From positions 1 through 64,000 of IMG/VR virus record IMGVR_UViG_3300010885_082162: a DNA stretch of 64,000 nt; one strand, given 5' to 3'. This document shows, piece by piece, positions 1 to 64,000 of the stretch. A model generated the notes under the pieces. It did not search any database, was not told the origin of the DNA, and saw nothing but the letters and a program-made list of their open reading frames with translations. Source of the DNA: a virus. Taxonomy: Duplodnaviria; Caudoviricetes. Numbering within the stretch: the first letter of the stretch is position 1; each line of letters opens with the position of its first letter. A program made the translations under genes and the position numbers.

Positions 1-1118
1 CCAAATAGCCTATCCGTTTTATCCTTATAACCAGAAATTTCTTTTGCTATGTTACATTGTAAAAGTGGAACTATAGACAAGCCGAAAAAGGGATCACCCG
101 AGAAAAGGGGGGTTGATGAAATATAAGGTGAAAATGATGCCAGCACTTGTTGCTGGCTGTTGGTGGTGATAGGTGGAGAATAAGCTACTTTTGTTTGTGG
201 CTGTAAACCTGTCGCTTTAGGATTTGCAAGACCTACAGTAGCTATAAGTAGCAAAGCACCGTTAGTTGACGAGTTTAAATTTTTATTTAAAACAACGTGA
301 CTTTTTACAGGTGCATTTGAAGAAAAGCTTATTAAACCTAATTTATTTTGTGTGCTGGGTATTGTCAATAGATCGTATAAAGTGTTTTTATATAAATCTA
401 GATTTGAATAGCCTTGTTCAACCGCGCCATCAATAACAGAATCATTATTATGAAGAATAATTTGTTTTTTAAGCAGTAATAGAACAGTAGCATAAATTGT
501 GGTATTAGAAAAATTGCTAGGGCTTGTTGTATCTAAATCTTTAATGTTCTCTGAAGATAAAAGATCATCTATTGGGTACTGAAAAACGTTTTTCTGCAGT
601 TTTCTAATATCTAGAGAAAAAACTGCTTCTTCAAATTTGGTTAATAATTCGCTGACAGGCGCTAATTGTTTGTTAGCGATATTAACAAAAGATATTCTTT
701 TTTCAACAATCTTTTTGAGCGTACTATCTTTTACTACAATAATTTTAGCTGCTGTTGATGCTGTTAAAGTTTGAGCTGCCTCTTTAACTGAGAGCGCATA
801 ATCTCTATCTTGAGCTTGATTAAATCCAAAGCTTGTAATGTTACCTGTATCTTGCAAGGGAAGATATTCAGCAGACGAAATTATTACAGGTTCATCCTGC
901 GGCAGCAATGTGTAGATTGTAAATTCTGTAGCTGCGGTTGCCTGTGCTTGTAAGCCAGGGTCAGTCACATTATTCTGAGTATATACACTTGATGGAGGTG
1001 AAGGCACTATTTTGGGAAGCAATGAGGGGCTGAGAACGACGAGAGGCGTTTGTATTATAGTTGTTGCCTTAGTGTTATAGCCGTTTTGCGCGGGTGATGC
1101 TTTGCTTGGTTTTCCCAT
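1..1118 (-). CDS. Partial hypothetical protein (>372 aa), probably virion-associated; runs off the left edge
   Basis: Not in the ORF track. I translated it by hand: ATG at 1118 (MGKPSKASPAQNGYNTKATT...) stays open to base 1. It follows 1126..3555 on the same strand after a 7-nt gap. Confidence 0.8.
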   Translation of the reverse strand, partial: MGKPSKASPAQNGYNTKATTIIQTPLVVLSPSLLPKIVPSPPSSVYTQNNVTDPGLQAQATAATEFTIYTLLPQDEPVIISSAEYLPLQDTGNITSFGFNQAQDRDYALSVKEAAQTLTASTAAKIIVVKDSTLKKIVEKRISFVNIANKQLAPVSELLTKFEEAVFSLDIRKLQKNVFQYPIDDLLSSENIKDLDTTSPSNFSNTTIYATVLLLLKKQIILHNNDSVIDGAVEQGYSNLDLYKNTLYDLLTIPSTQNKLGLISFSSNAPVKSHVVLNKNLNSSTNGALLLIATVGLANPKATGLQPQTKVAYSPPITTNSQQQVLASFSPYISSTPLFSGDPFFGLSIVPLLQCNIAKEISGYKDKTDRLF

Positions 1119-1125
1119 AAAAATC

Positions 1126-3555
1126 TTAAATTTTGTCGACAGTATCTGGGGATATTAAAAGGGGATTACTACTAGTAGACTCACCTAATGAGTAATCATT
1201 TTTTACAGGGACGACATCATAATACATAGTACCTATATCAGAATCAAAATTAATTTTGTGGTATATGTAAAAATCACTTGTTGTTCCTATTATAGACTTT
1301 TTACCATTTACAACTTTAGAAACGATAAAACAATCAAATGCACCGTTTACGCTTGGCCATGAAATTTTCATCATGGTTCTAGTAAGTCTTTCAACAGAAA
1401 CACTTTGCACTAAGATGTTAGTAGACTCAGTATTGAACTCAATATTTTGAGCGATTGTTATACCAATAAAATCTGTCATAAACAAGTCTTTTTCAAGCTC
1501 ATTATCTTCGTCTGCTTGAAGTATTCCTGTATTAATAACATTTGGACTTTTCCATTTAGACGGCTTATAAAACCATTCTTTACCGCTAACTGACGTTCCA
1601 GTAGATAAAAAATTCTTTATTAGATTGACAGGATTTCGCTTGTAAGACTCAACTTCATATGTGTATTGTCGTCCTGGTACTAGTGAAGAAATACTTGATT
1701 GTATCTGTGTTTCTTGATTATCAATAAATGTTCCGTTGGTAATAATATCAAAAGATTCTCTTCTACCGTCTATCTGATCAATTCTTGATACTTTATGATA
1801 GAGCGTCTCTTCAAAGTCTTTTTCTTCACTTGAAATTTGCTGAGTAACAGAGCCAATTATTAATTTATCTTCCTCAGCTTTTAGAAGCGCTATCTTTGAA
1901 TTCTTTTTTAGTTTTGTTGAGCTTATGCTAAACTGTATGCTATCATTATTGATGTTTATATTGTTTAGCTCAACAGAATAAGCATTAGTATTGATATATT
2001 TGACTTCAACAAATTGAGGTAAAGTTACACCCACGAGTATATTGTTATTATCAAATACTTCTATGAAATATTCATAAAAATGACCTAATAAAATATTATT
2101 ATCATTTAAGATAAAAGAGTTGATTGTTTCTGTAATATTACTTGTTCTAATGACTTCAAAGTCTGAATTAGAAGAATTAGTACAGTCTCTTCTATGAATT
2201 TTTAATTTATTTATATTTGATAAAGTATTAAGCTTTATATTAAGCTCAATATTGCTGATATCGATTTGTCGAACATGAAAAAACAAGGACTTTGATTTTA
2301 GGCTTACATTATTTGGCAAAGATGAAAAAAGTACATCTGAGAAAATGTTAGACTCGCCAAAAGCAGTAACTGGCTTTACTCTATAACACGCTTGATAGTT
2401 CGAGATAGTATCAAAAAACTCTGTATAGACTTCATTCTTTTCCAGATTTTTAATAAAAGCAAATTTTCCGTTATCGTTTGAAAAGTTCTTTATGTAAAGA
2501 TTAAATCCTCTTATCTTTTTTTCATCTACTGCAGTTAAAAGTGGAGAAATTGAAACCGAATTAACAAGACTGTTTACATGAGTCTTGCTAACATTTGTAT
2601 TAATAGCTTGTATGTTATTATAGTAAGCTTCAAGGCACCTAGCTAAATTAATTGGAATAACCAGCTGCTCGTCTTCTGTGTTTGGAGCGTTGCCAGCAAA
2701 TAAAGATAATTTTAAAAAAACAGAACCTTCTTGAAGTAATGATATTGGAAGATTAACAACTTCAGAAAGCGTTAAGCTTTCAAGATATTTTGATGTGTTT
2801 TGTTTAACATAATAGTTTAAGCTTTGATTATTAATTTGAGCACTATTATTTGTGTTTAGAATTGTGTCAATTAACTGACTAGAAAAATGAGAGTTTAAAT
2901 TAATTGAATCACTTATATAGTTTAAAACAATTTGACTAATGCTTAAATTTTCTCTAATTAATTCATTTTTAAAATCTTGAAAAGTTATACTTCCTGCACT
3001 AGAGTATCTCTTTTCTTGGTAAGTACTAACAAATTCCGGCAGAATCAAATCTGTAAAGTAAACTTTTTCTTTTAGCGCTTTGATAATCTTGTCACCAATA
3101 AACGCTGTTTTTGAAGCTATTGAATTAACTTGGCCGGGCTTATTAACAAAATTATTAATTAAAGTAGCTGCTATGTCATATTTTGCTTGTGAAGTAGGAG
3201 AAATTGTAGGCTTAACTAAAAAAGTCTTTTTAAAATTAGAATTTTGAACAAAATTTGACGTAGATGAATTTCTTTGATAATTTTTACTAATTAAGTTTCT
3301 TTTTACAAATGAGCTATTTAAATCTTCTGAATACTCTTTCGTATTGACTTGAGAATTTTGCTGCTGTGAAGTAAATGTTAATTTAACTTTTGTGTATTGT
3401 AGTGGATTTTTTGCTGAATTATTTAAAATCAGCGTATAATAAACTTTTAAAGTAAAAAATTGTTCGCTTACATCTATTATCTCAGGTAAAGCTTCGCTAT
3501 CTAGAGTGAGAATCTTTGATGCCGAGTTTTTTATAGTTTTTAGTTTAACTGACAT
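1126..3555 (-). CDS. Large hypothetical virion protein with FN3/Ig-like beta-sandwich segments in the C-terminal half
   Basis: 809 aa, N/S/T-rich. FN3-like strand patterns (YRVKPVTAFG, QYTYEVESY, MKISWPSV...YYDVVPV). Tightly coupled to its neighbours. Confidence 0.6.
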   Translation of the reverse strand: MSVKLKTIKNSASKILTLDSEALPEIIDVSEQFFTLKVYYTLILNNSAKNPLQYTKVKLTFTSQQQNSQVNTKEYSEDLNSSFVKRNLISKNYQRNSSTSNFVQNSNFKKTFLVKPTISPTSQAKYDIAATLINNFVNKPGQVNSIASKTAFIGDKIIKALKEKVYFTDLILPEFVSTYQEKRYSSAGSITFQDFKNELIRENLSISQIVLNYISDSINLNSHFSSQLIDTILNTNNSAQINNQSLNYYVKQNTSKYLESLTLSEVVNLPISLLQEGSVFLKLSLFAGNAPNTEDEQLVIPINLARCLEAYYNNIQAINTNVSKTHVNSLVNSVSISPLLTAVDEKKIRGFNLYIKNFSNDNGKFAFIKNLEKNEVYTEFFDTISNYQACYRVKPVTAFGESNIFSDVLFSSLPNNVSLKSKSLFFHVRQIDISNIELNIKLNTLSNINKLKIHRRDCTNSSNSDFEVIRTSNITETINSFILNDNNILLGHFYEYFIEVFDNNNILVGVTLPQFVEVKYINTNAYSVELNNININNDSIQFSISSTKLKKNSKIALLKAEEDKLIIGSVTQQISSEEKDFEETLYHKVSRIDQIDGRRESFDIITNGTFIDNQETQIQSSISSLVPGRQYTYEVESYKRNPVNLIKNFLSTGTSVSGKEWFYKPSKWKSPNVINTGILQADEDNELEKDLFMTDFIGITIAQNIEFNTESTNILVQSVSVERLTRTMMKISWPSVNGAFDCFIVSKVVNGKKSIIGTTSDFYIYHKINFDSDIGTMYYDVVPVKNDYSLGESTSSNPLLISPDTVDKI

Positions 3556-3558
3556 AAA

Positions 3559-5049
3559 TTAGTCTTCTTCTGAACCTTGCGAAAACACTAAAGTGAATAT
3601 ATTAGTAAAACAAGTTGTTCCTCTGTCATCTAAAAAGACTTTTCCTGCAAAATAAACTCTCTTTTTTATAATTGCGCCAGGTTCTTGTCTAATAAAGCCA
3701 TAATCGATTATATCAAGCTTATTAACACCCATTGAGTTAACGTCAAATAGTTGGCATAAAAGATTATTTTGTCTAGTAGTATTTTCAAAATTTACTGTCT
3801 TTTTTATGAATCCCTTCAAAGATGTCAATAAATCTTTATAAAACATCGGTGTTGTATTATTACCAAGTGGACTGAAATTAGAAAGTTCTTTAGCTATACC
3901 ATCACTAGATTTGGCAATAGGCGGAAGAAATTTAAAGTTAGGTATGCTTGTCATCCTTTTGTCAGCGAATAACGAGTTAATTGAATTAAGCGAGGGTTTT
4001 TGAGTTAGAACGCTGCTTATGCTATTTGGAATTTGACTTAAGTCAAAAGTTATCTCTTCAGGAAAGATATCAAATCTATCTTCTTGAAATATGGAATCTA
4101 TTGTTGAGATAATTCCAATCTCTTTAAAGTTGTCAAATGAAGATGTTAATATACCCACAATTTTAGATGCAAAGTCTGCATTAGTCAGTTCTATTCTGTC
4201 TTTTCTGCCACCAAGAAAAGAATTCTCAATAACAAATGGGTGTATTCCAGTACTTGAATTAAGAATAAATGCGCCTGATCCTGTTAGAAGGCTCAGCGTA
4301 ACTTTATCATGACTGCCGCTAGTGTCTGTTATATAAATGTAATTGTCTCTATCGACTGATTCTATATGTGGACCTGGCGATGGGCCGCCGATATACGTTG
4401 ATCCTACTTGTGAAGCAGAGAAGATTGTCGCCTGAATAAGTGTTGTGAAGTCTCTTGCATTTATTCCTCCTTGAATTCCGATATAGTAAGAACTACTTTC
4501 GATCGCTGAGCTTCTATAAGAACTAGAAACAACACCTGGAAATTTACTGGGATCTAGTATAAAATCAGCTTTTTTCTTATCACTGTCTGTGATAGAAAAT
4601 CCTATTCCTGTTCCGCCAACAACGGGGTATTCATCTGCAGATCCCAGGAGCGAGGGATCGATGCCAGGCTTTCTAATCTCTAAACGCGGACCAAAATTTA
4701 ACTGATAAGCTGATGGTTTTCCACTTTTTTCAAATAAAATTTCAAGAGGCTTTGGGAGAAGAGTACTCGAGTCTAATTGGTCAAAGATAATTTGATCATC
4801 TCTAAAAGCAATAATATTACCATCATCATTGGCTTCAAATATAACCTGATCTTGAGGTAAATTACATGCTTCAAGGTAGATTTTTCCAACTGGATCTATG
4901 TGGCCTTCAATTTCGTCAGCCTTATAACCGACCTCATTATCTGAAAAAGTTGCAAAGGATACTCTAAATGTACCTTCTGCCTTCTGCCTTCTGCCTTCAG
5001 AAGTCAAGATGACATCCATGATTCTAGACTTACTATCGAGTATTCCCAT
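3559..5049 (-). CDS. Hypothetical tail/baseplate-associated structural protein
   Basis: 496 aa. N-terminus MGILDSKSRIMDVILTSEGRRQKAEGTFRVSFATFSD resembles the 'ILT..G...LA' start of phage tail-collar/fibre proteins (weak, from memory). Rich in SGS/TGS/SSS motifs like the right-arm baseplate proteins. Confidence 0.5.
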   Translation of the reverse strand: MGILDSKSRIMDVILTSEGRRQKAEGTFRVSFATFSDNEVGYKADEIEGHIDPVGKIYLEACNLPQDQVIFEANDDGNIIAFRDDQIIFDQLDSSTLLPKPLEILFEKSGKPSAYQLNFGPRLEIRKPGIDPSLLGSADEYPVVGGTGIGFSITDSDKKKADFILDPSKFPGVVSSSYRSSAIESSSYYIGIQGGINARDFTTLIQATIFSASQVGSTYIGGPSPGPHIESVDRDNYIYITDTSGSHDKVTLSLLTGSGAFILNSSTGIHPFVIENSFLGGRKDRIELTNADFASKIVGILTSSFDNFKEIGIISTIDSIFQEDRFDIFPEEITFDLSQIPNSISSVLTQKPSLNSINSLFADKRMTSIPNFKFLPPIAKSSDGIAKELSNFSPLGNNTTPMFYKDLLTSLKGFIKKTVNFENTTRQNNLLCQLFDVNSMGVNKLDIIDYGFIRQEPGAIIKKRVYFAGKVFLDDRGTTCFTNIFTLVFSQGSEED

Positions 5050-5102
5050 ATAGCAACTTCTTCATCTAAAATTATACAACAACTAAAGTATACAACCTAA
5101 CT

Positions 5103-6479
5103 TTATAGTATTTTCGATGCCAAAGTTGCTAATTCACTTCTTTCACCCTTTAGAAGTGTAACATGGCCTGAGATATCATAGTCCTTAAATTTCTCTATAG
5201 CATGTGTTAAACCGTTTGTAAAAGAATCAACGTGCACGTTATCAATTTGCTCAAGATCACCGGTTAGAACTATCTTAGTGCCTTCGCCAGCACGTGTGAT
5301 AATTGTTTTTAATTCATGCGTAGTTAAGTTTTGTGCTTCGTCTATTATGATGAAAGCATTAGGAATAGATCTGCCTCTGATATAAGTGATGGCTTCTATT
5401 TCAATAAGCCCTTTTTGTTGCATTAGATCGAGATATGGATCATTAAAAAGATTTTGAGAATCTTCAGATTTCTTACTTCTTGTTCTTGTTAGCTTTTTAT
5501 TAGAAGCGATAGAGTTAAGAAGATACTCAAGATTATCTCTAACGGGTGCAACCCATGGCGCCATCTTTTCAGCAAGCGTACCTGGTAAAAATCCTATGTC
5601 TTTGCCAACAGGATGAATAGGACGGGAAACAATTAGTTTTTGATAAGTTTGATGTGTACCGATAGAATCCAGCTGTGCTAGCCCAGCTGCTAATGCTAGC
5701 AGTGTTTTACCGCAACCTGCTCTACCAGTAAGTGTTAGAAGTTTAACTTCAGGGTTCATCAGAAGATCAAAAGAAAAATTCTGCTCTTTATTCCTTGGTT
5801 TTATACCAAAGATATTATCGAATTTTTGTAGCTGTAACAATTGCCCACTCTTGCTCAATCGACAAAGCGCTGAAGTTGTCGTAGAGTCAGAAGATTTGAG
5901 AACAAATAATTGATTAGGATATGTTACATCTTTTGTGATTTCTTTAATGTTGACCTCTTTGTCAGCATAGAATCTATTAATCACATCATTAGGCGCAATT
6001 AAAACTTTGACACCCGTGTATAGCGAATCAAAACTGTCAGATGCTCTCATACTCAGATAGTCTTGAGCTTGAATGGCTAATGATGAACATTTTATTCTAA
6101 CATTAATGTCTTTAGAAACCAAAAAGACTTTGTCCGAGCATTTTTTAGAATACTCCAACGCAAAATTAATGATCATATTGTCAACAATCGTTGAGTCAAG
6201 ATCACCTTTTTTAGGTTTTTTTTCTAAAGAAGTCATCACCCGAAGTGTTCCTCCGGATGGTAACTGTACGCCGTCTTTCAACGATCCGGATTTTGACAAT
6301 TCGTCAAGAGTTCTAGAAACTTCTCGACAATTTCTACCGACCTCGTCTGAACGCGATTTATGTTTATCGAGTTCTTCCAAGACAAGCATAGGAATTATTA
6401 AGTCATTATCTTTAAAGTTATTAAAGAAATGCGGATCGCTCAGCAAAACATTTGTGTCAAGTATATAAGTTTTTCTCAT
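5103..6479 (-). CDS. phoH: PhoH family ATPase with N-terminal PIN domain (PhoH2/YlaK type)
   Basis: PIN motif ILDTNVLL...VLEELD...SKD; Walker A GRAGCGKT; PhoH motifs IGFLPG, YIRGRSI, IIDEAQN, GDLEQID. Confidence 0.93.
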   Translation of the reverse strand: MRKTYILDTNVLLSDPHFFNNFKDNDLIIPMLVLEELDKHKSRSDEVGRNCREVSRTLDELSKSGSLKDGVQLPSGGTLRVMTSLEKKPKKGDLDSTIVDNMIINFALEYSKKCSDKVFLVSKDINVRIKCSSLAIQAQDYLSMRASDSFDSLYTGVKVLIAPNDVINRFYADKEVNIKEITKDVTYPNQLFVLKSSDSTTTSALCRLSKSGQLLQLQKFDNIFGIKPRNKEQNFSFDLLMNPEVKLLTLTGRAGCGKTLLALAAGLAQLDSIGTHQTYQKLIVSRPIHPVGKDIGFLPGTLAEKMAPWVAPVRDNLEYLLNSIASNKKLTRTRSKKSEDSQNLFNDPYLDLMQQKGLIEIEAITYIRGRSIPNAFIIIDEAQNLTTHELKTIITRAGEGTKIVLTGDLEQIDNVHVDSFTNGLTHAIEKFKDYDISGHVTLLKGERSELATLASKIL

Positions 6480-6544
6480 GAATTTATTAGTATTTTGTAC
6501 AAGACCCTGTCTAAGATAAAATATACTGTTTAAGAGAAGATGTC

Positions 6545-6823
6545 ATGTTAAACACTATAATAAAAAAAAGATTACCAATTATTACACAAGATCAAACTTG
6601 CTTTGATTTAGTTGATTCATCTAGTTTTAATTGCCAAAAGAGTTCATGTAAGCAATGGATACCATACGAAGGTGGTAAAAATTGTGTATTAATAACAACA
6701 AGAAAAGGTCCCCTAACCCTTAGAGAAATAGGGGACATCTATGGTTTAACTAGAATGAGAATCTGTCAAATTGAAAAGAAAATTTACAAGAAAATTAGAG
6801 ATCACATAATTTTAGCAATGTGA
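6545..6823 (+). CDS. Stand-alone sigma70 region 4 (HTH) protein with Cys-rich N-terminus
   Basis: PLTLREIGDIYGLTRMRICQIEKKIYKKIR matches the sigma70 region 4.2 consensus (TLEEVG..F.VTRERIRQIEAKALRKLR). Four Cys upstream. Only plus-strand gene in the left arm. Confidence 0.8.
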   Translation: MLNTIIKKRLPIITQDQTCFDLVDSSSFNCQKSSCKQWIPYEGGKNCVLITTRKGPLTLREIGDIYGLTRMRICQIEKKIYKKIRDHIILAM

Positions 6824-6843
6824 TTAAATCAATATGCCTTGGT

Positions 6844-7140
6844 TTATTTTGATTTGACAGATTTTTTCTTTTTTAAATTTGTCTCTGAGCTATTTGCTTC
6901 AACAAGGCTAGGTGTTTCTTCAGCAAGATTAAGATCAGGTGTTTCTTCAACAAGGCTGGGTGTTTGGGATATAACTACAGGTTCTGCTATAGCTAAAACT
7001 TCATCCACAACCCCAGCCTTGTCATTATCTGTCTGCTCAATTAACTGAATAAACTTACCATTGACAAACTCAAATGGCTTTCTAGGATTTACACCATCTC
7101 TAGCCATCTGCTGTAAGATTTTTATTTGTTGCCTACTCAT
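6844..7140 (-). CDS. Hypothetical protein with short internal repeat and Lys-rich tail
   Basis: 98 aa. TPSLVEE...TPSLVEA repeat (21-nt near-identical DNA copies at 6897-6917 and 6945-6965). Ends KKKKSVKSK. Fills the gap between genes. Confidence 0.6.
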   Translation of the reverse strand: MSRQQIKILQQMARDGVNPRKPFEFVNGKFIQLIEQTDNDKAGVVDEVLAIAEPVVISQTPSLVEETPDLNLAEETPSLVEANSSETNLKKKKSVKSK

Positions 7141-7149
7141 ATTAAAAAA

Positions 7150-7353
7150 TCATTCCTCAGATTTTTTTCTCTTATCGCTCTCCAACGTAAGCTTAACAAG
7201 CTCCTTTGAAGATGCTGCAACTTGTCGAAGACCTTTTCTAACTCTTACGCCTGCAGCTGCAACGCCACGAGCATTTTTAGCGACGTCGACCTCGAGCGCT
7301 TCAACTAGTGTCTTAAGTTCATTCCATTTATCTAAAACTGTTTCTGATGACAT
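7150..7353 (-). CDS. Histone H1-like protein, Hc1 family (N-terminal domain only)
   Basis: WNELKTLVEALEVDVAKNARGVAAAGVRVRKGLRQV matches the Hc1-like pattern (LK.LV..LE.D..K...GNKAAG.R.RKGL). AGGAG upstream. Confidence 0.8.
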   Translation of the reverse strand: MSSETVLDKWNELKTLVEALEVDVAKNARGVAAAGVRVRKGLRQVAASSKELVKLTLESDKRKKSEE

Positions 7354-7405
7354 TGTATATCAATCTCCTGAATCTTTAATATAACTTCTTCATCAGCTGT
7401 GTAAA

Positions 7406-9064
7406 TTATGTACAAATTTTTCCAATATGTCCTTCAAACATTTTTCTATTCTTTGAATAAAACATAGACCAATCAGCATCTAAAATATAAGACTCAGCAT
7501 GATCTGTCTCATTTCTAATAGATCTGCCTAAAGATTGAATTAAAGATTTGGAAGTTGCATATGCGTACCACTCTTTATTTTTTTCAAGACGTTTTTTTAC
7601 TACAGCATCACCAAGATATGGAAATGGCACCTTACATATAATCTGAAACCTGCTAAGCTCATCTGAAAGATCTACACCTTCCATCATAGAGGGACTTACT
7701 AAAACAGTAGGTTCGCTGGAAGTCATATGATGCTTAAGCACTGCGTCTCGATTAGTCGACTCGTGTGAAAGAAGTCTATCTGTTTTAATATTTTCCATGA
7801 GATATTTGGAAATCTTATAATTCACAGTGTGAATGACGCCCTTTTCATTCTTGTGCTTTTCAAGCAACATCTTTATAGCTTCTACAAGGATAGGTAAACT
7901 TGTCTCAATATTGTTTCTTGACATGCTTCCTACAGGCATAAAGTGCACAGGTCTATTATCGTCTGAAAATGGACTGCGTCTCTTCATATAAGCTATGTCT
8001 AGTGCATTCAGGCCAATTGACTCACAAAAAACGTTTTTGTCTACAATAGTAGCAGACATCATTAAAATTCTTGTAGCTTTTGAAAAGAGATGTTTTTCGC
8101 AATAAGGAGAAACATCAACAGTTTTAAATTCAAATCGATGTGTAATATTGGTCTTGCTTCCTTGACCATATAATTTCTTTTCTATGTTCATGACCCAGCT
8201 CTTGTAATCATGCACTTCAATAAACTTTTCAAGTTTTTCTAAATGCTTCTGTACTAACTCGTAGCTTTTTGATGAATCTATACACTTGTTCAAAGAAGAA
8301 GAATTTTTCTTAAGCGTTGACTCAAGCTTTACTGCATACTTTTTTAAAACACTCAAATAAGTGTCTTTAACCCAGTCAAATATAGCTTTCTGCTCGTGAA
8401 TTTTAGGCACTTTAATTTTTAAGACATCGTTGCAGAATTTTTCAGAAAAGCTAACTTCAATAAATCTTCCAACTTCTGATTCTATATTATGTGCCTCGTC
8501 AATGACTAGTAGCGCACGAGGCGTTAACTTACCTGAATGAGATGTTTCTGCAAGAAAATAAGAAAAATTTGTTATAGAAATGGATGAGTCAATAAACGCC
8601 TGTTTTTCTTGACTATACTGGCATTGTTTAGTGCAGTGGTCTTGAAATTCTGTGCCCTTTAAGCTTTTAGACAAACGGCTTAGAAGCATTTTTGATTCTG
8701 CACACGTTTGATCATCATAGAAAGAACAAGCGTAATTTGAAGAAGACTTGATTGTTCTTAATAACGGAAGTTTAGTATTTGGGCCAAAGTCTCTTACATA
8801 TTGTTCTTGTAAGATTTTTTGCGTGGTAAGAACATATGCACCTGACATTGATTCACCGCTCTCATCAGTCTGACAAGGGAAATGATCGTTTAGGTATCTA
8901 GCGATTGTAATTCCTATTACAGATTTACCTGTGCCTGTTCCTAACTCAAGCAAAACATGTTTTTTACCTGATTCATAGGAATCAATAGCAAATTCAATCG
9001 CTTCTTTTTGTTCCTTTCTCATTTCTTTAAAAGGAAAATAGTGTCGATATTCGTGTAGAGGCAT
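7406..9064 (-). CDS. DinG/XPD(Rad3)-family SF2 DNA helicase
   Basis: Q-motif RKEQ, Walker A ELGTGTGKS, DEAH, MSAT, MEGVD, KVPFPYLGD, QSLGRSIR. Cys cluster consistent with an Fe-S domain. Confidence 0.92.
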   Translation of the reverse strand: MPLHEYRHYFPFKEMRKEQKEAIEFAIDSYESGKKHVLLELGTGTGKSVIGITIARYLNDHFPCQTDESGESMSGAYVLTTQKILQEQYVRDFGPNTKLPLLRTIKSSSNYACSFYDDQTCAESKMLLSRLSKSLKGTEFQDHCTKQCQYSQEKQAFIDSSISITNFSYFLAETSHSGKLTPRALLVIDEAHNIESEVGRFIEVSFSEKFCNDVLKIKVPKIHEQKAIFDWVKDTYLSVLKKYAVKLESTLKKNSSSLNKCIDSSKSYELVQKHLEKLEKFIEVHDYKSWVMNIEKKLYGQGSKTNITHRFEFKTVDVSPYCEKHLFSKATRILMMSATIVDKNVFCESIGLNALDIAYMKRRSPFSDDNRPVHFMPVGSMSRNNIETSLPILVEAIKMLLEKHKNEKGVIHTVNYKISKYLMENIKTDRLLSHESTNRDAVLKHHMTSSEPTVLVSPSMMEGVDLSDELSRFQIICKVPFPYLGDAVVKKRLEKNKEWYAYATSKSLIQSLGRSIRNETDHAESYILDADWSMFYSKNRKMFEGHIGKICT

Positions 9065-9107
9065 TCAGTCTACACAATATAATACAAAGAGATAAATTAC
9101 AAATTTA

Positions 9108-9710
9108 CTATTCACCAATGATCTTATCGACAATTCCCATCTTTATCGCTTCTTGCGGCGATAAATAGACGTCATGGCCACGCTTCATAATATTTTCAAT
9201 ATCTTCTTTTGATAGTTTGGTTTCTTTTGCAATAGCAGTTGCCATTTGCACTTGCAATCGCTTACTTTCTTCTACATCATTCATTAACTCAAAGATATTT
9301 CCAGCAGACCCACCAGATATTGGATGCATCATAATTCTAGCTGATCTACCAATCATTCTTTTTCCTTTTTCGCCTGATGCAAGTAGAAGTACACCGGCAG
9401 ACATAACTTTGCCTAAAGCAATCGTATGAACTGGACATGGTAAAAACTTTATAGCATCATATAAAGTAAACATCTCATCAACAGATCCACCGTATGTTGA
9501 AATGACAAGATGAATTGGTTTGTGATTTTGACTAGCAAGATGCAACATTTGCATCATTACTGTTGATATTGATTGTTCATTAACATCGCAGTGAAGTACT
9601 AATAACCGAGAGCTATCTCCTACTTGAATATGAACACCTGATGACTCGTAGTCATAATTTCCTCTTTTAGATGCATCACCATGATTGCTGATTATGTAAG
9701 ATCTACCCAT
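9108..9710 (-). CDS. clpP: ATP-dependent Clp protease proteolytic subunit
   Basis: ISTYGGSV, VMSAG (catalytic Ser), IMMHP (His), HDVYLSPQEAIKMGIVDKI (Asp): triad intact. Confidence 0.92.
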   Translation of the reverse strand: MGRSYIISNHGDASKRGNYDYESSGVHIQVGDSSRLLVLHCDVNEQSISTVMMQMLHLASQNHKPIHLVISTYGGSVDEMFTLYDAIKFLPCPVHTIALGKVMSAGVLLLASGEKGKRMIGRSARIMMHPISGGSAGNIFELMNDVEESKRLQVQMATAIAKETKLSKEDIENIMKRGHDVYLSPQEAIKMGIVDKIIGE

Positions 9711-9984
9711 TTTTATTTACTTCTTCCTCGGCCCAATTATCTTCACCATGACTGTACAACTTAGAAACAAAAATATCTTTTTCTTTTTTAGTTTTAATAA
9801 AAGAAATCATGTCTTTCATGTCTTGAATGTTTTCTATTTCTAAGCTTAGCAAATGAAGAATCATCCATCTTTGCCTGTCACTAATTCCAAACGTATTAAT
9901 CTCGCTTACAATCTGTAGCGCAATTTTTTTATCTTCGGCAATTTTTTCAGTTTGTAATTGACCGTAAAGCATCTCATTCATCAT
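9703..9984 (-). CDS. Hypothetical protein
   Basis: 93-aa ORF overlapping the clpP start by 8 nt; GAGG upstream. Confidence 0.7.
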   Translation of the reverse strand: MMNEMLYGQLQTEKIAEDKKIALQIVSEINTFGISDRQRWMILHLLSLEIENIQDMKDMISFIKTKKEKDIFVSKLYSHGEDNWAEEEVNKNG

Positions 9985-9990
9985 TTTACC

Positions 9991-10518
9991 TCAAATTGTA
10001 CTGATAAATTCGTCTCTAGAAAAATTTTCTACTTTAAAGAAAGACTCCCCTAAAATTCTAACGTATTTTCCTTGTTTGGTATCACCATCATCTTCTTGCT
10101 CTAGCACAATAAATTCACCCCAACTTTTGTGCTCTACAATAAACTGAGCTTGCTCCCAAGAAGGCAATTCAAGACGATATTTTTCAAGTATATTAGACAA
10201 ATCTCTTGGTAACGACAGCTTAATATCTTCAACTGTTAATATTGACGAGGAGTGCTCTTTACCTAATTGAATTTCAGACTTACAGATGTCTATAACTTTA
10301 TGTATTAATCCGCAATTATTGCACTGTGCGTATTTCAAATCTATACTATCATTTTCTTTCAAGACAGAAAAAACAATAAATTTGTGCTTTGGCGGATCTT
10401 GCCTATTCTTAAATTGTGGAAGTACACATCGGCACTCTAAAAGATGTCTAAAACCTCTCTTTTGCTGTACAACGACGCTAGTATCTTTTTTAGTTTCAGA
10501 AGACTTTTTCTTGGCCAC
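9991..10518 (-). CDS. Hypothetical protein with putative zinc-binding Cys motifs
   Basis: ECRC and QCNNCG motifs; 175 aa; sits in the gene run. Confidence 0.7.
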   Translation of the reverse strand: MAKKKSSETKKDTSVVVQQKRGFRHLLECRCVLPQFKNRQDPPKHKFIVFSVLKENDSIDLKYAQCNNCGLIHKVIDICKSEIQLGKEHSSSILTVEDIKLSLPRDLSNILEKYRLELPSWEQAQFIVEHKSWGEFIVLEQEDDGDTKQGKYVRILGESFFKVENFSRDEFISTI

Positions 10519-10521
10519 TGT

Positions 10522-10773
10522 TCACTTTTTAGTTGTTTTTTTTGAAGATGCTAAATCAATCTCTTCGTTTATCTTATTATGTAAACTTGTAAAAACAGAT
10601 TGATACGAATTATCTAAAGAAGTTTTTACAAGTAATAAAACTATTTGTAAATCTTTTTCAGATAGCGATATCGTTCTCTTAGTATTTTCATTAACTAAAA
10701 GACGCTGCAATTGATCATTAGAAAAAGTAACTAGATTCAGAACTTCTTTACAAATTTTATCAGCATGATTCAT
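10522..10773 (-). CDS. Hypothetical protein
   Basis: 83-aa ORF filling the gap, 3-nt spacing to the next gene. Confidence 0.65.
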   Translation of the reverse strand: MNHADKICKEVLNLVTFSNDQLQRLLVNENTKRTISLSEKDLQIVLLLVKTSLDNSYQSVFTSLHNKINEEIDLASSKKTTKK

Positions 10774-10809
10774 GAACAGATCATACTTTTTAAAATTAAT
10801 AAGTAAAGG

Positions 10810-11937
10810 TTAGACTACATCTGCAATACTTTTTAAAGTATTTTCTAAGGAATTATAATAAAGCGCAACTGCTTGATTAAGCACAAAGCTTTTATTCATA
10901 ACAGACAGAATAAGACGAATTCCTTCGTCTATTTCTTGTGATCTTGAAAAGTAATTTATGTCATCAGGTATTGCAATTTCAATGCTATTTCCTGAAAGAC
11001 CTCTTAAACGTTTATGTATAAAATCTTTTTCTAGCTCACTACAATCAAGAAGTTTTTTCTTTAAGTTTTTTGAATGCAAAAAAACTGACTTTTTTGTAGT
11101 TTTACATTTAATAGCTAAACTAGAATCAGTAATAGTAATTGAGTCAATTATAGCAGATTTTTCTAACTTTATTGAAGAGATTAAATCACCTTTTAAGCTA
11201 GATGTTACATCAACTCCGCATGTTACAGCTATGTCAACAAGTAGATTAACATTTTCAACAGTAAAATCAACTTTAAAAATATAACATCTGAACGCATTTC
11301 TTGTATTATTGACGTTAATTGTACTTAAAATATCATTGGATGCACCTCTACAAAATAAGACAAAAGGCGTATTCTGCGCTTCAGTTGAAAAATATTGAAG
11401 AATATGGTGTATTTCAGATACGCTTTCTAGATAACCGTCAATGACAAAGATCTTGCAATTTTTATCTTGATTCCTTTTGACAGGTAATAAAGACGCAACA
11501 TCGAACTGGTAATCATTTGAGATTTCTACGTAAGATTTTTCATTAATTGACTTTACTAGTTTTAGTTTAGTTTCTGAGTTACAGAAATTTAATATTTCTA
11601 TTAAAATAGATTCTGAAATTTTGCTAAGTCTAAGATTTTCTAGCTGATCAATAACAGCTTTTTTATCTATAGGATTAGAATAATTTTCAATATTACTTCC
11701 AGCAAATTTTTTTAAAAGCATCACCCCAGCTTTAGGGCATGATCTTTCTGCCTTTTCGGCATGATCTAGAACCAACTCAAAAATTTTTTGTTTACTACCC
11801 GCAAATCTTTTAGAAAAGATGTGTTGAAGACACCTCTGCGTTCTTAGCTTATGATTATCAAATTTTAGCGAGCTAGTAACTTCAACGTTCTTGATAAGAA
11901 AACTTTTAATTAAATTTATGTCTTTGTCGATCGACAT
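10810..11937 (-). CDS. Degenerate, truncated GroEL/Cpn60-like protein (apical and intermediate domains recognisable)
   Basis: DYQFDV ~ GMQFDR; LSTINVNNTR ~ LATLVVNTMR; LLVDIAVTCG ~ MLQDIATLTG; EKDFIHKRLRGLSG ~ DREKLQERVAKLAG; IDEGIR ~ VEDALH. No GDGTTT motif. 375 aa versus ~545 aa for GroEL. Confidence 0.75.
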   Translation of the reverse strand: MSIDKDINLIKSFLIKNVEVTSSLKFDNHKLRTQRCLQHIFSKRFAGSKQKIFELVLDHAEKAERSCPKAGVMLLKKFAGSNIENYSNPIDKKAVIDQLENLRLSKISESILIEILNFCNSETKLKLVKSINEKSYVEISNDYQFDVASLLPVKRNQDKNCKIFVIDGYLESVSEIHHILQYFSTEAQNTPFVLFCRGASNDILSTINVNNTRNAFRCYIFKVDFTVENVNLLVDIAVTCGVDVTSSLKGDLISSIKLEKSAIIDSITITDSSLAIKCKTTKKSVFLHSKNLKKKLLDCSELEKDFIHKRLRGLSGNSIEIAIPDDINYFSRSQEIDEGIRLILSVMNKSFVLNQAVALYYNSLENTLKSIADVV

Positions 11938-11974
11938 GCGTCAAATTATTGTCTGTCTTTGGTAAAATTTATAA

Positions 11975-12502
11975 TTAAAATTTTGTCTCTATCCATTTAA
12001 ATAATAAAGTCAAAGATCCGCCGGTTAATGCAACTAACACCCAGCGAACAGCAGAGCTAATTGTATTTTTACTCTTAACAAGATCATCTACATTTTTTTG
12101 TATAATTTGTACTTTTTCCGACGTCTCTTCAAGCTCTAAATCTGACTTTTCAGATTCTTTTTCTTTATGCTTTTTCCACCCTGATAATTCGATCAATTTT
12201 TGTTCTGTTTCGTTTATCTTCTGTGAATTTTTAGCATTTGAATCACTAATCTTTGAAAATATACCATCATCAGGATCATAGATCGCATCATGTATTTTGT
12301 CGACTTTACCTACAAGCTGCTCTTGATTCTGTTCGATTTTTTCAATCTTAAACATTAAGATATCAAATCCACCATTTAAAGCAGCGCTGCCAATAATCTT
12401 TTTATGAATGTCATCAAGTACAAAATTTTGTGCTGTAAAAGTATTTTTAACTCTCTGCGACTTTGGACTCGAAATTTTAATATTTTCGGTTTTTTTTGCC
12501 AT
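11975..12502 (-). CDS. Coiled-coil protein with a single C-terminal transmembrane helix (holin-like/tail-anchored topology)
   Basis: Heptad-like charged body followed by AVRWVLVALTGGSLTLLFKW at the C-terminus. Confidence 0.55.
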   Translation of the reverse strand: MAKKTENIKISSPKSQRVKNTFTAQNFVLDDIHKKIIGSAALNGGFDILMFKIEKIEQNQEQLVGKVDKIHDAIYDPDDGIFSKISDSNAKNSQKINETEQKLIELSGWKKHKEKESEKSDLELEETSEKVQIIQKNVDDLVKSKNTISSAVRWVLVALTGGSLTLLFKWIETKF

Positions 12503-12520
12503 TATACAAAGCTCATAAAG

Positions 12521-12579
12521 TAGATATTTTATCTATAACTATCTAGATTAGTAAAGCTATTAAGCTATTAAGCTATCTA
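12521..12579. repeat. Repeat cluster at the divergent strand switch
   Basis: TAGATA-ttt-TATCTA inverted repeat (12521-12535), ATCTAGAT palindrome (12541-12548), three tandem AAGCTAT(T/C) 8-mers (12554-12577). Confidence 0.75.
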
Positions 12580-12597
12580 ATTTATTATTAAGAGGTT

Positions 12598-14511
12598 ATG
12601 TTGACAGATTTTAAAGAAGCTATATTTATTAATCCAAATTCTCAGCTAGAGCCTGAAGCTGATATTATATTTGTTGCTGATTTATTTGTAGAAGACTATG
12701 TTGGAGGCGCAGAGCTCACTTCTGAAGCATTAATTGAAGCTTCACCATTTAAAATACAAAAAATTCATTCCTCAAAAGTCAATCTATCAACATTGACACA
12801 AGGCTCCCAAAAGCATTGGATCTTTGGGAATTTTGCGCAACTTAATCCAGAACTCATACCAAGCATAGCTGCAAATCTTAAATATTCAGTACTTGAATAT
12901 GATTATAAGTACTGTCGTTTCAGATCGCCAGAGAAACATGAAGCATCAACCAAGCAACCTTGTGACTGTCATGATAAAATTAATGGCAAATTAATATCAG
13001 CTTTTTACTATGGTGCACAATCTCTATGGTGGATGTCAGAGAAACAAAAGCAGCGATATCACACATTATTTCCATTTTTAGCAGAAAAAGACAACGTGGT
13101 ATTATCCAGTGTTTTTTCAAAAGCTACACTGGCTTACATAAACCACCTTACTAAGTTATCTGCAGACAGTCTAATTGATAGAAAAGGTTGGGTAGTTCTT
13201 GGATCTGACTCTTGGGTTAAAGGTGCACAAGCAGCTAAAGAATGGTGCGAGAATAATCAAAAGCAGTTTGAAGTAGTGTGGAACTTATCGTACGATAAGC
13301 TTCTTGAAAAACTCTCTCATGCTGAAGGTTTTGTTTATCTTCCAGCCGGTGCAGACACATGTCCTCGAATGGTTATTGAAGCAAAGCTTTTAGGCTGCAA
13401 GCTTCAACTCAATAATAATGTCCAGCACGCTTCAGAAGAATGGTTTAATGCCGACGATATCAACTCAATAAGCGAGTATCTCTTTGCTGCACCTACTCTT
13501 TTTTGGAAATGCATAGAAAAAGTCATTAATCATATTTCTAGAATCAGCGGTTACACAACTGCCTACAACTGTATTAATCAGGACTATCCATTTATAGCAT
13601 GTATTGAATCAATGCTTAGATTTTGTGACGAAGTTTGTGTAATTGATGGTGGATCAACAGACGGGACTTGGGAAAAATTAAACGAATTATCACAAAAGAA
13701 TGAAAAATTAAAAGTCAAACAAGTTGTAAGAGATTGGTCTCATCAATATCATGCTGTTTTTGATGGAGCACAAAAAGCTGAAGCAAGAGCAATGTGCACC
13801 GGTGACTTTTGTTGGCAAATGGATTCTGATGAGATTGTTCATGAAGATGATGCAATTAAGATCATTGAGCTGTGCAAGAAGATACCGCCTAAGGTTGATA
13901 TTGTGTCATTGCCTGTTATTGAGTATTGGGGTGGGCCTGACAAAGTTAGATGTGATATACAACCCTGGAAGTGGAGACTTAGTAGAAATCTCTCACACAT
14001 TACGCATGGTATACCAACTGATCTGCGTAGATTTAATGAAAACAAGCAACTATATGCTGCAGAAGGCACTGATGGATGTGATATGATTCATAAAATGACA
14101 GGAGAAAGACTGCCTCATGTGACTTTTCACACATTAGATTCAGAGAAAATGAGACAATCAGCCTGTGCAGGCGATCTATCAGCACTATTGCAATATAGAA
14201 CATGGTTTAACTCTGTCATTAAAAGCCTCCCAGGTGTACACCATTATTCGTGGTATGATCTTTCAAGAAAGATAAAGCTTTACAAGAATTACTGGACAAA
14301 ACACTGGAATTCTCTGTACAATAAATCGCTTGAAGATTCTGCTGATACAAATATGATGTTTGACTTACCATGGTCACAAGTTACAGATGAGATGATAGAG
14401 ACAAGAGCGAAAGAATTAAAAGGCTCAACAGGCGGCTGGGTTTGGCATAGAAAATGGCATGGTCAAAGAACACCGCATATTACAGTTGATGTGTCGGAAC
14501 CAAAGAAATGA
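12598..14511 (+). CDS. Two-domain glycosyltransferase (N-terminal GT-B/GT4-like plus C-terminal GT2-like)
   Basis: GFVYLPAGADTCPRMVIEAKLLGC (GT4-type E motif); ISGYTTAYNC...DEVCVIDGGSTDGT...WQMDSDE (GT2). GAGG SD. Confidence 0.8.
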   Translation: MLTDFKEAIFINPNSQLEPEADIIFVADLFVEDYVGGAELTSEALIEASPFKIQKIHSSKVNLSTLTQGSQKHWIFGNFAQLNPELIPSIAANLKYSVLEYDYKYCRFRSPEKHEASTKQPCDCHDKINGKLISAFYYGAQSLWWMSEKQKQRYHTLFPFLAEKDNVVLSSVFSKATLAYINHLTKLSADSLIDRKGWVVLGSDSWVKGAQAAKEWCENNQKQFEVVWNLSYDKLLEKLSHAEGFVYLPAGADTCPRMVIEAKLLGCKLQLNNNVQHASEEWFNADDINSISEYLFAAPTLFWKCIEKVINHISRISGYTTAYNCINQDYPFIACIESMLRFCDEVCVIDGGSTDGTWEKLNELSQKNEKLKVKQVVRDWSHQYHAVFDGAQKAEARAMCTGDFCWQMDSDEIVHEDDAIKIIELCKKIPPKVDIVSLPVIEYWGGPDKVRCDIQPWKWRLSRNLSHITHGIPTDLRRFNENKQLYAAEGTDGCDMIHKMTGERLPHVTFHTLDSEKMRQSACAGDLSALLQYRTWFNSVIKSLPGVHHYSWYDLSRKIKLYKNYWTKHWNSLYNKSLEDSADTNMMFDLPWSQVTDEMIETRAKELKGSTGGWVWHRKWHGQRTPHITVDVSEPKK

Positions 14512-14870
14512 AAACAAATAAACTTCACGAGACAATCTCAACGCTAGTAACAGAACGCTTAATAAGGCGAAAAGGTGAGAAATTCAATACTTCCGTTTGT
14601 AGTGAAATCTATCAAGATATATTCTTTTCTTTGACAGAAATTTTCAAAGAAGCAAAAACGCCACTTTGTAATGAATCAGTTAATTTTCTAGCTCAGATGT
14701 ATTATGATTCTGTAACAATTAATGATAATCAGCAACTTGACCCGGCTATCTTTACTCAAAGAGCTAAACTAAATAATCTTGAAATAAGAGAATTGGCCCT
14801 TCTTGCAACTATGATGAACGGTACACCATTTGCCTCCCCATTTATTGGTGAGATAAAGAGACGCTCGTGA
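14508..14870 (+). CDS. Hypothetical protein
   Basis: 120 aa; 4-nt ATGA/GTGA overlaps on both sides. Confidence 0.7.
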   Translation: MKTNKLHETISTLVTERLIRRKGEKFNTSVCSEIYQDIFFSLTEIFKEAKTPLCNESVNFLAQMYYDSVTINDNQQLDPAIFTQRAKLNNLEIRELALLATMMNGTPFASPFIGEIKRRS

Positions 14871-15541
14871 TATCGGTAGTTATACCTGTTAGAAATGCTT
14901 CTGCAACAATTCAAGAATCAATACAATCAGTCTTATCTCAAGAAGTCAAGGATCTAGAAATTCTCTGCGTTATAAACGGCACAAATGATAACACAGAAGA
15001 AATAATTAGAACCATTAAAGACGATAGAATTTTAATTCTACATTCAGAGCCAGGTATAGTGCCAGCGCTTAATATGGGTCTAAGAAATTGTAAAGGTGAT
15101 ATTATAGCTCGTCAAGATTCAGATGATATTTGGCTTTCAAATAAGCTAAAAAAGCAGTTAGATTTCTTTGATAAAAATTCTGATATTGACATTTTAGGCA
15201 CTCAATTAAACGTTGTTGATGGTGACAATAAACACATAAGACTAACAAGTTATCCAACAGAACATAGTCAAATAATCGCGAGCCTTCTTGTAGGTGAAAA
15301 TGCTATTGGTCACCCTAGTGTAATTTTTAAGAGAAAGATTTTAGATAAGTGTGCCGGGTACTTTGATCTTTTTCCATTTGCAGAAGATTTAGACTTATGG
15401 TCCCGTTCAATTCCTTGGTACAAGTTTGCAAATCTAAATGAACCGCTAATTAGATACAAACATATTCCAAATCCAAATTATAACCCCCACGTACCAAAAA
15501 TTGTTTCTGCATGGTATAGAATGGTTTACGGAATTAAATGA
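14867..15541 (+). CDS. Glycosyltransferase family 2
   Basis: ISVVIPVRN, ALNMGL, IARQDSDDIW, HPSVIFK, AEDLDLW. GTG start. Confidence 0.92.
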   Translation: MISVVIPVRNASATIQESIQSVLSQEVKDLEILCVINGTNDNTEEIIRTIKDDRILILHSEPGIVPALNMGLRNCKGDIIARQDSDDIWLSNKLKKQLDFFDKNSDIDILGTQLNVVDGDNKHIRLTSYPTEHSQIIASLLVGENAIGHPSVIFKRKILDKCAGYFDLFPFAEDLDLWSRSIPWYKFANLNEPLIRYKHIPNPNYNPHVPKIVSAWYRMVYGIK

Positions 15542-16299
15542 TAACTTACTCACAGCTTGGCAAAAATGGCAGACTTGGAAACCAGATGTTTCAATATGCA
15601 ACTTTATTTTCTGCTGGTTTTACAAGAGGATATCAAATTGGAATTCCAAAAGACCAAAAGCTTAATCAAGTCTTCAGCACTGATAGCGCAGAAAAATTGG
15701 ATGTTGTTTCATGTAATTCTGTTTATAAAGAAAAAGATTTCTCTTTTGACCCAAATATTTTTTTAATTCCTGACGGTACTGATCTATATGGTTATTTTCA
15801 ATCAGGCAATTATTTCAACCATTGCGAAGAAGCGCTTAGAAAAGAATTTCAGTTTTCACAAGAAATTGTGCAAAGAGCAAATGACATTATAGCCAAGCAT
15901 GGAAATATACCCTTATGTTCTATCCATGTAAGAAGAGGAGATTATACAAATCTTTCTCACTATCACACAAACTTAGGCTCTGACTATTACATCCCAGCTT
16001 GCAAGTTAGTTCATGAAAATATACCAAATGTTAAATTTTTAGTATTTTCTGACGATGTCGAATGGTGCAAAAATTCTTTTAAAGATGAAAAATTTATTAT
16101 TGTTGATACTAAAGATGATGCTCTAGACTTATGCATTATGTCTCAATGCCCAGTACATGTAATTGCAAATTCATCTTTTAGCTGGTGGGGCGCTTGGCTT
16201 AGCAGATCAACTGCAGTAGTTGCGCCTAAGCAGTGGTTTGGGAAAAATGGGCCACAAAATTGGCAATCAGTTTACCAGCATGGTTGGATTTTATTATGA
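15538..16299 (+). CDS. Alpha-1,2-fucosyl(colitosyl)transferase, GT11
   Basis: GRLGNQMFQYA, GYFQS, IHVRRGDY, FSDDVEWC, ANSSFSWWGAWL. Confidence 0.93.
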   Translation: MITYSQLGKNGRLGNQMFQYATLFSAGFTRGYQIGIPKDQKLNQVFSTDSAEKLDVVSCNSVYKEKDFSFDPNIFLIPDGTDLYGYFQSGNYFNHCEEALRKEFQFSQEIVQRANDIIAKHGNIPLCSIHVRRGDYTNLSHYHTNLGSDYYIPACKLVHENIPNVKFLVFSDDVEWCKNSFKDEKFIIVDTKDDALDLCIMSQCPVHVIANSSFSWWGAWLSRSTAVVAPKQWFGKNGPQNWQSVYQHGWILL

Positions 16300-17021
16300 G
16301 CATCGCAGTCATCTTTGTAGGCACAGCAAAATACAAACAATTCTTTGATGGTTACTATGAAGGAATAACAAAGAATTTTCTACCAAACAAGCAGAAGACT
16401 ATCTTTGCTTTTACTGATGATCCTTCAGACATTGTCTTTAATAAGCCAAATGTTATCACAAAGAAGATAGAACATCTAAAGTGGCCCTTCATCACTCTGT
16501 ATAGATTTAAATTCATGAGAAGCATTAAACAAGATCTGCAAAAGTTTGATAACATCTTCTTCATTGATGCTGATTTATGGGCTACAAATCCTATCAGTGA
16601 GGATGAATTACCCCTAGACAAAGAACTCATAGGCGTGCAACACCCAGGTTTTGTTAGTAGAATCGGTACATTTGAGACAGACACGCGTTCCAAAGCTAAT
16701 ATCTTTGATGGCAAGTACGATGTGAAGCAATACAGACAAGGATGTTTCTGGGGAGGTAGGAGAAAAGATGTGCTCGATATGGTTGATACTGCAGACGACT
16801 GGGTCGAAGAAGACCTTCAAAATAAAATCGTAGCTGTCTGGCACGATGAGTCGCACATGAACAAGTACTTCTTGCTCAATCCTTCCAAGGTGCACACACT
16901 GCATGCAGGTTTTGCTCAACCTCAGCTTGGTTATGACGACATTAGAAAGACGTGCCCAACAAAGTTTGTGCATCTTCACAAAGAAATGAATGAGTTTCCA
17001 AGATTTGCAGGTGTCAAATGA
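16296..17021 (+). CDS. GT6 alpha-1,3-Gal/GalNAc transferase (ABO-family fold)
   Basis: WPFITLYRF, FFIDAD (DXD), HPGF, YRQGCFWGG, WHDESHMNKYF. Start moved to the ATG at 16296 (ATGA overlap) from the track's 16233. Confidence 0.9.
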   Translation: MSIAVIFVGTAKYKQFFDGYYEGITKNFLPNKQKTIFAFTDDPSDIVFNKPNVITKKIEHLKWPFITLYRFKFMRSIKQDLQKFDNIFFIDADLWATNPISEDELPLDKELIGVQHPGFVSRIGTFETDTRSKANIFDGKYDVKQYRQGCFWGGRRKDVLDMVDTADDWVEEDLQNKIVAVWHDESHMNKYFLLNPSKVHTLHAGFAQPQLGYDDIRKTCPTKFVHLHKEMNEFPRFAGVK

Positions 17022-17965
17022 AGTTTTGTATCGTAGGACCGGGAACAATGCCTATCCCACCAAAGGGTTGGGGTGCCGTAGAAATTCTTATCGACGACTA
17101 TAGAAAGACGTTAATTGATTTAGGGCACCAAGTTGAGATAGTAAACACTAGAAATCCTAATTTAATTGCTGGGTTAGTCAATGCATTAAACCCCGACTTT
17201 GTTCACGTTCAGTATGATGAACACGTTAATGTAATTCCCTACCTTGACTGCAAAAATGTTGCTATAACTAGTCATTATGGTTACTTAGAACAGTCGCATA
17301 GGTGGGACCCAGGTTACAGAAACATCTTCTGGGGATTTGTTAATACTACTGCGAAGATCTTCTGTTTGTCTCCTGGTATAAGAGATGTCTATTCTAAAGC
17401 CGGTATACCGGATGAAAGACTTTTTGTAGTACCGAATGGAGTGAGAACAGATTTATTTAAGTTTGAAAAAGAGTGTAAGTATCCGGACAGAACACTCTAT
17501 CTTGCAAAAGTCGACCCGCGCAAACGACAAGCAAAACTTCAAAATATAGACGGTTTGTACTTTGCAGGAAACTGTGTAGATAATGAATTTAATACAAATA
17601 GTCCAAGATATCTCGGAGAGTGGAACAAAGATAAGCTGTACAATAATCTAACAGAGTATGCAAACTTAGCTCTATTGTCAGATGGTGAAGCACATCCGCT
17701 CGTCTGTCTTGAAGCAATGTCAGCAGGTCTAGGTCTTGTTCTATCGGAATGTGCGACTGCAAATCTTGACCTTAATAAATCATTTGTCGACGTAATTCCC
17801 GAAGCAAAGATTGGAGATATCGAGTTTATTTCCAACGCCTTAGAAGCGAATAGAAAGAAGTCTGTGACTCAAAGAGGCAAGATTAGAGAGTATGCAAAAG
17901 AGTTTGACTGGAAAAACATTATAACTAAGAATTATCTTGCATCAGTGCAAAGGATATTAACATGA
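17018..17965 (+). CDS. Glycosyltransferase family 4
   Basis: IPPKGWGAVE, VPNGV, SDGEAHPLVCLEAMSAGL, FDW near the C-terminus. Confidence 0.88.
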   Translation: MKFCIVGPGTMPIPPKGWGAVEILIDDYRKTLIDLGHQVEIVNTRNPNLIAGLVNALNPDFVHVQYDEHVNVIPYLDCKNVAITSHYGYLEQSHRWDPGYRNIFWGFVNTTAKIFCLSPGIRDVYSKAGIPDERLFVVPNGVRTDLFKFEKECKYPDRTLYLAKVDPRKRQAKLQNIDGLYFAGNCVDNEFNTNSPRYLGEWNKDKLYNNLTEYANLALLSDGEAHPLVCLEAMSAGLGLVLSECATANLDLNKSFVDVIPEAKIGDIEFISNALEANRKKSVTQRGKIREYAKEFDWKNIITKNYLASVQRILT

Positions 17966-18777
17966 ATGCAACTGTAGTAACTGCGCTATACGACATTGGA
18001 AGAGAGAAAATTGATGGAAGAGGGATGAATCAATACTACGATTGGTTTAAGAAAACTCTTCTTTTGCAATGCCCAATGGTAATTTATTGTGAAAGCAGTC
18101 ATATAGATTTTATTCAAAAGAATAGACCGAATAATCTACAAACAAAAATTGTAGTGCAAGAGCTTGTTGACATTCCATATTATCACTTGAAAAATAGAAT
18201 GGATGAAGTTCTATTAAATGAAGACTATCAAAAAAAAGTCTCAGACCCTAATAGAATAGAATGTAAAACAAGTCTATATTCTATAATTCAATACTCAAAG
18301 TTTCCTTGGGTTCTTAATGCAGTCAGAGAGAACTATTTTAATAGTGATTACTTCTTCTGGCTGGATGCAGGAGCATCTCGATTTATCCCAGACTTGGATA
18401 TATCTTCTCTAAAATTTCCGGGAGAAAATTTCATGAACCAAGTTAAGATGCACACAGGAAAAATACTGTACCAGATGTACTTATTTCCATATACAGATCT
18501 CTCGCTTAAAAGCGAAGATATAACGCATGATTATCTTTATGACAACAGATCTTATGTGTGGGGCGGCATGTTTGGCGTAGATGCATCGTCAATTGAAAAA
18601 TTAGCTAGTCTTATTGACATCGTTCTAAAGCAAGAAATGCTTGAAAAAAACCTTTTGAATAATGAACAAATTGCTATTGGATTCTTGTTAAAAGATCACA
18701 AAGATAAATTTCTAATTCTAAAAAATGATAATAGAATTCATAGAAATTTTGAGTTGATTTATCAATCATTTGTGTGA
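17962..18777 (+). CDS. WlaTC/HtrL(YibB)-family glycosyltransferase-like protein
   Basis: TVVTALYDIGR, QYSKF, NYFNSDYFFWLDAG, NNEQ. Confidence 0.8.
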   Translation: MNATVVTALYDIGREKIDGRGMNQYYDWFKKTLLLQCPMVIYCESSHIDFIQKNRPNNLQTKIVVQELVDIPYYHLKNRMDEVLLNEDYQKKVSDPNRIECKTSLYSIIQYSKFPWVLNAVRENYFNSDYFFWLDAGASRFIPDLDISSLKFPGENFMNQVKMHTGKILYQMYLFPYTDLSLKSEDITHDYLYDNRSYVWGGMFGVDASSIEKLASLIDIVLKQEMLEKNLLNNEQIAIGFLLKDHKDKFLILKNDNRIHRNFELIYQSFV

Positions 18778-18799
18778 ACGAAGCACTGTAGAAACTAAT

Positions 18800-19156
18800 A
18801 TGAAAATTTTAAGAATTTGTTTTGATATTGATAAAACTCTTGTTACATTCCCAGATGTTGAGGGAGATTATTCTACTGTTAAACCAATCCATAAGAATAT
18901 TGAATTTGTAAGACTGGTAAAATCTTTGGGACACACAGTTATTCTTTATACTGCGAGAAAAATGGGAACTTATTCAGGTAACTCTGGTCGTGCACTAGCT
19001 GAAATTGGTAAAATAACTTTTGAAACTTTAGAAAAATTTAATATACCTTATGACGAAATTTATTTCGGTAAACCTAGCGCAGATTTTTACATTGATGATA
19101 AAGCAGTGTATGCTTTTGACAACCTTGAACATGCAACAGGTATTAAAAATAATTAA
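18800..19156 (+). CDS. HAD-family phosphatase (capsule-locus EcbF-like)
   Basis: CFDIDKTL, LYTAR, YFGKP, FYIDDK. Start moved to the ATG at 18800. Confidence 0.82.
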   Translation: MKILRICFDIDKTLVTFPDVEGDYSTVKPIHKNIEFVRLVKSLGHTVILYTARKMGTYSGNSGRALAEIGKITFETLEKFNIPYDEIYFGKPSADFYIDDKAVYAFDNLEHATGIKNN

Positions 19157-19183
19157 TAATTTAATAAGGAAAATGGAAAATGT

Positions 19184-19861
19184 ATGAACTATAAGAGAGA
19201 TAAAAATTTCCCTATTTCTTGGACAGAGTGGGACGAATGTCAAAAATATGAGTTAGACTCGTGGAGTTACAACTTAAATAACCCAGAGCTTTTTTTAGGA
19301 ATTGAGAACCATATCTTTATCGGTGGATTTATGGGTCTTGAGTTTGAAGATAACAAAGTATCAAATGCAAGAGGTAAAAGAATTATTGAGTATGGAGCCG
19401 GTGTTGTTGGCTATACTGTTAGATCAGATAATTTAGGTCCATCATTTGCTGTTGAACCGCTTAATATGCCGCAGTGGGTGAAAGATAGATACGAGCAACA
19501 TAACATAAAATTTATTCAAGCGCCGGGGGAGATTGTTAATTTGGATTTTCTTGGCCTAACTGAAAAACTTGATGAGTCGTGGATGGCTGGTGTTTTACAA
19601 CACGTCTTGGACCCAATTGCAATATTAGAAAATATGGCAAATACTGCTAATTTAGTGAGAATTAGTGAATGGGTTGATCTTCCTCCGCACGAAGGGCATC
19701 CATGGACTGTAACTGAAGATATGATTACTTCGACTCTAGACAAGCTTGGGTCTAGAATAAAAGTTGAAAAAGTTTTTGTTGACCAAATGTGTCACACTCA
19801 ACTAAGGGGCTGGTTAGTAAATGTGATTTACGATACATCGGCGTCAAATAAAAAACTTTGA
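19184..19861 (+). CDS. Putative class I SAM-dependent methyltransferase
   Basis: IIEYGAG motif I, AVEP, GE, VLQHVLDP. Confidence 0.65.
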   Translation: MNYKRDKNFPISWTEWDECQKYELDSWSYNLNNPELFLGIENHIFIGGFMGLEFEDNKVSNARGKRIIEYGAGVVGYTVRSDNLGPSFAVEPLNMPQWVKDRYEQHNIKFIQAPGEIVNLDFLGLTEKLDESWMAGVLQHVLDPIAILENMANTANLVRISEWVDLPPHEGHPWTVTEDMITSTLDKLGSRIKVEKVFVDQMCHTQLRGWLVNVIYDTSASNKKL

Positions 19862-19866
19862 TTTAA

Positions 19867-20883
19867 ATGACAATGAATTTAAAGTACACAAAAGTAATAG
19901 TTTGGGGATACCCACTTCATACACACACACAATCTTACACGCATGCAATGTGGCATAGAGTTTTTTCTCATTTAGGATTTAAGTCATATTGGTTTGATGA
20001 CGAAAATTATCCTAAAGACTTTGACTACAGTAATTCTATTTTTATCACAGAAGGGTGGGGCGATAAGAATATTCCTGTAAATGACTCTAGTATATATTTC
20101 GTTAATTTTGGTATTAATCCAAAAAAATACCTTGACCGAGGAGCAAAATTTGTCGACATTAGGCTGAACGTTGATCATATTAATGATTTAAACTATTCAT
20201 ATGAATTGGACAGAAACAAAACAGAAAAATTAGGAGAGTGCGCATTTTTTCTAAAGAATGCTAATGACTCTGCTATATCTGAGCAATTTAGAACAGGCGT
20301 TGAAAACTACAGCGCTGTTTATCTTTCTTGGGCAACTGACAAGCTTCCTCATGAGTTTAACTTTGATGATAGGTTTATTAGTCGTGAAAATGGCTGCTTT
20401 TATATTGGATCAGTTGGAGAAAATAACGTTAATCAAATAATGTTATTTAATAAAGCCCTTCAAGAGTTTGGAGTACCTCTTTATCATGTAGATCCATGGA
20501 AATCACCTGTATCTTTTGAAGATGCAATTAAATTAACACAGAGGTCTTTTATAGCACCTGACATAAGAGGTAGTTTTTTAAGAAAGGATGTTAACGGAAA
20601 GCCTGATACAGGAGTTGATCATAAAAAAATTGGTTACATACCTTGTAGAACTTTTAAAAATATTAGTTATGGGCAAGTTGGAGCAACTAACTCTAAAGCA
20701 GTTAAAGATTTATTTGGAGAATTGATTTTATACAGCGATAATGAATATGAAATGGCTTACATAGCAAAAGAAAAATCAAAAGACTACGACTACATCTTAG
20801 AACAAATGAAATATGTTCAAGCTAATCATACATTTGTGAATAGAGCTGAAGCTTTACTTCAAGTCATAGAAAGGATTCAGTAG
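19867..20883 (+). CDS. Putative glycosyltransferase (GT-B, CgeB/YkvP-like C-terminus)
   Basis: YIPCRTFKNISYG and VQANHTFVNR resemble the 'R.FE....G' and 'HTY..R' motifs. Glycan-cluster context. Confidence 0.55.
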   Translation: MTMNLKYTKVIVWGYPLHTHTQSYTHAMWHRVFSHLGFKSYWFDDENYPKDFDYSNSIFITEGWGDKNIPVNDSSIYFVNFGINPKKYLDRGAKFVDIRLNVDHINDLNYSYELDRNKTEKLGECAFFLKNANDSAISEQFRTGVENYSAVYLSWATDKLPHEFNFDDRFISRENGCFYIGSVGENNVNQIMLFNKALQEFGVPLYHVDPWKSPVSFEDAIKLTQRSFIAPDIRGSFLRKDVNGKPDTGVDHKKIGYIPCRTFKNISYGQVGATNSKAVKDLFGELILYSDNEYEMAYIAKEKSKDYDYILEQMKYVQANHTFVNRAEALLQVIERIQ

Positions 20884-20887
20884 ATAT

Positions 20888-21649
20888 ATGACAGATTTAG
20901 GTATGTTCTTTACAGCCTACAAAGAAGGTAAAGCTGTAGATTTTTCTATAAGCACATTTTATGAGTTTTATCCTAATAGACCTGCATTTATCTACTCTGA
21001 AGGGGACGATTTTTCATACCTACAAGAGAAGTACAGCAGTCTAACATGTAAAGTTGTAGATGACGCCATGGCCAGCTGGCTTGTGAGAAATGTCAATTCT
21101 AACAATTTTAGACAAGTAGAAATTCAAAAAAAAATTAAAGACTATCTTGATATTGCAATTTCAAGGCACGTAGAAGCAACTATTAAGTGTAATACAGAAT
21201 ACATGTTATGCTCACAACCGGACGTTATGCTTCGTGGAAAATTAACTATCCCAAACAGTGTTTCTATGCTACAGTCTCACGTTAATCATTACGCGTCTAG
21301 GCCGGATGGAAGCTGTATTCAAAAATTTTTAAGTAAAATACCAGGATCAGCAAATTTTGAATGGTGGGGATATCCACAAATTTTTTCTTCAAAATCTTTT
21401 CTTAAAGGTGTTGATGTTGTCTATAAAAATAAAGAACTATTTCATGATCTTCTCATGACAGATGAAAGAGTACATCATAGCGATATTTGGCTACCAGTAT
21501 TTTTAGCTGCTGCCGGATATCATTCTGTTCATAATCCAGAAGTCGTCGAATGTTTGCGCGATTCAAGTTGGAGAATTAGCAGTCACAAGCTTGTTCACCA
21601 GTTTAGAGACTATTATCCAAAATCTGGCTATGATGGATTTCATGCATAG
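20888..21649 (+). CDS. Putative GT-A glycosyltransferase-like protein
   Basis: N-terminal MFFTAYKE strand and TEYMLCSQPDV at the DXD position. Context only. Confidence 0.45.
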   Translation: MTDLGMFFTAYKEGKAVDFSISTFYEFYPNRPAFIYSEGDDFSYLQEKYSSLTCKVVDDAMASWLVRNVNSNNFRQVEIQKKIKDYLDIAISRHVEATIKCNTEYMLCSQPDVMLRGKLTIPNSVSMLQSHVNHYASRPDGSCIQKFLSKIPGSANFEWWGYPQIFSSKSFLKGVDVVYKNKELFHDLLMTDERVHHSDIWLPVFLAAAGYHSVHNPEVVECLRDSSWRISSHKLVHQFRDYYPKSGYDGFHA

Positions 21650-22427
21650 CAGTCTATTAAAAAATGACTTAATAATTGGTGAAAGCTCTCAGATATCCAA
21701 TTACATGTCCTCAGAACTAGTAAGAGTGTCTTCTAGAAATATACCCAATCATATTTATCAGACTAATTGGGAAAGAGTTTACATCTGTTTTGCAGAACAA
21801 AGAACAGTAAATGCGCATGATATAGCTTTTAAAGAAGAGTTTAATAAAATTAATGTTGACTTAACGCTAGAAGTTGCAAAAAAAATTAATGCAAAAGAAA
21901 TTGTATATTTTTCAACTGTAGAACTTTGGAGTAATTGTTCCGGAGCTATTAGCTTAAATACGGACTTTGACTTTGAAGAAAACTATTACACTATTTCAAA
22001 ATACAAAGCTGCTAAAATTTTAAAAGAAATAGAAAATGTAATAATTTTATATCCTTTCAATTTTAATTCAAGATACAGAAGTTCTAATTTCTTAATGGGC
22101 AAGATTTTTCAGTCATTGCTTTGTAAAAAAAAGATAGAAGTTGGAAATCTAGACTGGAATAGAGATATTTTACACGCTAAATGGGTTGCTAGTCAGGCTG
22201 AAATTACAAAACAATCACAGATTATAGGGTCCGGTACCTATTTTAATGTCAGAGAGTATGCTAAAGATCTCTATAAAAAATTTAATATGAACTATGAAGA
22301 ATATGTCTTTGAGTCTAGTCAAAGCTCTCAAAAAAAATTAACGTATCTTAGCTCAGAAAAAATTCTTTATTCATACGATCAGCTTCTCTCTGATACATTA
22401 CTAGACTTAAAGCAGGCTTATCTCTAA
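21642..22427 (+). CDS. NAD-dependent epimerase/dehydratase-like SDR (degenerate Gly-rich loop)
   Basis: YFSTVELW, YTISK (YxxxK), RDILH. Start probably 21642 rather than the track's 21591. Confidence 0.7.
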   Translation: MHSSLLKNDLIIGESSQISNYMSSELVRVSSRNIPNHIYQTNWERVYICFAEQRTVNAHDIAFKEEFNKINVDLTLEVAKKINAKEIVYFSTVELWSNCSGAISLNTDFDFEENYYTISKYKAAKILKEIENVIILYPFNFNSRYRSSNFLMGKIFQSLLCKKKIEVGNLDWNRDILHAKWVASQAEITKQSQIIGSGTYFNVREYAKDLYKKFNMNYEEYVFESSQSSQKKLTYLSSEKILYSYDQLLSDTLLDLKQAYL

Positions 22428-22472
22428 ATCTCTAATACACTTTCTATCTAACTTATTATATTTGAGAAAAAC

Positions 22473-22874
22473 ATGAATAGAAGATATCTGCCTACGCTAT
22501 CAGAGCTAATTGATAGACTCTCAATTCTTCAGCTAAAAGAAGTCTTTATTACTGAACATAAAAAAGAATATTCAGAAGAAATTAAAGACATTGTTCACGA
22601 TATACAAGAATGTTTAAACGATACAAATACTGTTTTATCTGCTGAAGATGTAAGAGCTATTGTTGTACTTTCACAAATGAATCTTCACATATGGCATAAT
22701 GAGTCAAACTATAGAAAAGGCATTAAAGACGGTAATGATCTAGCGCTTACTCATGGCCTTAATGGAATACGAAATACAGCCAAGAATAAGATTCAAGAGT
22801 CAGCAGCCGGAAGAAAAGATTATAAAATTGACTGTTTAGCAGCAGACTTTAAAGATTGGGAGGTAAGCTGGTGA
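22473..22874 (+). CDS. Small helical protein, DUF6165/DUF4254-like
   Basis: TLSELIDRLSILQLK and NLHIWHNES..R resemble this family (from memory). Confidence 0.55.
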   Translation: MNRRYLPTLSELIDRLSILQLKEVFITEHKKEYSEEIKDIVHDIQECLNDTNTVLSAEDVRAIVVLSQMNLHIWHNESNYRKGIKDGNDLALTHGLNGIRNTAKNKIQESAAGRKDYKIDCLAADFKDWEVSW

Positions 22875-23518
22875 TTATTACATTAAAAGATAAGATTTTA
22901 GAAAGACTAAACTTTTACTCCGATAGATTTTATCAAGAAGGATCTTGTGGAGCTAGACCGAATGGATGTCATTCTATAGAATGCGCTAATAGAAAAAGGC
23001 ATTATACTGACAAAAATCTATACCACTCATATGGTGAATTTTATGCAAGCCTAATAGCAAATTTACTTGGAAGTCAAAAAGAAGAAGACTTTTCAATAAT
23101 GGAATTAGGAACATATTTTGGCGGATCAATTGCTGCGTGGTGCGAATCATTACCACAAGCTTTTGTTTGCGGTATTGATCAAAATCTAGATAGATTATGG
23201 ATCGATCCAAACAACTATCCTAACTTAAAACTAATTTCAGGCAATCATGAAAATCTACTAACATATGAGTCACTAGGAAGTAGAAAATTTGATCTTATAA
23301 TCGACGATGGCTCACACATAGCCGATAATCAAATTAGTAACTTTTCTATACTCAAGAGCAAACTAAAACCAGACGGTGTCTATATTATTGAAGACATTTA
23401 TCCTGAAAACGTCTATCCTGAAAATTTTTTAAATCAATTTGAGCGAGTTGATTTCTCTAAAGACTCTGGTAGGGGAGACGATACACTGCTTGTTTACAAA
23501 CACACTGAGAAAAAATGA
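22871..23518 (+). CDS. Class I SAM-dependent methyltransferase
   Basis: IMELGTYFGGS, GIDQ, FDLIIDDGSH, LKPDGVYIIED. Start probably the GTG at 22871. Confidence 0.85.
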   Translation: MIITLKDKILERLNFYSDRFYQEGSCGARPNGCHSIECANRKRHYTDKNLYHSYGEFYASLIANLLGSQKEEDFSIMELGTYFGGSIAAWCESLPQAFVCGIDQNLDRLWIDPNNYPNLKLISGNHENLLTYESLGSRKFDLIIDDGSHIADNQISNFSILKSKLKPDGVYIIEDIYPENVYPENFLNQFERVDFSKDSGRGDDTLLVYKHTEKK

Positions 23519-24042
23519 ATAAAAGAGCATTAATATTAACATATGAAAGTTACCAAGACCATGAGGTCATCTATCCATACTATCGACTAACAGAAGATGA
23601 GTATGATGTTGAAATTATGTCTAACAAACAGGGAAGATTTTATGGCATATTAGGAACATATATGAACGGAACTCATCTACTAAGTGATCTGTCTGATGCA
23701 AGCAAAAGAGAAAACTTTTTTAAGTATGACTTACTTGTAATTCCGGGCGGAGTCAAAGCGCTAGAGTATCTTAGGCAAGAAAAAGATGTTCTCGACTTTA
23801 TTAATGAGTGGGATAAGAGAAAAAAAGTCATAGCTTGTATTTGTCATGGCGCTCAACTTTTAATTTCTTCAAAAGTTGTTGAGGGAAGACAGATCTCTGG
23901 GTACTATAGTATTAAGGATGATATTAACAACGCAGGCGCAATATATGTTGATGCGCCCTTTGTTGTCTCTGACAATATTGTCACATCTCCGCATTATAAG
24001 CACATGGGTCCTTGGATGAAAAAAGCGATCAGCATGGTGTGA
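23515..24042 (+). CDS. DJ-1/PfpI family protein
   Basis: QDHEVIYPYYRL, VIPGG, ICHG nucleophile elbow. Confidence 0.9.
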   Translation: MNKRALILTYESYQDHEVIYPYYRLTEDEYDVEIMSNKQGRFYGILGTYMNGTHLLSDLSDASKRENFFKYDLLVIPGGVKALEYLRQEKDVLDFINEWDKRKKVIACICHGAQLLISSKVVEGRQISGYYSIKDDINNAGAIYVDAPFVVSDNIVTSPHYKHMGPWMKKAISMV

Positions 24043-24043
24043 T

Positions 24044-24718
24044 ATGAGTTATAAGACGAATATTGTTAAGAAACCATGGGGCTATGAATATCTAGCATAT
24101 GAAAATGAAAATGTAGCTTTGTGGTTTCTTAGTATTTTAAGGGACCAAAAAACTTCAATGCACTGTCACCCAAATAAAACTACGGGCCTGATGGTAATTG
24201 ATGGAGATGCAGAAGTTTCTTTCTTATCTAATAAGTTAAGTCTATCTACAAAAGAAAAGACAATGATAAGAAAAGGACTTTTTCATTCTACACATGCAAT
24301 TGGTTCTAATTTATGCATATTTGAAATTGAAACACCTGTCAACAAGCACGACCTTGTTAGACTTGAAGACAAATATGGAAGAACAGGTCAACCTTATGAA
24401 GATGAATCAAATGAATTACCAAAAGCAAGTGAATGTATTTGGATTGACGAACCAGTTAAAGGATTGAGTAATTTCTATAATCTTGGTGGAAAAAAAATAG
24501 CTGTTCATCACATTGATAGCATGCAACATATGCAAAGTCTATTAGCACAAACTAACTCACACATTATGTTTTTAAGAGGAGGTCTCTTAACAGCATATGA
24601 CATTAATGTTGCAGGTCCCGGTGATATTGTGACCAAAGACGTCTTAGAAAAATTGTTAAAAGTTTTTTCTAATATGTCTAATAACACGATTGTTTTAACC
24701 CATGAAGGTAACTTTTAA
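24044..24718 (+). CDS. Cupin protein (type II mannose-6-phosphate isomerase C-terminal-like)
   Basis: KKPWG, TSMHCH, FHST, DLVRLEDKYGR. Confidence 0.8.
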   Translation: MSYKTNIVKKPWGYEYLAYENENVALWFLSILRDQKTSMHCHPNKTTGLMVIDGDAEVSFLSNKLSLSTKEKTMIRKGLFHSTHAIGSNLCIFEIETPVNKHDLVRLEDKYGRTGQPYEDESNELPKASECIWIDEPVKGLSNFYNLGGKKIAVHHIDSMQHMQSLLAQTNSHIMFLRGGLLTAYDINVAGPGDIVTKDVLEKLLKVFSNMSNNTIVLTHEGNF

Positions 24719-24720
24719 TT

Positions 24721-25107
24721 ATGAAAGATTTCCCACCAGGATTTGAAAATGAGTCAAACAATATTGCAATTGACTTTGATGGTGTAATACACGATTTTAG
24801 TAAAGGTTTTTATGATGGAACATGCTATGGAGAACCCTTACCTGGATCAATTGAGTCAATCAAGAAACTATCTAAAAAGTTTAATATTGTTATCTTTACC
24901 GCAAAAGCTAAACCAAGTAGGCCTCTTATTCAAGGAAAAACAGGAAAAGAGCATGTAGAAGACTGGCTTAAAAAGCATGAAATATTTTCTCTAGTAAAAG
25001 AAGTAACATCTGAAAAACCAAGAGCTTTTCTGTACATTGATGATAAAGGTTATAGATTTAGCAACTGGGATGATGCCTTGCTTTTTATAGAAAAAAATTA
25101 TGAGTGA
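24721..25107 (+). CDS. HAD-family phosphatase
   Basis: IAIDFDGVI, IFT, EKP...YIDDK. Confidence 0.8.
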   Translation: MKDFPPGFENESNNIAIDFDGVIHDFSKGFYDGTCYGEPLPGSIESIKKLSKKFNIVIFTAKAKPSRPLIQGKTGKEHVEDWLKKHEIFSLVKEVTSEKPRAFLYIDDKGYRFSNWDDALLFIEKNYE

Positions 25108-25933
25108 ATACAGTCTAAATGTATTTAAGCGAGCTTCGCTTTGCAGAAATTTTGAGAAAAAAGTTTTTGATCTTATAAAACTCAATACTTTTAAATTTCC
25201 AATTTATCTGTCTGCAGGCCAAGAATATATTGCAGCTTCAATTGCTGAATGTTTATCTTTGGCAAAGATTAATCCTAATATCTTTATTCAACACAGAGGA
25301 CATTCAACTTATCTATCTTTTGAAGCGCCCATAGAAGAATTAATTGATGAACTTTTAGGAAGAAAAACAGGTTGTTCAAATGGCATGGGTGGATCTGCTT
25401 CAATTCAGTCTAGACTTAAAAATATTTATGGTCACGATGGTCTGATGGGAAGTCAAGTCCCAATCGCAGTTGGGCACTGTTATTCAACAAAAAAACCTAC
25501 TATAGTTTTTATGGGTGATGCCTCTGCAGAAGAAGACTATGTTTTAGGTGCACTTGGCTGGGCGGCTACTAAAAAACTACCAATATTATTTGTTGTTGAG
25601 GATAACAATCTTTCAATTCTCACAGAGAAAAAAGTTAGAAGAAGTTGGGAGATGGATGATGTTGCTAAATCTTTTGGAATGAATGCGTTTAATATAAATG
25701 ATGATCCGCACGAGATTCAAGAAGCTTTGACATCTGTGTTTGCTAGCCCGTTGCTTATAAACGTCAATACGCATAGAAAATATTGGCATGCTGGTGCAGG
25801 TATTGATGACGAAACTATCTATGACCGCTATGAAAATGAAATGAAGACATTAGGCATCAAGGCACAAGAAATACATGAAAAAACACGTCTACATGTAGAG
25901 GAATTATGGCAAAGAACGTTAGAGAAACAATAA
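25100..25933 (+). CDS. TPP-dependent dehydrogenase E1 alpha-like subunit (short form)
   Basis: LSAGQE, HRGH, GCSNGMGGS, GDASAEE...EDNN TPP motif. Confidence 0.9.
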   Translation: MSEYSLNVFKRASLCRNFEKKVFDLIKLNTFKFPIYLSAGQEYIAASIAECLSLAKINPNIFIQHRGHSTYLSFEAPIEELIDELLGRKTGCSNGMGGSASIQSRLKNIYGHDGLMGSQVPIAVGHCYSTKKPTIVFMGDASAEEDYVLGALGWAATKKLPILFVVEDNNLSILTEKKVRRSWEMDDVAKSFGMNAFNINDDPHEIQEALTSVFASPLLINVNTHRKYWHAGAGIDDETIYDRYENEMKTLGIKAQEIHEKTRLHVEELWQRTLEKQ

Positions 25934-26817
25934 AGTCTCTTACTAAGAAACATCTAGAAAGCGGAAAAAGATGTTTTGGGCAGTGTCTAACAGCTGTTGG
26001 ATGGGTTGGCGGAACACTACCAGAGCTATATGAAGAAGACGGAATGGTTGAACTTTCGATGGCCGATGTCTCAGGAGGTTCTATTGTTACAGGAATTGCG
26101 CTTGCAGGTGAAAGACCAATTTACGTTGTTAGATATCAGGGTTTTCAATGGTATAACGCACCGTCAATTGTTAACTATGCTGCCAAGTCAAAAGAAATAT
26201 GGGGAATACCCTGCCCTATCTTTGTCAGGAGTATTGCGATGGAAGGTGGCGTAGGACCAGTTGCTGGCTCTTCACATCATTCACTATATGATAGAATGCC
26301 AGGTTTAAAAATTGCTGCACCCATGACCCCACTTGAGTATGAAAAAGTTTATGACTCTTTCATGAAAGATGACGTACCATATTACGTTTCAGAGCATAAA
26401 AAAAGTTATGATAATTGTGAAGAACTCGAAGATGAAATACATGAAAATTCCGACATAGTATTATTTCCAATATCAATTACAAGATTTTCAGCAAAAGATG
26501 CAAAACTAAAATTAGAAGAGCTAGGATACACTGTAAGTATCGTTCATCAATTATGGATAAAACCTTTTACTGGGAAGCAAAAATCGGTAGATGCATTAAA
26601 AAACTCAAAAGCAGGTTTAGTAATTGATGATGACTACGCTCAAGGAGTTGCTACAAATATCGCTCATCAGCTTATGTTATCATCTAAAAAAACAGTTGAT
26701 GTTTTAGGCTTAGAAGAAAGAACAGCGGGTTTTCATCCAAGCGTTGACTTATTTCCACCAAGCTCTGAAAACATAATCAATAAATGTCTAGAGTTACTAT
26801 CAACTAAATTAACATGA
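25906..26817 (+). CDS. TPP-dependent dehydrogenase E1 beta / transketolase C-terminal-like subunit
   Basis: IVNYAAK, P+FVR, MPGLKIAAPMTP, SEHK, WIKP. Adjacent to the alpha subunit. Confidence 0.88.
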   Translation: MAKNVRETIKSLTKKHLESGKRCFGQCLTAVGWVGGTLPELYEEDGMVELSMADVSGGSIVTGIALAGERPIYVVRYQGFQWYNAPSIVNYAAKSKEIWGIPCPIFVRSIAMEGGVGPVAGSSHHSLYDRMPGLKIAAPMTPLEYEKVYDSFMKDDVPYYVSEHKKSYDNCEELEDEIHENSDIVLFPISITRFSAKDAKLKLEELGYTVSIVHQLWIKPFTGKQKSVDALKNSKAGLVIDDDYAQGVATNIAHQLMLSSKKTVDVLGLEERTAGFHPSVDLFPPSSENIINKCLELLSTKLT

Positions 26818-27296
26818 TATTTTCTGATGTCAAAGAGTATGAAGCAAGTTATTACAGTGACTACAGAGGAGACTTGTGGACACTGTGGAAAGAGGATGAA
26901 ACATATCCATCTATTAAATTTAATCATGACAAAGTTTCAACATCAAGAAAGAATGTGTTAAGAGGCATTCACGGTGATTTTAAGTCAACTAAATTGGTAA
27001 CATGTTTGTTTGGAGAAATTTATTTTGTAGTTGTTGATAACCGTCCAGACTCACCTACATTTAAAAAGTGGGATTGGACTATGCTAAGTGATAAGAACAA
27101 GAAATCTATACTACTTCCACCTGGTTTCGGCAATGGATTTCTTGCAATGAGTAAACATTCTGTATTCCACTATAAATGGTCTTATGAGGGATCGTATCCT
27201 GATGTTGATGAGCAATTTACTATTAAATGGAATGATTCTACTATCGGAATTGACTGGCCGATTTTAAATCCAATTTTACAAAAAAGAGACAAGTGA
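26814..27296 (+). CDS. rmlC: dTDP-4-dehydrorhamnose 3,5-epimerase family
   Basis: DYRG, VLRGIH, KLVTCLFGEIYFVVVDNR..SPTF..W, PGFGNGF, IKWND..IGIDWP. Confidence 0.9.
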   Translation: MIFSDVKEYEASYYSDYRGDLWTLWKEDETYPSIKFNHDKVSTSRKNVLRGIHGDFKSTKLVTCLFGEIYFVVVDNRPDSPTFKKWDWTMLSDKNKKSILLPPGFGNGFLAMSKHSVFHYKWSYEGSYPDVDEQFTIKWNDSTIGIDWPILNPILQKRDK

Positions 27297-27300
27297 CATT

Positions 27301-28482
27301 ATGCAAAACTTTAAATGGCCGCTAATCAATGATAACGTTTCAGACAGCGATAAAAAAGCTTTAATAAAATTTCTTTCTGAGCCTGGTGTAAGACTAACCC
27401 AGGGAAAAAAGGTACAAGAGTTTGAAAAGAAATGGTCCGAGTGGCTCGGTGTTTCTTATAGCGTATTTGTTAACTCGGGTGCCTCCGCAAATTACATTAT
27501 GACTGCAATTTGCCGCGACGTAAAAGGAGTAGGCGAGATAATTGTACCTCCTCTTGGCTGGGTCTCTGATATTGCTGCCGTCGTAAATCTCGGCATGATC
27601 CCTGTATTTGTTGACATCTCAATGGAAAATTTAGCAATTACTGCTGAAAATATTGAAGAGGCAATAACAGAAAATACAAAAGCAATAGTTTTAGTTCATA
27701 CGCTAGGATTTAATGGCATAAATGATAAAATTATTGAAATTGCAAAAAAATACAATTTGATGTTGATTGAAGATTGCTGTGAGTCACATGGAGCAACCTT
27801 CAATGAAAGAAAAGTTGGAACGCTTGGAGATATATCAAATTTTTCATTCTACTTCGGTCATCATATGACTACAATTGAAGGCGGAATGATATGCACAAAT
27901 GATAAAGAACTTTATGATCTTGCTAAACTCTACAGATCACACGGTATGATTCGTGAGCTTGACGAAGAAACTAAAACAAAATACTCAAATGAAAATCCAT
28001 CTCTAAATCCTCTGTTCACTTTCGTAGTGCCTGGATTTAATATGAGGAGCACTGAAATCAATGCAGTAATTGGATTAGAACAGCTAAAACATTTAGACAG
28101 TGCAATTCAAAAAAGAACTAATAATCTTTTAAGCTGGCTTTCTAAGCTTGACTCTAAGCTATTCATTACAGAGTTTCACACATTAGGCAGCAGTAATTTC
28201 TCTCTACCTCTAATTTTGCGTAAACCAAACGAAGATGCTTTTAAAAAGATATGTGATATTCTTGATAGTGAAGGAATTGAATACAGAAAAGGTACAGCCG
28301 GCGGAGGTAATCAAGCACGTCAACCTTACTTAAAAAAGTTTATTCATAAAATTGTAGGAAATTTAAAAACAGTCAATCACGTACACGATTTTGGACTTTA
28401 CATTGGTAATCATTCTGACGTTAATGATGAAGATATTGAAAAAATTTGTCTTAAATTTTCTCAGGAGATTACTAATGTTTAA
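27301..28482 (+). CDS. PLP-dependent ColD-type (GDP-4-keto-6-deoxymannose) 3-dehydratase, DegT/DnrJ fold
   Basis: NSGASAN, EDCCESHGA, SFYFGHHMTTIEGG. His187 (27859-27861) occupies the Schiff-base Lys position, as His188 does in ColD. Confidence 0.85.
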   Translation: MQNFKWPLINDNVSDSDKKALIKFLSEPGVRLTQGKKVQEFEKKWSEWLGVSYSVFVNSGASANYIMTAICRDVKGVGEIIVPPLGWVSDIAAVVNLGMIPVFVDISMENLAITAENIEEAITENTKAIVLVHTLGFNGINDKIIEIAKKYNLMLIEDCCESHGATFNERKVGTLGDISNFSFYFGHHMTTIEGGMICTNDKELYDLAKLYRSHGMIRELDEETKTKYSNENPSLNPLFTFVVPGFNMRSTEINAVIGLEQLKHLDSAIQKRTNNLLSWLSKLDSKLFITEFHTLGSSNFSLPLILRKPNEDAFKKICDILDSEGIEYRKGTAGGGNQARQPYLKKFIHKIVGNLKTVNHVHDFGLYIGNHSDVNDEDIEKICLKFSQEITNV

Positions 28483-29449
28483 AAACAAGAAAGTATTAGT
28501 TACTGGTGGGAATGGGATGATTGGCAGGCATCTCATTGACCTTCTACAAAAGAGGGGAGCAAATATTAGAGTTGCCGACATTAGACAAGCCCCTGATGTA
28601 AAAGGCGTAGAATTTGTCAATGTTGACCTCAGAGACTTTAATTCATGTAAAAAAATATGTGACAATATTGACTACGTCTTTAATTTAGTTGGAATTAAAT
28701 GCTCGCCAAAAGTGTGTATTGAAAGACCTGCTGATATTATGGGCCCAATGCTTCAGTTTAATACAAACATGTTAGAAGCAGCAATGCAAGCAAATATAAA
28801 ATGGTACTTGTATACAAGCACAGTAGGTGTTTATGCACCAGCCGAAGTCTTTCATGAAGATGATGTTTGGTCTTCTCAGCCTTCTAAAAACGACTGGTTT
28901 GGCGGGTGGGCAAAAAGAATGGGTGAACTTCAGTGTCAAGCATATGAAAAACAATTCGGTGAAGGAAAATGCAGCATTGTGAGACCTGCTAATGTTTATG
29001 GTCCATATGATAACTTTGATCTTGAAAGCTCAATGGTCATACCATCATTAATTAGAAAAGCATTTTCAAATGGAAAGCTTTCTGTTTGGGGTGACGGATC
29101 AGCTGTAAGAGACTTTATTCATGCAAAAGATGTTGCAGAAGGTATGATCTTTGCAGTTGAAAATAAGATAACAGATCCTTTAAATTTAGGATCTGGGAGT
29201 GGAGTTACAATAAAAGAAGTTGCAGACTGTGTTGCTGAGATAGTTGGAGTTGATGTAGAGTGGGATCTATCTAAACCAACAGGTGATGCTAAGAGAATTT
29301 TTGATACTAAGCGTGCACAAAAATTAGGTTTTGCACCAAAGATAACAATTAGACAAGGCATAGAAGAAACTGTTAAGTGGTATGTGAAAAATATTCAAGA
29401 AGCGAATACAAGACTTGACACATTTAAGCTCTTAAAAGAAAAAGTTTAA
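28475..29449 (+). CDS. GDP-L-fucose-synthase-like extended SDR (atypical active site)
   Basis: LVTGGNGMIG, NVYGPYDNFD, VWGDGSAVRDFIH. GGWAK in place of YxxxK. Start 28475 with AGGAG upstream. Confidence 0.82.
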   Translation: MFKNKKVLVTGGNGMIGRHLIDLLQKRGANIRVADIRQAPDVKGVEFVNVDLRDFNSCKKICDNIDYVFNLVGIKCSPKVCIERPADIMGPMLQFNTNMLEAAMQANIKWYLYTSTVGVYAPAEVFHEDDVWSSQPSKNDWFGGWAKRMGELQCQAYEKQFGEGKCSIVRPANVYGPYDNFDLESSMVIPSLIRKAFSNGKLSVWGDGSAVRDFIHAKDVAEGMIFAVENKITDPLNLGSGSGVTIKEVADCVAEIVGVDVEWDLSKPTGDAKRIFDTKRAQKLGFAPKITIRQGIEETVKWYVKNIQEANTRLDTFKLLKEKV

Positions 29450-30025
29450 ATGAATAGAATTCTAGTCACAGGCGCGAGTTCAGGTCTAGGCAAATATTTG
29501 TCAAAAAAGTTTGAAGACGAAGGTCATTTTGTTCTAAAGCACAATGGAAAAAATCACTTTAATCTAATTAATTTAAACGACTTAAACAGACTAATTTGTC
29601 TTGCAAAAGAAAATAAAATTGATGTATTAATCAATAACGCAGCCATTACATGCCCAGGAAAGAAGCTACATGAGTATAGCCAGGACGAGATAGTTGATAT
29701 GACAAGTGTTAATTTGCTTGCCCCTATTCTTCTTACTCATGGTCTAGTTGATCAATTAAATTGTGTTATCAACATAAACTCAATGGTTGGTCTAGAAATA
29801 AAGCCAAAAAGAACGTTATATTCAGCTACGAAATGGGGACTAAGAGGATTCTCTCAAAGTTTTTCGTCTGAGAATGAAAGAATTCATATTCTTGACGTAT
29901 ATCCAACTAATATTAAGACAAGTCCTGAAAAAGAAAACGCGATGGATATAAACTTTGTTCTAGATGAAATCTATAATGCATTTTTAAATAAAGAGAAACG
30001 GCTGGTTTTAGATGGAAGAAAATAA
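29450..30025 (+). CDS. Short classical SDR oxidoreductase
   Basis: VTGASSGLG, LINNAA, NINS, YSATK. Confidence 0.88.
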   Translation: MNRILVTGASSGLGKYLSKKFEDEGHFVLKHNGKNHFNLINLNDLNRLICLAKENKIDVLINNAAITCPGKKLHEYSQDEIVDMTSVNLLAPILLTHGLVDQLNCVININSMVGLEIKPKRTLYSATKWGLRGFSQSFSSENERIHILDVYPTNIKTSPEKENAMDINFVLDEIYNAFLNKEKRLVLDGRK

Positions 30026-30977
30026 AAAGCTGATGCTAATTTGTGGTGCTACTGGCTTTATTGGTAGAAATTTACTTGACTTCTTTGTCAAGAAAGACAT
30101 CTATAAAATTAGAGCAACTCATTTTTCTAGAACCGCACCCAAAGGTTATGAAAATGTCGAATGGGTAAAGTGCGATCTAAAAGATCATAATTCTGTGAAG
30201 TCAATCATGAAAGGAGTTGATGTTGTTCTACAATTTGCAGCAACAACGTCGGGCGCAAAAGATATTATTGCTAAACCCTATATTCATGTAACTGACAATG
30301 CAATAATGAATTCTTTGTTGTTAAGAGAAGCCTTCGAACAGAGCGTAGAACATTTTGTATTTCCAAGCTGCACAATAATGTATCAGAAATCAGCCATCGC
30401 AATTTCTGAAGATGATTATAATCCATCAGATGAAATTTTACCTTTTTACTATGGCGCAGGTCATACGAAAGTTTACCTAGAAAAAATGTGCGAGTTCTAT
30501 TCAAGAATTGGGAAAACTAAGCATACTGTCATTAGACACTCAAATCTCTATGGATCGTATGATAAGTTTGACCTAGAGAAATCACACGTTTTTGGAGCTA
30601 CAGTAACAAAAGTCATGTCATCAAAAGATGATAAGATAATTGTGTGGGGTACAGGAGAAGAACAAAGAGACTTGCTTCATATTGATGACTTTTTAAGTTT
30701 TGTTGAGATTGCACTGCAAAAACAGGCTACACAATATGAGCTAGTAAATGTTGGTCTAGGAGAAGGAATTAAAATTAAAGACTTGGTTCGAAAGATAGTA
30801 AAAGCTTCAGGAAAAAAGCTACAGATTGAACACGACCTTTCCAAGCCTTCAGTACCAACATCGCTTTATTTAAATTGCAACAGAGCTAAAAATATCTTTG
30901 GATGGACACCGAAAGTATCGCTTGAAGAAGGTATAAAAAAGACGCTAGCTTGGTATAATCAAAATATCTTCTTTTAA
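30012..30977 (+). CDS. Second GDP-L-fucose-synthase-like extended SDR (atypical active site)
   Basis: ICGATGFIG, NLYGSYDKFD, SHV, VWGTGEEQRDLLH. AGHTK in place of YxxxK. Confidence 0.82.
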   Translation: MEENKKLMLICGATGFIGRNLLDFFVKKDIYKIRATHFSRTAPKGYENVEWVKCDLKDHNSVKSIMKGVDVVLQFAATTSGAKDIIAKPYIHVTDNAIMNSLLLREAFEQSVEHFVFPSCTIMYQKSAIAISEDDYNPSDEILPFYYGAGHTKVYLEKMCEFYSRIGKTKHTVIRHSNLYGSYDKFDLEKSHVFGATVTKVMSSKDDKIIVWGTGEEQRDLLHIDDFLSFVEIALQKQATQYELVNVGLGEGIKIKDLVRKIVKASGKKLQIEHDLSKPSVPTSLYLNCNRAKNIFGWTPKVSLEEGIKKTLAWYNQNIFF

Positions 30978-31084
30978 AAGACTACAACTTGCAAAATTAT
31001 TGATTATATATGCCTGTAGCTTAAGTCATCTTGATAAGCAAAATATTTCAAATGAAATCAGAGTAATAAATTAGTAAGAGGATT

Positions 31085-31840
31085 ATGTTAAAACAACAGA
31101 TTGATTTTTTTCATGAAAATGGCTTTCTAGTCGTAAATGATATCTTTACTAAAGACGATGCTGATCACTGTAATAGACTAATAAGAAGACATGCAAATAT
31201 TGACTTTGCTGCAATTGTTAATCCTGACCGTTATGAAGATTTAATAGCGCAAGACGAGAGACCAAAATCAAATATAACATTAGAAGAAATAGAAGAAACT
31301 TGCAACTATTTTTTATCAGCTATGAAAAATTTTAAGATTGTGTCTACATTAGAGAGTCTAACGGGTAAAGAAATTGTAGGCTTAAGTAGTCAATTTATCT
31401 TTAAAGAAGCATACTCTAGATACGCAAGTCAAGCGTGGAGTATTCACCAAGATGGTTGGTATCCTGGCGACAAACATGGTGATTATGTAACTGCAAACTG
31501 GTTTCTTAGAGATACAGATGTAAAAAATGGCACAATCTTTGTATATCCCGGTTCACATAAGCTGGGATTATTACATGCACAGCCTCAAAAAAGTTTTAGA
31601 GAGGATTATAATAAAAGTCCCGGTAGCAATTGCACTTTACCTGACGATTTTAAGATTGAAAAAGTCGATCTAGAGATTTCTAAATCATCAGTTGTATTTC
31701 TTCATGGTCATTGCGTGCATGGTTCTTATCCGAATACCTCAGAAAGATCGAGACCATGGCATTCCTTCTGCTACATTACAAAAGGATCAAATTTTGTCAT
31801 TGGTCAAAATGCTAAGAGAAGAGAAATTAACTTAAGATGA
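31085..31840 (+). CDS. PhyH-family Fe(II)/2-oxoglutarate dioxygenase
   Basis: HQD...NG.+.V.PGSH...VHGS..N.S..SR: facial triad and 2OG-binding Arg. Confidence 0.88.
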   Translation: MLKQQIDFFHENGFLVVNDIFTKDDADHCNRLIRRHANIDFAAIVNPDRYEDLIAQDERPKSNITLEEIEETCNYFLSAMKNFKIVSTLESLTGKEIVGLSSQFIFKEAYSRYASQAWSIHQDGWYPGDKHGDYVTANWFLRDTDVKNGTIFVYPGSHKLGLLHAQPQKSFREDYNKSPGSNCTLPDDFKIEKVDLEISKSSVVFLHGHCVHGSYPNTSERSRPWHSFCYITKGSNFVIGQNAKRREINLR

Positions 31841-31863
31841 CTTTTGCACATACTTTTGCACAT
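31840..31863 (+). repeat. 12-bp perfect tandem duplication ACTTTTGCACAT x2
   Basis: Read directly at 31840-31851 and 31852-31863; each copy contains TTGCAC. Confidence 0.9.
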
Positions 31864-31884
31864 TTTCCTTTAACTGAATAAAAT
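31856..31884 (+). promoter_or_regulatory. Putative sigma70-type promoter for the radical SAM genes
   Basis: TTGCAC (31856-31861), 17-nt spacer, TAAAAT (31879-31884). Confidence 0.55.
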
Positions 31885-31918
31885 TAGCTATAAGCCGATT
31901 TCTAAAGGGAAGATAACT

Positions 31919-33355
31919 ATGTTGTTTAAGAGTAGTGATGAAAGACTTCAAAAGTCTAAGCTAACAGTGCTAGCTAAGAAATATGAACACAGTGCGTTCA
32001 TGTATACTCATTATCCGCATAAAAGATTTTGGAGTCAAAATAAAAATGACGCTAGCTTTAAGAGTTCTCTCATAACCCTCAACAAGCAAAACAATCTAAC
32101 AGCAATGTTGTATGTGCATATGCCGTATTGCCAACAGCTTTGTTATTTCTGCACGTGTCACGTATCTATTACTAATGATTATCAAAAAGTAAAAGACTAC
32201 ATGGAAATTTTATTCAAAGAAATTGATCATTTTTCTAATTTCCTCACTGATAATAAAATTAAATTAGACGTTAAAGAAATTCACCTCGGCGGAGGATCTC
32301 CAACTTTTATAGAGGAAGCAGAGTTTGATATACTTTGTCAAAAGCTTGAAAAGATTGTGGACATAAAACTGTTGAGAGAATTTGCAATAGAAATTGATCC
32401 TCGAAGAGTTGATGTTCAAAAAATGAGATATTATCACAGCAAAGGAATTAATAGGATTTCTTTTGGAATTCAAGACTTTGATTCAAAAGTCCAAAATGCT
32501 GTCAATAGAATCCAGCCAGTTGAGCTAATTGATGACCTGCTTACACCTGAGATAAGAGACTTATTTAAGAATGGAATCAATTTTGATATTATCTGCGGTT
32601 TACCACATCAAACTGTTGACTCAATTAAACTAACAGCAAAAGAATGCGTTCGACTTTCTCCTGAAAGAATTTGCTTAAATTATCTTCATTACTCTCCTGT
32701 TTTTGCACCTCAGCAGAAATTCATGATAGATGGCAAAGATGGTAGACCAACTAAGCTTCCTGATTTCTTTGAAAGAAAAGAACTCTTTAGTGCTACTCAA
32801 GATGTGCTGGTTGATGGAGGATATGTTCGAACTGGTTATGACCATTTTGCTAAACCATTTGATGATGTTGCAAAAGCAGTTGATCAAAAAAAGGTCTACT
32901 GGAATTCGATGGGTGTTACACCCGGTGAGTATAATAACATAATTGGTCTCGGAATTAGTAGTGAGTCTACTGTTGGAAATTCTTATTTTCAGAACTTCTA
33001 TGATATGTTAGACTACACTAGCTCAGTACTGTCAAACTGCTTTCCTATATATAGAGAATATGAATTAACAGACGACGATCTTGTGAGAAAAGACGTAATA
33101 CAGCAAATAAGAAATTATTTTGAAATTAATTTTTCATCCATTGAAGAAGCACATAAAATTAATTTCCAAAGCTATTTTAGCGATGAAATGACAAAAATTA
33201 AAACTTTTGAAGAAGATGAGATTTTAGTCATTGAAAAAAATCAAATAAGACTCACTGAGACGGGTAGACAATTTACTAATATCGTGTGCAGAGTTTTTGA
33301 TAAATATTATTCTGATGACTTGAGAAAAAAAGATTTAGGGATTAGAGTAGATTGA
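31919..33355 (+). CDS. HemN-like radical SAM protein (coproporphyrinogen III oxidase family / possible class C methyltransferase)
   Basis: YTHYP, LYVHMPYCQQLCYFC (CxxxCxxC), HLGGGSP, EIDPR, RISFGIQD, GYDHFA. HemN HRNFQGY is replaced by YWNSMGV. Confidence 0.88.
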   Translation: MLFKSSDERLQKSKLTVLAKKYEHSAFMYTHYPHKRFWSQNKNDASFKSSLITLNKQNNLTAMLYVHMPYCQQLCYFCTCHVSITNDYQKVKDYMEILFKEIDHFSNFLTDNKIKLDVKEIHLGGGSPTFIEEAEFDILCQKLEKIVDIKLLREFAIEIDPRRVDVQKMRYYHSKGINRISFGIQDFDSKVQNAVNRIQPVELIDDLLTPEIRDLFKNGINFDIICGLPHQTVDSIKLTAKECVRLSPERICLNYLHYSPVFAPQQKFMIDGKDGRPTKLPDFFERKELFSATQDVLVDGGYVRTGYDHFAKPFDDVAKAVDQKKVYWNSMGVTPGEYNNIIGLGISSESTVGNSYFQNFYDMLDYTSSVLSNCFPIYREYELTDDDLVRKDVIQQIRNYFEINFSSIEEAHKINFQSYFSDEMTKIKTFEEDEILVIEKNQIRLTETGRQFTNIVCRVFDKYYSDDLRKKDLGIRVD

Positions 33356-33373
33356 TTAGCTGAAGGATTTAAC

Positions 33374-35242
33374 GTGCTAAAAAAGTTTAAACAGCTTGAA
33401 ATTATCAATATACCCCTAAAAAATCTTGAAACTAAAAAAGCTATTTACAGCAAGTTAGAGACAACTTTTAAAAATGGATGTCGAAAAATTTTATTGGTAA
33501 ATTCACTACCTTTTAACACCGAGAACTTTGAACTGAGACAAGCAAGAAACTCTAGGTATTATGCATGGCCACCTTACGGAATAGCTGTGCTTTGTAAAGT
33601 CTTAAGAGACAGAGGGTATGAAGTTAAACTTATAGATTTTAATCTTGAAATCTTGGACCTAATCAACAGAAGAAGTGACATTCAAGATAATGAATCTGCT
33701 AGAGAGCTTGCTGAGAATCATTGGAAGTCTAGTTTTAAACAGTCTGTAAATAATTTTCAACCTGACTTAGTAGGTCTAACATGCATGTTTACCATGGGAC
33801 ATGAAATGTTGATAAGAACTGCTAATTTTGCAAAAGAAGAATTTCAGATTCCTACTATCGTTGGCGGAGTACATGTAACTAATGCAACTAAATTTGTGCT
33901 CGGTGAAAGCAAGAATATTGACTTTGCCGGCTTATATGAATCCGATGTTAGTTTTTGCGATTTTATTGATGTTATAAACAAAAAACTTGATTTAAATAAA
34001 TTAAATCAAATAGCAACCATTATTAATGGTGAGTATATCGCTATAGACTCTAGCGCGACGCCAACTGCAGATGATCTAAACATAATACCCGATTATGATT
34101 CACTAGATCTCAGCTTGTATAGCAACTTAGGTGAAGTCGGATCTTATAGATCATGGCTGCCCAAACAGATAAAGTCGACTTCAATTTTGTCAAACAGAGG
34201 ATGTCGAGCGAGATGCTCATTCTGCAGCGTAAGAAATTTTAATGGTTTCGGTGTTAGAGCAAGAAGCATAGAGTCAGTTATTGATGAGCTAACAAAAGTA
34301 AAAGAAAAATATGGAATCGGTCATGTTACGTGGATAGATGATGATCTGTTCTATGATCAAGAAAGAGCCTTGCAGCTTTTTAATGAAATGGCTGATAGAA
34401 ACTTAAACATAAAATGGTGTGCATCAAATGGAATAATTGCCTCTGCAGCTGCAAAAACACCAGCTCTAATAGAGACAGCTGCACGTTCTGGTTGCATTGG
34501 AATGACTTTTGGATTAGAATCCGGAAGCGATGCTATATTAAAAGCTGTACATAAACCATCCAAAGTTCAGCACTATTACATAGTAGGAGATCTTCTAAAG
34601 AAGTACCCACAAATTTTTACTAGAGGATTTTTAATAATTGGTTTTCCGAATGAGACCTTGAGCCAAATGATGCAGACTGTCAAGATGGCGCAAGATGTTG
34701 GACTTGACTGGTATGGCATACAGCTTTTATCTCCACTGCCTTCAACTGAAATTTATGAAGAAATGGTTTCATTGGGTCTTATTGATGATATCAATTTGAA
34801 AAAGAATAAAGAGGGTGACGGTTCTAAATTGTTCGTTGTTAGACAGGCAGAGAAACAAAGAGAACAAGAGCAGCTTCAAAAAAATAAAGTTGAAAAATTT
34901 GTTAATCTTTTTGAGGGCGACTGGAATGTGATACCAACCAGAGAACAGCTTCACGACATTTGGCTGCTAGTTGATTATTGGATTAATTACGCACCAATTT
35001 TGGAGCTAAAAGACAGAGATAGACTTGTTAAGAAAAAAATGATACTAACTGATATTTGTGATAGAATGACAAAAGATAATCCTCTAGCTAGCTTATTTCT
35101 AAGCGTTGTTGACCAAAAACTTGGAAATGTTGAAGAATCGAAAAAGAGAAATACTATCGCAAAATCTTATCTAAATTCTTCTGAATACTGGAAATCGAGA
35201 TTTGATGCACTTAATCTTAATGGTCTAATGGAGTTAACTTGA
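33374..35242 (+). CDS. Cobalamin-binding radical SAM protein (class B-type architecture)
   Basis: PPYGIAVL, PDLVGLT, IVGGVHVT (B12 domain); RGCRARCSFC, IDDD, FGLESGS, IIGFPNET. GTG start. Confidence 0.9.
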   Translation: MLKKFKQLEIINIPLKNLETKKAIYSKLETTFKNGCRKILLVNSLPFNTENFELRQARNSRYYAWPPYGIAVLCKVLRDRGYEVKLIDFNLEILDLINRRSDIQDNESARELAENHWKSSFKQSVNNFQPDLVGLTCMFTMGHEMLIRTANFAKEEFQIPTIVGGVHVTNATKFVLGESKNIDFAGLYESDVSFCDFIDVINKKLDLNKLNQIATIINGEYIAIDSSATPTADDLNIIPDYDSLDLSLYSNLGEVGSYRSWLPKQIKSTSILSNRGCRARCSFCSVRNFNGFGVRARSIESVIDELTKVKEKYGIGHVTWIDDDLFYDQERALQLFNEMADRNLNIKWCASNGIIASAAAKTPALIETAARSGCIGMTFGLESGSDAILKAVHKPSKVQHYYIVGDLLKKYPQIFTRGFLIIGFPNETLSQMMQTVKMAQDVGLDWYGIQLLSPLPSTEIYEEMVSLGLIDDINLKKNKEGDGSKLFVVRQAEKQREQEQLQKNKVEKFVNLFEGDWNVIPTREQLHDIWLLVDYWINYAPILELKDRDRLVKKKMILTDICDRMTKDNPLASLFLSVVDQKLGNVEESKKRNTIAKSYLNSSEYWKSRFDALNLNGLMELT

Positions 35243-36252
35243 AAGCAATTATTACAGGTATAACTGGCATGGTAGGCTCACACTTAGCAGACTTTTTGCT
35301 TGAGAACACGGACTGGGAAATTCACGGCATGATGAGATGGTTCGAACCAACAAAAAATATTGAGCATCTCTCACGAAGAATAAATGATAAAGATCGAATA
35401 GAACTACACAATGCTGACCTTAATGATTTTGCAAGCCTGATGTCACTTATAAAAAAAGTCAAACCAGACTATGTGTTTCATTTAGCAGCTCAAAGTTATC
35501 CAAAGACTAGTTTTGACTCTCCACTTGAGACTTTGCAAACCAACATAATTGGAACATGCGCACTGCTAGAGGCAATTAGACTCTCAGAAATTGACTTAAA
35601 AAAAATTACTGTACATGTCTGCGCAAGCTCCGAAGTCTTTGGAAGAGTTTCAAAAGATAAACTTCCAATTCACGAAGATGTTAACTTTCATCCAGCTTCA
35701 CCGTACGCAATTTCCAAAGTTGGCACTGATTTAATTGGAAGATTTTATGCTGAAGCATATGGAATGAGAGTCATGACGACTAGAATGTTTACACATACGG
35801 GACCTCGCAGAGGTGACGTTTTTGCTGAATCTTCATTTGCTAAGCAAATTGCGCTAATAGAAGCCGGTAAAATACCGCCTATTTTAAAAGTAGGTAATCT
35901 AGATTCTCTTAGAACATGGGCAGATGTTCGTGATGCAGTTAGAGCATATTACATGCTTGTGACTAATAATCCTGTCGCAGGTGAGTACTACAACATTGGC
36001 GGCTCTTATACGTGTTCTGTAAGAGACATGTTAAATTTTCTTCTTAAAAATTCTACAGTTAAAAACATACAAGTTGTCGTAGATCCGGATAGGCTTAGGC
36101 CTATTGATGCTGATCTTCAGATACCTGACACAAATAAGTTTAAGAGCCACACCGGTTGGCAGCCTGAGATTAGTTTTGAAAAAACAATGTTAGAATTATT
36201 ACAATATTGGCGTAATGAAGTAAGAAAAGATACTGCCGAAATTGTAAGATAA
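35239..36252 (+). CDS. gmd: GDP-mannose 4,6-dehydratase-like
   Basis: ITGITGMVGSHLA, HLAAQS, ASSEVFG, PASPYAISK, VGNLDSLRTWADVRD, RLRPID. TTG start overlapping the upstream stop. Confidence 0.8.
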   Translation: MKAIITGITGMVGSHLADFLLENTDWEIHGMMRWFEPTKNIEHLSRRINDKDRIELHNADLNDFASLMSLIKKVKPDYVFHLAAQSYPKTSFDSPLETLQTNIIGTCALLEAIRLSEIDLKKITVHVCASSEVFGRVSKDKLPIHEDVNFHPASPYAISKVGTDLIGRFYAEAYGMRVMTTRMFTHTGPRRGDVFAESSFAKQIALIEAGKIPPILKVGNLDSLRTWADVRDAVRAYYMLVTNNPVAGEYYNIGGSYTCSVRDMLNFLLKNSTVKNIQVVVDPDRLRPIDADLQIPDTNKFKSHTGWQPEISFEKTMLELLQYWRNEVRKDTAEIVR

Positions 36253-36255
36253 ACT

Positions 36256-37029
36256 ATGACAAAAAAGATATTAGTAATTGGTGAATCTTGTAAAGATGTT
36301 TTCATCTACGGTAGTGTTGAAAGATTTGCTCCCGAGGCACCTGCGCCCGTATTTTTAGAATTATCTAGTAATGAAAATCCAGGCATGGCTGCCAATGTTC
36401 AAAACAACATAATGTCTTTAAGCGTTTCATGCGACATTATGACTAATTCAAACTGGGAAACAATTAAAAAAACAAGATATATGGACGATAGAACAAATCA
36501 TATGTTTGTTAGAGTCGATACCAATGATAAAAGTTACTCAAAATTTATTCTTAACAGTGAAACGCTTGACAAGATTTTAGGTTATGACGTTGTTGTCATA
36601 TCTGACTATGACAAAGGCTTTATAACAAGCGATGACATCTTGAGAATTTCATCTTCACATCAAAATGTTCTCTTAGATACTAAAAAAGTCTTAGGAGATT
36701 GGTGTAGAAATGTGAAATACATAAAAATCAATAGAGACGAATATGAAAAATCTAAAGATGCAATTGATGAAAATATTTCTAGCAAACTAATCATAACTCA
36801 AGGTAAAGAAGGCTGTGTTTTTCAAAATAAGCTTTTAAAGGTAAAAAAAGTAAGCATAAGAGATGTCTCAGGAGCCGGTGATACTTTTATGGCAGCGCTA
36901 GCAGTTAAGATTGCAAATGAAGTAAAAATTGAAGGTGCAATAAAGTTTGCAAATGAATGCGCAACAGTCGTCGTACAAAAAAGAGGAGTATCAGTCATCA
37001 ATGATAGTATGGACAAACGGCTGCTTTGA
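36256..37029 (+). CDS. Heptose-7-phosphate kinase (HldA/RfaE domain I, PfkB family)
   Basis: LVIGESCKD...RFAPEAPAP, GMAANV, KKTR, SDYDKG, DVSGAGDTF, VVQKRG. Confidence 0.88.
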   Translation: MTKKILVIGESCKDVFIYGSVERFAPEAPAPVFLELSSNENPGMAANVQNNIMSLSVSCDIMTNSNWETIKKTRYMDDRTNHMFVRVDTNDKSYSKFILNSETLDKILGYDVVVISDYDKGFITSDDILRISSSHQNVLLDTKKVLGDWCRNVKYIKINRDEYEKSKDAIDENISSKLIITQGKEGCVFQNKLLKVKKVSIRDVSGAGDTFMAALAVKIANEVKIEGAIKFANECATVVVQKRGVSVINDSMDKRLL

Positions 37030-37396
37030 TTGCATTCATGCAGGTCACGTTGAGATACTTGACTACGCCAGAAAAAAAGGTCATAAACTGATTGTTGGTA
37101 TCGACTCTGACGATAGAGTGAAAAAATCAAAAGGTGCCAACAGACCTATTCATAGTCAAGATAGCAGAAAAAGAGTGCTTGAGTCGATTAAACACGTAGA
37201 TGAAGTTGTAATTTTTTCTTCTGACGAAGAGCTTGTAGAATGTATTAAAAAATCTGGCGCATCTCTCATTGTCGTTGGATCAGACTACATAGATAAAAAA
37301 GTAATAGGCTCTGAATTAGTAGAAGTTAATTTTTTTAAGAGAATACCGGAATTTTCAAGCACAAAAATAATAGAAAAAGGAGGCCTCAATGAGTAG
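37001..37396 (+). CDS. Heptose-1-phosphate nucleotidyltransferase (HldC/RfaE domain II)
   Basis: WTNGCFDCIHAGH (HxGH), VGIDSD, KGANRPI, SSTKII. Start 37001 with GAGGAG upstream. Confidence 0.88.
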   Translation: MIVWTNGCFDCIHAGHVEILDYARKKGHKLIVGIDSDDRVKKSKGANRPIHSQDSRKRVLESIKHVDEVVIFSSDEELVECIKKSGASLIVVGSDYIDKKVIGSELVEVNFFKRIPEFSSTKIIEKGGLNE

Positions 37397-37754
37397 TTTT
37401 AAAAAATTTCTTCCTGAAGAACACCCAAAAGGATGGGGGAAAGAGTTGTGGATCACAAACACAGACAAATATTGTGGAAAAATATTGTGTTTTAATAAGG
37501 GCAAGAGATGTAGTTGGCATTATCATGAAATAAAAGATGAAGTTTTTTATCTTTTAAACGGTTTAATGGAAATAACAGTTTCTGAGTCAAATGATAGAGA
37601 AAAAGCAGAAACATTCTTTCTAAAAAAAGGAGAAACTTTTCACGTAAAGACCGGGCTGAGACATCAAATGCTAGCAATTGAAGACTCAGAATTACTTGAA
37701 GTTTCAACACGACATTTTGAAGATGATAGTATTAGAATTATTAAGGGTGACTAA
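37389..37754 (+). CDS. Cupin-fold sugar isomerase-like protein
   Basis: KGWGKELWI, SWHYHEIKDE, RHQM, LEVST. Confidence 0.8.
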   Translation: MSSFKKFLPEEHPKGWGKELWITNTDKYCGKILCFNKGKRCSWHYHEIKDEVFYLLNGLMEITVSESNDREKAETFFLKKGETFHVKTGLRHQMLAIEDSELLEVSTRHFEDDSIRIIKGD

Positions 37755-38019
37755 TGAAATTAATCACGGGTGGCACAGGCCTTTTAGGTTCAGAAATTCT
37801 TAAATTAGAACAGAATTCTGTAGGTTGCCCCACCTTGACTATAGAAAATTCTTACAAATTGATCCTAGACTTTATCGACCCCACGAAGTGCATTTTCTCC
37901 AGGGAGCTGCCAGCAAGGCTAAAGAAAAACTTGGCTGAAAACCAAAACACACGCTTAAAGATCTTGCTCAGATGATGTATGAGATTGATTTAAAAATTGA
38001 ATCAGACAAGAGGCGTTGA
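37754..38019 (+). pseudogene. Chimeric remnant: 5' end of an RmlD-like SDR joined out of frame to the 3' end of a second gmd-like gene
   Basis: One frame gives [18 protein letters not shown]...CPT. Another frame from 37834 gives [52 protein letters not shown], the Gmd C-terminus, with TGA at the conserved Trp (37936-37938). Confidence 0.85.
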
Positions 38020-38044
38020 ACGAGACTCACACTTATTGTAGTAT
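38016..38044 (+). promoter_or_regulatory. Putative sigma70-type promoter giving a leaderless transcript
   Basis: TTGAAC (38016-38021), 17 nt, TAGTAT (38039-38044). ATG at 38051 with no SD. Confidence 0.55.
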
Positions 38045-38050
38045 GTACTA

Positions 38051-38872
38051 ATGCAAGAAAATACGTCATTTGACGTTCTTCCTACGGGAAAACCGCACGT
38101 TTCATTCTCTGAAGTGAAGCTTTGGAAAGAATGTTCTTATCATCACAATTTAGTTCACATCAAAAAATTAAGTCTTTTCAAGCCTTCACCGGCACTTGAT
38201 TTTGGCACTGCAGTCCATGCTTCTTGCGAACATTATCTTTTAACTCGCGAAATGAAACCTGAAATTGCTTTTGACCACATGGAAAAAGCATGGGCAACAA
38301 ATTCAACACCTGAAAATCCTGACTTTACCCAAGCTTCATTAGCAAAATCAAAAGCAGAAGCTACAGCAATTCTTTCTGAACTCCCCCCATTTCTTGATGA
38401 AACATTTCCTGAATGGGAAACAATTTCTGCTGAACATCAATTATACGAACCAATCACCAACCACCCACATGCTTTTAAGGGGTTTATTGACGGCATCATT
38501 AAAGCAAAAGGAAAACGTGGCGAAACAATCTATTGGATTATAGATTGGAAAACTGCAGCCCGCGGGTGGGATCGTCATAAACGCTCAGACCCAATGATCG
38601 CTGCACAGCTGGGTCTCTACAAAAACTATTGGTGTCAAAAAAACCCAGAGATTCCATTTAAGAATGTTCGAGCAGCATTTGTGATTTTAAAGAAAGCAGC
38701 AAAACCAGGCGAACATTGCGAGCTATTTTCAGTATCACTGGGTGAAGTTCCAATTACTAGATCTTTAAAAGTCGTAAGCAATATGTTAACTTCTGTTAAA
38801 AAAGGAATTGCTTTAAAGAATAGAGATTCTTGTATGTGGTGCGAGTTTAAAAATACAGCGCACTGCACTTAA
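38051..38872 (+). CDS. PD-(D/E)XK nuclease, RecB/AddB/Cas4-like with Fe-S staple cysteines
   Basis: SFSEVKLWKEC, FGTAVH, KGFIDG, IIDWKT, QL..Y, C-terminal CMWCEFKNTAHC. Confidence 0.88.
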   Translation: MQENTSFDVLPTGKPHVSFSEVKLWKECSYHHNLVHIKKLSLFKPSPALDFGTAVHASCEHYLLTREMKPEIAFDHMEKAWATNSTPENPDFTQASLAKSKAEATAILSELPPFLDETFPEWETISAEHQLYEPITNHPHAFKGFIDGIIKAKGKRGETIYWIIDWKTAARGWDRHKRSDPMIAAQLGLYKNYWCQKNPEIPFKNVRAAFVILKKAAKPGEHCELFSVSLGEVPITRSLKVVSNMLTSVKKGIALKNRDSCMWCEFKNTAHCT

Positions 38873-38912
38873 AAGTTGTATTTTTTATTACACTTTACTA
38901 CAAGATGGTAAT

Positions 38913-40181
38913 ATGACGCTGATGCAGAAAAAAACTATATTAATGCTTTCAGATCATCCATTATCTACTTCTGGAGTTGGTACGCAAAGTAGATGGTTAA
39001 TAAACGGATTAGTTAATACGGGAAAATATAGTTTTAAATGCTTTGGTGGTGCTGTACAGCACGACAATTATGACTCTGTTGTTGTTAACCCAGATTTTAT
39101 CATTAAGCCAACTAATGGATTTGGTGATAAGAATCTTCTAAGAAAAACACTTGCGCAGTTAAGACCTGATGCTTTAATGTTATTCACAGATCCAAGGTTC
39201 TTTATATGGGCCTGGGAGATGGCTGATGAAATTAATCAAATTTGTCCAATTGCATACTGGCATCTTTGGGATAATCCGCCATGGCCTGATTACAACAGTG
39301 TGTTATATGAGTCCACGGACTTGATTAATTGCATTAATTATCCAACTTATGAGATGGTCAAAGAACATTTTCCTCACAAAACAAATTACATACCACATGC
39401 TGTGCCAACCGAGCTCTATAATGTATTGCCAAACGATCAAGTTCAGGAATTTAAGAAGAAGCTTTTAGGGCCTGAAAGACTTGACCATTTTACAGTTTTA
39501 TATGTGTCAAGAAATGCTAGAAGAAAGATGACGAGTGATATCCTAGTCTCTTGGAAGATGTTTATGAATGACTTGCAAGAAAAGCACGGTCATCAAAAAG
39601 CTTCTATTGTAATGCATTGCGATCCTTACGACCCAGAAGGCACAAACTTACACAGCGTGGTCGATATGCTTGGAATTCGAAACAGCGTTGTCTTTTCTAA
39701 AGATAGAATTGCTTTTGAAGACATGAATATTCTCTACAATATGTGCGACACAGTCGTTAACAGGTCGTCAAATGAAGGTTTTGGTTTACCTCTTCTTGAA
39801 GCTAAAATGTGTGGTAAGCCAGTGATTTCAATAAAGACTGGTGGTCTTACTAGACAAGTTGAAGACTATAAGACAGGTGAGCAATTCGGTATTGGTATAG
39901 AGCCAGAAGTGCGGTCAATGGTAGGTAATCTTATGATACCCTACATTTACGAAGATTTTATCTCGCATGAGACACTCGCAAAGGCATTCATGGAAATGCT
40001 CTCGTGGGGCCCAGACAAGAGAAAAGAAATTGGTTTGAAGGCCATGAAACATGCTCAAAGAGATTACGTTATGGAAGATGTTGTATCTGCATGGGATAAG
40101 TCGCTAAGCAAGCTAATTGAAGATTGGAAAAATCCAGAAGCAAAACCACCAACTTGGGAAATGAAGGTGTTAGATGTTTGA
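38913..40181 (+). CDS. Glycosyltransferase family 4
   Basis: SGVG, IPHAV, SRNARRK, NEGFGLPLLEAKMCGKPVI...GG. Confidence 0.9.
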   Translation: MTLMQKKTILMLSDHPLSTSGVGTQSRWLINGLVNTGKYSFKCFGGAVQHDNYDSVVVNPDFIIKPTNGFGDKNLLRKTLAQLRPDALMLFTDPRFFIWAWEMADEINQICPIAYWHLWDNPPWPDYNSVLYESTDLINCINYPTYEMVKEHFPHKTNYIPHAVPTELYNVLPNDQVQEFKKKLLGPERLDHFTVLYVSRNARRKMTSDILVSWKMFMNDLQEKHGHQKASIVMHCDPYDPEGTNLHSVVDMLGIRNSVVFSKDRIAFEDMNILYNMCDTVVNRSSNEGFGLPLLEAKMCGKPVISIKTGGLTRQVEDYKTGEQFGIGIEPEVRSMVGNLMIPYIYEDFISHETLAKAFMEMLSWGPDKRKEIGLKAMKHAQRDYVMEDVVSAWDKSLSKLIEDWKNPEAKPPTWEMKVLDV

Positions 40182-41373
40182 TAATAACTTTTTTGTCAAT
40201 ATGAACAGTAGAAAAAAAGTCTTGCTTAGAGCACCCGTATTGACCCAGTCTGGTTATGGTGTTCATTCTCGACAAATTGCTCGTTGGCTTCTTTCAAAGT
40301 CTCACCTTGATGTTTCCGTTCAAGCTCTGCCTTGGGGTTCAACACCTTGGTTGATTAATAAAGATTTGTCCGGAGGCTTAATAGGCAAGATCATGGAAAA
40401 GACAGTTGACCCAACAGGTCAAAAATACGATGCTACTATTCAGGTTCAATTACCAAATGAGTGGGATGTAAGCATGTCTGATACTAACATCGGCATCTCT
40501 GCAATTGTTGAGACAGATATCTGTAATCCTGCGTGGGTGGCCGCATGTAATAGAATGTCTAAAGTAATTGTACCTTCTACGTTCTGTCAAAGTGTTTTAA
40601 GAAACTCTGGGCAATTAACGTCTGAAGTAAAAGTCATACCCGAATCATTCCCAGACGAGATATTAGAGCTTAAAGCCACACGCGTCGACGATATTAAATT
40701 TCAGACCCAGTTTAACTTTCTAGTAATTGGACAGATTACAGGAAAGAACGCAGAAAATGATAGAAAAAATATCTTTTATACTATTAAGTGGTTTTGCGAA
40801 ACATTTAATAAAGACAACGACGTAGGCCTAGTGATTAAAACAAACATGGGTCGAAACACCAAGATAGACAGGCAGGTAGTTGAGAATACTATTAAAGCTG
40901 TCTTGACGGAAATTAAGAAGAAAAAAGAACCAAAAATCTATCTTCTACACGGCGAAATGTCAGATTCTGAGATGGCATCTCTTTATCGACATCCACAGAT
41001 AAAAGCTCTAATAACTTTATCAAGAGGTGAAGGTTATGGTTTACCTATTCTAGAGGCAGCAGCTAGTGGCCTACCTGTCATTGCCACAAACTGGTCTGGT
41101 CATCTTGACTTTATGTCAAAAGGTAAGTTTATTGAAATCGATTTTAATCTTGGCAACGTGCATCCAACAAGAATAGATAATGAAATTTTTATTGAAAAAG
41201 CAAGATGGGCTAATCCAATTGAAGAAGATTTTAAGAAGAAAATATTAAAATTCAAATCAGCCAGCTCGTTACCCAAAGAGTGGGCAGCAAATCTCGCTGT
41301 TAAGATTAAGCAAGATTATAATTTTTCTGCCATTTCAAAGATTTATGATGAAGAGCTGAGTGTTATTTTATGA
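40174..41373 (+). CDS. Glycosyltransferase family 4
   Basis: SGYG, VIVPS, RKNI, GEGYGLPILEAAASGLPVIATNWSG. Confidence 0.9.
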   Translation: MFDNNFFVNMNSRKKVLLRAPVLTQSGYGVHSRQIARWLLSKSHLDVSVQALPWGSTPWLINKDLSGGLIGKIMEKTVDPTGQKYDATIQVQLPNEWDVSMSDTNIGISAIVETDICNPAWVAACNRMSKVIVPSTFCQSVLRNSGQLTSEVKVIPESFPDEILELKATRVDDIKFQTQFNFLVIGQITGKNAENDRKNIFYTIKWFCETFNKDNDVGLVIKTNMGRNTKIDRQVVENTIKAVLTEIKKKKEPKIYLLHGEMSDSEMASLYRHPQIKALITLSRGEGYGLPILEAAASGLPVIATNWSGHLDFMSKGKFIEIDFNLGNVHPTRIDNEIFIEKARWANPIEEDFKKKILKFKSASSLPKEWAANLAVKIKQDYNFSAISKIYDEELSVIL

Positions 41374-41666
41374 TTTCAGTTATCTTTGCTTGTGTATTTG
41401 CATGCTTATTTGCCGGCTCAACAGCGCTTCTAATTCGATCAACAAAAAATAGTCTACAAATGATTGATAAGTTGGATGAACTAGAAGAACAGCTTGAGAT
41501 ATCTTTGAAAATACTTGAAGAAAAGTATAAACGCATCGAAGAAAAATCAAAGACAGACATTTTTTTTGATGATCCTGTTGTCAAAGATTTAGTCAAAGAT
41601 ATAGCTAGCTGCAGAGATGCAATTTTTGCAATAATCAAAAATTTTGACAATAAAGAAGAAAATTAA
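41370..41666 (+). CDS. Small membrane-anchored coiled-coil protein
   Basis: Hydrophobic N-terminal 20 aa, then heptad-like LDELEEQLEISLKILEE. Confidence 0.65.
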   Translation: MISVIFACVFACLFAGSTALLIRSTKNSLQMIDKLDELEEQLEISLKILEEKYKRIEEKSKTDIFFDDPVVKDLVKDIASCRDAIFAIIKNFDNKEEN

Positions 41667-41700
41667 TGAAAACTAACTAATATATGATTGTTTTTAATAA

Positions 41701-42546
41701 ATGTCTAAAGATCGAAAAAATTTCAAAAGAAAAAAAGCATCAAATGATGATGCTGCAGCTACCAATGCAACAACAGCAACGCTAGAAGCCAAATTAGAAG
41801 ATTTAACAGCTGTAGTCAATACATTAGAAGATGCTGTTGTTCAACCAAAGATTAAAGAAAAAACCAATCTCAAGCTTTACTTTAACGAAGACACGCATAG
41901 ATCAATAGTTGAATTTCAGAATGTGCAAGATAGAAAGTTTAGAGATCTTTTATATGTCCAAAAGATCATGCCAGCCTTTGAAAAGCTGGTTGAAAATCTA
42001 ATTAACATCTATAAATTTACAAGCATGCATGACACTTATGAAGATCTTAAGGTCGATTGCGTTAACTTTCTTTTTGAGACAATTCATAAGTTTGATGAGA
42101 CAAGAGGCTCAAACGCTTTCTCTTATTTCAATGTTGTAGCTAAAAATTGGTTGATTATAAAGACTAAGCAAAAAGCTCAAAAGATGAAAAAGCTGGTCAG
42201 CTTAGATGATCCTGATGGCCTTACGTCTTACGAAACATGCCTCATAGAAGAATATAATTACCTGCCATTTAAAGATGCTGATGCTGAGTTTGTTAATAGA
42301 AAAGAAATAGTAACAATGCTCTATGAGATTAGAGCAAAGGCTAAATCAGAAAATGAATTATCTTGTATCAATTCGATAATTACAATTTTTGAGAATTTAG
42401 ACGATATTGACTTACTAAACAAGAGTGCTATACTTCTTTACATGAGAGAACTTTCTGGGCTTTCACCTAAGCAAATGACGACAACAATGCAGTCAATTAA
42501 GAGCTATTATAAAAAGATGAAGGTAGAAACTTCAAGATTTCAATAA
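41701..42546 (+). CDS. Phage RNA polymerase sigma factor (region 2, T4 gp55-like late sigma)
   Basis: FEKLVENLI...DLKVDCVNFLFETIHKFDETRGSNAFSYFNVVAKN matches region 2 (cf. gp55 FDETKYKNPHAY). No canonical region-4 motif seen. Confidence 0.75.
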   Translation: MSKDRKNFKRKKASNDDAAATNATTATLEAKLEDLTAVVNTLEDAVVQPKIKEKTNLKLYFNEDTHRSIVEFQNVQDRKFRDLLYVQKIMPAFEKLVENLINIYKFTSMHDTYEDLKVDCVNFLFETIHKFDETRGSNAFSYFNVVAKNWLIIKTKQKAQKMKKLVSLDDPDGLTSYETCLIEEYNYLPFKDADAEFVNRKEIVTMLYEIRAKAKSENELSCINSIITIFENLDDIDLLNKSAILLYMRELSGLSPKQMTTTMQSIKSYYKKMKVETSRFQ

Positions 42547-42554
42547 TTCATTTT

Positions 42555-42911
42555 ATGAAAACAGTTGACGATGCAGAGGTATTGATAGAGAAAAAAGCTA
42601 AAGACTTTTCAGATCTATTAGATCAAATAGACGGTGTCTCAGATAAAAAGAAAAAATTGTGGAGAGAAATCTACGAGAATGCAATTGCAGACCGGCAGAA
42701 TGCTTATGTCCTTTTTGTTTCTCTTGTAAAGATTGTTGAAAATGACAGTACAGAGCATGCTGTTCATGGGAAGTCTTTATCTTCATATATAGAAAAGATG
42801 AGCAAGGCAAATGATCAGCTTATAAGACTCGCTGAGCTGGTATCAAAGTCAGAAAGAGAAAATGACACAATTAATCCTGACGAGATGTTTAAGCGCATAG
42901 AGGGTCAGTGA
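42555..42911 (+). CDS. Hypothetical helical protein, possibly terminase small subunit-like
   Basis: DSTEHAV...KMSKANDQLIRL weakly resembles the T4 gp16 central helices. Unverified. Confidence 0.35.
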   Translation: MKTVDDAEVLIEKKAKDFSDLLDQIDGVSDKKKKLWREIYENAIADRQNAYVLFVSLVKIVENDSTEHAVHGKSLSSYIEKMSKANDQLIRLAELVSKSERENDTINPDEMFKRIEGQ

Positions 42912-42912
42912 A

Positions 42913-44496
42913 ATGGGTATTACACCAAGGGATTACATACAATCGACCGACATAGCAACTGATTTTGTTGAAGGAAGATTAATAAGTCCACGCTCACAGC
43001 TTAAAACTGATATAATCCAAAATCCAACATTTAAAAAGATGGTGGTGCTTGATGTAGTGTCAGATCCTGTGAGTGTTTTAGACATAAATGATAAAAAAAT
43101 TGAATATTGGCGTAACGTCCTAAGCGTCTCAAATATGAAATATGCATCGGTATTGCCCAGAAATACTGTTGTAGGTCATTTTATTTATTCTCTTGATAGT
43201 CCTATCTTTGCTTTCCCATTTTTTCCATCCCATTTTGCTTTACCATGCAAACCAGGTGAAACTGTTTGGGTTATGGTTCCTGATCCAAATGCTTCTGATA
43301 ATCCATCATTAGTTTTTTGGATGTGCAGGGTTACTGAACCTCACTTTGCTGATGATGTAAACCATACACATTCACCAAGAGTCCAAGATATTTCTTTTGC
43401 AGGCGTTGATAAATCATCTAAAAAAGATAGATCTGAAAATGGTGGAAAGACTAGCCCATACTATGAATTAAGAAACGGCAATATTTTACTCGAAGGTAAC
43501 GATAGAAGAAGAATCGATAGAAATAATCTTTACATCGAAACAGCCGAAGAAGAAGACTATTTTGAAAATTTAGTAAGATTAACAGACTCTGCAAGAGTAA
43601 TGCAGTATGAAGCTATTCCAAGATTTAAGAAGCGACCAGGAGACATTGTTCTCGAAGGCACAAATAATTCGCTAATAGTTCTCGGCACGGACAGAACATC
43701 TAGCCTCGCTAAGTATGAAGACACAAAAACAGTGTTAGGCTTCTCCCCTTCATTTAATACTAAAGATATGCAAGGTGATGCAGGAAGCATCGATCTTGTC
43801 GTAGGAAGAGGTCAAACAAAAGAAACGCTTGGTAAAGTGGTTAGTACTACTTCAATATTTGGTGCAGAGGGCAAAATAAAAGGCAAAGAGATAAAGAAAG
43901 AGCTCGGCAAAGCTGAAGATGAATTGTCAAAGCAAGAAGGTGACTTTGACTTAATCAATGATAGAAGTAGAATACAGATATCTCAAAAGACGAAGGTTGA
44001 CACTAATTACGGATTAGCTACTTACAATTCATCATTTAGCACAGGTAACACTAGACTTGGTACGCCAATTGCTGATAATGCTGATGGAGATTCTGCAATA
44101 GTTATAAAGACTGATAAGATCAGACTCATAGCACGTTCCGATGTTGAAATACTTGTGTCTTCATATGAAGAGACTGTTAATGCCAAAGAGGCAAAGATAA
44201 AGAATGAACTTGTTGATACAACAAAGTGGGCATCGATTGTTATTAAGAGCAACGGTGATATCGTGTTTAAACCTTCAGCGCTTGGCTACATAAAGCTTGG
44301 CGGAGATGATGCCAATCTTGGTGTAATCTGCTCAGACACCGCAGTTATTCCCTCAAACGGAACTGTTGAGGGACCGCCAATGATCACAACGATGGGCGGT
44401 CAGTTTGCTGGCTCTTCTGCCACAGGAATTGGTGAAAATAGGCAAGTTCTAGCCACGGGACAAGCAAAATATGCAAGCAAGGTCCTGATTAAGTAG
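42913..44496 (+). CDS. Baseplate central spike/hub protein (gp5/VgrG-like)
   Basis: OB-fold signature LPCKPGETVWV, GDIVLEG, repetitive beta-strand C-terminus. Position upstream of gp25 and gp6. Confidence 0.65.
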   Translation: MGITPRDYIQSTDIATDFVEGRLISPRSQLKTDIIQNPTFKKMVVLDVVSDPVSVLDINDKKIEYWRNVLSVSNMKYASVLPRNTVVGHFIYSLDSPIFAFPFFPSHFALPCKPGETVWVMVPDPNASDNPSLVFWMCRVTEPHFADDVNHTHSPRVQDISFAGVDKSSKKDRSENGGKTSPYYELRNGNILLEGNDRRRIDRNNLYIETAEEEDYFENLVRLTDSARVMQYEAIPRFKKRPGDIVLEGTNNSLIVLGTDRTSSLAKYEDTKTVLGFSPSFNTKDMQGDAGSIDLVVGRGQTKETLGKVVSTTSIFGAEGKIKGKEIKKELGKAEDELSKQEGDFDLINDRSRIQISQKTKVDTNYGLATYNSSFSTGNTRLGTPIADNADGDSAIVIKTDKIRLIARSDVEILVSSYEETVNAKEAKIKNELVDTTKWASIVIKSNGDIVFKPSALGYIKLGGDDANLGVICSDTAVIPSNGTVEGPPMITTMGGQFAGSSATGIGENRQVLATGQAKYASKVLIK

Positions 44497-44512
44497 TAAA
44501 ATATCTATCACT

Positions 44513-46096
44513 ATGTCAGAAAATACCTCACAAATACAACCTGGCGATGGTTGCATGGTACACGCAGGCATCCTCCAGTCTCATGGCGGTAACCCGACGA
44601 CCGCGGAGCTGACCAAGGGTTACCCAAATTCTGCAACTGAAAAGTTTATTGATGAAGTTATTAATGAACTTGTAAAACCTAACGAAGATCCGCTTCCTTG
44701 CGGTAAACCAATACCACCTCTAGCTTCAAATCTACGTGAAGTATTTAAAGATCTAAAAGATGAAAAGAAATTCCCTGACTTCCATAAAAATATTCTTGGA
44801 AACTACAGAGATCTTGCGCGAAGCTTAGAAGTCTCCTCAAATTTTAATCTATTCCCAATTTGTGATCCTATTGCGCTAGGAACTAGCTTATTTCCTGGAC
44901 TCAACCTTAAAATTGACAAGCTATCTGACTTTTTAAAATTTGCAATTCCAAATCCTGTAGCTTTAGCAGCAGAATTTGGAAAAGCAGGCGTCAAAGATCC
45001 AATAATGAAAGAAGTCGGCATCGACGTGCCGCTTACGCCTATTGGACTATTGGCAGAATTTGCAAAAAAAGCCAAAGACATAAAAAAACCACCCGTGCTG
45101 CCTCTCGCGGGCCCCGTCCCGCCAACCGATGAACAACTAATTTCTGGTGGATCAACTGTGCAAAGCCCTTGGCAAAGTGTAGAAGTTGAGAATCCTGCAG
45201 GGAAGATACAGGCATATGATTCTATAGGACCGGATCTTGCTGCACAAATTGGTGCTTTTGGCATTAATATAGTGACATTTTTACCGCAGCTAATTGCGTC
45301 TATGCCAGTGTTTGTGATTAACATGATAACGAAGGGACCCGCCGCGGCGCTCAACACAATATGCGGTCTAGTAGCTGATGATTCTGGTTTGGTCGGTGTT
45401 GGAATTAATTCGCCAAATGGTGAGCCTCAGGATATTGTCATGCGTGCTGCAAGAAAAGTTCTTGCAAGAAAAGTTACAGAGATGTGTGTTTTTCACGCAA
45501 TGGCCAACACAATAGGAACTAGCAAAAGCGGTCTAGTTGGTCTGATGGCTGGCGGCGGCGGCGAGACCAATAAACCAGAAACTGAAGTTAAATCTGGCTT
45601 GATAGCAGACTACACCCCCGCCGCGGCCGCCACAGATAATTACTTGGTTAATGAAAAACAAAAAATTTATACAGGCGGCGATCACAACCCAGGAGATTAC
45701 ATTACTTTTACAAATCCGCCGCTGGGAGCAGCATTTAATGATCCGTGGAGACATGCACTTAAGTTAGGTAAACCTCTGGGTAATACCGATCCCTCGGCAG
45801 GAGAAGTCTATGAACCGAGGGGAAGCGAAGCTAATGATGATTATGCGTCTGAATTAGATCCTATGATTGCTGGCACGTGGGGTGACCTGGAGCAAGCGTT
45901 CGGCATGGCGAATGAAGAAACGTTGCTAAAACAAGGTCAAAACAACGAAAAATTCGGCAAATATGATATAGAAACGTTGAAAGAAAAAGCTAAAAGTGAC
46001 CCAAGTAACCTCGAAGCAATTAAAGCATTAAAAAATAAGCAGTTAATAGTGGGTACAAAAGAGTATAAAGAAAAAGAAAAAAACGGGGGAGGTTGA
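44513..46096 (+). CDS. Hypothetical baseplate-region protein
   Basis: 527 aa, Pro/Gly/Ala-rich, with visibly higher GC than the flanks. Confidence 0.6.
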   Translation: MSENTSQIQPGDGCMVHAGILQSHGGNPTTAELTKGYPNSATEKFIDEVINELVKPNEDPLPCGKPIPPLASNLREVFKDLKDEKKFPDFHKNILGNYRDLARSLEVSSNFNLFPICDPIALGTSLFPGLNLKIDKLSDFLKFAIPNPVALAAEFGKAGVKDPIMKEVGIDVPLTPIGLLAEFAKKAKDIKKPPVLPLAGPVPPTDEQLISGGSTVQSPWQSVEVENPAGKIQAYDSIGPDLAAQIGAFGINIVTFLPQLIASMPVFVINMITKGPAAALNTICGLVADDSGLVGVGINSPNGEPQDIVMRAARKVLARKVTEMCVFHAMANTIGTSKSGLVGLMAGGGGETNKPETEVKSGLIADYTPAAAATDNYLVNEKQKIYTGGDHNPGDYITFTNPPLGAAFNDPWRHALKLGKPLGNTDPSAGEVYEPRGSEANDDYASELDPMIAGTWGDLEQAFGMANEETLLKQGQNNEKFGKYDIETLKEKAKSDPSNLEAIKALKNKQLIVGTKEYKEKEKNGGG

Positions 46097-46099
46097 ACA

Positions 46100-47182
46100 A
46101 TGCCAGATCCAACGAAAGATGACGTAGAACTTCCAGATCTTCCTAGTGAAGACGTCTACCCGCCTTGGCTTAAGCCTGCAATCCCGGCGCCACCACCTCC
46201 GCCGCCGACACCGCTACCGCAATCGGCCGAGGTCGCGGATCCATTTGCACCTCGAGGTTACGACCTTCCGGCAGACCCTGCACAGGGCAAAGAAGACGTC
46301 AAATATCTTACTCCCGCGGAACTCGGAGCCGGCGCCATTGTTGCCAAAGCACTTGAAGGCGCAGGATTATCTTTTAGTGGTCAGAGCGCAGCATACGCAG
46401 AATTTCTCTTTCCAGCAGAGTTCACGCGCAACCAACAGCAGGCACAAGCAAATGCAAAAGGTATGTCGAGCTGCGGTATATTTGCAAGAGCCTGCTACGC
46501 TGCAGCAGGAGCAACTTATCATTTTAATCCTAAAAATAATGGGTGGTTAACTAACATAAAAAAGTACGGCGGCGAGCTCACGGCCGCCGATGGAGGATCC
46601 ACAAATTCTACTGTACATATAGAAACACCGGACCCTATTAAAGCAGGCGCTGTTGGGAAGGCGCTTGGTCCTGCTGTAGTGGTAAAAAATTATTTCACGG
46701 ATGAATATCTAGTTGGATCTGCGATTTCTGCTTTTATCCAAATTGGATTAAGTCGCGCCGCGCTTAAATATGAGCCCGGGAAGTCTAAGGGGAAGATGTG
46801 TGTGCTCGCTCCGGGGGACGTGCTTATAATTGGTTCTCCTGAACATGTTATTGTTTGTATCAGTGACTTTGATCCGAATAGTGACACATATTTTGACGCA
46901 GTCGAGGGCGGGCAGTCTGATACAGGTAACCCGCCTCAGGATCCTGATCCTGAAGCGACGCCGAAGGTGGCGAAAAAAAGTTACTCACCAACTGCATTTA
47001 TGCCTAGCCGTTTTTTCTGGAATCTAAATAAAGTTGCAGATGCTTCCACCGACGGCCACGCGGCCGGCGGCCAAATTCTAAAGAAAATTTTTAGTCAAGG
47101 CACTCAAGGCGCTGCCGCCATTCAATTTAGCGCCGGCCGCCGACTGCTTTATGTAATTGAAGCAGCTAAGTTTATTGTGTAA
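46100..47182 (+). CDS. CHAP/NlpC-P60-like cysteine amidase with Pro-rich N-terminal linker (putative tail-associated lysin)
   Basis: SCGIFARACY (Cys), PGDVLII..EHVIV (His), AVEGG. N-terminal PAPPPPPPTP. Confidence 0.65.
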   Translation: MPDPTKDDVELPDLPSEDVYPPWLKPAIPAPPPPPPTPLPQSAEVADPFAPRGYDLPADPAQGKEDVKYLTPAELGAGAIVAKALEGAGLSFSGQSAAYAEFLFPAEFTRNQQQAQANAKGMSSCGIFARACYAAAGATYHFNPKNNGWLTNIKKYGGELTAADGGSTNSTVHIETPDPIKAGAVGKALGPAVVVKNYFTDEYLVGSAISAFIQIGLSRAALKYEPGKSKGKMCVLAPGDVLIIGSPEHVIVCISDFDPNSDTYFDAVEGGQSDTGNPPQDPDPEATPKVAKKSYSPTAFMPSRFFWNLNKVADASTDGHAAGGQILKKIFSQGTQGAAAIQFSAGRRLLYVIEAAKFIV

Positions 47183-47215
47183 TCGAAAGTCTAAGGAATG
47201 ATTCGATTAATTTTT
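47180..47215 (+). terminator. Possible stem-loop/terminator
   Basis: TAATCGAA (47180-47187) pairs with TTCGATTA (47202-47209), followed by ATTTTT. The 14-nt loop and weak stem make this uncertain. Confidence 0.3.
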
Positions 47216-47236
47216 CGTTATGATAATTAGGATAAT

Positions 47237-47707
47237 ATGGCAGTCTACAGTTTTAAAAATGTAGGTAAGACGAGGAAGAGTCAAGATGACGCAGCAGCCA
47301 AGGCTTCAAAAATTCCGTATGGAATAAAGACACCTTTGCAGCTCGGTAATTCAAGTGAGGGTATCTTGTCAATGAACTTTTCTTTATCAGATCAGTTTTC
47401 TGACAACTTAAAAAATTTACTTCTAACAAATTGGGGCGAAAGATTAGGGCTATATGACTTTGGTGCCAACCTAAAGCCGCTTACAGCAGAGTTTACTAGT
47501 CAAGAAGATTTTGACACAGAAGCTATAGAACGGATTAAAGTTGCAGTTGATAAATGGATGCCATTTGTGACTTTAAGCACTTTTGAGTCTTCTACTGATA
47601 GAACCGAGAACAAAAATACGGGGGTAATTAAAATTAACATATTGTATAGAATACCCTCGCTTGAAGACAATGATAGATCTCTACAAATTGTTTTATATGT
47701 AATATAA
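47237..47707 (+). CDS. Baseplate wedge subunit, GPW/gp25 family
   Basis: DNLKNLLLTNWGERL..DFGANL, I..AVDKWMPFV, INILYRI. Confidence 0.9.
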   Translation: MAVYSFKNVGKTRKSQDDAAAKASKIPYGIKTPLQLGNSSEGILSMNFSLSDQFSDNLKNLLLTNWGERLGLYDFGANLKPLTAEFTSQEDFDTEAIERIKVAVDKWMPFVTLSTFESSTDRTENKNTGVIKINILYRIPSLEDNDRSLQIVLYVI

Positions 47708-47743
47708 AGTTAGATCTAATTATGCTGAGAAATTTAGGTAAAA

Positions 47744-49657
47744 ATGGCACTTATTAATAATACACAAGCCCTCAAATCTGTTAGACAGAGAAACTATTTA
47801 GCTAGGGACTTTGATAGCTTTAGAAGTGTGCTGTTAGAATACGCTAGACAATATTACCCAGATAAAATTAAAGATTTTTCTGAATCATCTGTAGGTGGTC
47901 TGTTTTTAGATATGGCAGCTTATGTTGGTGATAACTTGTCCTTCTATTTAGATCATCTTTATGGAGAGCTCAATTTCGATACTGTTATTGAGGCTAAAAA
48001 TATTGAACAGATCATAAAGAACGCAGGCTTACAGATAACAGGCGCAGCACCGGCAATTACTCAAGTTGATTTTTATATTGAAGTTCCTGTTGCGGATGAT
48101 GGCACAGACGCGCCTCCTCCAAGGACCGATCTCTTGGCAACAATCGTTGCAAACACAGTTTTGCAAGCTGACAACGGAACACGATTTACGCTTATAGAAA
48201 ATGTTGATTTCTGGCAATCCAATCCTGATACAGGCGTCATAGAGTTGAATCCTGCAGTTGATGTAACCATTGGCAGAAGAATTGCTGGGACTGTTGCGAC
48301 AAGAATATTAAAAGCTTCAGGTCTGTGTATTTCAGGTGTGCAGACCTCAGAAACATTTCAGATTGGTGAATTTCAACCTTTTAAAACTATTACGCTGTCA
48401 TTACCTGATGTTTCAAACATACTGTCGGTGATAGATAGCAAGGGAAACATCTATTATGAAGTTGAGAATTTAACCCATGATGTTGTCTATAAAAATACGC
48501 TAAACACGTCTGCTATTGACAGTAGTTTGGTAAAGGACTCGTTAAAAGTTGTTCCCGCACCTTACAGATATACAAAGCAAGTTTCAATAACAAATAAAGC
48601 TGTTACTTTAACTTTTGGAGGTGGTACCGCAGATTCGCTTGATGACGATGCAATTCCTGATCCCTCAGAGTTTGCGATTCCTTTAAGATATACACAGACT
48701 TTTTCACGTCGAGCTGTTAATCCTCAGCGTTTACTTCAAACATCAACATTGGGCGTAGGGCCTGCTAATGCATCTTTAACAGTAATATACAGACATGGTG
48801 GCGGATTACTACACAACGTCCCGCCAGGCAATATAAAAACAATTAATTTTATTGAAATTGAATTTCCCGAGAATCCACCTATTGAGCTGCAAACACAAGT
48901 CAAGAATGGAATAGAAGTCTTTAATCCGACGCCTGCAACAGGAGGTGAAGACGCACCCACAAATGACGAAATTCTAGCACTGGTTCCTGCGTTAAAGAGC
49001 GCTCAAGAGCGAATAGTAACTAAAGAAGACTTACTTGCAAGAGTCTACACGATGCCGTCAAACTTTGGTAGAGTATTTAGAGCATCTGTTTCTAACAATC
49101 CCAATAATCCACTTGCTTCAAGGTTGCATGTTATCTCTAGAACACCATCAGGCGTTTTAATTCCGTCTCCTGATACACTTAAAATTAATCTTAAGCGTTA
49201 CTTAAATTCTTACCGAATGATATCAGACGCTATTGACATTCTTGATGCGGAAGTTATTAATCTTGAAGTATTCTTTCAAGTTGTTGCTGATCCGTCATAC
49301 AACAAAACAATATTGATCAAAACGATCATCGAGTCTTTGCAATTACAGCTTAATTCAACAAACTTTCACATAAATCAGCCAATAGTAAAATCTGATATTG
49401 TCAGTACGATATATGCACAACAAGGTGTAATTGGCGTTGAATCTGTTGTTATAAGAAATTTAGCTGGTATTGTAACAAATAGATCGTATTCTGAGATTGT
49501 TTTTGACGTCAGGAGTAATACAAAAAACCAAATTATCTATCCGACAGAAGGCGGAATCTTTGAAGTTAGATTTCCTGACATTAATATCATAGGCAGCGGT
49601 GTCCAATGTATAAAAACATCAAGACTAAAAAAGACACATACATCACCAACAAAGTAA
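47744..49657 (+). CDS. Baseplate wedge subunit (T4 gp6 / baseplate J-like)
   Basis: YLARDFDS, DFSESSVG.LFLDMAAYVGDNLSFYLD, GGEDA, QERIVTKED, P...FEVRFP..NI.G. Confidence 0.9.
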   Translation: MALINNTQALKSVRQRNYLARDFDSFRSVLLEYARQYYPDKIKDFSESSVGGLFLDMAAYVGDNLSFYLDHLYGELNFDTVIEAKNIEQIIKNAGLQITGAAPAITQVDFYIEVPVADDGTDAPPPRTDLLATIVANTVLQADNGTRFTLIENVDFWQSNPDTGVIELNPAVDVTIGRRIAGTVATRILKASGLCISGVQTSETFQIGEFQPFKTITLSLPDVSNILSVIDSKGNIYYEVENLTHDVVYKNTLNTSAIDSSLVKDSLKVVPAPYRYTKQVSITNKAVTLTFGGGTADSLDDDAIPDPSEFAIPLRYTQTFSRRAVNPQRLLQTSTLGVGPANASLTVIYRHGGGLLHNVPPGNIKTINFIEIEFPENPPIELQTQVKNGIEVFNPTPATGGEDAPTNDEILALVPALKSAQERIVTKEDLLARVYTMPSNFGRVFRASVSNNPNNPLASRLHVISRTPSGVLIPSPDTLKINLKRYLNSYRMISDAIDILDAEVINLEVFFQVVADPSYNKTILIKTIIESLQLQLNSTNFHINQPIVKSDIVSTIYAQQGVIGVESVVIRNLAGIVTNRSYSEIVFDVRSNTKNQIIYPTEGGIFEVRFPDINIIGSGVQCIKTSRLKKTHTSPTK

Positions 49658-51096
49658 TTAGTGCAAAATCTAAAGTATCAGGTAACGTAGGTTTGGCAGG
49701 AACGCTCGACTTATTTAAGTTGCATGATTTGGCACCTGACTCATCAGGCGTAACAAATGAAATTTCTAGAATTTTAGTTCATTTTGATCTATCTGATATT
49801 GATAATTTGTGGAAATCAGGAAGTATAGACATTAATGACAACTCTTTTCAGTGTCAATTATCTTTGACAGATGTATATGGCGGCCAACCAACACCACAGA
49901 ATTTTACTATAAGCGTTTTTCCGCTCTCGGCTTCTTTTGAAGAAGGTCTTGGTAAAGATCTTGTTTATTACACAGATGTTGATGCAGCCAACTGGCTATC
50001 GTCATCAAGAGGCACACTCTGGAATTCTGCTGGCTGTGATTTAGGCGGCGGTGCAACTCAATCACGTGATTTTATTACAAGCTCTGTCAATATTACGTCA
50101 ACTGAGGCAAAGCAAGAATTTGTTATTGGAACAGAGAATTTATTAATTGATGTAACAAAAATTATTTCGGCGACTTTAACAGGTGAACTTCCCGACCGCG
50201 GATTTAGAATTTCGTACAGTGGCTCGCTTGAGACAAACTCAAACACATATTTTGTGAAGCGTTTTGCAAGTCGTCACGCATATGATGAAACGAAAAGGCC
50301 GAAGCTAATCTTCAAATTTGACGACTCCATCATTGATGACACACAAAATTTAACATTTGATACTGATTGTAAGATTAATCTCTACAATTACGTAAAGGGT
50401 GATCTAAACAATTTAATTTCAGCTTCGACATCTCTTACGGGATCCAATTGTGTTAAGCTTAAATTAGTCGCAGAAACAGGTGGTTACTCACTAACTTTCT
50501 CAGGATCGCAATTTAAGCTCGGCTCAAATGCAGTGACAGGTGTTTATACGTCCACAGTTAATATCGACTCTTCAGATGCCACAATTGCAGCAAGAATAGT
50601 TGAGTCAGGATCAGTAAAATTTACGCCTGTGTGGATATCAAACAGTGCAAACATTACTTTTGTCTCAGGAAGCAAGATAGAAGCAAAAAAACCCGTCAGA
50701 TCCTCTGCATCAAATAAGAAAAAATTCTACAGAGTAACGGTAGGAGGAATTGATCAAAGATATTCTAGTAATCAAGATGTCACAGGAAGAGTTAATATTT
50801 TTGATGATAACAATGCGTTTATTAAGCTAGTAAAAACACCAGTTGAGTTAGCAGGTATTGTGCTTAGTAATGTTTTTTATTCTGTAAGAGAAATTGAGTC
50901 CGGCATTACAGTAATTCCATTTGATGATATCAAAAATTCAACTAAGGTTTCGAGCGATTCCGAAGGAATGTTCTTTACTTTTAACGCGTCTAATTTTGAA
51001 ATTGGGAGATCATATGCTATTGATTTAATGATTAAATTAAATGGTATCAAAAATATCTACCAAGATGCATCAAATGTTTTTCAGATAATACAATAG
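49606..51096 (+). CDS. Hypothetical baseplate/virion protein
   Basis: 496 aa. KDTYI...SRILVHFD (DNRLRE-like pattern), RPKLIFKFDD. Rich in TGS/SGS motifs. Confidence 0.6.
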   Translation: MYKNIKTKKDTYITNKVISAKSKVSGNVGLAGTLDLFKLHDLAPDSSGVTNEISRILVHFDLSDIDNLWKSGSIDINDNSFQCQLSLTDVYGGQPTPQNFTISVFPLSASFEEGLGKDLVYYTDVDAANWLSSSRGTLWNSAGCDLGGGATQSRDFITSSVNITSTEAKQEFVIGTENLLIDVTKIISATLTGELPDRGFRISYSGSLETNSNTYFVKRFASRHAYDETKRPKLIFKFDDSIIDDTQNLTFDTDCKINLYNYVKGDLNNLISASTSLTGSNCVKLKLVAETGGYSLTFSGSQFKLGSNAVTGVYTSTVNIDSSDATIAARIVESGSVKFTPVWISNSANITFVSGSKIEAKKPVRSSASNKKKFYRVTVGGIDQRYSSNQDVTGRVNIFDDNNAFIKLVKTPVELAGIVLSNVFYSVREIESGITVIPFDDIKNSTKVSSDSEGMFFTFNASNFEIGRSYAIDLMIKLNGIKNIYQDASNVFQIIQ

Positions 51097-51109
51097 TAGA
51101 GACTAAATA

Positions 51110-54100
51110 ATGACATTTAAAATAGGATCACTTAGCTCGCCATCCTTCGTAAAGTCAATTTTACGTGATGCTAAGCCTGTACAGCTTACTGCAGCGGATC
51201 TTGTTGAACAACAAGATGCTACAAGCTTTAAAGAATTTAATTCATTTAAGTATGATCCAATTTCATCACCGTTAAAGAGCACTCAACAACTTAATATAGA
51301 TTGGTCTAAGTTTGAAAATCATACATTCTTCTCTTCAGCTGAAGTTAAAGTAAATGATGCATTTAATTTGCTAATTAATAAATTTCCATTCGATGGTACG
51401 AAATTAGAAGTACAAAATTTTATTGATAATTTAACTGGATTTGAAAAATATATCTTGGAGCAGTTTCCTACATGGTCCGGGGCGCTTCACTTCTCAGGTA
51501 CTCAAGTCGGTGAAAATCCTGCAAATGGTTATATTTCAAAATTAGGCACCCACATTGAAGTAAAAGATTATGCAGGTTTCTATTACCCAGAGATATCAAA
51601 AAACGTAACCGGTCAAACAATCCTAAATCCAGGCATAACAGGTTCGCTTTCTTTAGAAACCCAGATCTATTTACCGACAATTTCAAATTCAAGTCAAGTT
51701 GTTTTTCAAAAGGTTTCAAACTCATCCAATGGATTTACGCTTTATCTCAACCCTGATTCTTCGACTGCTTATGTTACTGCGAGTTTTTGTGTTTCTTCAG
51801 GCTCAAAAAGTGTAAGTACATCAGCAGTATTAACGAAGGGCGTTTATAATCATATCTGCGTTGTAATGAATAGAGAAGAGCAGCGTCCTGATGTTACCTT
51901 ACAATTTTATGTAAATGAAAAGTTAAAATCAAATAGTAATAAAAGCATTAATATTGGAAAATTAGACATTGACAATAACAGTCTCTATGTTGGATCTGGA
52001 AGCGCTTTTTTTAATAACAATACGTTAATAACACCAACACAAACGCTAAGTGGTACAATTGATGAGCTAAGAATTTTTCATGAAGCTAGAAGTCTTGACA
52101 AGCAAAAGTTATATGGCAATAGAGGCATATACGCATCGCCTACTTTAAAATTATACTATCGATTTAATGAGCCACCCATTTTAACAGAAAGCGCAACTGA
52201 CTCAGTTAATTCGATTGTTTTAGATAGTTCTGGAAATTCTTTACATTCTTACATCAGTAATTTCACAGGCTCATTAAGAATAAATTCAGAAACTGATAAT
52301 CTCAATCCTATAAAAAATGAAAAGAGAGAGTTCAATATCGTTCTCTTCCCAGCCTATGAAGAAGTGCAGGATTTAAATACACAACTTCTTTCCAGCGCAT
52401 CGCTGTATGATAATGAAAATCCTAACTATATTATTAAGCTTATTCCGAAACACTATCTTTTAGAAGGTGCAGCAGAAGATGGTTTCTTTAATGAGCGAGG
52501 CAATTCAGGCGGTGCTTATTCAGGTAATGGTATACCTGGTCAGGGAAAGATTGGCTCCACTCATATTATACTGACTTTTATCTACATATGGGCTAAGTTC
52601 TTCGATGACATTAAATTATATGTCGAGTCATTTGGAAAATTAAGAACTGTGAGCTATGATGAAAATGAATCAGTTCCTGATAATTTTCTACAAGATATTA
52701 TAAAGAGTTACGGATTTTACTTCCCAGGTCTATTTCAACATTCTGATATCAATAAATTTACTGACGATAGTGAGGGCCCTGAGACTGAGTATTCTACAGG
52801 CCAAGCATTTAAAAAAGTTCATACTCAGATATTAAGAAGAGTAATTGTTAATATAGACGATTTCATCAGATCAAAAGGTACTCAGCACAGTATAAGATCT
52901 TTCTTGCGATCAGTAGGTATAGATCCAGATAACAGTCTAAAAATTCGAGAGTATGGTGGTTATACTACAAATATTCTTGGTTCGTCTAGAAATAAACGAC
53001 TTGAGCCAATTGCTGTGGTTGACTTTGTTAGCTCATCATTTGTAATATCTTCTCCGCTCTCTGCATCAAGAGTCGAGCCTGGTTATCCTTTACCAGGTGG
53101 ACAATTTGTACTCAACAATGAAGATCAAGTTATTGGTACAAATTACGCATCTGACGGCTTGTTAACATCAGGTTCTTGGACATTATCATGTCATTATAAA
53201 TTTCCGCCTTACAAGCTTGAAACAATAAAAGCAGCAAATCAGTCTCTTATGCGCTTAATTGTTACAGGAAGCGAAGCATATGCTCAACCAGGCTTGATTG
53301 CAAATGTTGTTGCTGTTCATGGAACTAAGACAGCAGATCAAAAAATAATAGCGTATCTAAGACCCGGCACTTCAGGAAGTGCTAATATAGCTTCAAGCTC
53401 GCCACTCCTAACAATGTCGCTCAGCATACCAGGCGATGGAATCTTTGATGGTGAGCGATGGAATGTCGCGTTTGGTAGAAAAAGGTTTGATGAATTTGGC
53501 TCAAACTATTTATCCTCTAGCTATTTTCTACGAGCAGGAAAATCTAACTATGGTGATATTGAAGAGTTATATACTGAGTCTATATTCTTTAATGAAAAAT
53601 TGCAAAATGAAAAAAATGCATTTGAGTTCTTATCGAGTTCTTTCAATGCTTCTGGATCTTATATTTGTATAGGTTCACAACAGACAATTCCTGTTTCTGC
53701 TATACAATCTTATTCTTTTTTAAATAACTCATTTGAAGTAGATGATAGTGTCTCAAGAACAGTCAACTTCACAGGATGGGCATCTCATCTTCGATTCTGG
53801 TCCAAGGCAATAAGCGAGCCTGAATGGCAAGAGCATGTTAGGAATTACAAATCTGCAGGCGTTTCTAATGCAAAAATAAACTATAACTTTACAACAAAGG
53901 CATCCGGATCTTTTGGCAAACTTAGAATTGATACCTTTGCAAAACAAATAGATAAGACGTCAAACATAAATGGACAAATTATTTTTATTGATCACAGTAA
54001 CAATAACTTGCATCTCACCGGATCATATTTTGGATCAGGTTCTAACGTTGTAGTAATTGGAGATGTTGAGTCTTATAGCTACTTATCCCCTGATTTTGAT

Positions 54101-54652
54101 GAGGCATCAACTAGCGACAAAGTTAGAATTAGAGGTTTACTTAATGAAAGCAATCTTTCCGAGAATCCATTTGCAACATTAGGCCCAGCATATTCTTCTA
54201 ATGAATCATTCATTAAAGAAGTTCCAATAGATGATACAAGATTATCAATAGAATTTTCACTCACTGATGCGCTAGATAGAGACATAATAACAATGTTTTC
54301 AAGTTTAGAAGAATTAGGTGATGCTATAGGGCGACCTGAGCTAATGTTCTCACCAGACTATCCCGATCTAGAAACGCTTAGAAATGTTTACTTTAATAGA
54401 CTTACAGAAAACTTAAATTTTAGAAAATTTTTAGAATTTTATCGTTGGTTTGATAATTCAATTTCAACATTTATTGAACAACTTATCCCAGGGAAAACAA
54501 AATTTAAAGGTACAAATTTTGTGATTGAATCACATATGTTAGAGCGACACAAGAGAGAGGCTAGACACGGAGACAACTACATAAGTAATAATCAGCAAGC
54601 TAGCAAAGAAAATTCACTAAGTCTGGATTTTGCGGCTAGCATCAAACAATAA
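51110..54652 (+). CDS. Baseplate wedge/tail protein (gp7 / P2 gpI-like) with LamG-like domains
   Basis: RSKGTQHSIRSFLRSVGI (KGT motif); LamG motifs YNHICVV, LYVG, SGTIDELRIFH, LYYRFNE; IESHMLER C-terminus. Confidence 0.72.
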   Translation: MTFKIGSLSSPSFVKSILRDAKPVQLTAADLVEQQDATSFKEFNSFKYDPISSPLKSTQQLNIDWSKFENHTFFSSAEVKVNDAFNLLINKFPFDGTKLEVQNFIDNLTGFEKYILEQFPTWSGALHFSGTQVGENPANGYISKLGTHIEVKDYAGFYYPEISKNVTGQTILNPGITGSLSLETQIYLPTISNSSQVVFQKVSNSSNGFTLYLNPDSSTAYVTASFCVSSGSKSVSTSAVLTKGVYNHICVVMNREEQRPDVTLQFYVNEKLKSNSNKSINIGKLDIDNNSLYVGSGSAFFNNNTLITPTQTLSGTIDELRIFHEARSLDKQKLYGNRGIYASPTLKLYYRFNEPPILTESATDSVNSIVLDSSGNSLHSYISNFTGSLRINSETDNLNPIKNEKREFNIVLFPAYEEVQDLNTQLLSSASLYDNENPNYIIKLIPKHYLLEGAAEDGFFNERGNSGGAYSGNGIPGQGKIGSTHIILTFIYIWAKFFDDIKLYVESFGKLRTVSYDENESVPDNFLQDIIKSYGFYFPGLFQHSDINKFTDDSEGPETEYSTGQAFKKVHTQILRRVIVNIDDFIRSKGTQHSIRSFLRSVGIDPDNSLKIREYGGYTTNILGSSRNKRLEPIAVVDFVSSSFVISSPLSASRVEPGYPLPGGQFVLNNEDQVIGTNYASDGLLTSGSWTLSCHYKFPPYKLETIKAANQSLMRLIVTGSEAYAQPGLIANVVAVHGTKTADQKIIAYLRPGTSGSANIASSSPLLTMSLSIPGDGIFDGERWNVAFGRKRFDEFGSNYLSSSYFLRAGKSNYGDIEELYTESIFFNEKLQNEKNAFEFLSSSFNASGSYICIGSQQTIPVSAIQSYSFLNNSFEVDDSVSRTVNFTGWASHLRFWSKAISEPEWQEHVRNYKSAGVSNAKINYNFTTKASGSFGKLRIDTFAKQIDKTSNINGQIIFIDHSNNNLHLTGSYFGSGSNVVVIGDVESYSYLSPDFDEASTSDKVRIRGLLNESNLSENPFATLGPAYSSNESFIKEVPIDDTRLSIEFSLTDALDRDIITMFSSLEELGDAIGRPELMFSPDYPDLETLRNVYFNRLTENLNFRKFLEFYRWFDNSISTFIEQLIPGKTKFKGTNFVIESHMLERHKREARHGDNYISNNQQASKENSLSLDFAASIKQ

Positions 54653-54662
54653 GAGTTCATAA

Positions 54663-55715
54663 ATGAAACTAAAAAATCCTTTAGAGCCCGATAATCTTAA
54701 CAATGGTCAGTGGGTTGAAATTTTTACAAATGAAGCATCGATTGAAGGTGGAATAAATACTGTTGTAATTGAATCTAGTTTAGATTATTACTCAAGCTTA
54801 ACTCAAACATCAATCGTTAGAGATAGAAAATTTATAGATCGATCTTCATTAAAAAAAATTGTTGGATCGAACACGGTTGCAAATGCATTTGATACATCAA
54901 TCTCAAAAGATCGAGCAACTAAAACAGGCTATCTGTCAAGCTCAGTTGATCCTTATCGTCAAGGCGTTGAAATAACTTTACCTCGTCACATTACAGGACT
55001 AGTAAAAATATCAGCAGGTACACCAGGGCATTTTATCGACCCTGTGCCCTTTGGTGTCAGCGAAAATATTAATCTTACAGATAATGACTTTTTTGAAGAA
55101 TTAAATCTCTTTAATTCTGTTGAGTTTATACAAGCGCAAGATAGCAATAAATTAATTGAGCAGATAATCACATTTCCAATAGTCACATCAGATACTAATC
55201 AGAGAGAAAATTCTGTTTTAAACGGGATTATAGAACCTTTTCCTATAAGACCAATCATCTCTTATTTTAGTATATATTTTCCAGCAGAGCCTCACGGCAT
55301 AAAAGCAAATTTTTCTAATGGCGACATTCTTGTAAAGAAAGCATCTGATATTGTTAGCAGTGTATATGACTTCTTGCCAAACGCTGTTAATAAAGAGATA
55401 TTTCTTGATGCTGGCGAACCAATCACAATGTCAAATGATGAGGGCACAAGTACAGTAGAAGTTGGACCAAGTATACCGTATACGTCTACAGACACAAACT
55501 TCATAGAACCATTTAAAGATATCGTATTTGCGCGCGGTGATGTATTAGAGCTTACACGAAATTACGATAATGATCTTTTATCTGCTGTTAGAGCTCTCCT
55601 GCCGATGGAAACAACCTACTTAAATATAAATCAAATTTCAGGTAGAACTGGTTTTTCGTATAATAATTCCATACAAGGTGTAGATTCAATTGTTTATGGA
55701 GGCTTATCTAGATAA
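54663..55715 (+). CDS. Hypothetical virion protein
   Basis: 350 aa; translationally coupled (TAATG) to the next gene. Confidence 0.6.
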   Translation: MKLKNPLEPDNLNNGQWVEIFTNEASIEGGINTVVIESSLDYYSSLTQTSIVRDRKFIDRSSLKKIVGSNTVANAFDTSISKDRATKTGYLSSSVDPYRQGVEITLPRHITGLVKISAGTPGHFIDPVPFGVSENINLTDNDFFEELNLFNSVEFIQAQDSNKLIEQIITFPIVTSDTNQRENSVLNGIIEPFPIRPIISYFSIYFPAEPHGIKANFSNGDILVKKASDIVSSVYDFLPNAVNKEIFLDAGEPITMSNDEGTSTVEVGPSIPYTSTDTNFIEPFKDIVFARGDVLELTRNYDNDLLSAVRALLPMETTYLNINQISGRTGFSYNNSIQGVDSIVYGGLSR

Positions 55716-58700
55716 TGTCGTCGCCTAAGTCAAAGAGACAACCACCTGCAAGAGATTTCGACAAGTACGTTGCTACTTTTCAGTCTGATCCTCTAAATAA
55801 GTCAGTAGGTCTTAACTCTGTCAATCCAAACAAATGGAAACAGTTTGGACCAATTTTATCAAGTAGCAATGGCTATATAACATTTATACAAGAGTCTTTA
55901 ACAGAGAGCATAGTAATTCCTGGTAGAAACTCGGACATTATCCCCTTAGGTTTTGGCTTTAATTTTAATGGTGTTACGTATAACGACTTTATTGCTAGTC
56001 CACACGGCTGGATGTCATTATTGGATCCTAGCAATTATCCAAGTACTGCTTCGATCGACACAGCGTATATCGATCGAATGATTATTAGCGGCAGCAGTTC
56101 TTTTGATAATGCTGCAATCAAACAAGCATTTCAGTATAATGATCTTTTACTAGCACCGTGGTTTGATCGACAGCTCACAACACACAGAGATATTGATTCT
56201 TACATTGAATATTTTTCAGGTTCAAATACCTCTGTTGCTTCACAAAAAGAAAGATTTCTCTTTGGCAGAGCCAATTCAAAAGACTATTCATTTAAAGAGA
56301 ATAACTTTGGAATGAAATACGCGTTGATAGATGATTCTATCGATGGAAAAGCACTCGTTATCAGATGGTCAACAATGGGTTACAAGTATAGAGGCAAAAA
56401 ACTTTCTTATGAAACTGCAATCTACGAAAGCGGTAAAATAGAATTTAATTACGCACCACTTGCAAATTATTCAACAGATTACACACTGCTTCCACTGACA
56501 GTTAACCCAGTTAATGTTTGGAAGCTAGATGAATCCACAGGTGCTACTGTTAATGATGCAATGAATGCTACTAATTTGATCTATAAAACACCTGCTAATA
56601 TGAGACCGTCTGCAGGTATAATAGGTACAGCGTCTTTCTTCTCAGGCTCCGCTAACACAGTTATTTACGCTAATAATACCGCATTTGCAAATTATGTTGT
56701 AACTGACTCATTTTCTTTTAGCGCATGGTTTAAGGGCGCGCTGAACGATGCATCATTAAAATTCATTTTATCGAGAATGAATCAAGACTTTTCAAGAGGT
56801 TATTCACTCGCCCTTGCTGGCGGCAGTATAGTTTTAACATTAAATGACTCTTACAGCAGTAACACATTGCAAGTTACATCAGTGCCTAATTCGTATAGCG
56901 ATGATAATTGGCATCATGCAGTTGTTACATATAATGGAAATGCATCTGCCTCAGGCATAAAAATTTATATAGATGGACAACAGATTTCAACAACTACAAC
57001 ATACTCAACTTTAACAGTGAGCAGCAATATTCAGGCTGACGTAACCCGCGATTTTTTGATTGGTGCTTATGGCGTTCAAAATGCAAACAATCAACAATTC
57101 ACAGGTTCTATAGATGACGTCGCTCGATGGAATGCAGTAATAACACCCAACGATGTCAATACTATCTATGAAAATGGTCTAGCTGGTATATCTGTAGCTG
57201 ATATAACGCCAATCGGCAACAGTACAACATCATATGCAACTTGCGGAATATTCGCTTCGGGATCTTCAACATGGAATTATAGAGACTTTGCACCGCTGCT
57301 TGGTGTTATGTCTGCGTCAAGAAAGATTAGCGACTTTGGTGGCGGGCTTTATACAGGATCATACTTTGATATTGATACAGAGACAAGTGTTACTGCATCT
57401 TATGCAGTTAATATAGGCATTAATCATTGGCCAAAGCACGGTGGAAAAATCACATTTTCTGCTCCGAAACTCAGAAGACAACTAATAAGAACAGATCTGT
57501 TGGCTGATGACAGTAAGCAATATTTCGACCAGTCAGGATTTGATGATAGGCGAATTATTAATTACATTACCCAAAGTAATGTTGATGCATCAACCGTCCT
57601 TCCGCTGTCTTTAATTGTGGCACCGAGTTATCCTGGTGTTCATTTAAAACAAAATCTTATTTCTTCTGGTGGAATACGGCTACCAAATAGAAAGATTATT
57701 TCTGCTGGGCACGACAGTTATATTGCTGATGAGACACATCTTTTTAAAAAGACAGCACCTTTTTCTGAAGATTCACCTTCTCAAGGAAGACTAACTGACC
57801 CTTTCTTTTTAACTGGATCGATTTCGGCCTTCAGCGTGAATACCAATTCTTTTGCAAGAAGCATAGAAAATAAACGTCAGCTTAAACTTGTTTTTAACGT
57901 TGGCAATAAAACAAAGATGTTTACAAGTGCTAGCAGCTTGTATTACTACAACGTTGCCGCAAATCAGTGGAACATTCCAACTAGATCGCTAGACGATCAT
58001 GTAACAAGCTCATTTAAAAAGTTTTCAGTTCCTACCGACGGCGCTGGCGGTTCTTGTAACGGTTCTTTTTATCTTGAAGACAAGATCGGATTTGACTCAC
58101 AAGGAAATTGTATTATCTCAGGAAACCTCAATATTTTTAGGTCTACAACGGGTAATGAAAGAAATCAATCAACTGCTGAAATAGGTACACTCTTTAACTT
58201 AAAAGATCACACGCAAATTCTTGCACCTGAGTATGCAAAGAGTATTCAAAGAAATTCTAATTACTTAGCTTCAGATGATGAGTGCTTTACGTTGCCAATA
58301 ATTGATCCATTCTTAGTTGAGAAAGCTGTTATTGAAATTCCATTCTGTATGGGCGACGGATGGTTTGATGACAGAACCTCATTTTTGCTTGCATCAGCAA
58401 GTAATTACGCGTTTACTGCATCGAACGGCAATATTACTAAACTGTCGCCTTTGAATTGGTTGGAAGAAGGTGGGCCGGCCATAACAGTAGCTATGTACTG
58501 TCAAAGAAACTACGGCACAGGAAGCGTTAGAGATCTGGTATTTAAAACCACTTTTAGTCATGCCGACGACAAACAAAATTTAGTTAAATTAACATATGCA
58601 AACAGCGGTTCTGCTAGCGATCTTACACACATTGTGACGTTAACAGGTAATGATAATAATCGTAACATCATGTCTGACTACGTGCCGTATCAGTTAAACA

Positions 58701-59389
58701 ATTCAAAGAAAGTTTTCACAGGAAGTGTACTAGTAAAAGCCGACGCGTCAGTAACAAATTGTGCAAATGTAGGTATATTTAGAATATTTCAGCAATCAAG
58801 TTACAGCAACACGGGCAGTTTACTAGTTGATTTTGAAAACTTCTTAAACACTGAGTATGTATCGATTGGCAATAAAACAAATCCACTTACTAATCTGACT
58901 TATCTGTTAGGATTTGATACTTTTGGTAGATCAATGTCTGGCTTCGGTGCCGGCAGCGGCGGAGAGTTTATAACTTCTCAAGATGTGTTATATAATCAAT
59001 CGATTCTAAATCCATTTTATATAACAGGCTCATCGTATAGACAGACAGTATCAGCCAGTCTTGGTTCTCAATTTAATTTGTTAGGCACTGGTAGCTATAT
59101 TTATTGCACTTCTAAATTGTCGTTAGGCAAACAAAAACAATCACCTTATCTTACATATCCTGAAGATAAGTTCATATTGTCTGTATCAAAGACACGCCCA
59201 GCTTATAATCGTGCTGATATTAGAATTAGCGCAGCCTCTTTATCAACAGGACAGATAACAACACTAGTTTCATCTTCTTACTTTAATGATATATCAGACC
59301 CAGAAGGGCATGAGGTTTATTTGAATACCGGCTCTATTAAACTCACATTATACGGCTCTAATGTTAAATTAGGTGGAGAAGTGCAATGA
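55715..59389 (+). CDS. Large virion protein with nidogen(NIDO)-like and LamG/concanavalin A-like domains
   Basis: IPLGFGFNFNG...LLAPWFD...VIRW...IYESGKIEFNY (NIDO-like); WKLDE...FSFSAWFK...WHHAVVTY...IYIDG...FTGSIDDVARWN (LamG). Confidence 0.8.
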   Translation: MSSPKSKRQPPARDFDKYVATFQSDPLNKSVGLNSVNPNKWKQFGPILSSSNGYITFIQESLTESIVIPGRNSDIIPLGFGFNFNGVTYNDFIASPHGWMSLLDPSNYPSTASIDTAYIDRMIISGSSSFDNAAIKQAFQYNDLLLAPWFDRQLTTHRDIDSYIEYFSGSNTSVASQKERFLFGRANSKDYSFKENNFGMKYALIDDSIDGKALVIRWSTMGYKYRGKKLSYETAIYESGKIEFNYAPLANYSTDYTLLPLTVNPVNVWKLDESTGATVNDAMNATNLIYKTPANMRPSAGIIGTASFFSGSANTVIYANNTAFANYVVTDSFSFSAWFKGALNDASLKFILSRMNQDFSRGYSLALAGGSIVLTLNDSYSSNTLQVTSVPNSYSDDNWHHAVVTYNGNASASGIKIYIDGQQISTTTTYSTLTVSSNIQADVTRDFLIGAYGVQNANNQQFTGSIDDVARWNAVITPNDVNTIYENGLAGISVADITPIGNSTTSYATCGIFASGSSTWNYRDFAPLLGVMSASRKISDFGGGLYTGSYFDIDTETSVTASYAVNIGINHWPKHGGKITFSAPKLRRQLIRTDLLADDSKQYFDQSGFDDRRIINYITQSNVDASTVLPLSLIVAPSYPGVHLKQNLISSGGIRLPNRKIISAGHDSYIADETHLFKKTAPFSEDSPSQGRLTDPFFLTGSISAFSVNTNSFARSIENKRQLKLVFNVGNKTKMFTSASSLYYYNVAANQWNIPTRSLDDHVTSSFKKFSVPTDGAGGSCNGSFYLEDKIGFDSQGNCIISGNLNIFRSTTGNERNQSTAEIGTLFNLKDHTQILAPEYAKSIQRNSNYLASDDECFTLPIIDPFLVEKAVIEIPFCMGDGWFDDRTSFLLASASNYAFTASNGNITKLSPLNWLEEGGPAITVAMYCQRNYGTGSVRDLVFKTTFSHADDKQNLVKLTYANSGSASDLTHIVTLTGNDNNRNIMSDYVPYQLNNSKKVFTGSVLVKADASVTNCANVGIFRIFQQSSYSNTGSLLVDFENFLNTEYVSIGNKTNPLTNLTYLLGFDTFGRSMSGFGAGSGGEFITSQDVLYNQSILNPFYITGSSYRQTVSASLGSQFNLLGTGSYIYCTSKLSLGKQKQSPYLTYPEDKFILSVSKTRPAYNRADIRISAASLSTGQITTLVSSSYFNDISDPEGHEVYLNTGSIKLTLYGSNVKLGGEVQ

Positions 59390-62217
59390 AGAATTATTTT
59401 ACTGACGCTGTGCATGACGTAATTGGAAATACACCTGTATTAGATCAATTTGATACTTCATATCCTGCTTCATTTTACGGTTCATCTCAAGACGACTTTG
59501 TTACAGGCACACTTTTAGTTTTAAATCAAGCAGAGACTAAAAAACAAGGTAAAGAAGTTTATAGCGCACAAAATAGAGGTAGACTTTTTAGTAAAACTTA
59601 TGCTTCTTCGCAGCCTGCGTTAGATTCAACTTTTGGTTCTGCTGAAGTCGACAAGAATCCTTCGTACTCTGAAAGACTAGTTCCTTGGTTTGAAAAGACT
59701 TCGAACTCTTATAGAATTATGCAGTGCATTGACGAGCGAGAGAGATTTTACGACTCTTGCTTACCAAGCATTAAAAATTGTTTTTCTGCAGATGATTCAA
59801 GTGTGTGGTATACGTATGACAATCCACAATACTGGCTTAGCCCATACGGCAACGTTCAGTCGTCTTCTGACATAGGTTATATTTTATTTAATGCAAAGCC
59901 TATTGCATCTAATCCCCTGTCTAATAACGTGTGGACATGGTCATTTCCTTACGAAGAAAGATACAAACCTGAAGACCGTGTGATCAACACAGAAAATATA
60001 TTTTCGGACATTAATACAGACGTGACCACAAACTGGTATCCCTCTTCTTTTTCTAAAGTTAAGAACCAAAAAATTCCAAGAAAAATAAAGAATCTTTTAC
60101 CTCTCCTGCCTGGCCGAAAGCAGATTAATACTAGTGACACTAGCTTTAGAGTGGATCCATCGTTACCCAGCAACGGTGACGGAAGTTATAGAATATTAAT
60201 TCCGGCAGATATTAAGCTAAATAATAAGGATACGCCTACAAATCAATATCTGACAGGCTCAATGACAGATGAAGATATGATTCGTTTTTTGTTTGGATTC
60301 GGTGATCTTAATAACATAGCTTATACATCTTTTACTTTAAATGACGAGGAAGATGAAGAAAAAGTCTTATCGTCATCTTACTTCACTGGCTTTGAGATTA
60401 TCAATTTTGGAGCTATTACATCAGCTTCATTAAATGGCGGTCCAATACCACCGACAGATTCGCCATACAGCTTTAGTCAATTTAACTATACAGACAATTA
60501 TGTCACAGTGAAGTGGTTGTCACCGACAGGTAAATCTGTTGGACAACCAGGTTATGCTGAATATCCATGGGTGTTGGTCGCAAGGTCAGGAAGTATCTCA
60601 GCTACACTCGATGAAAATCTAGAATCTTCACAGCGTTATAACTTTGTTTCAGGATCAAATTATTTTTCTTATGCACCAAGTAGCACACCGCGTGCACGAG
60701 GACAAATACTCACAAACTCTTCAGCAATTTATTGGTTGTCTAGTTCTAACGCAGCTACCGCAGGTCAAACGAATAGCAATGAAACACACTGGGTGCTGGG
60801 TTCATTTTTAAGTGCGTCAAACTATATACCTCCTTTCGGTGGGCCGCAGGTTGTTACGACTTATAAAATGTCAGGTTCATCTGCATTTACAAAATCTGTA
60901 TCTTATCAGAAGCTTGAAGTAACTTCTTCATCGCCGTGGAAGTTATCTTACTCAAGAGCAGTTTCTGCTAATACAACAAATTATTTCAGATCAAGCTTTA
61001 CAGGAATGCCCGGGCTACCATCAAGCTTAGGAAATGTCGATATCGAGATAGAGAAGTTATACGGTACAGATGTTCCTTTTGAAGGTACTAACGTGGTAGA
61101 GACAAAGTCTCAGATCTTAACTGAATTTACGTCTTCTTTATATCCACCGGGCGAATATCAAGTTAAATTTAGTTACGTTAAGACAGGTCAAGATGCAGGT
61201 ACGGGTAGCATAGACAGGGCTTTCATTGATAACGTCTATGTGTTTACGTTAGGTGCTGGTCAATTGACTGCTAGCTTTGATCCTAACTACAGAATTGGAT
61301 ACAACCATTATCCACAGTTTAGACAGGTCGTTAGAGATACTAGGTCGAGTCCATATTTTCCAGGCACAGGTCTGAAGTCAGCAGCCGAGCTAAGCACAGA
61401 CATTATTAAAAAATTGGATGTATTTAATCCTAGCGCAATAAAGCCTAAATATTCACAGTTTAGTGTAAATATTACTGATTCAAAAACTTTAAGATCTGCG
61501 CTCACATCTACAAAGACAACTGCCGTCTTCAGCATAGATTCCAACAAAATTAGTACAATAAGTCAATTAGCTAGCGTAAAAAATAACCCAGAAATTTTAG
61601 CGCGTCTCTCGACGATTGACGAATTAGCACGCCTTCTAACACAGACGAGTTATGGTGGCTATGAAATTGCTTTCGCTCCTGTAATTAGAGGATGGAAGTA
61701 CGGCATTTATAATGGTTTGCCGGCGAACTCTAGGGTCATCTTTAGAAGAAATAGATTCGGCCACTTTAGAGACATGCTTGAGCAACGTCTGTTCACGACT
61801 TTTTGTAATACAGACCGTTCTTTCATTAAAAACGTAGCAAGAAGCGGTGAGAGGAGTACAAGCAAATTTAAGCAAGGCATTTCTGTGCAAGACGGGCCCG
61901 TGAGTGTAAAATTTGTTCGTCAGACTATTAATATTGATGAGAATAATATCGGAAAAATTATAACTACAGAGATAGCGCCTATATTGACTACATCACAAAA
62001 TTTAACAAAAAATGCGTCATCATCAACGCCTTATTTTGACGGTGAAAGCAGATCTAGACCTAATGATTTTAATCCTGACGGTTCAAAGTTAAGTGAAATG
62101 ATAATGTTAACATCTGCAATAACACTTCCTGTGCTAAGCACTGAAGTCAAAGCAATTACAACTGCTCCTCAAATAAATTCAGCACTTAAAAATTTGACAA
62201 TCACTTCTCGTAGGTAG
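59386..62217 (+). CDS. Hypothetical large virion protein
   Basis: 943 aa, S/T-rich; ATGA overlap; GGAG SD. Confidence 0.6.
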   Translation: MKNYFTDAVHDVIGNTPVLDQFDTSYPASFYGSSQDDFVTGTLLVLNQAETKKQGKEVYSAQNRGRLFSKTYASSQPALDSTFGSAEVDKNPSYSERLVPWFEKTSNSYRIMQCIDERERFYDSCLPSIKNCFSADDSSVWYTYDNPQYWLSPYGNVQSSSDIGYILFNAKPIASNPLSNNVWTWSFPYEERYKPEDRVINTENIFSDINTDVTTNWYPSSFSKVKNQKIPRKIKNLLPLLPGRKQINTSDTSFRVDPSLPSNGDGSYRILIPADIKLNNKDTPTNQYLTGSMTDEDMIRFLFGFGDLNNIAYTSFTLNDEEDEEKVLSSSYFTGFEIINFGAITSASLNGGPIPPTDSPYSFSQFNYTDNYVTVKWLSPTGKSVGQPGYAEYPWVLVARSGSISATLDENLESSQRYNFVSGSNYFSYAPSSTPRARGQILTNSSAIYWLSSSNAATAGQTNSNETHWVLGSFLSASNYIPPFGGPQVVTTYKMSGSSAFTKSVSYQKLEVTSSSPWKLSYSRAVSANTTNYFRSSFTGMPGLPSSLGNVDIEIEKLYGTDVPFEGTNVVETKSQILTEFTSSLYPPGEYQVKFSYVKTGQDAGTGSIDRAFIDNVYVFTLGAGQLTASFDPNYRIGYNHYPQFRQVVRDTRSSPYFPGTGLKSAAELSTDIIKKLDVFNPSAIKPKYSQFSVNITDSKTLRSALTSTKTTAVFSIDSNKISTISQLASVKNNPEILARLSTIDELARLLTQTSYGGYEIAFAPVIRGWKYGIYNGLPANSRVIFRRNRFGHFRDMLEQRLFTTFCNTDRSFIKNVARSGERSTSKFKQGISVQDGPVSVKFVRQTINIDENNIGKIITTEIAPILTTSQNLTKNASSSTPYFDGESRSRPNDFNPDGSKLSEMIMLTSAITLPVLSTEVKAITTAPQINSALKNLTITSRR

Positions 62218-62224
62218 AGAAAAT

Positions 62225-64000
62225 ATGACTATACCCACAGAAAAAAATCCAAATGATGCTTTCGCTTATCTACTAAGTAGCTCGGATGAAAATTCTAAAC
62301 TGATGAGGACAGCAGTGCTTTCAGATTTTCAAGTAGGTCTACCTGAAAACCCAAGTGAATTACAACTTACAGGCAGAATTTCATATAGCACTGCATTTGC
62401 TGAGGTTCAACCCAGCCAAATAGTTTATTTTCCTCCTGACGTTACTATCTTTCTTGTCTCAACTCTTCCATTTGAAATTTTAAGGACGGGTGTTGCGTAT
62501 AGCCAGCTTGAAGATTTTAAACAAACAATAACAGTCGTGTTGCCACAAGATCCTCGCGTCGGTCAAGTCTGCTACGTTAAAGATGCGTCAGGAACAGCTC
62601 ACGTCTGTGCAATAAAGATTCAGGGTTCTAAGATAGACGGAGATGATAGTAAATTATTAGATTATAAAGACGGTTGCATCGGTCTTATATGGTCCGGCGC
62701 AGCTTGGTCAACGCTATCAGATGGTAATCAAAGCTCATCAGATAACAATTTACTCAATAAGACAATTCAAGCTGCAATAGAAAGTTATGGTCCTGCAACA
62801 ACTGATCCTGCTTATATTGTTTTAGCATCATCTCCTTCATTGCCAAATGAAAGGGTGCTCACTGCTGGATCTGGTATTACCATCACTGACGCCGGCGCAG
62901 GAGGCAGTTTAACTATTACCGCGGCGGGTGGTGGTGGTTCCGGTGACGTCGTGGGCCCTGCTAGCGCAACAGATAATGCGATCGCTAGATTTGATCTAAC
63001 AACGGGCAAGCTGATACAAAACTCTGGTGTTACAATTGATGATTCTAATAATGTGACTGTAGCTGGCCGCATTATTGTGACAGGCGGTACGACCTCAGTA
63101 ACAGATGCAACGCTTGGTAATGCAGCTGTGGGTTCTTTCCCTTACTATGATGGTGGCGGCAATTCTGCTGTGTACGCAATGTTTGGTCACAAAGATCTTG
63201 ACCACGCTTCTGTTGTAACCAATTATGCTCTATACCAAGATAATACAGGTAACACATCAATAAACGCATCCAATGGAAAAAATCTGTATTTTTCTGTTAA
63301 TAACGTTGCTATGGGTGCAATAACAAATGATATTGGTTCTGGCGTAGATGCAATACTCTTTACGGGCGATTTATCGACAAGAACAGATATAACGCTCGGT
63401 AATACAACAGGTGTTTCAGCAACAACAATTAATGCAGGTACTGGTGATCTCAATATCGGTCATAATGCTGCGGATCGAAATGTTAATTTAGGCACAGGCA
63501 ATAATTCAACAGAGCAAGAAGTTACTGTAGGCAGTACATTTGGAAGGTCTCCCCTTGTTCTTAGAGCAGGAACTGGCGACATGTATTTAACGGGCACTGT
63601 ATCTACTGATTTTATAATTGGGCATACAGCAGGAACTGGTGATATAACTGTAGGTAGATCAACTGCAAGTAATACGATAAATATTGGTAATGCTAATACT
63701 GTAACTACAAAAACGCAAACTATTAATATAGGCGCTGGTACACCAGCAGGAACTGGAAAAGCTACTGTTACTATTGGTAACCCTGGTGGCGCTTCTGCGA
63801 TAACGCTTCAGGCAGGCTCAGGCGGAATTATACTTTCAGGGTCGGCAACAACAGTAATCACAGGATCAACATCAGGACAGGCTGATGCTTACATCGGAAC
63901 AGTTGAAATAGGCGAGCTTCCTGCTACGAAAACGTCTTTTCCAGCAGTTTATGCCATGTTCGGCCACAAAGATCTTGATCATAGCACAGATGGTAATTAT
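62225..64000 (+). CDS. Partial tail fibre / receptor-binding protein (>592 aa); runs off the right edge
   Basis: Not in the ORF track. ATG at 62225 stays open to the end. T4 gp34-type motif VLPQDPRVGQVCYVKD..G...IDG...W; GDVVGPASATDNAIARFD; G/T-rich beta repeats. Confidence 0.85.
   Translation, partial: MTIPTEKNPNDAFAYLLSSSDENSKLMRTAVLSDFQVGLPENPSELQLTGRISYSTAFAEVQPSQIVYFPPDVTIFLVSTLPFEILRTGVAYSQLEDFKQTITVVLPQDPRVGQVCYVKDASGTAHVCAIKIQGSKIDGDDSKLLDYKDGCIGLIWSGAAWSTLSDGNQSSSDNNLLNKTIQAAIESYGPATTDPAYIVLASSPSLPNERVLTAGSGITITDAGAGGSLTITAAGGGGSGDVVGPASATDNAIARFDLTTGKLIQNSGVTIDDSNNVTVAGRIIVTGGTTSVTDATLGNAAVGSFPYYDGGGNSAVYAMFGHKDLDHASVVTNYALYQDNTGNTSINASNGKNLYFSVNNVAMGAITNDIGSGVDAILFTGDLSTRTDITLGNTTGVSATTINAGTGDLNIGHNAADRNVNLGTGNNSTEQEVTVGSTFGRSPLVLRAGTGDMYLTGTVSTDFIIGHTAGTGDITVGRSTASNTINIGNANTVTTKTQTINIGAGTPAGTGKATVTIGNPGGASAITLQAGSGGIILSGSATTVITGSTSGQADAYIGTVEIGELPATKTSFPAVYAMFGHKDLDHSTDGNY
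63167..63982 (+). repeat. Internal peptide repeat AVYAMFGHKDLDH x2 in the tail fibre
   Basis: Copies at 63167-63205 and 63944-63982: identical protein, DNA differing only at third codon positions. Confidence 0.9.

Follow-up and report, generated by a model that had tools for sequence, protein, structure and literature searches.

A modular glycan-gene island in a large aquatic phage and its possible role in cytoplasmic glycosylation of tail proteins

What does a phage build with an island of glycosyltransferases (GTs) and nucleotide-sugar enzymes that contains no lipid-carrier or export gene, and on which acceptor? This question was raised by the window analysed here, i.e. the whole stretch of 64,000 nucleotides, which makes up the initial 64 kb of a fragment of 72 kb, itself covering about 22% of the genome of an uncultured aquatic jumbo phage. 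The earlier note had described about 29 kb of co-oriented glycan genes, and 34 mostly overlapping plus-strand ORFs were indeed found packed into positions 12598-41373. Its count of roughly ten GTs was fair, with seven above the Pfam gathering cut-off and two further candidates. About 15 genes encode nucleotide-sugar enzymes. Non-sugar genes are also present, namely those for DJ-1/PfpI, HemN, a B12 radical-SAM protein, PhyH, and a PD-(D/E)XK exonuclease. The phage genes named as neighbors could be retraced on the left (PIN-PhoH and ClpP, together with a DinG-like helicase) and on the right (gp55-like late sigma, gp25/gp6-like baseplate wedge proteins), with the exception of Hc1, for which the small left-flank ORFs gave no Pfam match. 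A phage-bacterial chimera is unlikely because the GC content is even throughout the region and the gene order of the island is repeated on independent contigs.

The island is modular, with ends fixed in the lineage, a widely shared sugar cassette, and a GT block that differs between relatives. The fixed ends are a 637-aa GT2 on one side and a PD-(D/E)XK nuclease with a pair of GT4 enzymes on the other. Both bounds are kept in a jumbo relative of about 280 kb, in which the 637-aa GT2 shares 49% identity over 631 aa and again forms the island boundary. Weak PDB matches of this protein were chondroitin synthase and GmaR. The locus is best explained as a variable glycan-building locus of a large clade of aquatic myophages, among whose members are Flavobacterium phage immuto, Microcystis phage Mel-JY01, and jumbo relatives of at least 280 kb. 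The left part of the island contains the following features, assigned by protein family unless stated otherwise:

12598..14511, +, 637-aa GT2-family glycosyltransferase (Pfam Glycos_transf_2, residues 333-443; no family assigned to the N-terminal half), lineage-conserved left boundary
14508..22427, +, variable GT block, first member a 120-aa ORF
14867, +, GT2 (Pfam, above gathering cut-off)
15538, +, GT11 (Pfam, above gathering cut-off)
16233 (likely start 16296), +, GT6 (Pfam, above gathering cut-off)
17018, +, GT4 of the variable block (Pfam, above gathering cut-off)
17962, +, HtrL_YibB, GT candidate
18770, +, HAD-like protein
19184, +, phrog_3603
19867, +, candidate GT-like protein (virus-only GT-like cluster, an atlas lead only)
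20888, +, ORF of the block with no family given
21591, +, SDR-like protein

A single contig, the near-identical L011, was found to carry close copies of the variable block (79-98% identity). Distant homologues (31-36%) of the GT11 and of the 18770 protein occur in other contigs and in phage P-TIM68; beyond these two, no member of the block recurred among the other 55 loci. The middle part of the island consists of three modules:

22473..30977, +, nucleotide-sugar cassette (family assignments)
31085..35242, +, variable oxidative/radical insert with a PhyH dioxygenase, HemN, and a B12-binding radical-SAM protein
35239..37754, +, sugar-activation module with a Gmd-like 4,6-dehydratase, PfkB kinase, nucleotidyltransferase, and cupin (family assignments)

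The cassette encodes a 133-aa protein, a methyltransferase, DJ-1/PfpI, a cupin, a HAD-like protein, ThDP E1 alpha and beta, an RmlC-like epimerase, a ColD-like 3-dehydratase, and two Fcl-like SDRs with a short SDR between them, the first Fcl-like SDR (ORF 28391) having its likely start at 28475. Most of these genes recur at 50-78% identity in 17-47 IMG/VR contigs; the methyltransferase (22856) has a counterpart on L011 only. ColD was the top PDB match of the 27301 protein (2gms, E 6.5e-59), which keeps the catalytic His of ColD where Lys is usual. The combination of a ColD-like enzyme with ThDP E1 alpha/beta was absent from the GenBank phage records searched, and the ThDP E1 alpha query gave only four distant matches (23-27% identity) in these records. 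The PhyH/HemN/radical-SAM insert is rare among relatives. Its HemN, which reached 351 bits on TIGR00538 compared to an NCBIfam cut-off of 325, shares 50-58% identity with cellular HemN, and one homologue is a HemN-PhyH fusion. In the activation module the kinase resembles HldE domain I and the nucleotidyltransferase HldE domain II. The kinase is 36-50% identical to proteins of the T4-like cyanophages S-SM2, P-TIM68, S-CAM1/3, and P-SSM5, and the kinase, nucleotidyltransferase, and cupin all have homologues at 44-53% identity in the sugar cluster of P-TIM68. In total, the island holds two Fcl-like SDRs, two cupins, two HAD-like proteins, and one short SDR. The right end and the genes beyond it are:

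38051..38872, +, PD-(D/E)XK exonuclease (Pfam PDDEXK_1; PHROG exonuclease families)
38913-40181, +, GT4a (Pfam Glycos_transf_1; EX7E motif kept)
40174-41373, +, GT4b (Pfam Glycos_transf_1; EX7E motif kept)
41370..41666, +, 98-aa protein, single N-terminal membrane helix followed by coiled-coil tail (translation, hydropathy scan)
41701..49657, +, late module with gp55-like late sigma, conserved proteins, and gp25-like and gp6-like baseplate wedge proteins (PHROG 234, 43, 219, 10646)
49606..64000 and on to 71956 of the contig, +, distal tail/fibre proteins, candidate acceptors (Laminin_G_3 domains)

Each GT4 has more than 4400 metagenomic homologues, of which the best 120, excluding the clusters of the window itself, share 68-85% (GT4a) and 55-88% (GT4b) identity. 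The pair is about 32% identical to its counterparts in immuto and Mel-JY01, where the exonuclease lies just upstream, either directly or with one small gene between; the same synteny was seen in four MAG-binned phage contigs and in the 280-kb relative. Despite this synteny, the exonuclease is probably a DNA-metabolism gene. Around the kept nuclease and GT4 pair the sugar genes differ between immuto, which has a Bacteroidota host, and Mel-JY01, which has a cyanobacterial host. In closer relatives the pair also stays beside late and baseplate genes. Within the reach of a search of representative genomes of 185,579 prokaryote species, GT4b relatives were found on only 4 contigs, all of them phage-syntenic, and no cellular O-antigen locus with a GT4b relative was found.

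GT4a and GT4b are predicted to form a heterodimer, in which a C-terminal tail would dock onto the partner. The complex prediction scored 0.78 (runs 0.78, 0.78, and 0.82) compared to 0.00 for the best control, with a partner pLDDT of at least 89 and at least 84% of contacts common between runs; 58 of 80 solved complexes reached the mark of 0.78, as did 2 of 110 mismatched pairs. Such a pass between neighboring genes is weak evidence and says nothing on the acceptor. The top PDB fold match of both enzymes was B736L of chlorovirus NY-2A. Structural neighbors include the small-molecule transferases MshA, BshA, TreT, and sucrose-phosphate synthase, and GtfA and SdgB ranked in the middle. The chlorovirus match speaks for an acceptor encoded by the phage, as in the reading proposed below; that the fold matches are generic for GT4 counts against this reading.

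We tentatively favor, as a reading that falls just short of probable, that the island serves to glycosylate, within the cytoplasm, tail proteins of the phage itself. Sugar synthesis and attachment by the GT4 enzymes are based on family assignments and the complex prediction, and we infer the steps of extension and the acceptor. In the infected cell, soluble enzymes would produce rare sugars in activated form in the cytoplasm by two routes. In the first, a sugar, perhaps a heptose, would be phosphorylated and then nucleotidylated by the HAD-like proteins, the PfkB kinase, and the HldE-II-like nucleotidyltransferase. In the second, a GDP-type 6-deoxy and 3,6-dideoxy sugar would arise via the Gmd-like 4,6-dehydratase, the ColD-like 3-dehydratase, and the Fcl-like reductases, with a two-carbon branch perhaps added by the ThDP E1 alpha/beta pair. 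The GT4a/GT4b heterodimer, possibly with the 637-aa GT2, would put on the first sugars, and the strain-variable GTs (GT2, GT11, GT6, GT4, and others) would extend and cap the glycan. The likeliest acceptor would be Ser/Thr of [ST]-G-S in the distal tail/fibre proteins, some of which have ConA-like lectin domains. With a tail-protein acceptor, no lipid carrier, flippase, or polymerase would be needed, and the product would be a strain-specific sugar coat over the host-recognition apparatus.

The tripeptide [ST]-G-S is about 4-6x in excess in the source phage, and this excess is confined to the post-baseplate proteins. Observed counts and shuffled expectations in the distal tail proteins were 6/0.87, 11/1.76, 14/2.26, 12/3.9, 9/2.6, and 8/2.0, with about 5 occurrences in all remaining proteins combined. 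The order of residues matters, since SGS was enriched 5.1x and TGS 3.5x compared to 0.7x-1.5x for reorderings such as GSS, SGT, and SSG. The same excess was found in immuto and Mel-JY01, both of which have the GT4 pair and a gp6-like protein 30-32% identical to that of the late module (as does, for gp6, a 484-kb uncultured phage). No excess was found in the two control phages, T4 (2 observed versus 6.1 expected) and P-TIM68 (22 versus 19.8), in which the GT4 pair is absent. Many of the sites are kept in homologues down to 50% identity. Alternatively, [ST]-G-S after hydrophobic residues could be an inherited beta-helix or fibre turn motif of homologous proteins. Of the two acceptors suggested at the outset, virion protein and DNA, the former is circumstantially favored by the tripeptide excess in tail proteins of phages with the GT4 pair and by this pair, a predicted heterodimer, having been found only in phage context; the latter is disfavored by LC-MS data on immuto discussed below.

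The claims that the GTs are soluble and that multi-pass proteins are missing held up when every ORF of 40 aa or more on the whole 72-kb contig was scanned for hydropathy, as this revealed no multi-pass protein. The hydrophobic N-termini of the GT6 and of the SDR 28391 are artefacts, arising where the ORFs extend upstream beyond the likely start Met. The sole real membrane protein near the island is the single-pass 98-aa protein that separates the GT4 pair from the late sigma gene and shares 52-83% identity with proteins of 9 related contigs. The island itself contains no lipid-carrier or export genes. As the contig represents about 22% of the genome, missing machinery was tested in relatives. 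The Bac_transf (priming transferase) and Wzx families were absent in every complete relative tested, namely immuto, Mel-JY01, two complete IMG/VR genomes of 173-186 kb, and the complete jumbo genome of about 280 kb; WecA, Wzy (Wzy_C), and ABC-2 families were absent in the first four of these. Few ORFs of the 280-kb genome have at least 3 hydrophobic segments, and none of them matches a transporter or transferase family. GTs of O-antigen/LOS pathways are normally soluble or peripheral, and LOS-type extension on lipid A-core proceeds without Wzx, Wzy, or a priming transferase. Hence, the lack of these components is not diagnostic, and a phage could borrow primer, flippase, MsbA, and ligase from its host. 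The observation of the earlier note was confirmed and its reading partly supported; cytoplasmic assembly does not follow from missing exporters.

The main rival, which appears possible but doubtful, is remodelling of the host envelope. Soluble phage enzymes would feed rare sugars and GT steps into a lipid-linked host pathway, with Und-PP-linked O-antigen/capsule or lipid A-core/LOS as targets, and export would be left to the host primer, flippase/MsbA, ligase, and Lpt. The altered cell surface would block superinfection or re-adsorption of progeny. This is the published reading of the P-SSM2 'LPS', jumbo cyanophage, and pelagimyophage host recognition clusters, and the variability of the island among close relatives fits a receptor arms race. 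Moreover, HldE-like kinase and nucleotidyltransferase, HtrL_YibB, GT11, GT6, and Gmd/ColD/Fcl-like enzymes are typical of LPS/O-antigen loci, which counts against glycosylation of tail proteins. However, the GT4 pair has no cellular homologue in context and spans phages of different host phyla with very different envelopes, although it could instead act on a universal host intermediate, e.g. Und-PP-GlcNAc. Complete relatives lack any dedicated membrane step among the families searched, and the island lies in the late/structural region, not among early genes; replacement of surface glycans would presumably be slow within a single lytic cycle. The tail-specific [ST]-G-S excess would also be left unexplained.

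It is less likely, and in our view improbable, that another soluble acceptor is served, i.e. that a host cytoplasmic protein is glycosylated or a free or secreted glycoside or oligosaccharide is made, resembling a secondary metabolite or compatible solute. The small-molecule transferases among the GT4 neighbors would fit, as would the likeness of the ThDP E1 pair, radical-SAM proteins, PhyH, and deoxysugar enzymes to natural-product sugar tailoring, and a second cluster in cyanophages was suggested by Iyer et al. to have a metabolite role. Nine GT-like genes, however, point to an oligosaccharide on a defined acceptor, no gene for aglycone biosynthesis or export was found on the contig, and both tail-gene adjacency and motif excess would have no explanation. 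Glycosylation of modified phage bases against restriction, as in T4, which glucosylates 5hmC, is very improbable: the nuclease constantly beside the GT4 pair, a weak Pfam match to the GT4-conflict family, and phage GT-B enzymes known to glycosylate DNA (10.1101/2023.12.21.572611) speak for it. Against it, the nuclease falls into ordinary families of phage exonucleases, and genes for a hydroxymethylase or of the TET/JBP or DpdA type were absent among those ORFs of the window that were scanned. A set of nine GTs together with branched dideoxy sugars is far beyond any known DNA glycan. In immuto, which has the nuclease and GT4 pair, LC-UV-MS of digested DNA gave dA, dC, and dT, with fdPreQ1 in place of dG, and no glycosylated nucleoside was reported.

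Sugar islands of this kind are already known from large aquatic phages, and to call the pathway exceptional for a phage was overstated. P-SSM2 carries 24 such genes in its 'LPS' clusters (Sullivan 2005, PMC1079782), and the host recognition clusters of pelagi- and cyanomyophages average 44.6 kb in pelagimyophages (Zaragoza-Solas 2020, PMC7029224). Together with those of jumbo cyanophages (Iyer et al. 2021, PMC7824862), these clusters share with the island SDR epimerase/dehydratases, cupins, a PfkB kinase, a HIGH-type nucleotidyltransferase, HAD phosphatases, many GT families, and radical-SAM cassettes, as well as tail-gene neighbors and variability between relatives; export genes are likewise not reported in their descriptions. 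Cyanophage genes are 36-53% identical to the island kinase, nucleotidyltransferase, and cupin. Such islands have been read as modifying the host O-chain, itself a putative function (PMC1079782, PMC7824862, PMC7029224). In contrast, our phage belongs to a different, immuto-like and jumbo lineage, and the boundaries formed by the GT4 pair and the 637-aa GT2 are particular to the island in comparison with cultured cyanophages, as is the ColD-like and ThDP E1 alpha/beta cassette in comparison with the GenBank phage records searched.

Serotype-converting phage systems (GtrABC, Oac, phage Wzy) share sugar and GT chemistry with the island, and so do the O-antigen and capsule loci of bacteria that depend on Wzx/Wzy or ABC export. 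This common chemistry includes a colitose-type route and the GT11/GT6 combination known from E. coli O86, but the defining membrane parts of these systems are missing in the island and in complete relatives, as far as families were searched. The autotransporter heptosyltransferases TibC/AAH, which use ADP-heptose (PMC4358343), and GtfA-GtfB, the O-GlcNAc transferase of serine-rich-repeat proteins (PDB 4pqg), are soluble and O-glycosylate repetitive adhesins in the cytoplasm; their targets are Ser residues of surface proteins with beta-helical or repetitive structure that have yet to be exported. The island resembles the former in its putative ADP-heptose-type donor pathway, although a GT9/BAHT-type enzyme is absent, and the latter provides a precedent for a two-subunit GT4 enzyme. 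GtfB is non-catalytic, whereas both island GT4s keep EX7E, and their predicted interface is a C-terminal tail docking on the partner. The gene set of the island is far larger than that of mycobacteriophages with 1-4 GTs. Capsid and tail glycosylation in mycobacteriophages was reportedly described by Freeman et al. in 2023, a study cited in PMC11256854. In chloroviruses, glycosylation of the capsid protein takes place in the cytoplasm. This protein is glycosylated by virus-encoded GTs (PMC9614988); the candidate sequon of the island, by comparison, is [ST]-G-S and lies on tail fibres, not on the capsid. Like the mycobacteriophage case, the systems of the chlorovirus major capsid protein and Megavirinae fibrils (PMC9614988, PMC10117803, PMC4691112) resemble the island in soluble viral GTs and viral pathways for rare sugars of bacterial type, in the lack of a lipid-carrier route, and in a conserved core step with variable outer sugars.

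The region 12598-41373 comprises 34 co-oriented ORFs on the plus strand, most of which overlap. All functional assignments are homology-based. Seven glycosyltransferases (GTs) exceeded the Pfam gathering cut-offs, namely two GT2, one GT11, one GT6, and three GT4 enzymes. HtrL_YibB and the 19867 protein, the latter by a virus-only GT-like family, are GT candidates. Sugar enzymes are represented by a Gmd-like dehydratase, an RmlC-like epimerase, two Fcl-like SDRs, a short SDR, ThDP E1 alpha/beta, a PfkB kinase (HldE domain I-like), an HldE domain II-like nucleotidyltransferase, cupins, HAD-like proteins, and a methyltransferase. DJ-1/PfpI, HemN, a B12 radical-SAM protein, PhyH, and a PD-(D/E)XK exonuclease have no obvious sugar role. 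A PADLOC run on the pair of terminal GT4 genes, the nuclease and others gave no relevant match. Comparison with 56 IMG/VR loci, cultured phages, and a genome of ~280 kb resolved the island into five modules.

Organization of the island and its flanks
Left flank, minus strand: PIN-PhoH fusion (5103-6479; PIN_4 at residues 5-141, PhoH at residues 226-442), DinG-like helicase, ClpP
Left end of the island, plus strand: module 1, 637-aa GT2, 49% identity along its entire length in the 280-kb relative, whose island it likewise bounds
14508-22427, plus strand: module 2, GT block, close copies on a single near-identical contig only
22473-30977 and 35239-37754, plus strand: module 3, nucleotide-sugar cassette, 50-78% identity in 17-47 viral contigs
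Between the two parts of module 3, plus strand: module 4, insert of PhyH, HemN, and B12 radical-SAM genes, rare
38051-38872, 38913-40181, and 40174-41373, plus strand: module 5, PD-(D/E)XK nuclease, GT4a, and GT4b, followed directly by the genes for a small membrane protein and late sigma in closer relatives
Right flank, beyond the island: gp55-like late sigma factor, gp25- and gp6-like baseplate wedge proteins

Synteny of the nuclease-GT4 unit extends to the Flavobacterium phage immuto (host LMO8), the Microcystis phage Mel-JY01, the 280-kb genome, and four phage contigs binned in MAGs. In the 280-kb genome, the ends of the island are kept while the middle differs. The kinase, nucleotidyltransferase, and cupin part shares 36-53% identity with genes of T4-like cyanophages, e.g. 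P-TIM68 and S-SM2. P-TIM68 matched the nucleotidyltransferase, a cupin, a HAD-like protein, and GT11, and the PfkB kinase shares 36-50% identity with kinases of S-SM2, P-TIM68, S-CAM1/3, P-SSM5, and S-T4. Megablast with 23 kb of island sequence found no match among GenBank phages. The most conserved gene of the cassette encodes a 133-aa protein without an assigned family (22473-22874), which has ~78% identity in 37 viral contigs and matched virus-dominated clusters only in an atlas search. The largest non-coding gap of the island (37755-38050, 296 nt) divides the sugar-activation module from the nuclease/GT4 unit.

The window covers the initial 64 kb of its source record, a linear IMG/VR viral contig of 72,038 bp with a CheckV completeness of 22%, which implies a genome of ~330 kb. 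The gp6-like protein shares 30-32% identity with its counterparts in immuto, Mel-JY01, and a 484-kb uncultured phage, and the phage is a T4-like yet distant aquatic myophage. The earlier note had considered that the contig might be a phage-bacterium chimera. We rejected this, since independent contigs show the same synteny and the GC content is uniform over the region. An Hc1 gene, which the same note had placed in the left flank, was not confirmed by our search. Since the tRNA scan found none, a host hint from this source is lacking, and the HemN homologues carried no usable host signal. The psbA gene was not found in five cassette-bearing genomes, which are not cyanophages of the psbA-carrying kind. 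Between the PhoH and helicase genes, on the other strand, lies a 92-aa ORF (6545-6823, plus strand) that consists of sigma-70 region 4 alone; it could be a regulator of the anti-sigma-like or appropriator type. A 45%-identical copy adjoins PhoH in the 280-kb relative.

This relative was recovered by scanning genome representatives with GT4b. The hit resided on the 305,838-bp contig NHDW01000006.1 (loci L083-L098), binned in a Methylococcaceae MAG. Its initial 25.66 kb recurs at the contig end with at least 99.8% identity save for the first kilobase, and the contig therefore represents a complete jumbo phage genome of ~280 kb. It is a phage genome of the same lineage, in full synteny with the window, that was mis-binned into a bacterial MAG.

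The DegT-family protein was rejected as an aminotransferase. It is a ColD-type 3-dehydratase in which a catalytic His replaces the usual Lys. The best PDB match was ColD (2gms, E 6.5e-59, residues 5-373), a PMP-dependent enzyme, and the query His aligns with ColD His188, where the PLP-binding Lys would be expected. This position was located via the H188N entry 3b8x in the same alignment. The Gmd-like enzyme reached 199 bits where the model cut-off is 415, and the Fcl-like enzymes 164 and 130 bits where it is 500; the family is correct in these cases and the substrate assignment putative. As a tblastn search of GenBank phages with E1 alpha yielded only four distant matches, the combined ColD-like and ThDP-E1 cassette is absent from cultured phages. 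It predicts an unusual chemistry, a ThDP E1-type two-carbon branching of the ColD-type product, which would be of interest to glycoenzymologists whichever acceptor is used. HemN exceeded the NCBIfam HemN cut-off (351 versus 325 bits) and shares 50-58% identity with cellular HemN. A metagenomic homologue of 742 aa (P0145) is a HemN-PhyH fusion mirroring the PhyH gene adjacent to HemN in the island insert (31085-35242), which suggests joint action of both proteins in tetrapyrrole metabolism or sugar tailoring. On the sister contig L002, HemN is just 64% identical while the neighboring genes reach 93-98%.

A hydropathy scan of all ORFs of at least 40 aa on the 72-kb contig detected no multi-pass protein, and two hydrophobic N-termini in the island were artefacts of over-extended ORF calls. 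Bac_transf (PF02397), Glycos_transf_4 (WecA, PF00953), Polysacc_synt (Wzx, PF01943), Wzy_C (PF04932), and ABC2_membrane (PF01061) had no match in the records of five relatives: the complete immuto and Mel-JY01 genomes, two IMG/VR genomes rated 100% complete (186 kb, and 173 kb with terminal repeats), and one IMG/VR record rated 47% complete. Positive controls of these searches behaved as expected. Both complete IMG/VR genomes possess the sugar cassette, GT4b, and the same baseplate lineage. PF02397 and PF01943 were absent throughout the MAG containing the 280-kb relative. The phage genome itself encodes six distinct ORFs with at least three hydrophobic segments, none of which matched a transporter or transferase family, and its small 3-TM ORFs had no GtrA match. 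One protein of NHDW01000006.1, 1618 aa long, has about ten hydrophobic segments and matched no Pfam family. The observation that the island lacks lipid-carrier and export genes was borne out for the 72-kb contig, and the families searched in the relatives had no match there. Judged from these gene inventories, the lineage as a whole appears to be devoid of them within the families and genomes covered. In contrast, Wzx/Wzy- or ABC-dependent O-antigen and capsule loci have an initiating transferase (WbaP or WecA), which the contig (~22% of the genome) and the searched relatives lack, and a flippase, a polymerase/ligase or an ABC-2 permease, none of which occurred in the five records. Serotype-converting Gtr systems consist of GtrA (small, 4 TM), GtrB (a bactoprenol GT2 with TM), and a multi-pass GtrC, and the hydropathy scan revealed no ORF of these types on the 72-kb contig. 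Between GT4b and the late sigma gene, a 98-aa protein (41370-41666) has a single N-terminal membrane helix and a coiled-coil tail; 9 related contigs carry it with 52-83% identity. It might anchor the GT pair at the membrane or have nothing to do with it.

GT4a and GT4b have more than 4400 metagenomic homologues each. The best 120, leaving out the window's own clusters, share 68-85% identity with GT4a and 55-88% with GT4b, and conservation of the pair roughly equals that of the baseplate. The closest GT4b homologues reside on contigs of 204-297 kb, among them P0002, P0006, and P0025 on contigs of 204,815, 273,244, and 297,898 bp; a metagenome scan with GT4b recovered contigs of up to 55 kb. Among representative genomes of 185,579 prokaryote species, a search reaching fairly close relatives found the GT4 family on phage-syntenic contigs only. 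Prediction of a GT4a/GT4b complex gave a score of 0.78 (runs 0.78, 0.78, and 0.82) compared to 0.00 for the best control; 58 of 80 solved complexes but only 2 of 110 mismatched pairs reach this mark. The runs share at least 84% of their contacts, with a partner pLDDT of at least 89. In the predicted complex, GT4b residues 254-262 form the docking site of the GT4a C-terminal tail (residues 414-422). The modeling supports binding of GT4a to GT4b, short of proving it. AlphaFold models of the two proteins (pLDDT 81 and 87) had the same best fold match, the chlorovirus NY-2A GT B736L, and otherwise matched generic GT4 folds. These predicted matches leave the acceptor unspecified. GtfA/GtfB is likewise a complex of two GT4-fold subunits, a likeness that in our case exists in silico. 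However, one subunit of GtfA/GtfB is non-catalytic, whereas GT4a and GT4b both retain the EX7E motif, and GtfA (4pqg) ranked 23 among the fold matches of GT4b and was absent among the matches listed for GT4a. Features specific to GtfA/GtfB are not shared by the GT4 pair.

Six large post-baseplate proteins contain 6, 11, 14, 12, 9, and 8 copies of the motif [ST]-G-S, where per-protein shuffles predicted 0.9-3.9. About 50 other proteins on the contig have ~5 copies altogether. SGS was 5.1-fold and TGS 3.5-fold enriched, whereas reorderings including GSS, SGT, and SSG occurred at 0.7-1.5 times expectation. Residues preceding the motif are hydrophobic, and many sites are kept in homologues down to 50% identity. 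The same excess is present in post-baseplate proteins of immuto and Mel-JY01. T4 and P-TIM68 do not have the GT4 pair; the motif was counted 2 times in T4 structural proteins versus 6.1 expected, and 22 times in P-TIM68 versus 19.8 expected. As a sequence pattern, the excess would fit a glycosylation sequon and equally fits an inherited beta-helix turn motif. Two of the motif-rich distal tail proteins (51110-54652 and 55715-59389) contain Laminin_G_3 (ConA-like lectin) domains, which suggests carbohydrate binding by the tail.

The T4 late-promoter octamer TATAAATA occurred once in positions 1-64000 versus 7.4 sites expected from shuffles and was rejected as a marker of expression timing. The phage has a gp55-like late sigma factor, yet its lineage must use a different late-promoter consensus. 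Scans for sigma-70 promoters and terminators from 30.5 to 48 kb, including the gap 37755-38050, remained at chance level, and no common motif was seen in the intergenic gaps.

Several features fit a phage-borne acceptor better: the GT pair turned up solely in phage contexts and is kept across phages of different host phyla, the island has fixed ends and a swapped middle, it lies in the late/tail region, and the motif excess is specific to tail proteins. We tentatively favor the reading that the island glycosylates the phage's own tail proteins, at somewhat less than even confidence. Its more specific form is possible at a lower level of confidence: a lipid-carrier-free protein O-glycosylation system common to thousands of aquatic myophages including jumbo phages, in which GT4a/GT4b primes [ST]-G-S and the island adds a strain-specific glycan. 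The conserved heterodimer would prime Ser/Thr within the motif on tail-fiber proteins, and the swappable island would then assemble the glycan from rare sugars made by the phage. Candidates are a branched 3,6-dideoxy or heptose-type sugar and a blood-group-like Fuc/Gal cap. Remodeling of the host envelope is a serious if somewhat doubtful competitor. The GTs of O-antigen/LOS-type pathways are soluble and, to our knowledge, LOS-type synthesis requires no Wzx, Wzy or priming transferase, so that this explanation is viable for an island without these genes. Host-surface remodeling is also the published reading for P-SSM2, for jumbo cyanophages, and for the host recognition clusters of pelagimyophages. 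The features listed for a phage-borne acceptor speak less well for it. Another soluble acceptor is unlikely. DNA, which had been proposed alongside virion protein, is highly improbable, since published LC-UV-MS of DNA from the relative immuto showed dA, dC, dT, and fdPreQ1 only and hence no glycosylated nucleoside, no base-functionalizing enzyme was present among the scanned ORFs of the window, and the nuclease is of an ordinary phage exonuclease type.

Few regions of abundant aquatic phages are as large and as variable as their sugar-gene islands, which have carried the label 'LPS genes' for twenty years without experimental backing. If the glycan resides on tail fibers, the host-recognition organs of these phages would bear a variable sugar coat comparable to the bacterial O-antigen. 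This could alter views of host range, receptor binding, resistance to host glycan-directed defenses, and particle stability in a very large viral clade, and would extend virus-autonomous glycosylation from giant viruses and a few actinophages to phages of Gram-negative bacteria and cyanobacteria. Because two cultured relatives carry the conserved GT4 pair, the acceptor question is directly testable.

The view of the earlier note that the size of the island would be exceptional for a phage was not upheld, since islands of this kind are already known as P-SSM2-type 'LPS' clusters or host recognition clusters of large aquatic myophages (PMC1079782, PMC7824862, PMC7029224). Like these, it combines SDRs, a PfkB kinase, a nucleotidyltransferase, cupins, and several GT families in a T4-like phage, and the similarity extends to sequence homology, as its kinase, nucleotidyltransferase, cupin, HAD-like protein, and GT11 match cyanophage genes. 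The published clusters are hypervariable and located beside tail genes; the island is variable as well, with baseplate and tail genes directly downstream. It differs from them in the phage lineage, the GT4 pair with its predicted heterodimer, the GT2 boundary, the ColD-like and ThDP-E1 cassette absent from cultured phages, and the complete-genome evidence for no recognizable encoded membrane step. Virion glycosylation in chloroviruses, Megavirinae, and mycobacteriophages relies on soluble virus-encoded GTs, and the GTs of the island are likewise soluble. By analogy, the proposed system would work like virion glycosylation in these viruses or like the cytoplasmic adhesin glycosylation by TibC and GtfA/B.

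Follow-up and report, generated by a model that had tools for sequence, protein, structure and literature searches.

A predicted heptose-remodelling gene set in a large marine phage with a lone two-subunit ThDP enzyme as probable C2-branching enzyme

Introduction

In the aldgamycin, paulomycin, avilamycin and kibdelomycin pathways, keto sugars receive a C2 branch derived from pyruvate through E1-type (alphaKADH2) enzyme pairs, and branching by KbDH-alpha/beta has been assayed in vitro. C2 branching on a 3,6-dideoxy-4-keto sugar is known for YerE (PMC12247030, PMC4753412, PMC9306805). Campylobacter jejuni (HS:5/HS:11) makes GDP-3,6-dideoxy-heptoses with a heptose 4,6-dehydratase, a C3-dehydratase 62-67% identical to ColD and an epimerase (PMC10440746). 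Pelagimyophages and cyanomyophages carry hypervariable host-recognition islands, in which glycosyltransferases, rfaE-like genes and radical SAM cassettes lie by tail/baseplate genes; that general description does not report an E1 pair, a 3-dehydratase or heptose-modification logic (PMC7029224).

Results

The window analysed here comprises 64,000 nucleotides (positions 1 to 64,000 of the 72-kb IMG/VR record IMGVR_UViG_3300010885_082162). It contains a tightly packed gene set of about 14 kb (23515-37754) that is predicted to remodel a heptose (seven-carbon) nucleotide sugar in a large marine phage. The features are as follows.

23515..24042, +, DJ-1/PfpI-family protein (PF01965, 120 bits; NCBIfam PfpI subfamily, 122.6 bits)
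24044..24718, +, PMI-like metal cupin, 224 aa (PF01050, 26.6 bits)
24721..25107, +, minimal HAD-type phosphatase, 128 aa, candidate GmhB analogue (motifs DFDGV, FTAK, YIDD; weak NT5C match)
25100..25933, +, ThDP-binding E1 alpha-like subunit of a short "D-type" subfamily, 277 aa (PF00676, 72 bits)
25906..26817, +, E1 beta-like subunit, 303 aa, with Asp54 at the ThDP-activating Glu position (PF02779, 40.6 bits; PF02780, 23.5 bits, below cut-off)
26814..27296, +, RmlC-fold epimerase, GDP-4-keto-heptose type (PF00908, 131 bits; PDB 8DB5 and others)
27301..28482, +, ColD-type PMP-dependent C3-dehydratase, DegT fold (PF01041, 246 bits; PDB 2GMS ColD)
28475..29449, +, extended SDR, GDP-fucose-synthase-like, GGWAK replacing YxxxK (Fcl, 116 bits)
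29450..30025, +, short classical SDR, 191 aa, candidate branch ketoreductase (PF00106, 82 bits)
30012..30977, +, second Fcl-like extended SDR, AGHTK replacing YxxxK
31085..31840, +, PhyH-family Fe(II)/2-oxoglutarate dioxygenase, putative tailoring (PF05721, 70.7 bits)
31919..33355, +, HemN-like radical SAM enzyme, putative tailoring (TIGR00538, 351 bits)
33374..35242, +, B12-binding radical SAM enzyme, probably a methyltransferase (PF02310 and PF04055; best NCBIfam matches are B12-rSAM methyltransferases)
35239..36252, +, NDP-heptose 4,6-dehydratase, DmhA/WcbK-like (PDB 7US5)
36256..37029, +, HldE domain-I-like heptose-7-phosphate kinase, PfkB (TIGR02198 rfaE_dom_I, 137 bits; cut-off 345)
36947..37396, +, HldE domain-II-like heptose-1-phosphate nucleotidyltransferase (TIGR02199 rfaE_dom_II, 118 bits; cut-off 181.5)
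37389..37754, +, small cupin, 121 aa (PF07883, 33 bits)

An initial annotation had described an operon of E1 alpha, E1 beta, an RmlC-fold protein, a PLP enzyme whose Lys position holds His, and three SDRs; all of these ORFs were recovered with their Pfam matches. The junctions from E1 alpha to the third SDR overlap or abut (28, 4, -4, 8, 0 and 14 nt), and the genes are therefore read as one translationally coupled operon. The first SDR starts at ATG 28475, which is preceded by a Shine-Dalgarno sequence; the alternative start at TTG 28391 was rejected.

Substrate of the pathway

The ORF at 35239-36252, previously called Gmd, belongs to the Gmd Pfam family. However, it matches the C. jejuni GDP-D-glycero-D-manno-heptose 4,6-dehydratase with 379 bits versus 165 bits for E. 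coli Gmd, and its 199 bits against the gmd equivalog lie below the cut-off of 415, identifying it as a heptose 4,6-dehydratase instead. For the protein labelled RmlC, the fold was right but the identity was not, as it scores 153-167 bits against C. jejuni GDP-4-keto-heptose 3,5-/3-epimerases and only 93 bits against dTDP RmlC. Downstream of the dehydratase lie HldE-like genes for a kinase and a nucleotidyltransferase, both scoring below the rfaE domain cut-offs, and domain searches of the phage genes found no mannose-1-phosphate guanylyltransferase. Cellular versions of the cassette contain genes for GmhA, an HddA-like GHMP kinase and an HddC-GmhB-like protein; of the 48 cellular loci with full flanks, 43 have a GHMP kinase, 22 an NTP-transferase+HAD fusion and 16 SIS/GmhA. 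Together, the heptose-type dehydratase and epimerase and the HldE-like genes point to a heptose rather than GDP-mannose as the substrate, so that any product is predicted to be heptose-based and, if C2-branched, would have nine carbons. The GDP-mannose start proposed initially is thus not supported, and neither is colitose as a product.

The E1 pair, the ColD-type dehydratase and the SDRs

E1 alpha retains the GD..(27)..N ThDP/Mg motif and an invariant His230, and scores 110.7 bits against PDH_E1_alph_y, far below the cut-off of 393.85. In the E1 alpha tree, four genuine E1 alphas with adjacent E2/E3 fall outside its clade (SH-aLRT 100). ThDP enzymes normally carry a cofactor-activating Glu at the position of Asp54 in E1 beta, which lies opposite Glu59 of the Geobacillus stearothermophilus subunit when aligned to PDB 1W85/3DUF. 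This Asp is invariant in 134/134 homologues, and the chemistry may therefore differ. With its short alpha and the Asp-for-Glu exchange in beta, the pair belongs to a deep clade of its own. The beta C-terminal domain (PF02780) is the E2-binding part of genuine E1s. Consistent with the stated lack of E2/E3, a domain search found no E2 catalytic, lipoyl or E3 dimerisation domain in the whole 72-kb record; E2 and lipoyl domains were likewise absent from five related phage records, and E3 from four (two records are 100% complete). Pyruvate dehydrogenase was accordingly rejected as the identity of the pair, given the sub-cut-off scores, the separate clade and the missing E2/E3. This agrees with the initial view, and so does the gene context, a nucleotide-sugar pathway with a ColD-type 3-dehydratase beside the pair.

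The dehydratase aligns end to end with ColD (203 bits, versus 164 bits for the Fe-S type E1 dehydrase), and the Fe-S insert is absent from this alignment. Its FGHHMTTIEGG segment pairs with SHHIATMEGG of ColD, confirming a His at the Schiff-base Lys position; it aligns at H188, the residue marked by the H188N and H188K mutant structures, and is kept in 49/49 ColD-type homologues beside E1 pairs. The first Fcl-like SDR aligns a Gly opposite the catalytic Tyr, conserved in 52 homologues, and the catalytic Tyr is missing from both Fcl-like SDRs, which counts against the pathway that we favour below. In the short classical SDR, found in 46/134 loci, the TGxxxGxG, NNAG-like and S...YxxxK motifs are intact and conserved in 24 homologues.

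Neighbourhood across E1 loci

The comparison covered 134 E1 loci, including 50 IMG/VR phage contigs, with SAR11, SAR116, Nitrospira and others represented; 82 have full flanks (34 viral and 48 cellular). By gene content, the E1 pair lies in putative heptose-modification loci across this set, with a DmhA-like or ColD-like gene in 34/34 viral and 43/48 cellular full-flank loci. The ColD-type gene is absent within 10 kb in 14 of the 48 cellular ones, a point against the favoured pathway. DJ-1/PfpI is present in 99/134 loci, and 103 homologues keep its Cys-His "ICHG" motif. The PMI-like cupin is present in 98/134, with H40, H42, H81, E94 and E96 invariant in 28 homologues; its AlphaFold model (pLDDT 92) yields Foldseek matches to generic metal cupins only. 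We know of no role for either protein in any described branching pathway, which again weighs against branching. Other members are the PhyH dioxygenase (41 loci), the B12-rSAM families (53 and 17 loci) and, mostly in viral loci, the minimal HAD-type phosphatase (35) and the small cupin (15). In SAR11, the HemN-like radical SAM family also adjoins E1 pairs.

Discussion

We favour, at roughly even chances, a phage-borne pathway to an extensively modified glycan heptose, by way of C2-branching of a 3,6-dideoxy-4-keto-heptose. In this scheme, in which we infer the step order, the nucleotide carrier, the C2 transfer and any roles of the DJ-1/PfpI protein, the PMI-like cupin and the two Tyr-less SDRs, the HldE-like kinase (36256) and nucleotidyltransferase (36947), together with the minimal HAD phosphatase (24721), would activate a heptose phosphate. 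The DmhA-like enzyme (35239) would then form NDP-6-deoxy-4-keto-heptose, from which the ColD-type enzyme (27301) would remove the 3-OH to give NDP-3,6-dideoxy-4-keto-heptose, while the RmlC-fold enzyme (26814) would epimerise next to the keto group. By analogy with known branchers, the lone two-subunit ThDP enzyme (25100-26817) probably adds the two-carbon branch, decarboxylating pyruvate and transferring the C2 unit to the C4 carbonyl so that C4 becomes a tertiary alcohol bearing an acetyl group. Reduction of this group to 1-hydroxyethyl could fall to the short classical SDR (29450), the dioxygenase and the two radical SAM enzymes could tailor the product further, and flanking glycosyltransferases would install it. 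One mismatch speaks against this pathway: the activation genes are of the HldE type (ADP-beta-heptose), whereas the modifying enzymes resemble those for GDP-alpha-heptose.

In architecture and gene context, the cassette resembles the alphaKADH2-type branchers (AviB1/AviB2, Pau11/Pau12, AlmDI/DII, KbDH-alpha/beta), sharing a two-subunit E1 without E2/E3, a setting among nucleotide-sugar genes with a keto-sugar-forming dehydratase, and a plausible pyruvate-derived C2 donor. Those systems, however, belong to actinomycete antibiotic clusters and act on a 6-deoxyhexose or pentose, whereas the cassette occurs in surface-glycan loci of phages and Gram-negative or uncultured marine bacteria, with a heptose scaffold, an alpha shortened to about 277 aa, the invariant Asp in beta, and constant DJ-1 and cupin partners. 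With the C. jejuni pathway (PMC10440746), it shares the heptose 4,6-dehydratase, ColD-like PLP/PMP C3-dehydratase and RmlC-fold epimerase, each strongly matching solved C. jejuni or E. coli enzymes. It differs in adding the E1 pair, DJ-1, cupin, dioxygenase and two radical SAM enzymes, in its Tyr-less Fcl-like SDRs, and in HldE-like rather than HddA/HddC activation. Yersiniose A biosynthesis by YerE/YerF (and ErwE, MyGE) follows the same logic of 4,6-dehydratase, 3-dehydratase, ThDP carboligation on a 3,6-dideoxy-4-keto sugar and ketoreduction. Yet YerE is a single-chain AHAS-like member of the decarboxylase superfamily acting on a CDP-hexose, and the yersiniose 3-dehydratase is of the Fe-S E1/E3 type, in contrast to the E1 alpha/beta pair and ColD-type enzyme of the phage. 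In setting, the gene set resembles the large host-recognition islands of pelagimyophages and cyanomyophages (PMC7029224).

A possible but less probable reading is that the sugar carries no branch and is a 3,6-dideoxy- or 6-deoxy-heptose like those of C. jejuni, and that the D-type E1, DJ-1/PfpI and PMI-like cupin are a separate module with other chemistry, conceivably 2-oxo acid decarboxylation for a non-carbohydrate substituent, C-C cleavage, or chain extension of the transketolase or DXS kind. To reach the keto form of the dideoxyheptose, nothing beyond the dehydratase, C3-dehydratase and epimerase is required (PMC10440746). No other contiguous block is as constant as DJ-1, cupin and E1 alpha/beta (98-99 of 134 loci, 34/34 full-flank viral ones), and the Asp-for-Glu exchange fits. 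Close cellular relatives (L058, L059 and L065, also L123, L130 and L055) have another E1 pair, of canonical type, adjoining the DmhA-like gene; any branching in these loci could be the work of that pair, which also counts against the favoured pathway. Against this, an unbranched sugar needs a C4-reductase and no canonical one is evident, both Fcl-like SDRs being Tyr-less; genes that would supply another acceptor or donor were not recognised; and all E1-type enzymes tied to sugar loci in the literature are C2 branchers (PMC12247030).

The initial proposal, in which Gmd and ColD supply GDP-4-keto-3,6-dideoxymannose for E1 branching to a yersiniose- or eurekanate-like hexose with colitose as a side product, is improbable. 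It draws on the Pfam family of the dehydratase, on ColD as the solved structure that the PMP enzyme matches best and on the Fcl/ColC-like SDRs, but these SDRs lack the catalytic Tyr, and the dehydratase scores, the epimerase type, the activation genes and the cellular GmhA/HddA/HddC-GmhB-like genes all favour heptose. A role of the pair as auxiliary metabolic genes in the breakdown of pyruvate or acetoin, placed in a sugar island by chance, is very improbable: automatic annotations do name its homologues pyruvate or acetoin dehydrogenase E1, and hosts would provide E2/E3, but the pair is coupled within a sugar operon whose neighbourhood recurs across 134 loci, phyla and phages, is distinct from genuine E1s, scores far below equivalog cut-offs and has a sub-cut-off E2-binding domain.

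In the literature searched, the E1 cassette has no phage description, in line with the initial statement on such pathways, but the cassette itself turns up often in phage contigs (47 IMG/VR loci). It is also common in SAR11 and other ocean bacteria, and three of its phage carriers related to this one are gp23-positive T4-like phages.

Organization of the sugar-modification island

The E1 pair lies in an approximately 30-kb island of glycosyltransferase and sugar-modification genes (12598-42546), in which every gene is on the + strand. The island is bordered on one side by PhoH/PIN, helicase, and ClpP genes and on the other by gp25-like and baseplate-wedge-like genes and large unknown ORFs. It belongs to a 72,038-bp IMG/VR virus record (completeness of 22% according to CheckV), the first 64 kb of which constitute the window. 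The operon contains the following genes, all of those listed in the initial annotation being present:

25100-25933, + strand: E1 alpha (PF00676)
25906-26817, + strand: E1 beta (PF02779, weak match to PF02780)
26814-27296, + strand: RmlC-fold protein
27301-28482, + strand: DegT-fold protein
28475-29449, + strand: short-chain dehydrogenase/reductase (SDR)
29450-30025, + strand: SDR
30012-30977, + strand: SDR

The E1 alpha and E1 beta genes overlap by 28 nt. Since the gene junctions overlap or abut, the genes form a single, translationally coupled operon. The first SDR gene starts at the ATG at position 28475, which is preceded by a Shine-Dalgarno sequence, and not at an upstream TTG.

Upstream of the island, on the - strand, lie a PhoH gene with a fused N-terminal PIN domain (PhoH2 type; 5103-6479) and a ClpP-family protease gene (9108-9710). 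GT2, GT11 (fucosyltransferase family), and GT6 genes stand side by side in the upstream part of the island (14867-17021) and recur in the 273-kb relative L002. Among the scanned ORFs of the island (12598-42546), none was recognized as belonging to a Wzx/Wzy, ABC exporter, or initiating transferase family.

A 133-amino-acid (aa) ORF at 22473-22874 is 69 to 82% identical across 40 loci, 38 of which are viral, and is conserved better than the enzymes that neighbor it. It has no Pfam or PDB match, and its Atlas matches are limited to phage hypothetical proteins. As it is missing from almost all cellular loci, it probably represents a conserved phage gene at the island border and not a member of the pathway.

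The E1 pair is distinct from dehydrogenase components

Both subunits score well below the models for genuine E1 components: E1 alpha reaches 110.7 bits against PDH_E1_alph_y (cut-off, 393.85), and E1 beta reaches 45.7 bits against the E1 beta equivalog models (cut-off, 321). The absence of E2 and E3 that had been noted from the sequence was borne out by domain searches. PF00198 (E2), PF00364 (lipoyl), and PF02852 (E3) have no match anywhere in the present record, and among the related cassette-bearing phage records, five lack PF00198 and PF00364 and four lack PF02852. Two of these related records are 100% complete (186 kb, and 173 kb with terminal repeats).

In a maximum-likelihood tree of E1 alpha (73 rows), the phage protein and its D-type relatives form one clade with a long stem (SH-aLRT, 100). 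This clade excludes four genuine E1 alphas with adjoining E2/E3 genes, namely, Novosphingobium pdhA, Enterococcus faecalis E1, Acinetobacter acoA, and an Aminobacter acetoin-type E1. The phage E1 alpha thus does not cluster with genuine PDH, an outcome that would have refuted the proposal of the initial annotation. Unlike genuine PDH, acetoin, and BCKDH E1s, which are E2/E3 linked, the phage pair is therefore predicted not to be a dehydrogenase component. A split transketolase, which the subunit sizes would fit, was ruled out, as the matches of the alpha subunit are to E1_dh and PDH E1 alpha and not to Transketolase_N.

When the operon was queried against 50,697 phage records by BLASTn, no match was found. 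A tBLASTn search of the phage records with E1 alpha returned only genuine aco/pdh genes (23 to 27% identity), apparently on bacterial fragments, and plasmid matches to E1 correspond to genuine E1s or other loci.

The D-type active site carries Asp in place of Glu

ThDP enzymes generally have a cofactor-activating Glu at the position where the D-type E1 beta has Asp. Asp54 of the phage E1 beta lies opposite Glu59 of Geobacillus stearothermophilus E1 beta (PDB 1W85 chain B), the residue that activates ThDP through N1'. This Asp is invariant in all 134 homologues, and the local motif reads ELSMAD where DTPLAE is usual. The alpha subunit is short (277 aa versus 314 to 365 aa) and retains the GD...(27)...N ThDP/Mg motif as well as an invariant His at the E1 alpha catalytic-His position. 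Of the canonical catalytic set, which includes the beta Glu, the D-type pair hence keeps GD..N and His and replaces Glu by Asp. For enzymology, such a natural Asp-for-Glu substitution at the ThDP site is interesting by itself.

The predicted pathway sugar is a heptose

The ORF at 35239 had been labeled Gmd. Its best match, however, is the Campylobacter jejuni GDP-D-glycero-D-manno-heptose 4,6-dehydratase (PDB 7US5; 379 bits versus 165 bits for Escherichia coli Gmd), and it scores 199 bits against the NCBIfam gmd equivalog, for which the cut-off is 415. Similarly, the RmlC fold of the protein encoded at 26814-27296 stands, while its identity as a true dTDP RmlC does not: the protein scores 153 to 167 bits against the C. 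jejuni GDP-4-keto-heptose 3,5- and 3-epimerases and 93 bits against dTDP RmlC. Downstream of this DmhA-like dehydratase gene (35239-36252), one gene matches HldE domain I (heptose-7-phosphate kinase; 137 bits), and the following gene matches HldE domain II (heptose-1-phosphate nucleotidyltransferase; 118 bits). In addition, a 128-aa ORF immediately upstream of E1 alpha contains the HAD phosphatase motifs DFDGV, FTAK, and YIDD, making it a candidate GmhB analogue. Dehydratase, epimerase, and HldE-like genes all point to a heptose as the predicted pathway sugar, and not to mannose or the GDP-linked hexose proposed initially.

Colitose, put forward as a possible additional product, lacks support because a search for a mannose-1-phosphate guanylyltransferase among the phage genes found none. 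Moreover, the GDP-colitose pathway (Gmd-ColD-ColC) needs a true GDP-mannose 4,6-dehydratase, and the phage enzyme falls below the gmd cut-off.

C. jejuni makes GDP-3,6-dideoxy-heptoses by means of a 4,6-dehydratase, a ColD-like C3-dehydratase (62 to 67% identity to ColD), an epimerase, and a reductase (PMC10440746). The phage likewise encodes a heptose 4,6-dehydratase, a C3-dehydratase, and an RmlC-fold epimerase, but it differs in lacking the canonical C4-reductase triad and HddA/HddC. Instead of the HddA (GHMP kinase)/HddC route to GDP-alpha-heptose, it has the HldE-like domain I and domain II genes; cellular relatives have a GHMP kinase and an NTP-transferase+HAD fusion. In E. coli, HldE performs ADP-beta-heptose chemistry. 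At 35239-37396, split HldE-like activation genes therefore stand alongside a dehydratase, epimerase, and 3-dehydratase that resemble GDP-alpha-heptose enzymes, and the two types are mismatched.

A ColD-type 3-dehydratase and three SDRs

The DegT-fold enzyme (393 aa) aligns end to end with E. coli ColD (PDB 2GMS; 203 bits; residues 5-373 versus ColD 5-376). In this alignment, ColD His188, which is altered in the H188N and H188K mutant structures, pairs with the FGHH motif, confirming the His reported at the Lys position. This His is kept in 49 of 49 DegT homologues from the first 54 loci. The Fe-S type CDP-hexose 3-dehydrase is a lower match (164 bits) and, at 437 aa, is 44 residues longer. Having His for the internal-aldimine Lys and no Fe-S insert, as in ColD-type PMP-dependent sugar 3-dehydratases, the PMP enzyme of the operon is assigned by sequence to this type.

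The YxxxK Tyr is missing from both Fcl-like SDRs (28475-29449, GGWAK; 30012-30977, AGHTK), a loss conserved across 52 and 44 homologues, respectively. Neither consequently matches an NADPH C4-reductase with a canonical SDR triad, as used in the C. jejuni route. Of the three SDRs, only the 191-aa classical enzyme encoded between these two retains an intact S-YxxxK site.

PhyH dioxygenase, HemN-like radical SAM, and B12 radical SAM enzymes are encoded between the SDRs and the dehydratase (31085-35242). These families recur near E1 pairs in SAR11 (locus L067) and other genomes.

The cassette is shared by marine phages and bacteria

The E1 family is highly abundant in marine metagenomes and was found on 47 IMG/VR contigs. 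Across species-representative genomes, 223 stretches encode a relative. The best 80 of these 223, which were retained, are mainly from Pelagibacteraceae, including the complete chromosome of the cultured strain "Candidatus Pelagibacter sp." Uisw_130, which carries the cassette near 946-967 kb of NZ_CP159814.1, and also from SAR116, marine Gamma- and Betaproteobacteria, Nitrospira, Omnitrophota, and others; no actinomycete loci are among these best 80. All ORFs of 134 loci were clustered without the use of annotation to define the neighborhood families.

Gene families in the neighborhood of the E1 pair (loci with the family/134 loci)
E1 beta: 128/134
DJ-1/PfpI: 99/134
PMI-like cupin: 98/134
DegT-fold: 92/134
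Fcl-like SDRs: 79/134
DmhA-like dehydratase: 67/134
RmlD-like SDR: 65/134
GHMP kinase: 56/134
506-aa B12 radical SAM: 53/134
RmlC-fold: 48/134
Short SDR: 46/134
PhyH: 41/134
NTP-transferase+HAD fusion: 27/134
SIS/GmhA: 21/134

Full 10-kb flanks are available for 82 loci (34 viral and 48 cellular). A DmhA-like or ColD-like gene occurs in 77 of them (34/34 viral, 43/48 cellular), and 44 of the 48 cellular loci have a heptose-activation marker. Given these neighbors, the E1 pair is a fixed part of heptose-modification loci in cells and phages alike.

Three cassette-bearing phage records encode gp23, indicating T4-like phages. With tBLASTn, a structural ORF of the present record (44513-46096, 527 aa) matched nothing in the phage collection, in four related phage records with the cassette, or in five cellular genomes. 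Since the gp23-positive cassette phages lack this ORF, more than one phage lineage carries the cassette.

A second, canonical E1 pair is located directly beside the DmhA-like gene in the closest cellular relatives (L059:380-2376, L058:372-2370, and L065:374-2376) and also in L123 and L130, and a fused form is found in L055 (6522-8591). Its beta subunit has the usual Glu (TPLSE), and it shares the heptose island with the D-type pair; the window has the D-type pair only. Two ThDP E1 systems can accordingly coexist in a single island, and hence the role of the D-type pair may be different from classic branching.

Proposed role of the E1 pair in sugar branching

Three classes of ThDP sugar-branching enzymes have been described: YerE-like single-chain enzymes of LPS pathways; E1 alpha/beta "alphaKADH2" pairs of actinomycete antibiotic pathways, all of which make C2 branches from pyruvate and for one of which, KbDH, an in vitro test exists; and split transketolases (PMC12247030, PMC9306805, PMC4753412). 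The phage pair resembles the alphaKADH2 pairs (AviB1/B2, Pau11/12, AlmDI/DII, and KbDH) in its separate E1 alpha (ThDP/PP domain) and E1 beta (Pyr and C-terminal domain), in standing alone without E2/E3 partner genes, and in its keto-sugar-forming nucleotide-sugar cluster, a likeness of architecture and gene context. It differs from them by Asp54 in place of the activating Glu. YerE, in contrast, is a single-chain member of the AHAS/decarboxylase superfamily, whereas the phage pair has E1_dh/Transket_pyr domains and only a partial TPP_enzyme_C match (ThDP motif).

As in the yersiniose pathway, the operon combines a dehydratase, a 3-dehydratase, a ThDP enzyme, and a reductase. Because it applies this logic to a heptose and uses an E1-type enzyme for the ThDP step, our best reading, to which we give about an even chance, is that the E1 pair C2-branches C4 of an NDP-3,6-dideoxy-4-keto-heptose. 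The dehydratase, followed by the 3-dehydratase, would generate this intermediate, onto C4 of which the E1 pair would transfer a C2 unit; subsequent reduction of the branch would fall to the short classical SDR, and further tailoring of the product to the PhyH and radical SAM enzymes. An erwiniose-like product (heptose, C7 methylation, and branch) was dropped, since erwiniose and caryophyllose owe their long chain to the 2-oxo-acid donor that a YerE-type enzyme uses with a CDP-hexose as its sugar substrate (Steitz et al.).

Several points weigh against C2 branching. The Asp-for-Glu site is unusual. The most faithful partners of E1 are DJ-1 and the PMI-like cupin, neither of which, to our knowledge, has a role in any known sugar-branching route; the cupin model (pLDDT, 92) retrieved only generic metal cupins in a fold search. 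The missing Tyr of both Fcl-like SDRs, the second canonical E1 pair of the closest cellular relatives, and the mismatch between HldE-type activation and GDP-type modification also argue against it. A different reading, which we consider rather unlikely, is that the D-type E1 pair, DJ-1/PfpI, and the PMI-like cupin form a new ThDP sugar-modifying module with chemistry beyond antibiotic-type acetyl branching. Through such a module, SAR11, further abundant marine bacteria, and their phages would possess a previously undescribed class of higher-carbon surface sugar, which the phages would copy in order to alter the surface of the host or the virions themselves.

No description of the cassette was found in the literature searched. 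Host-recognition islands of pelagimyophages with LPS-type and radical SAM genes have been described in general terms only (PMC7029224). On the branching reading, the cassette would combine ThDP E1-type sugar branching with the 3,6-dideoxy-heptose route in phages and marine bacteria. If C2 branching is correct, SAR11, the most abundant marine heterotrophs, and several large marine phage lineages would share a route to a heptose-derived sugar, branched and multiply tailored, that has not been described before, and E1-type ThDP sugar branching would extend beyond actinomycete antibiotics to Gram-negative surface glycans and viruses. It would also offer a testable handle on SAR11 surface chemistry and its rewriting by phages, e.g., through receptor masking, superinfection exclusion, or virion glycosylation.

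Among the compared loci, L139 (Azospirillum lipoferum 4B plasmid AZO_p6, 36695-55435) encodes a canonical E1 alpha and a beta subunit annotated as "transketolase C-terminal domain," with no E2. These genes adjoin a DegT gene, an NAD(P) oxidoreductase, an HAD-IIIA hydrolase, and GT41. This cultured Gram-negative bacterium might offer a tractable system in which to study sugar-associated E1 pairs from organisms other than actinomycetes.
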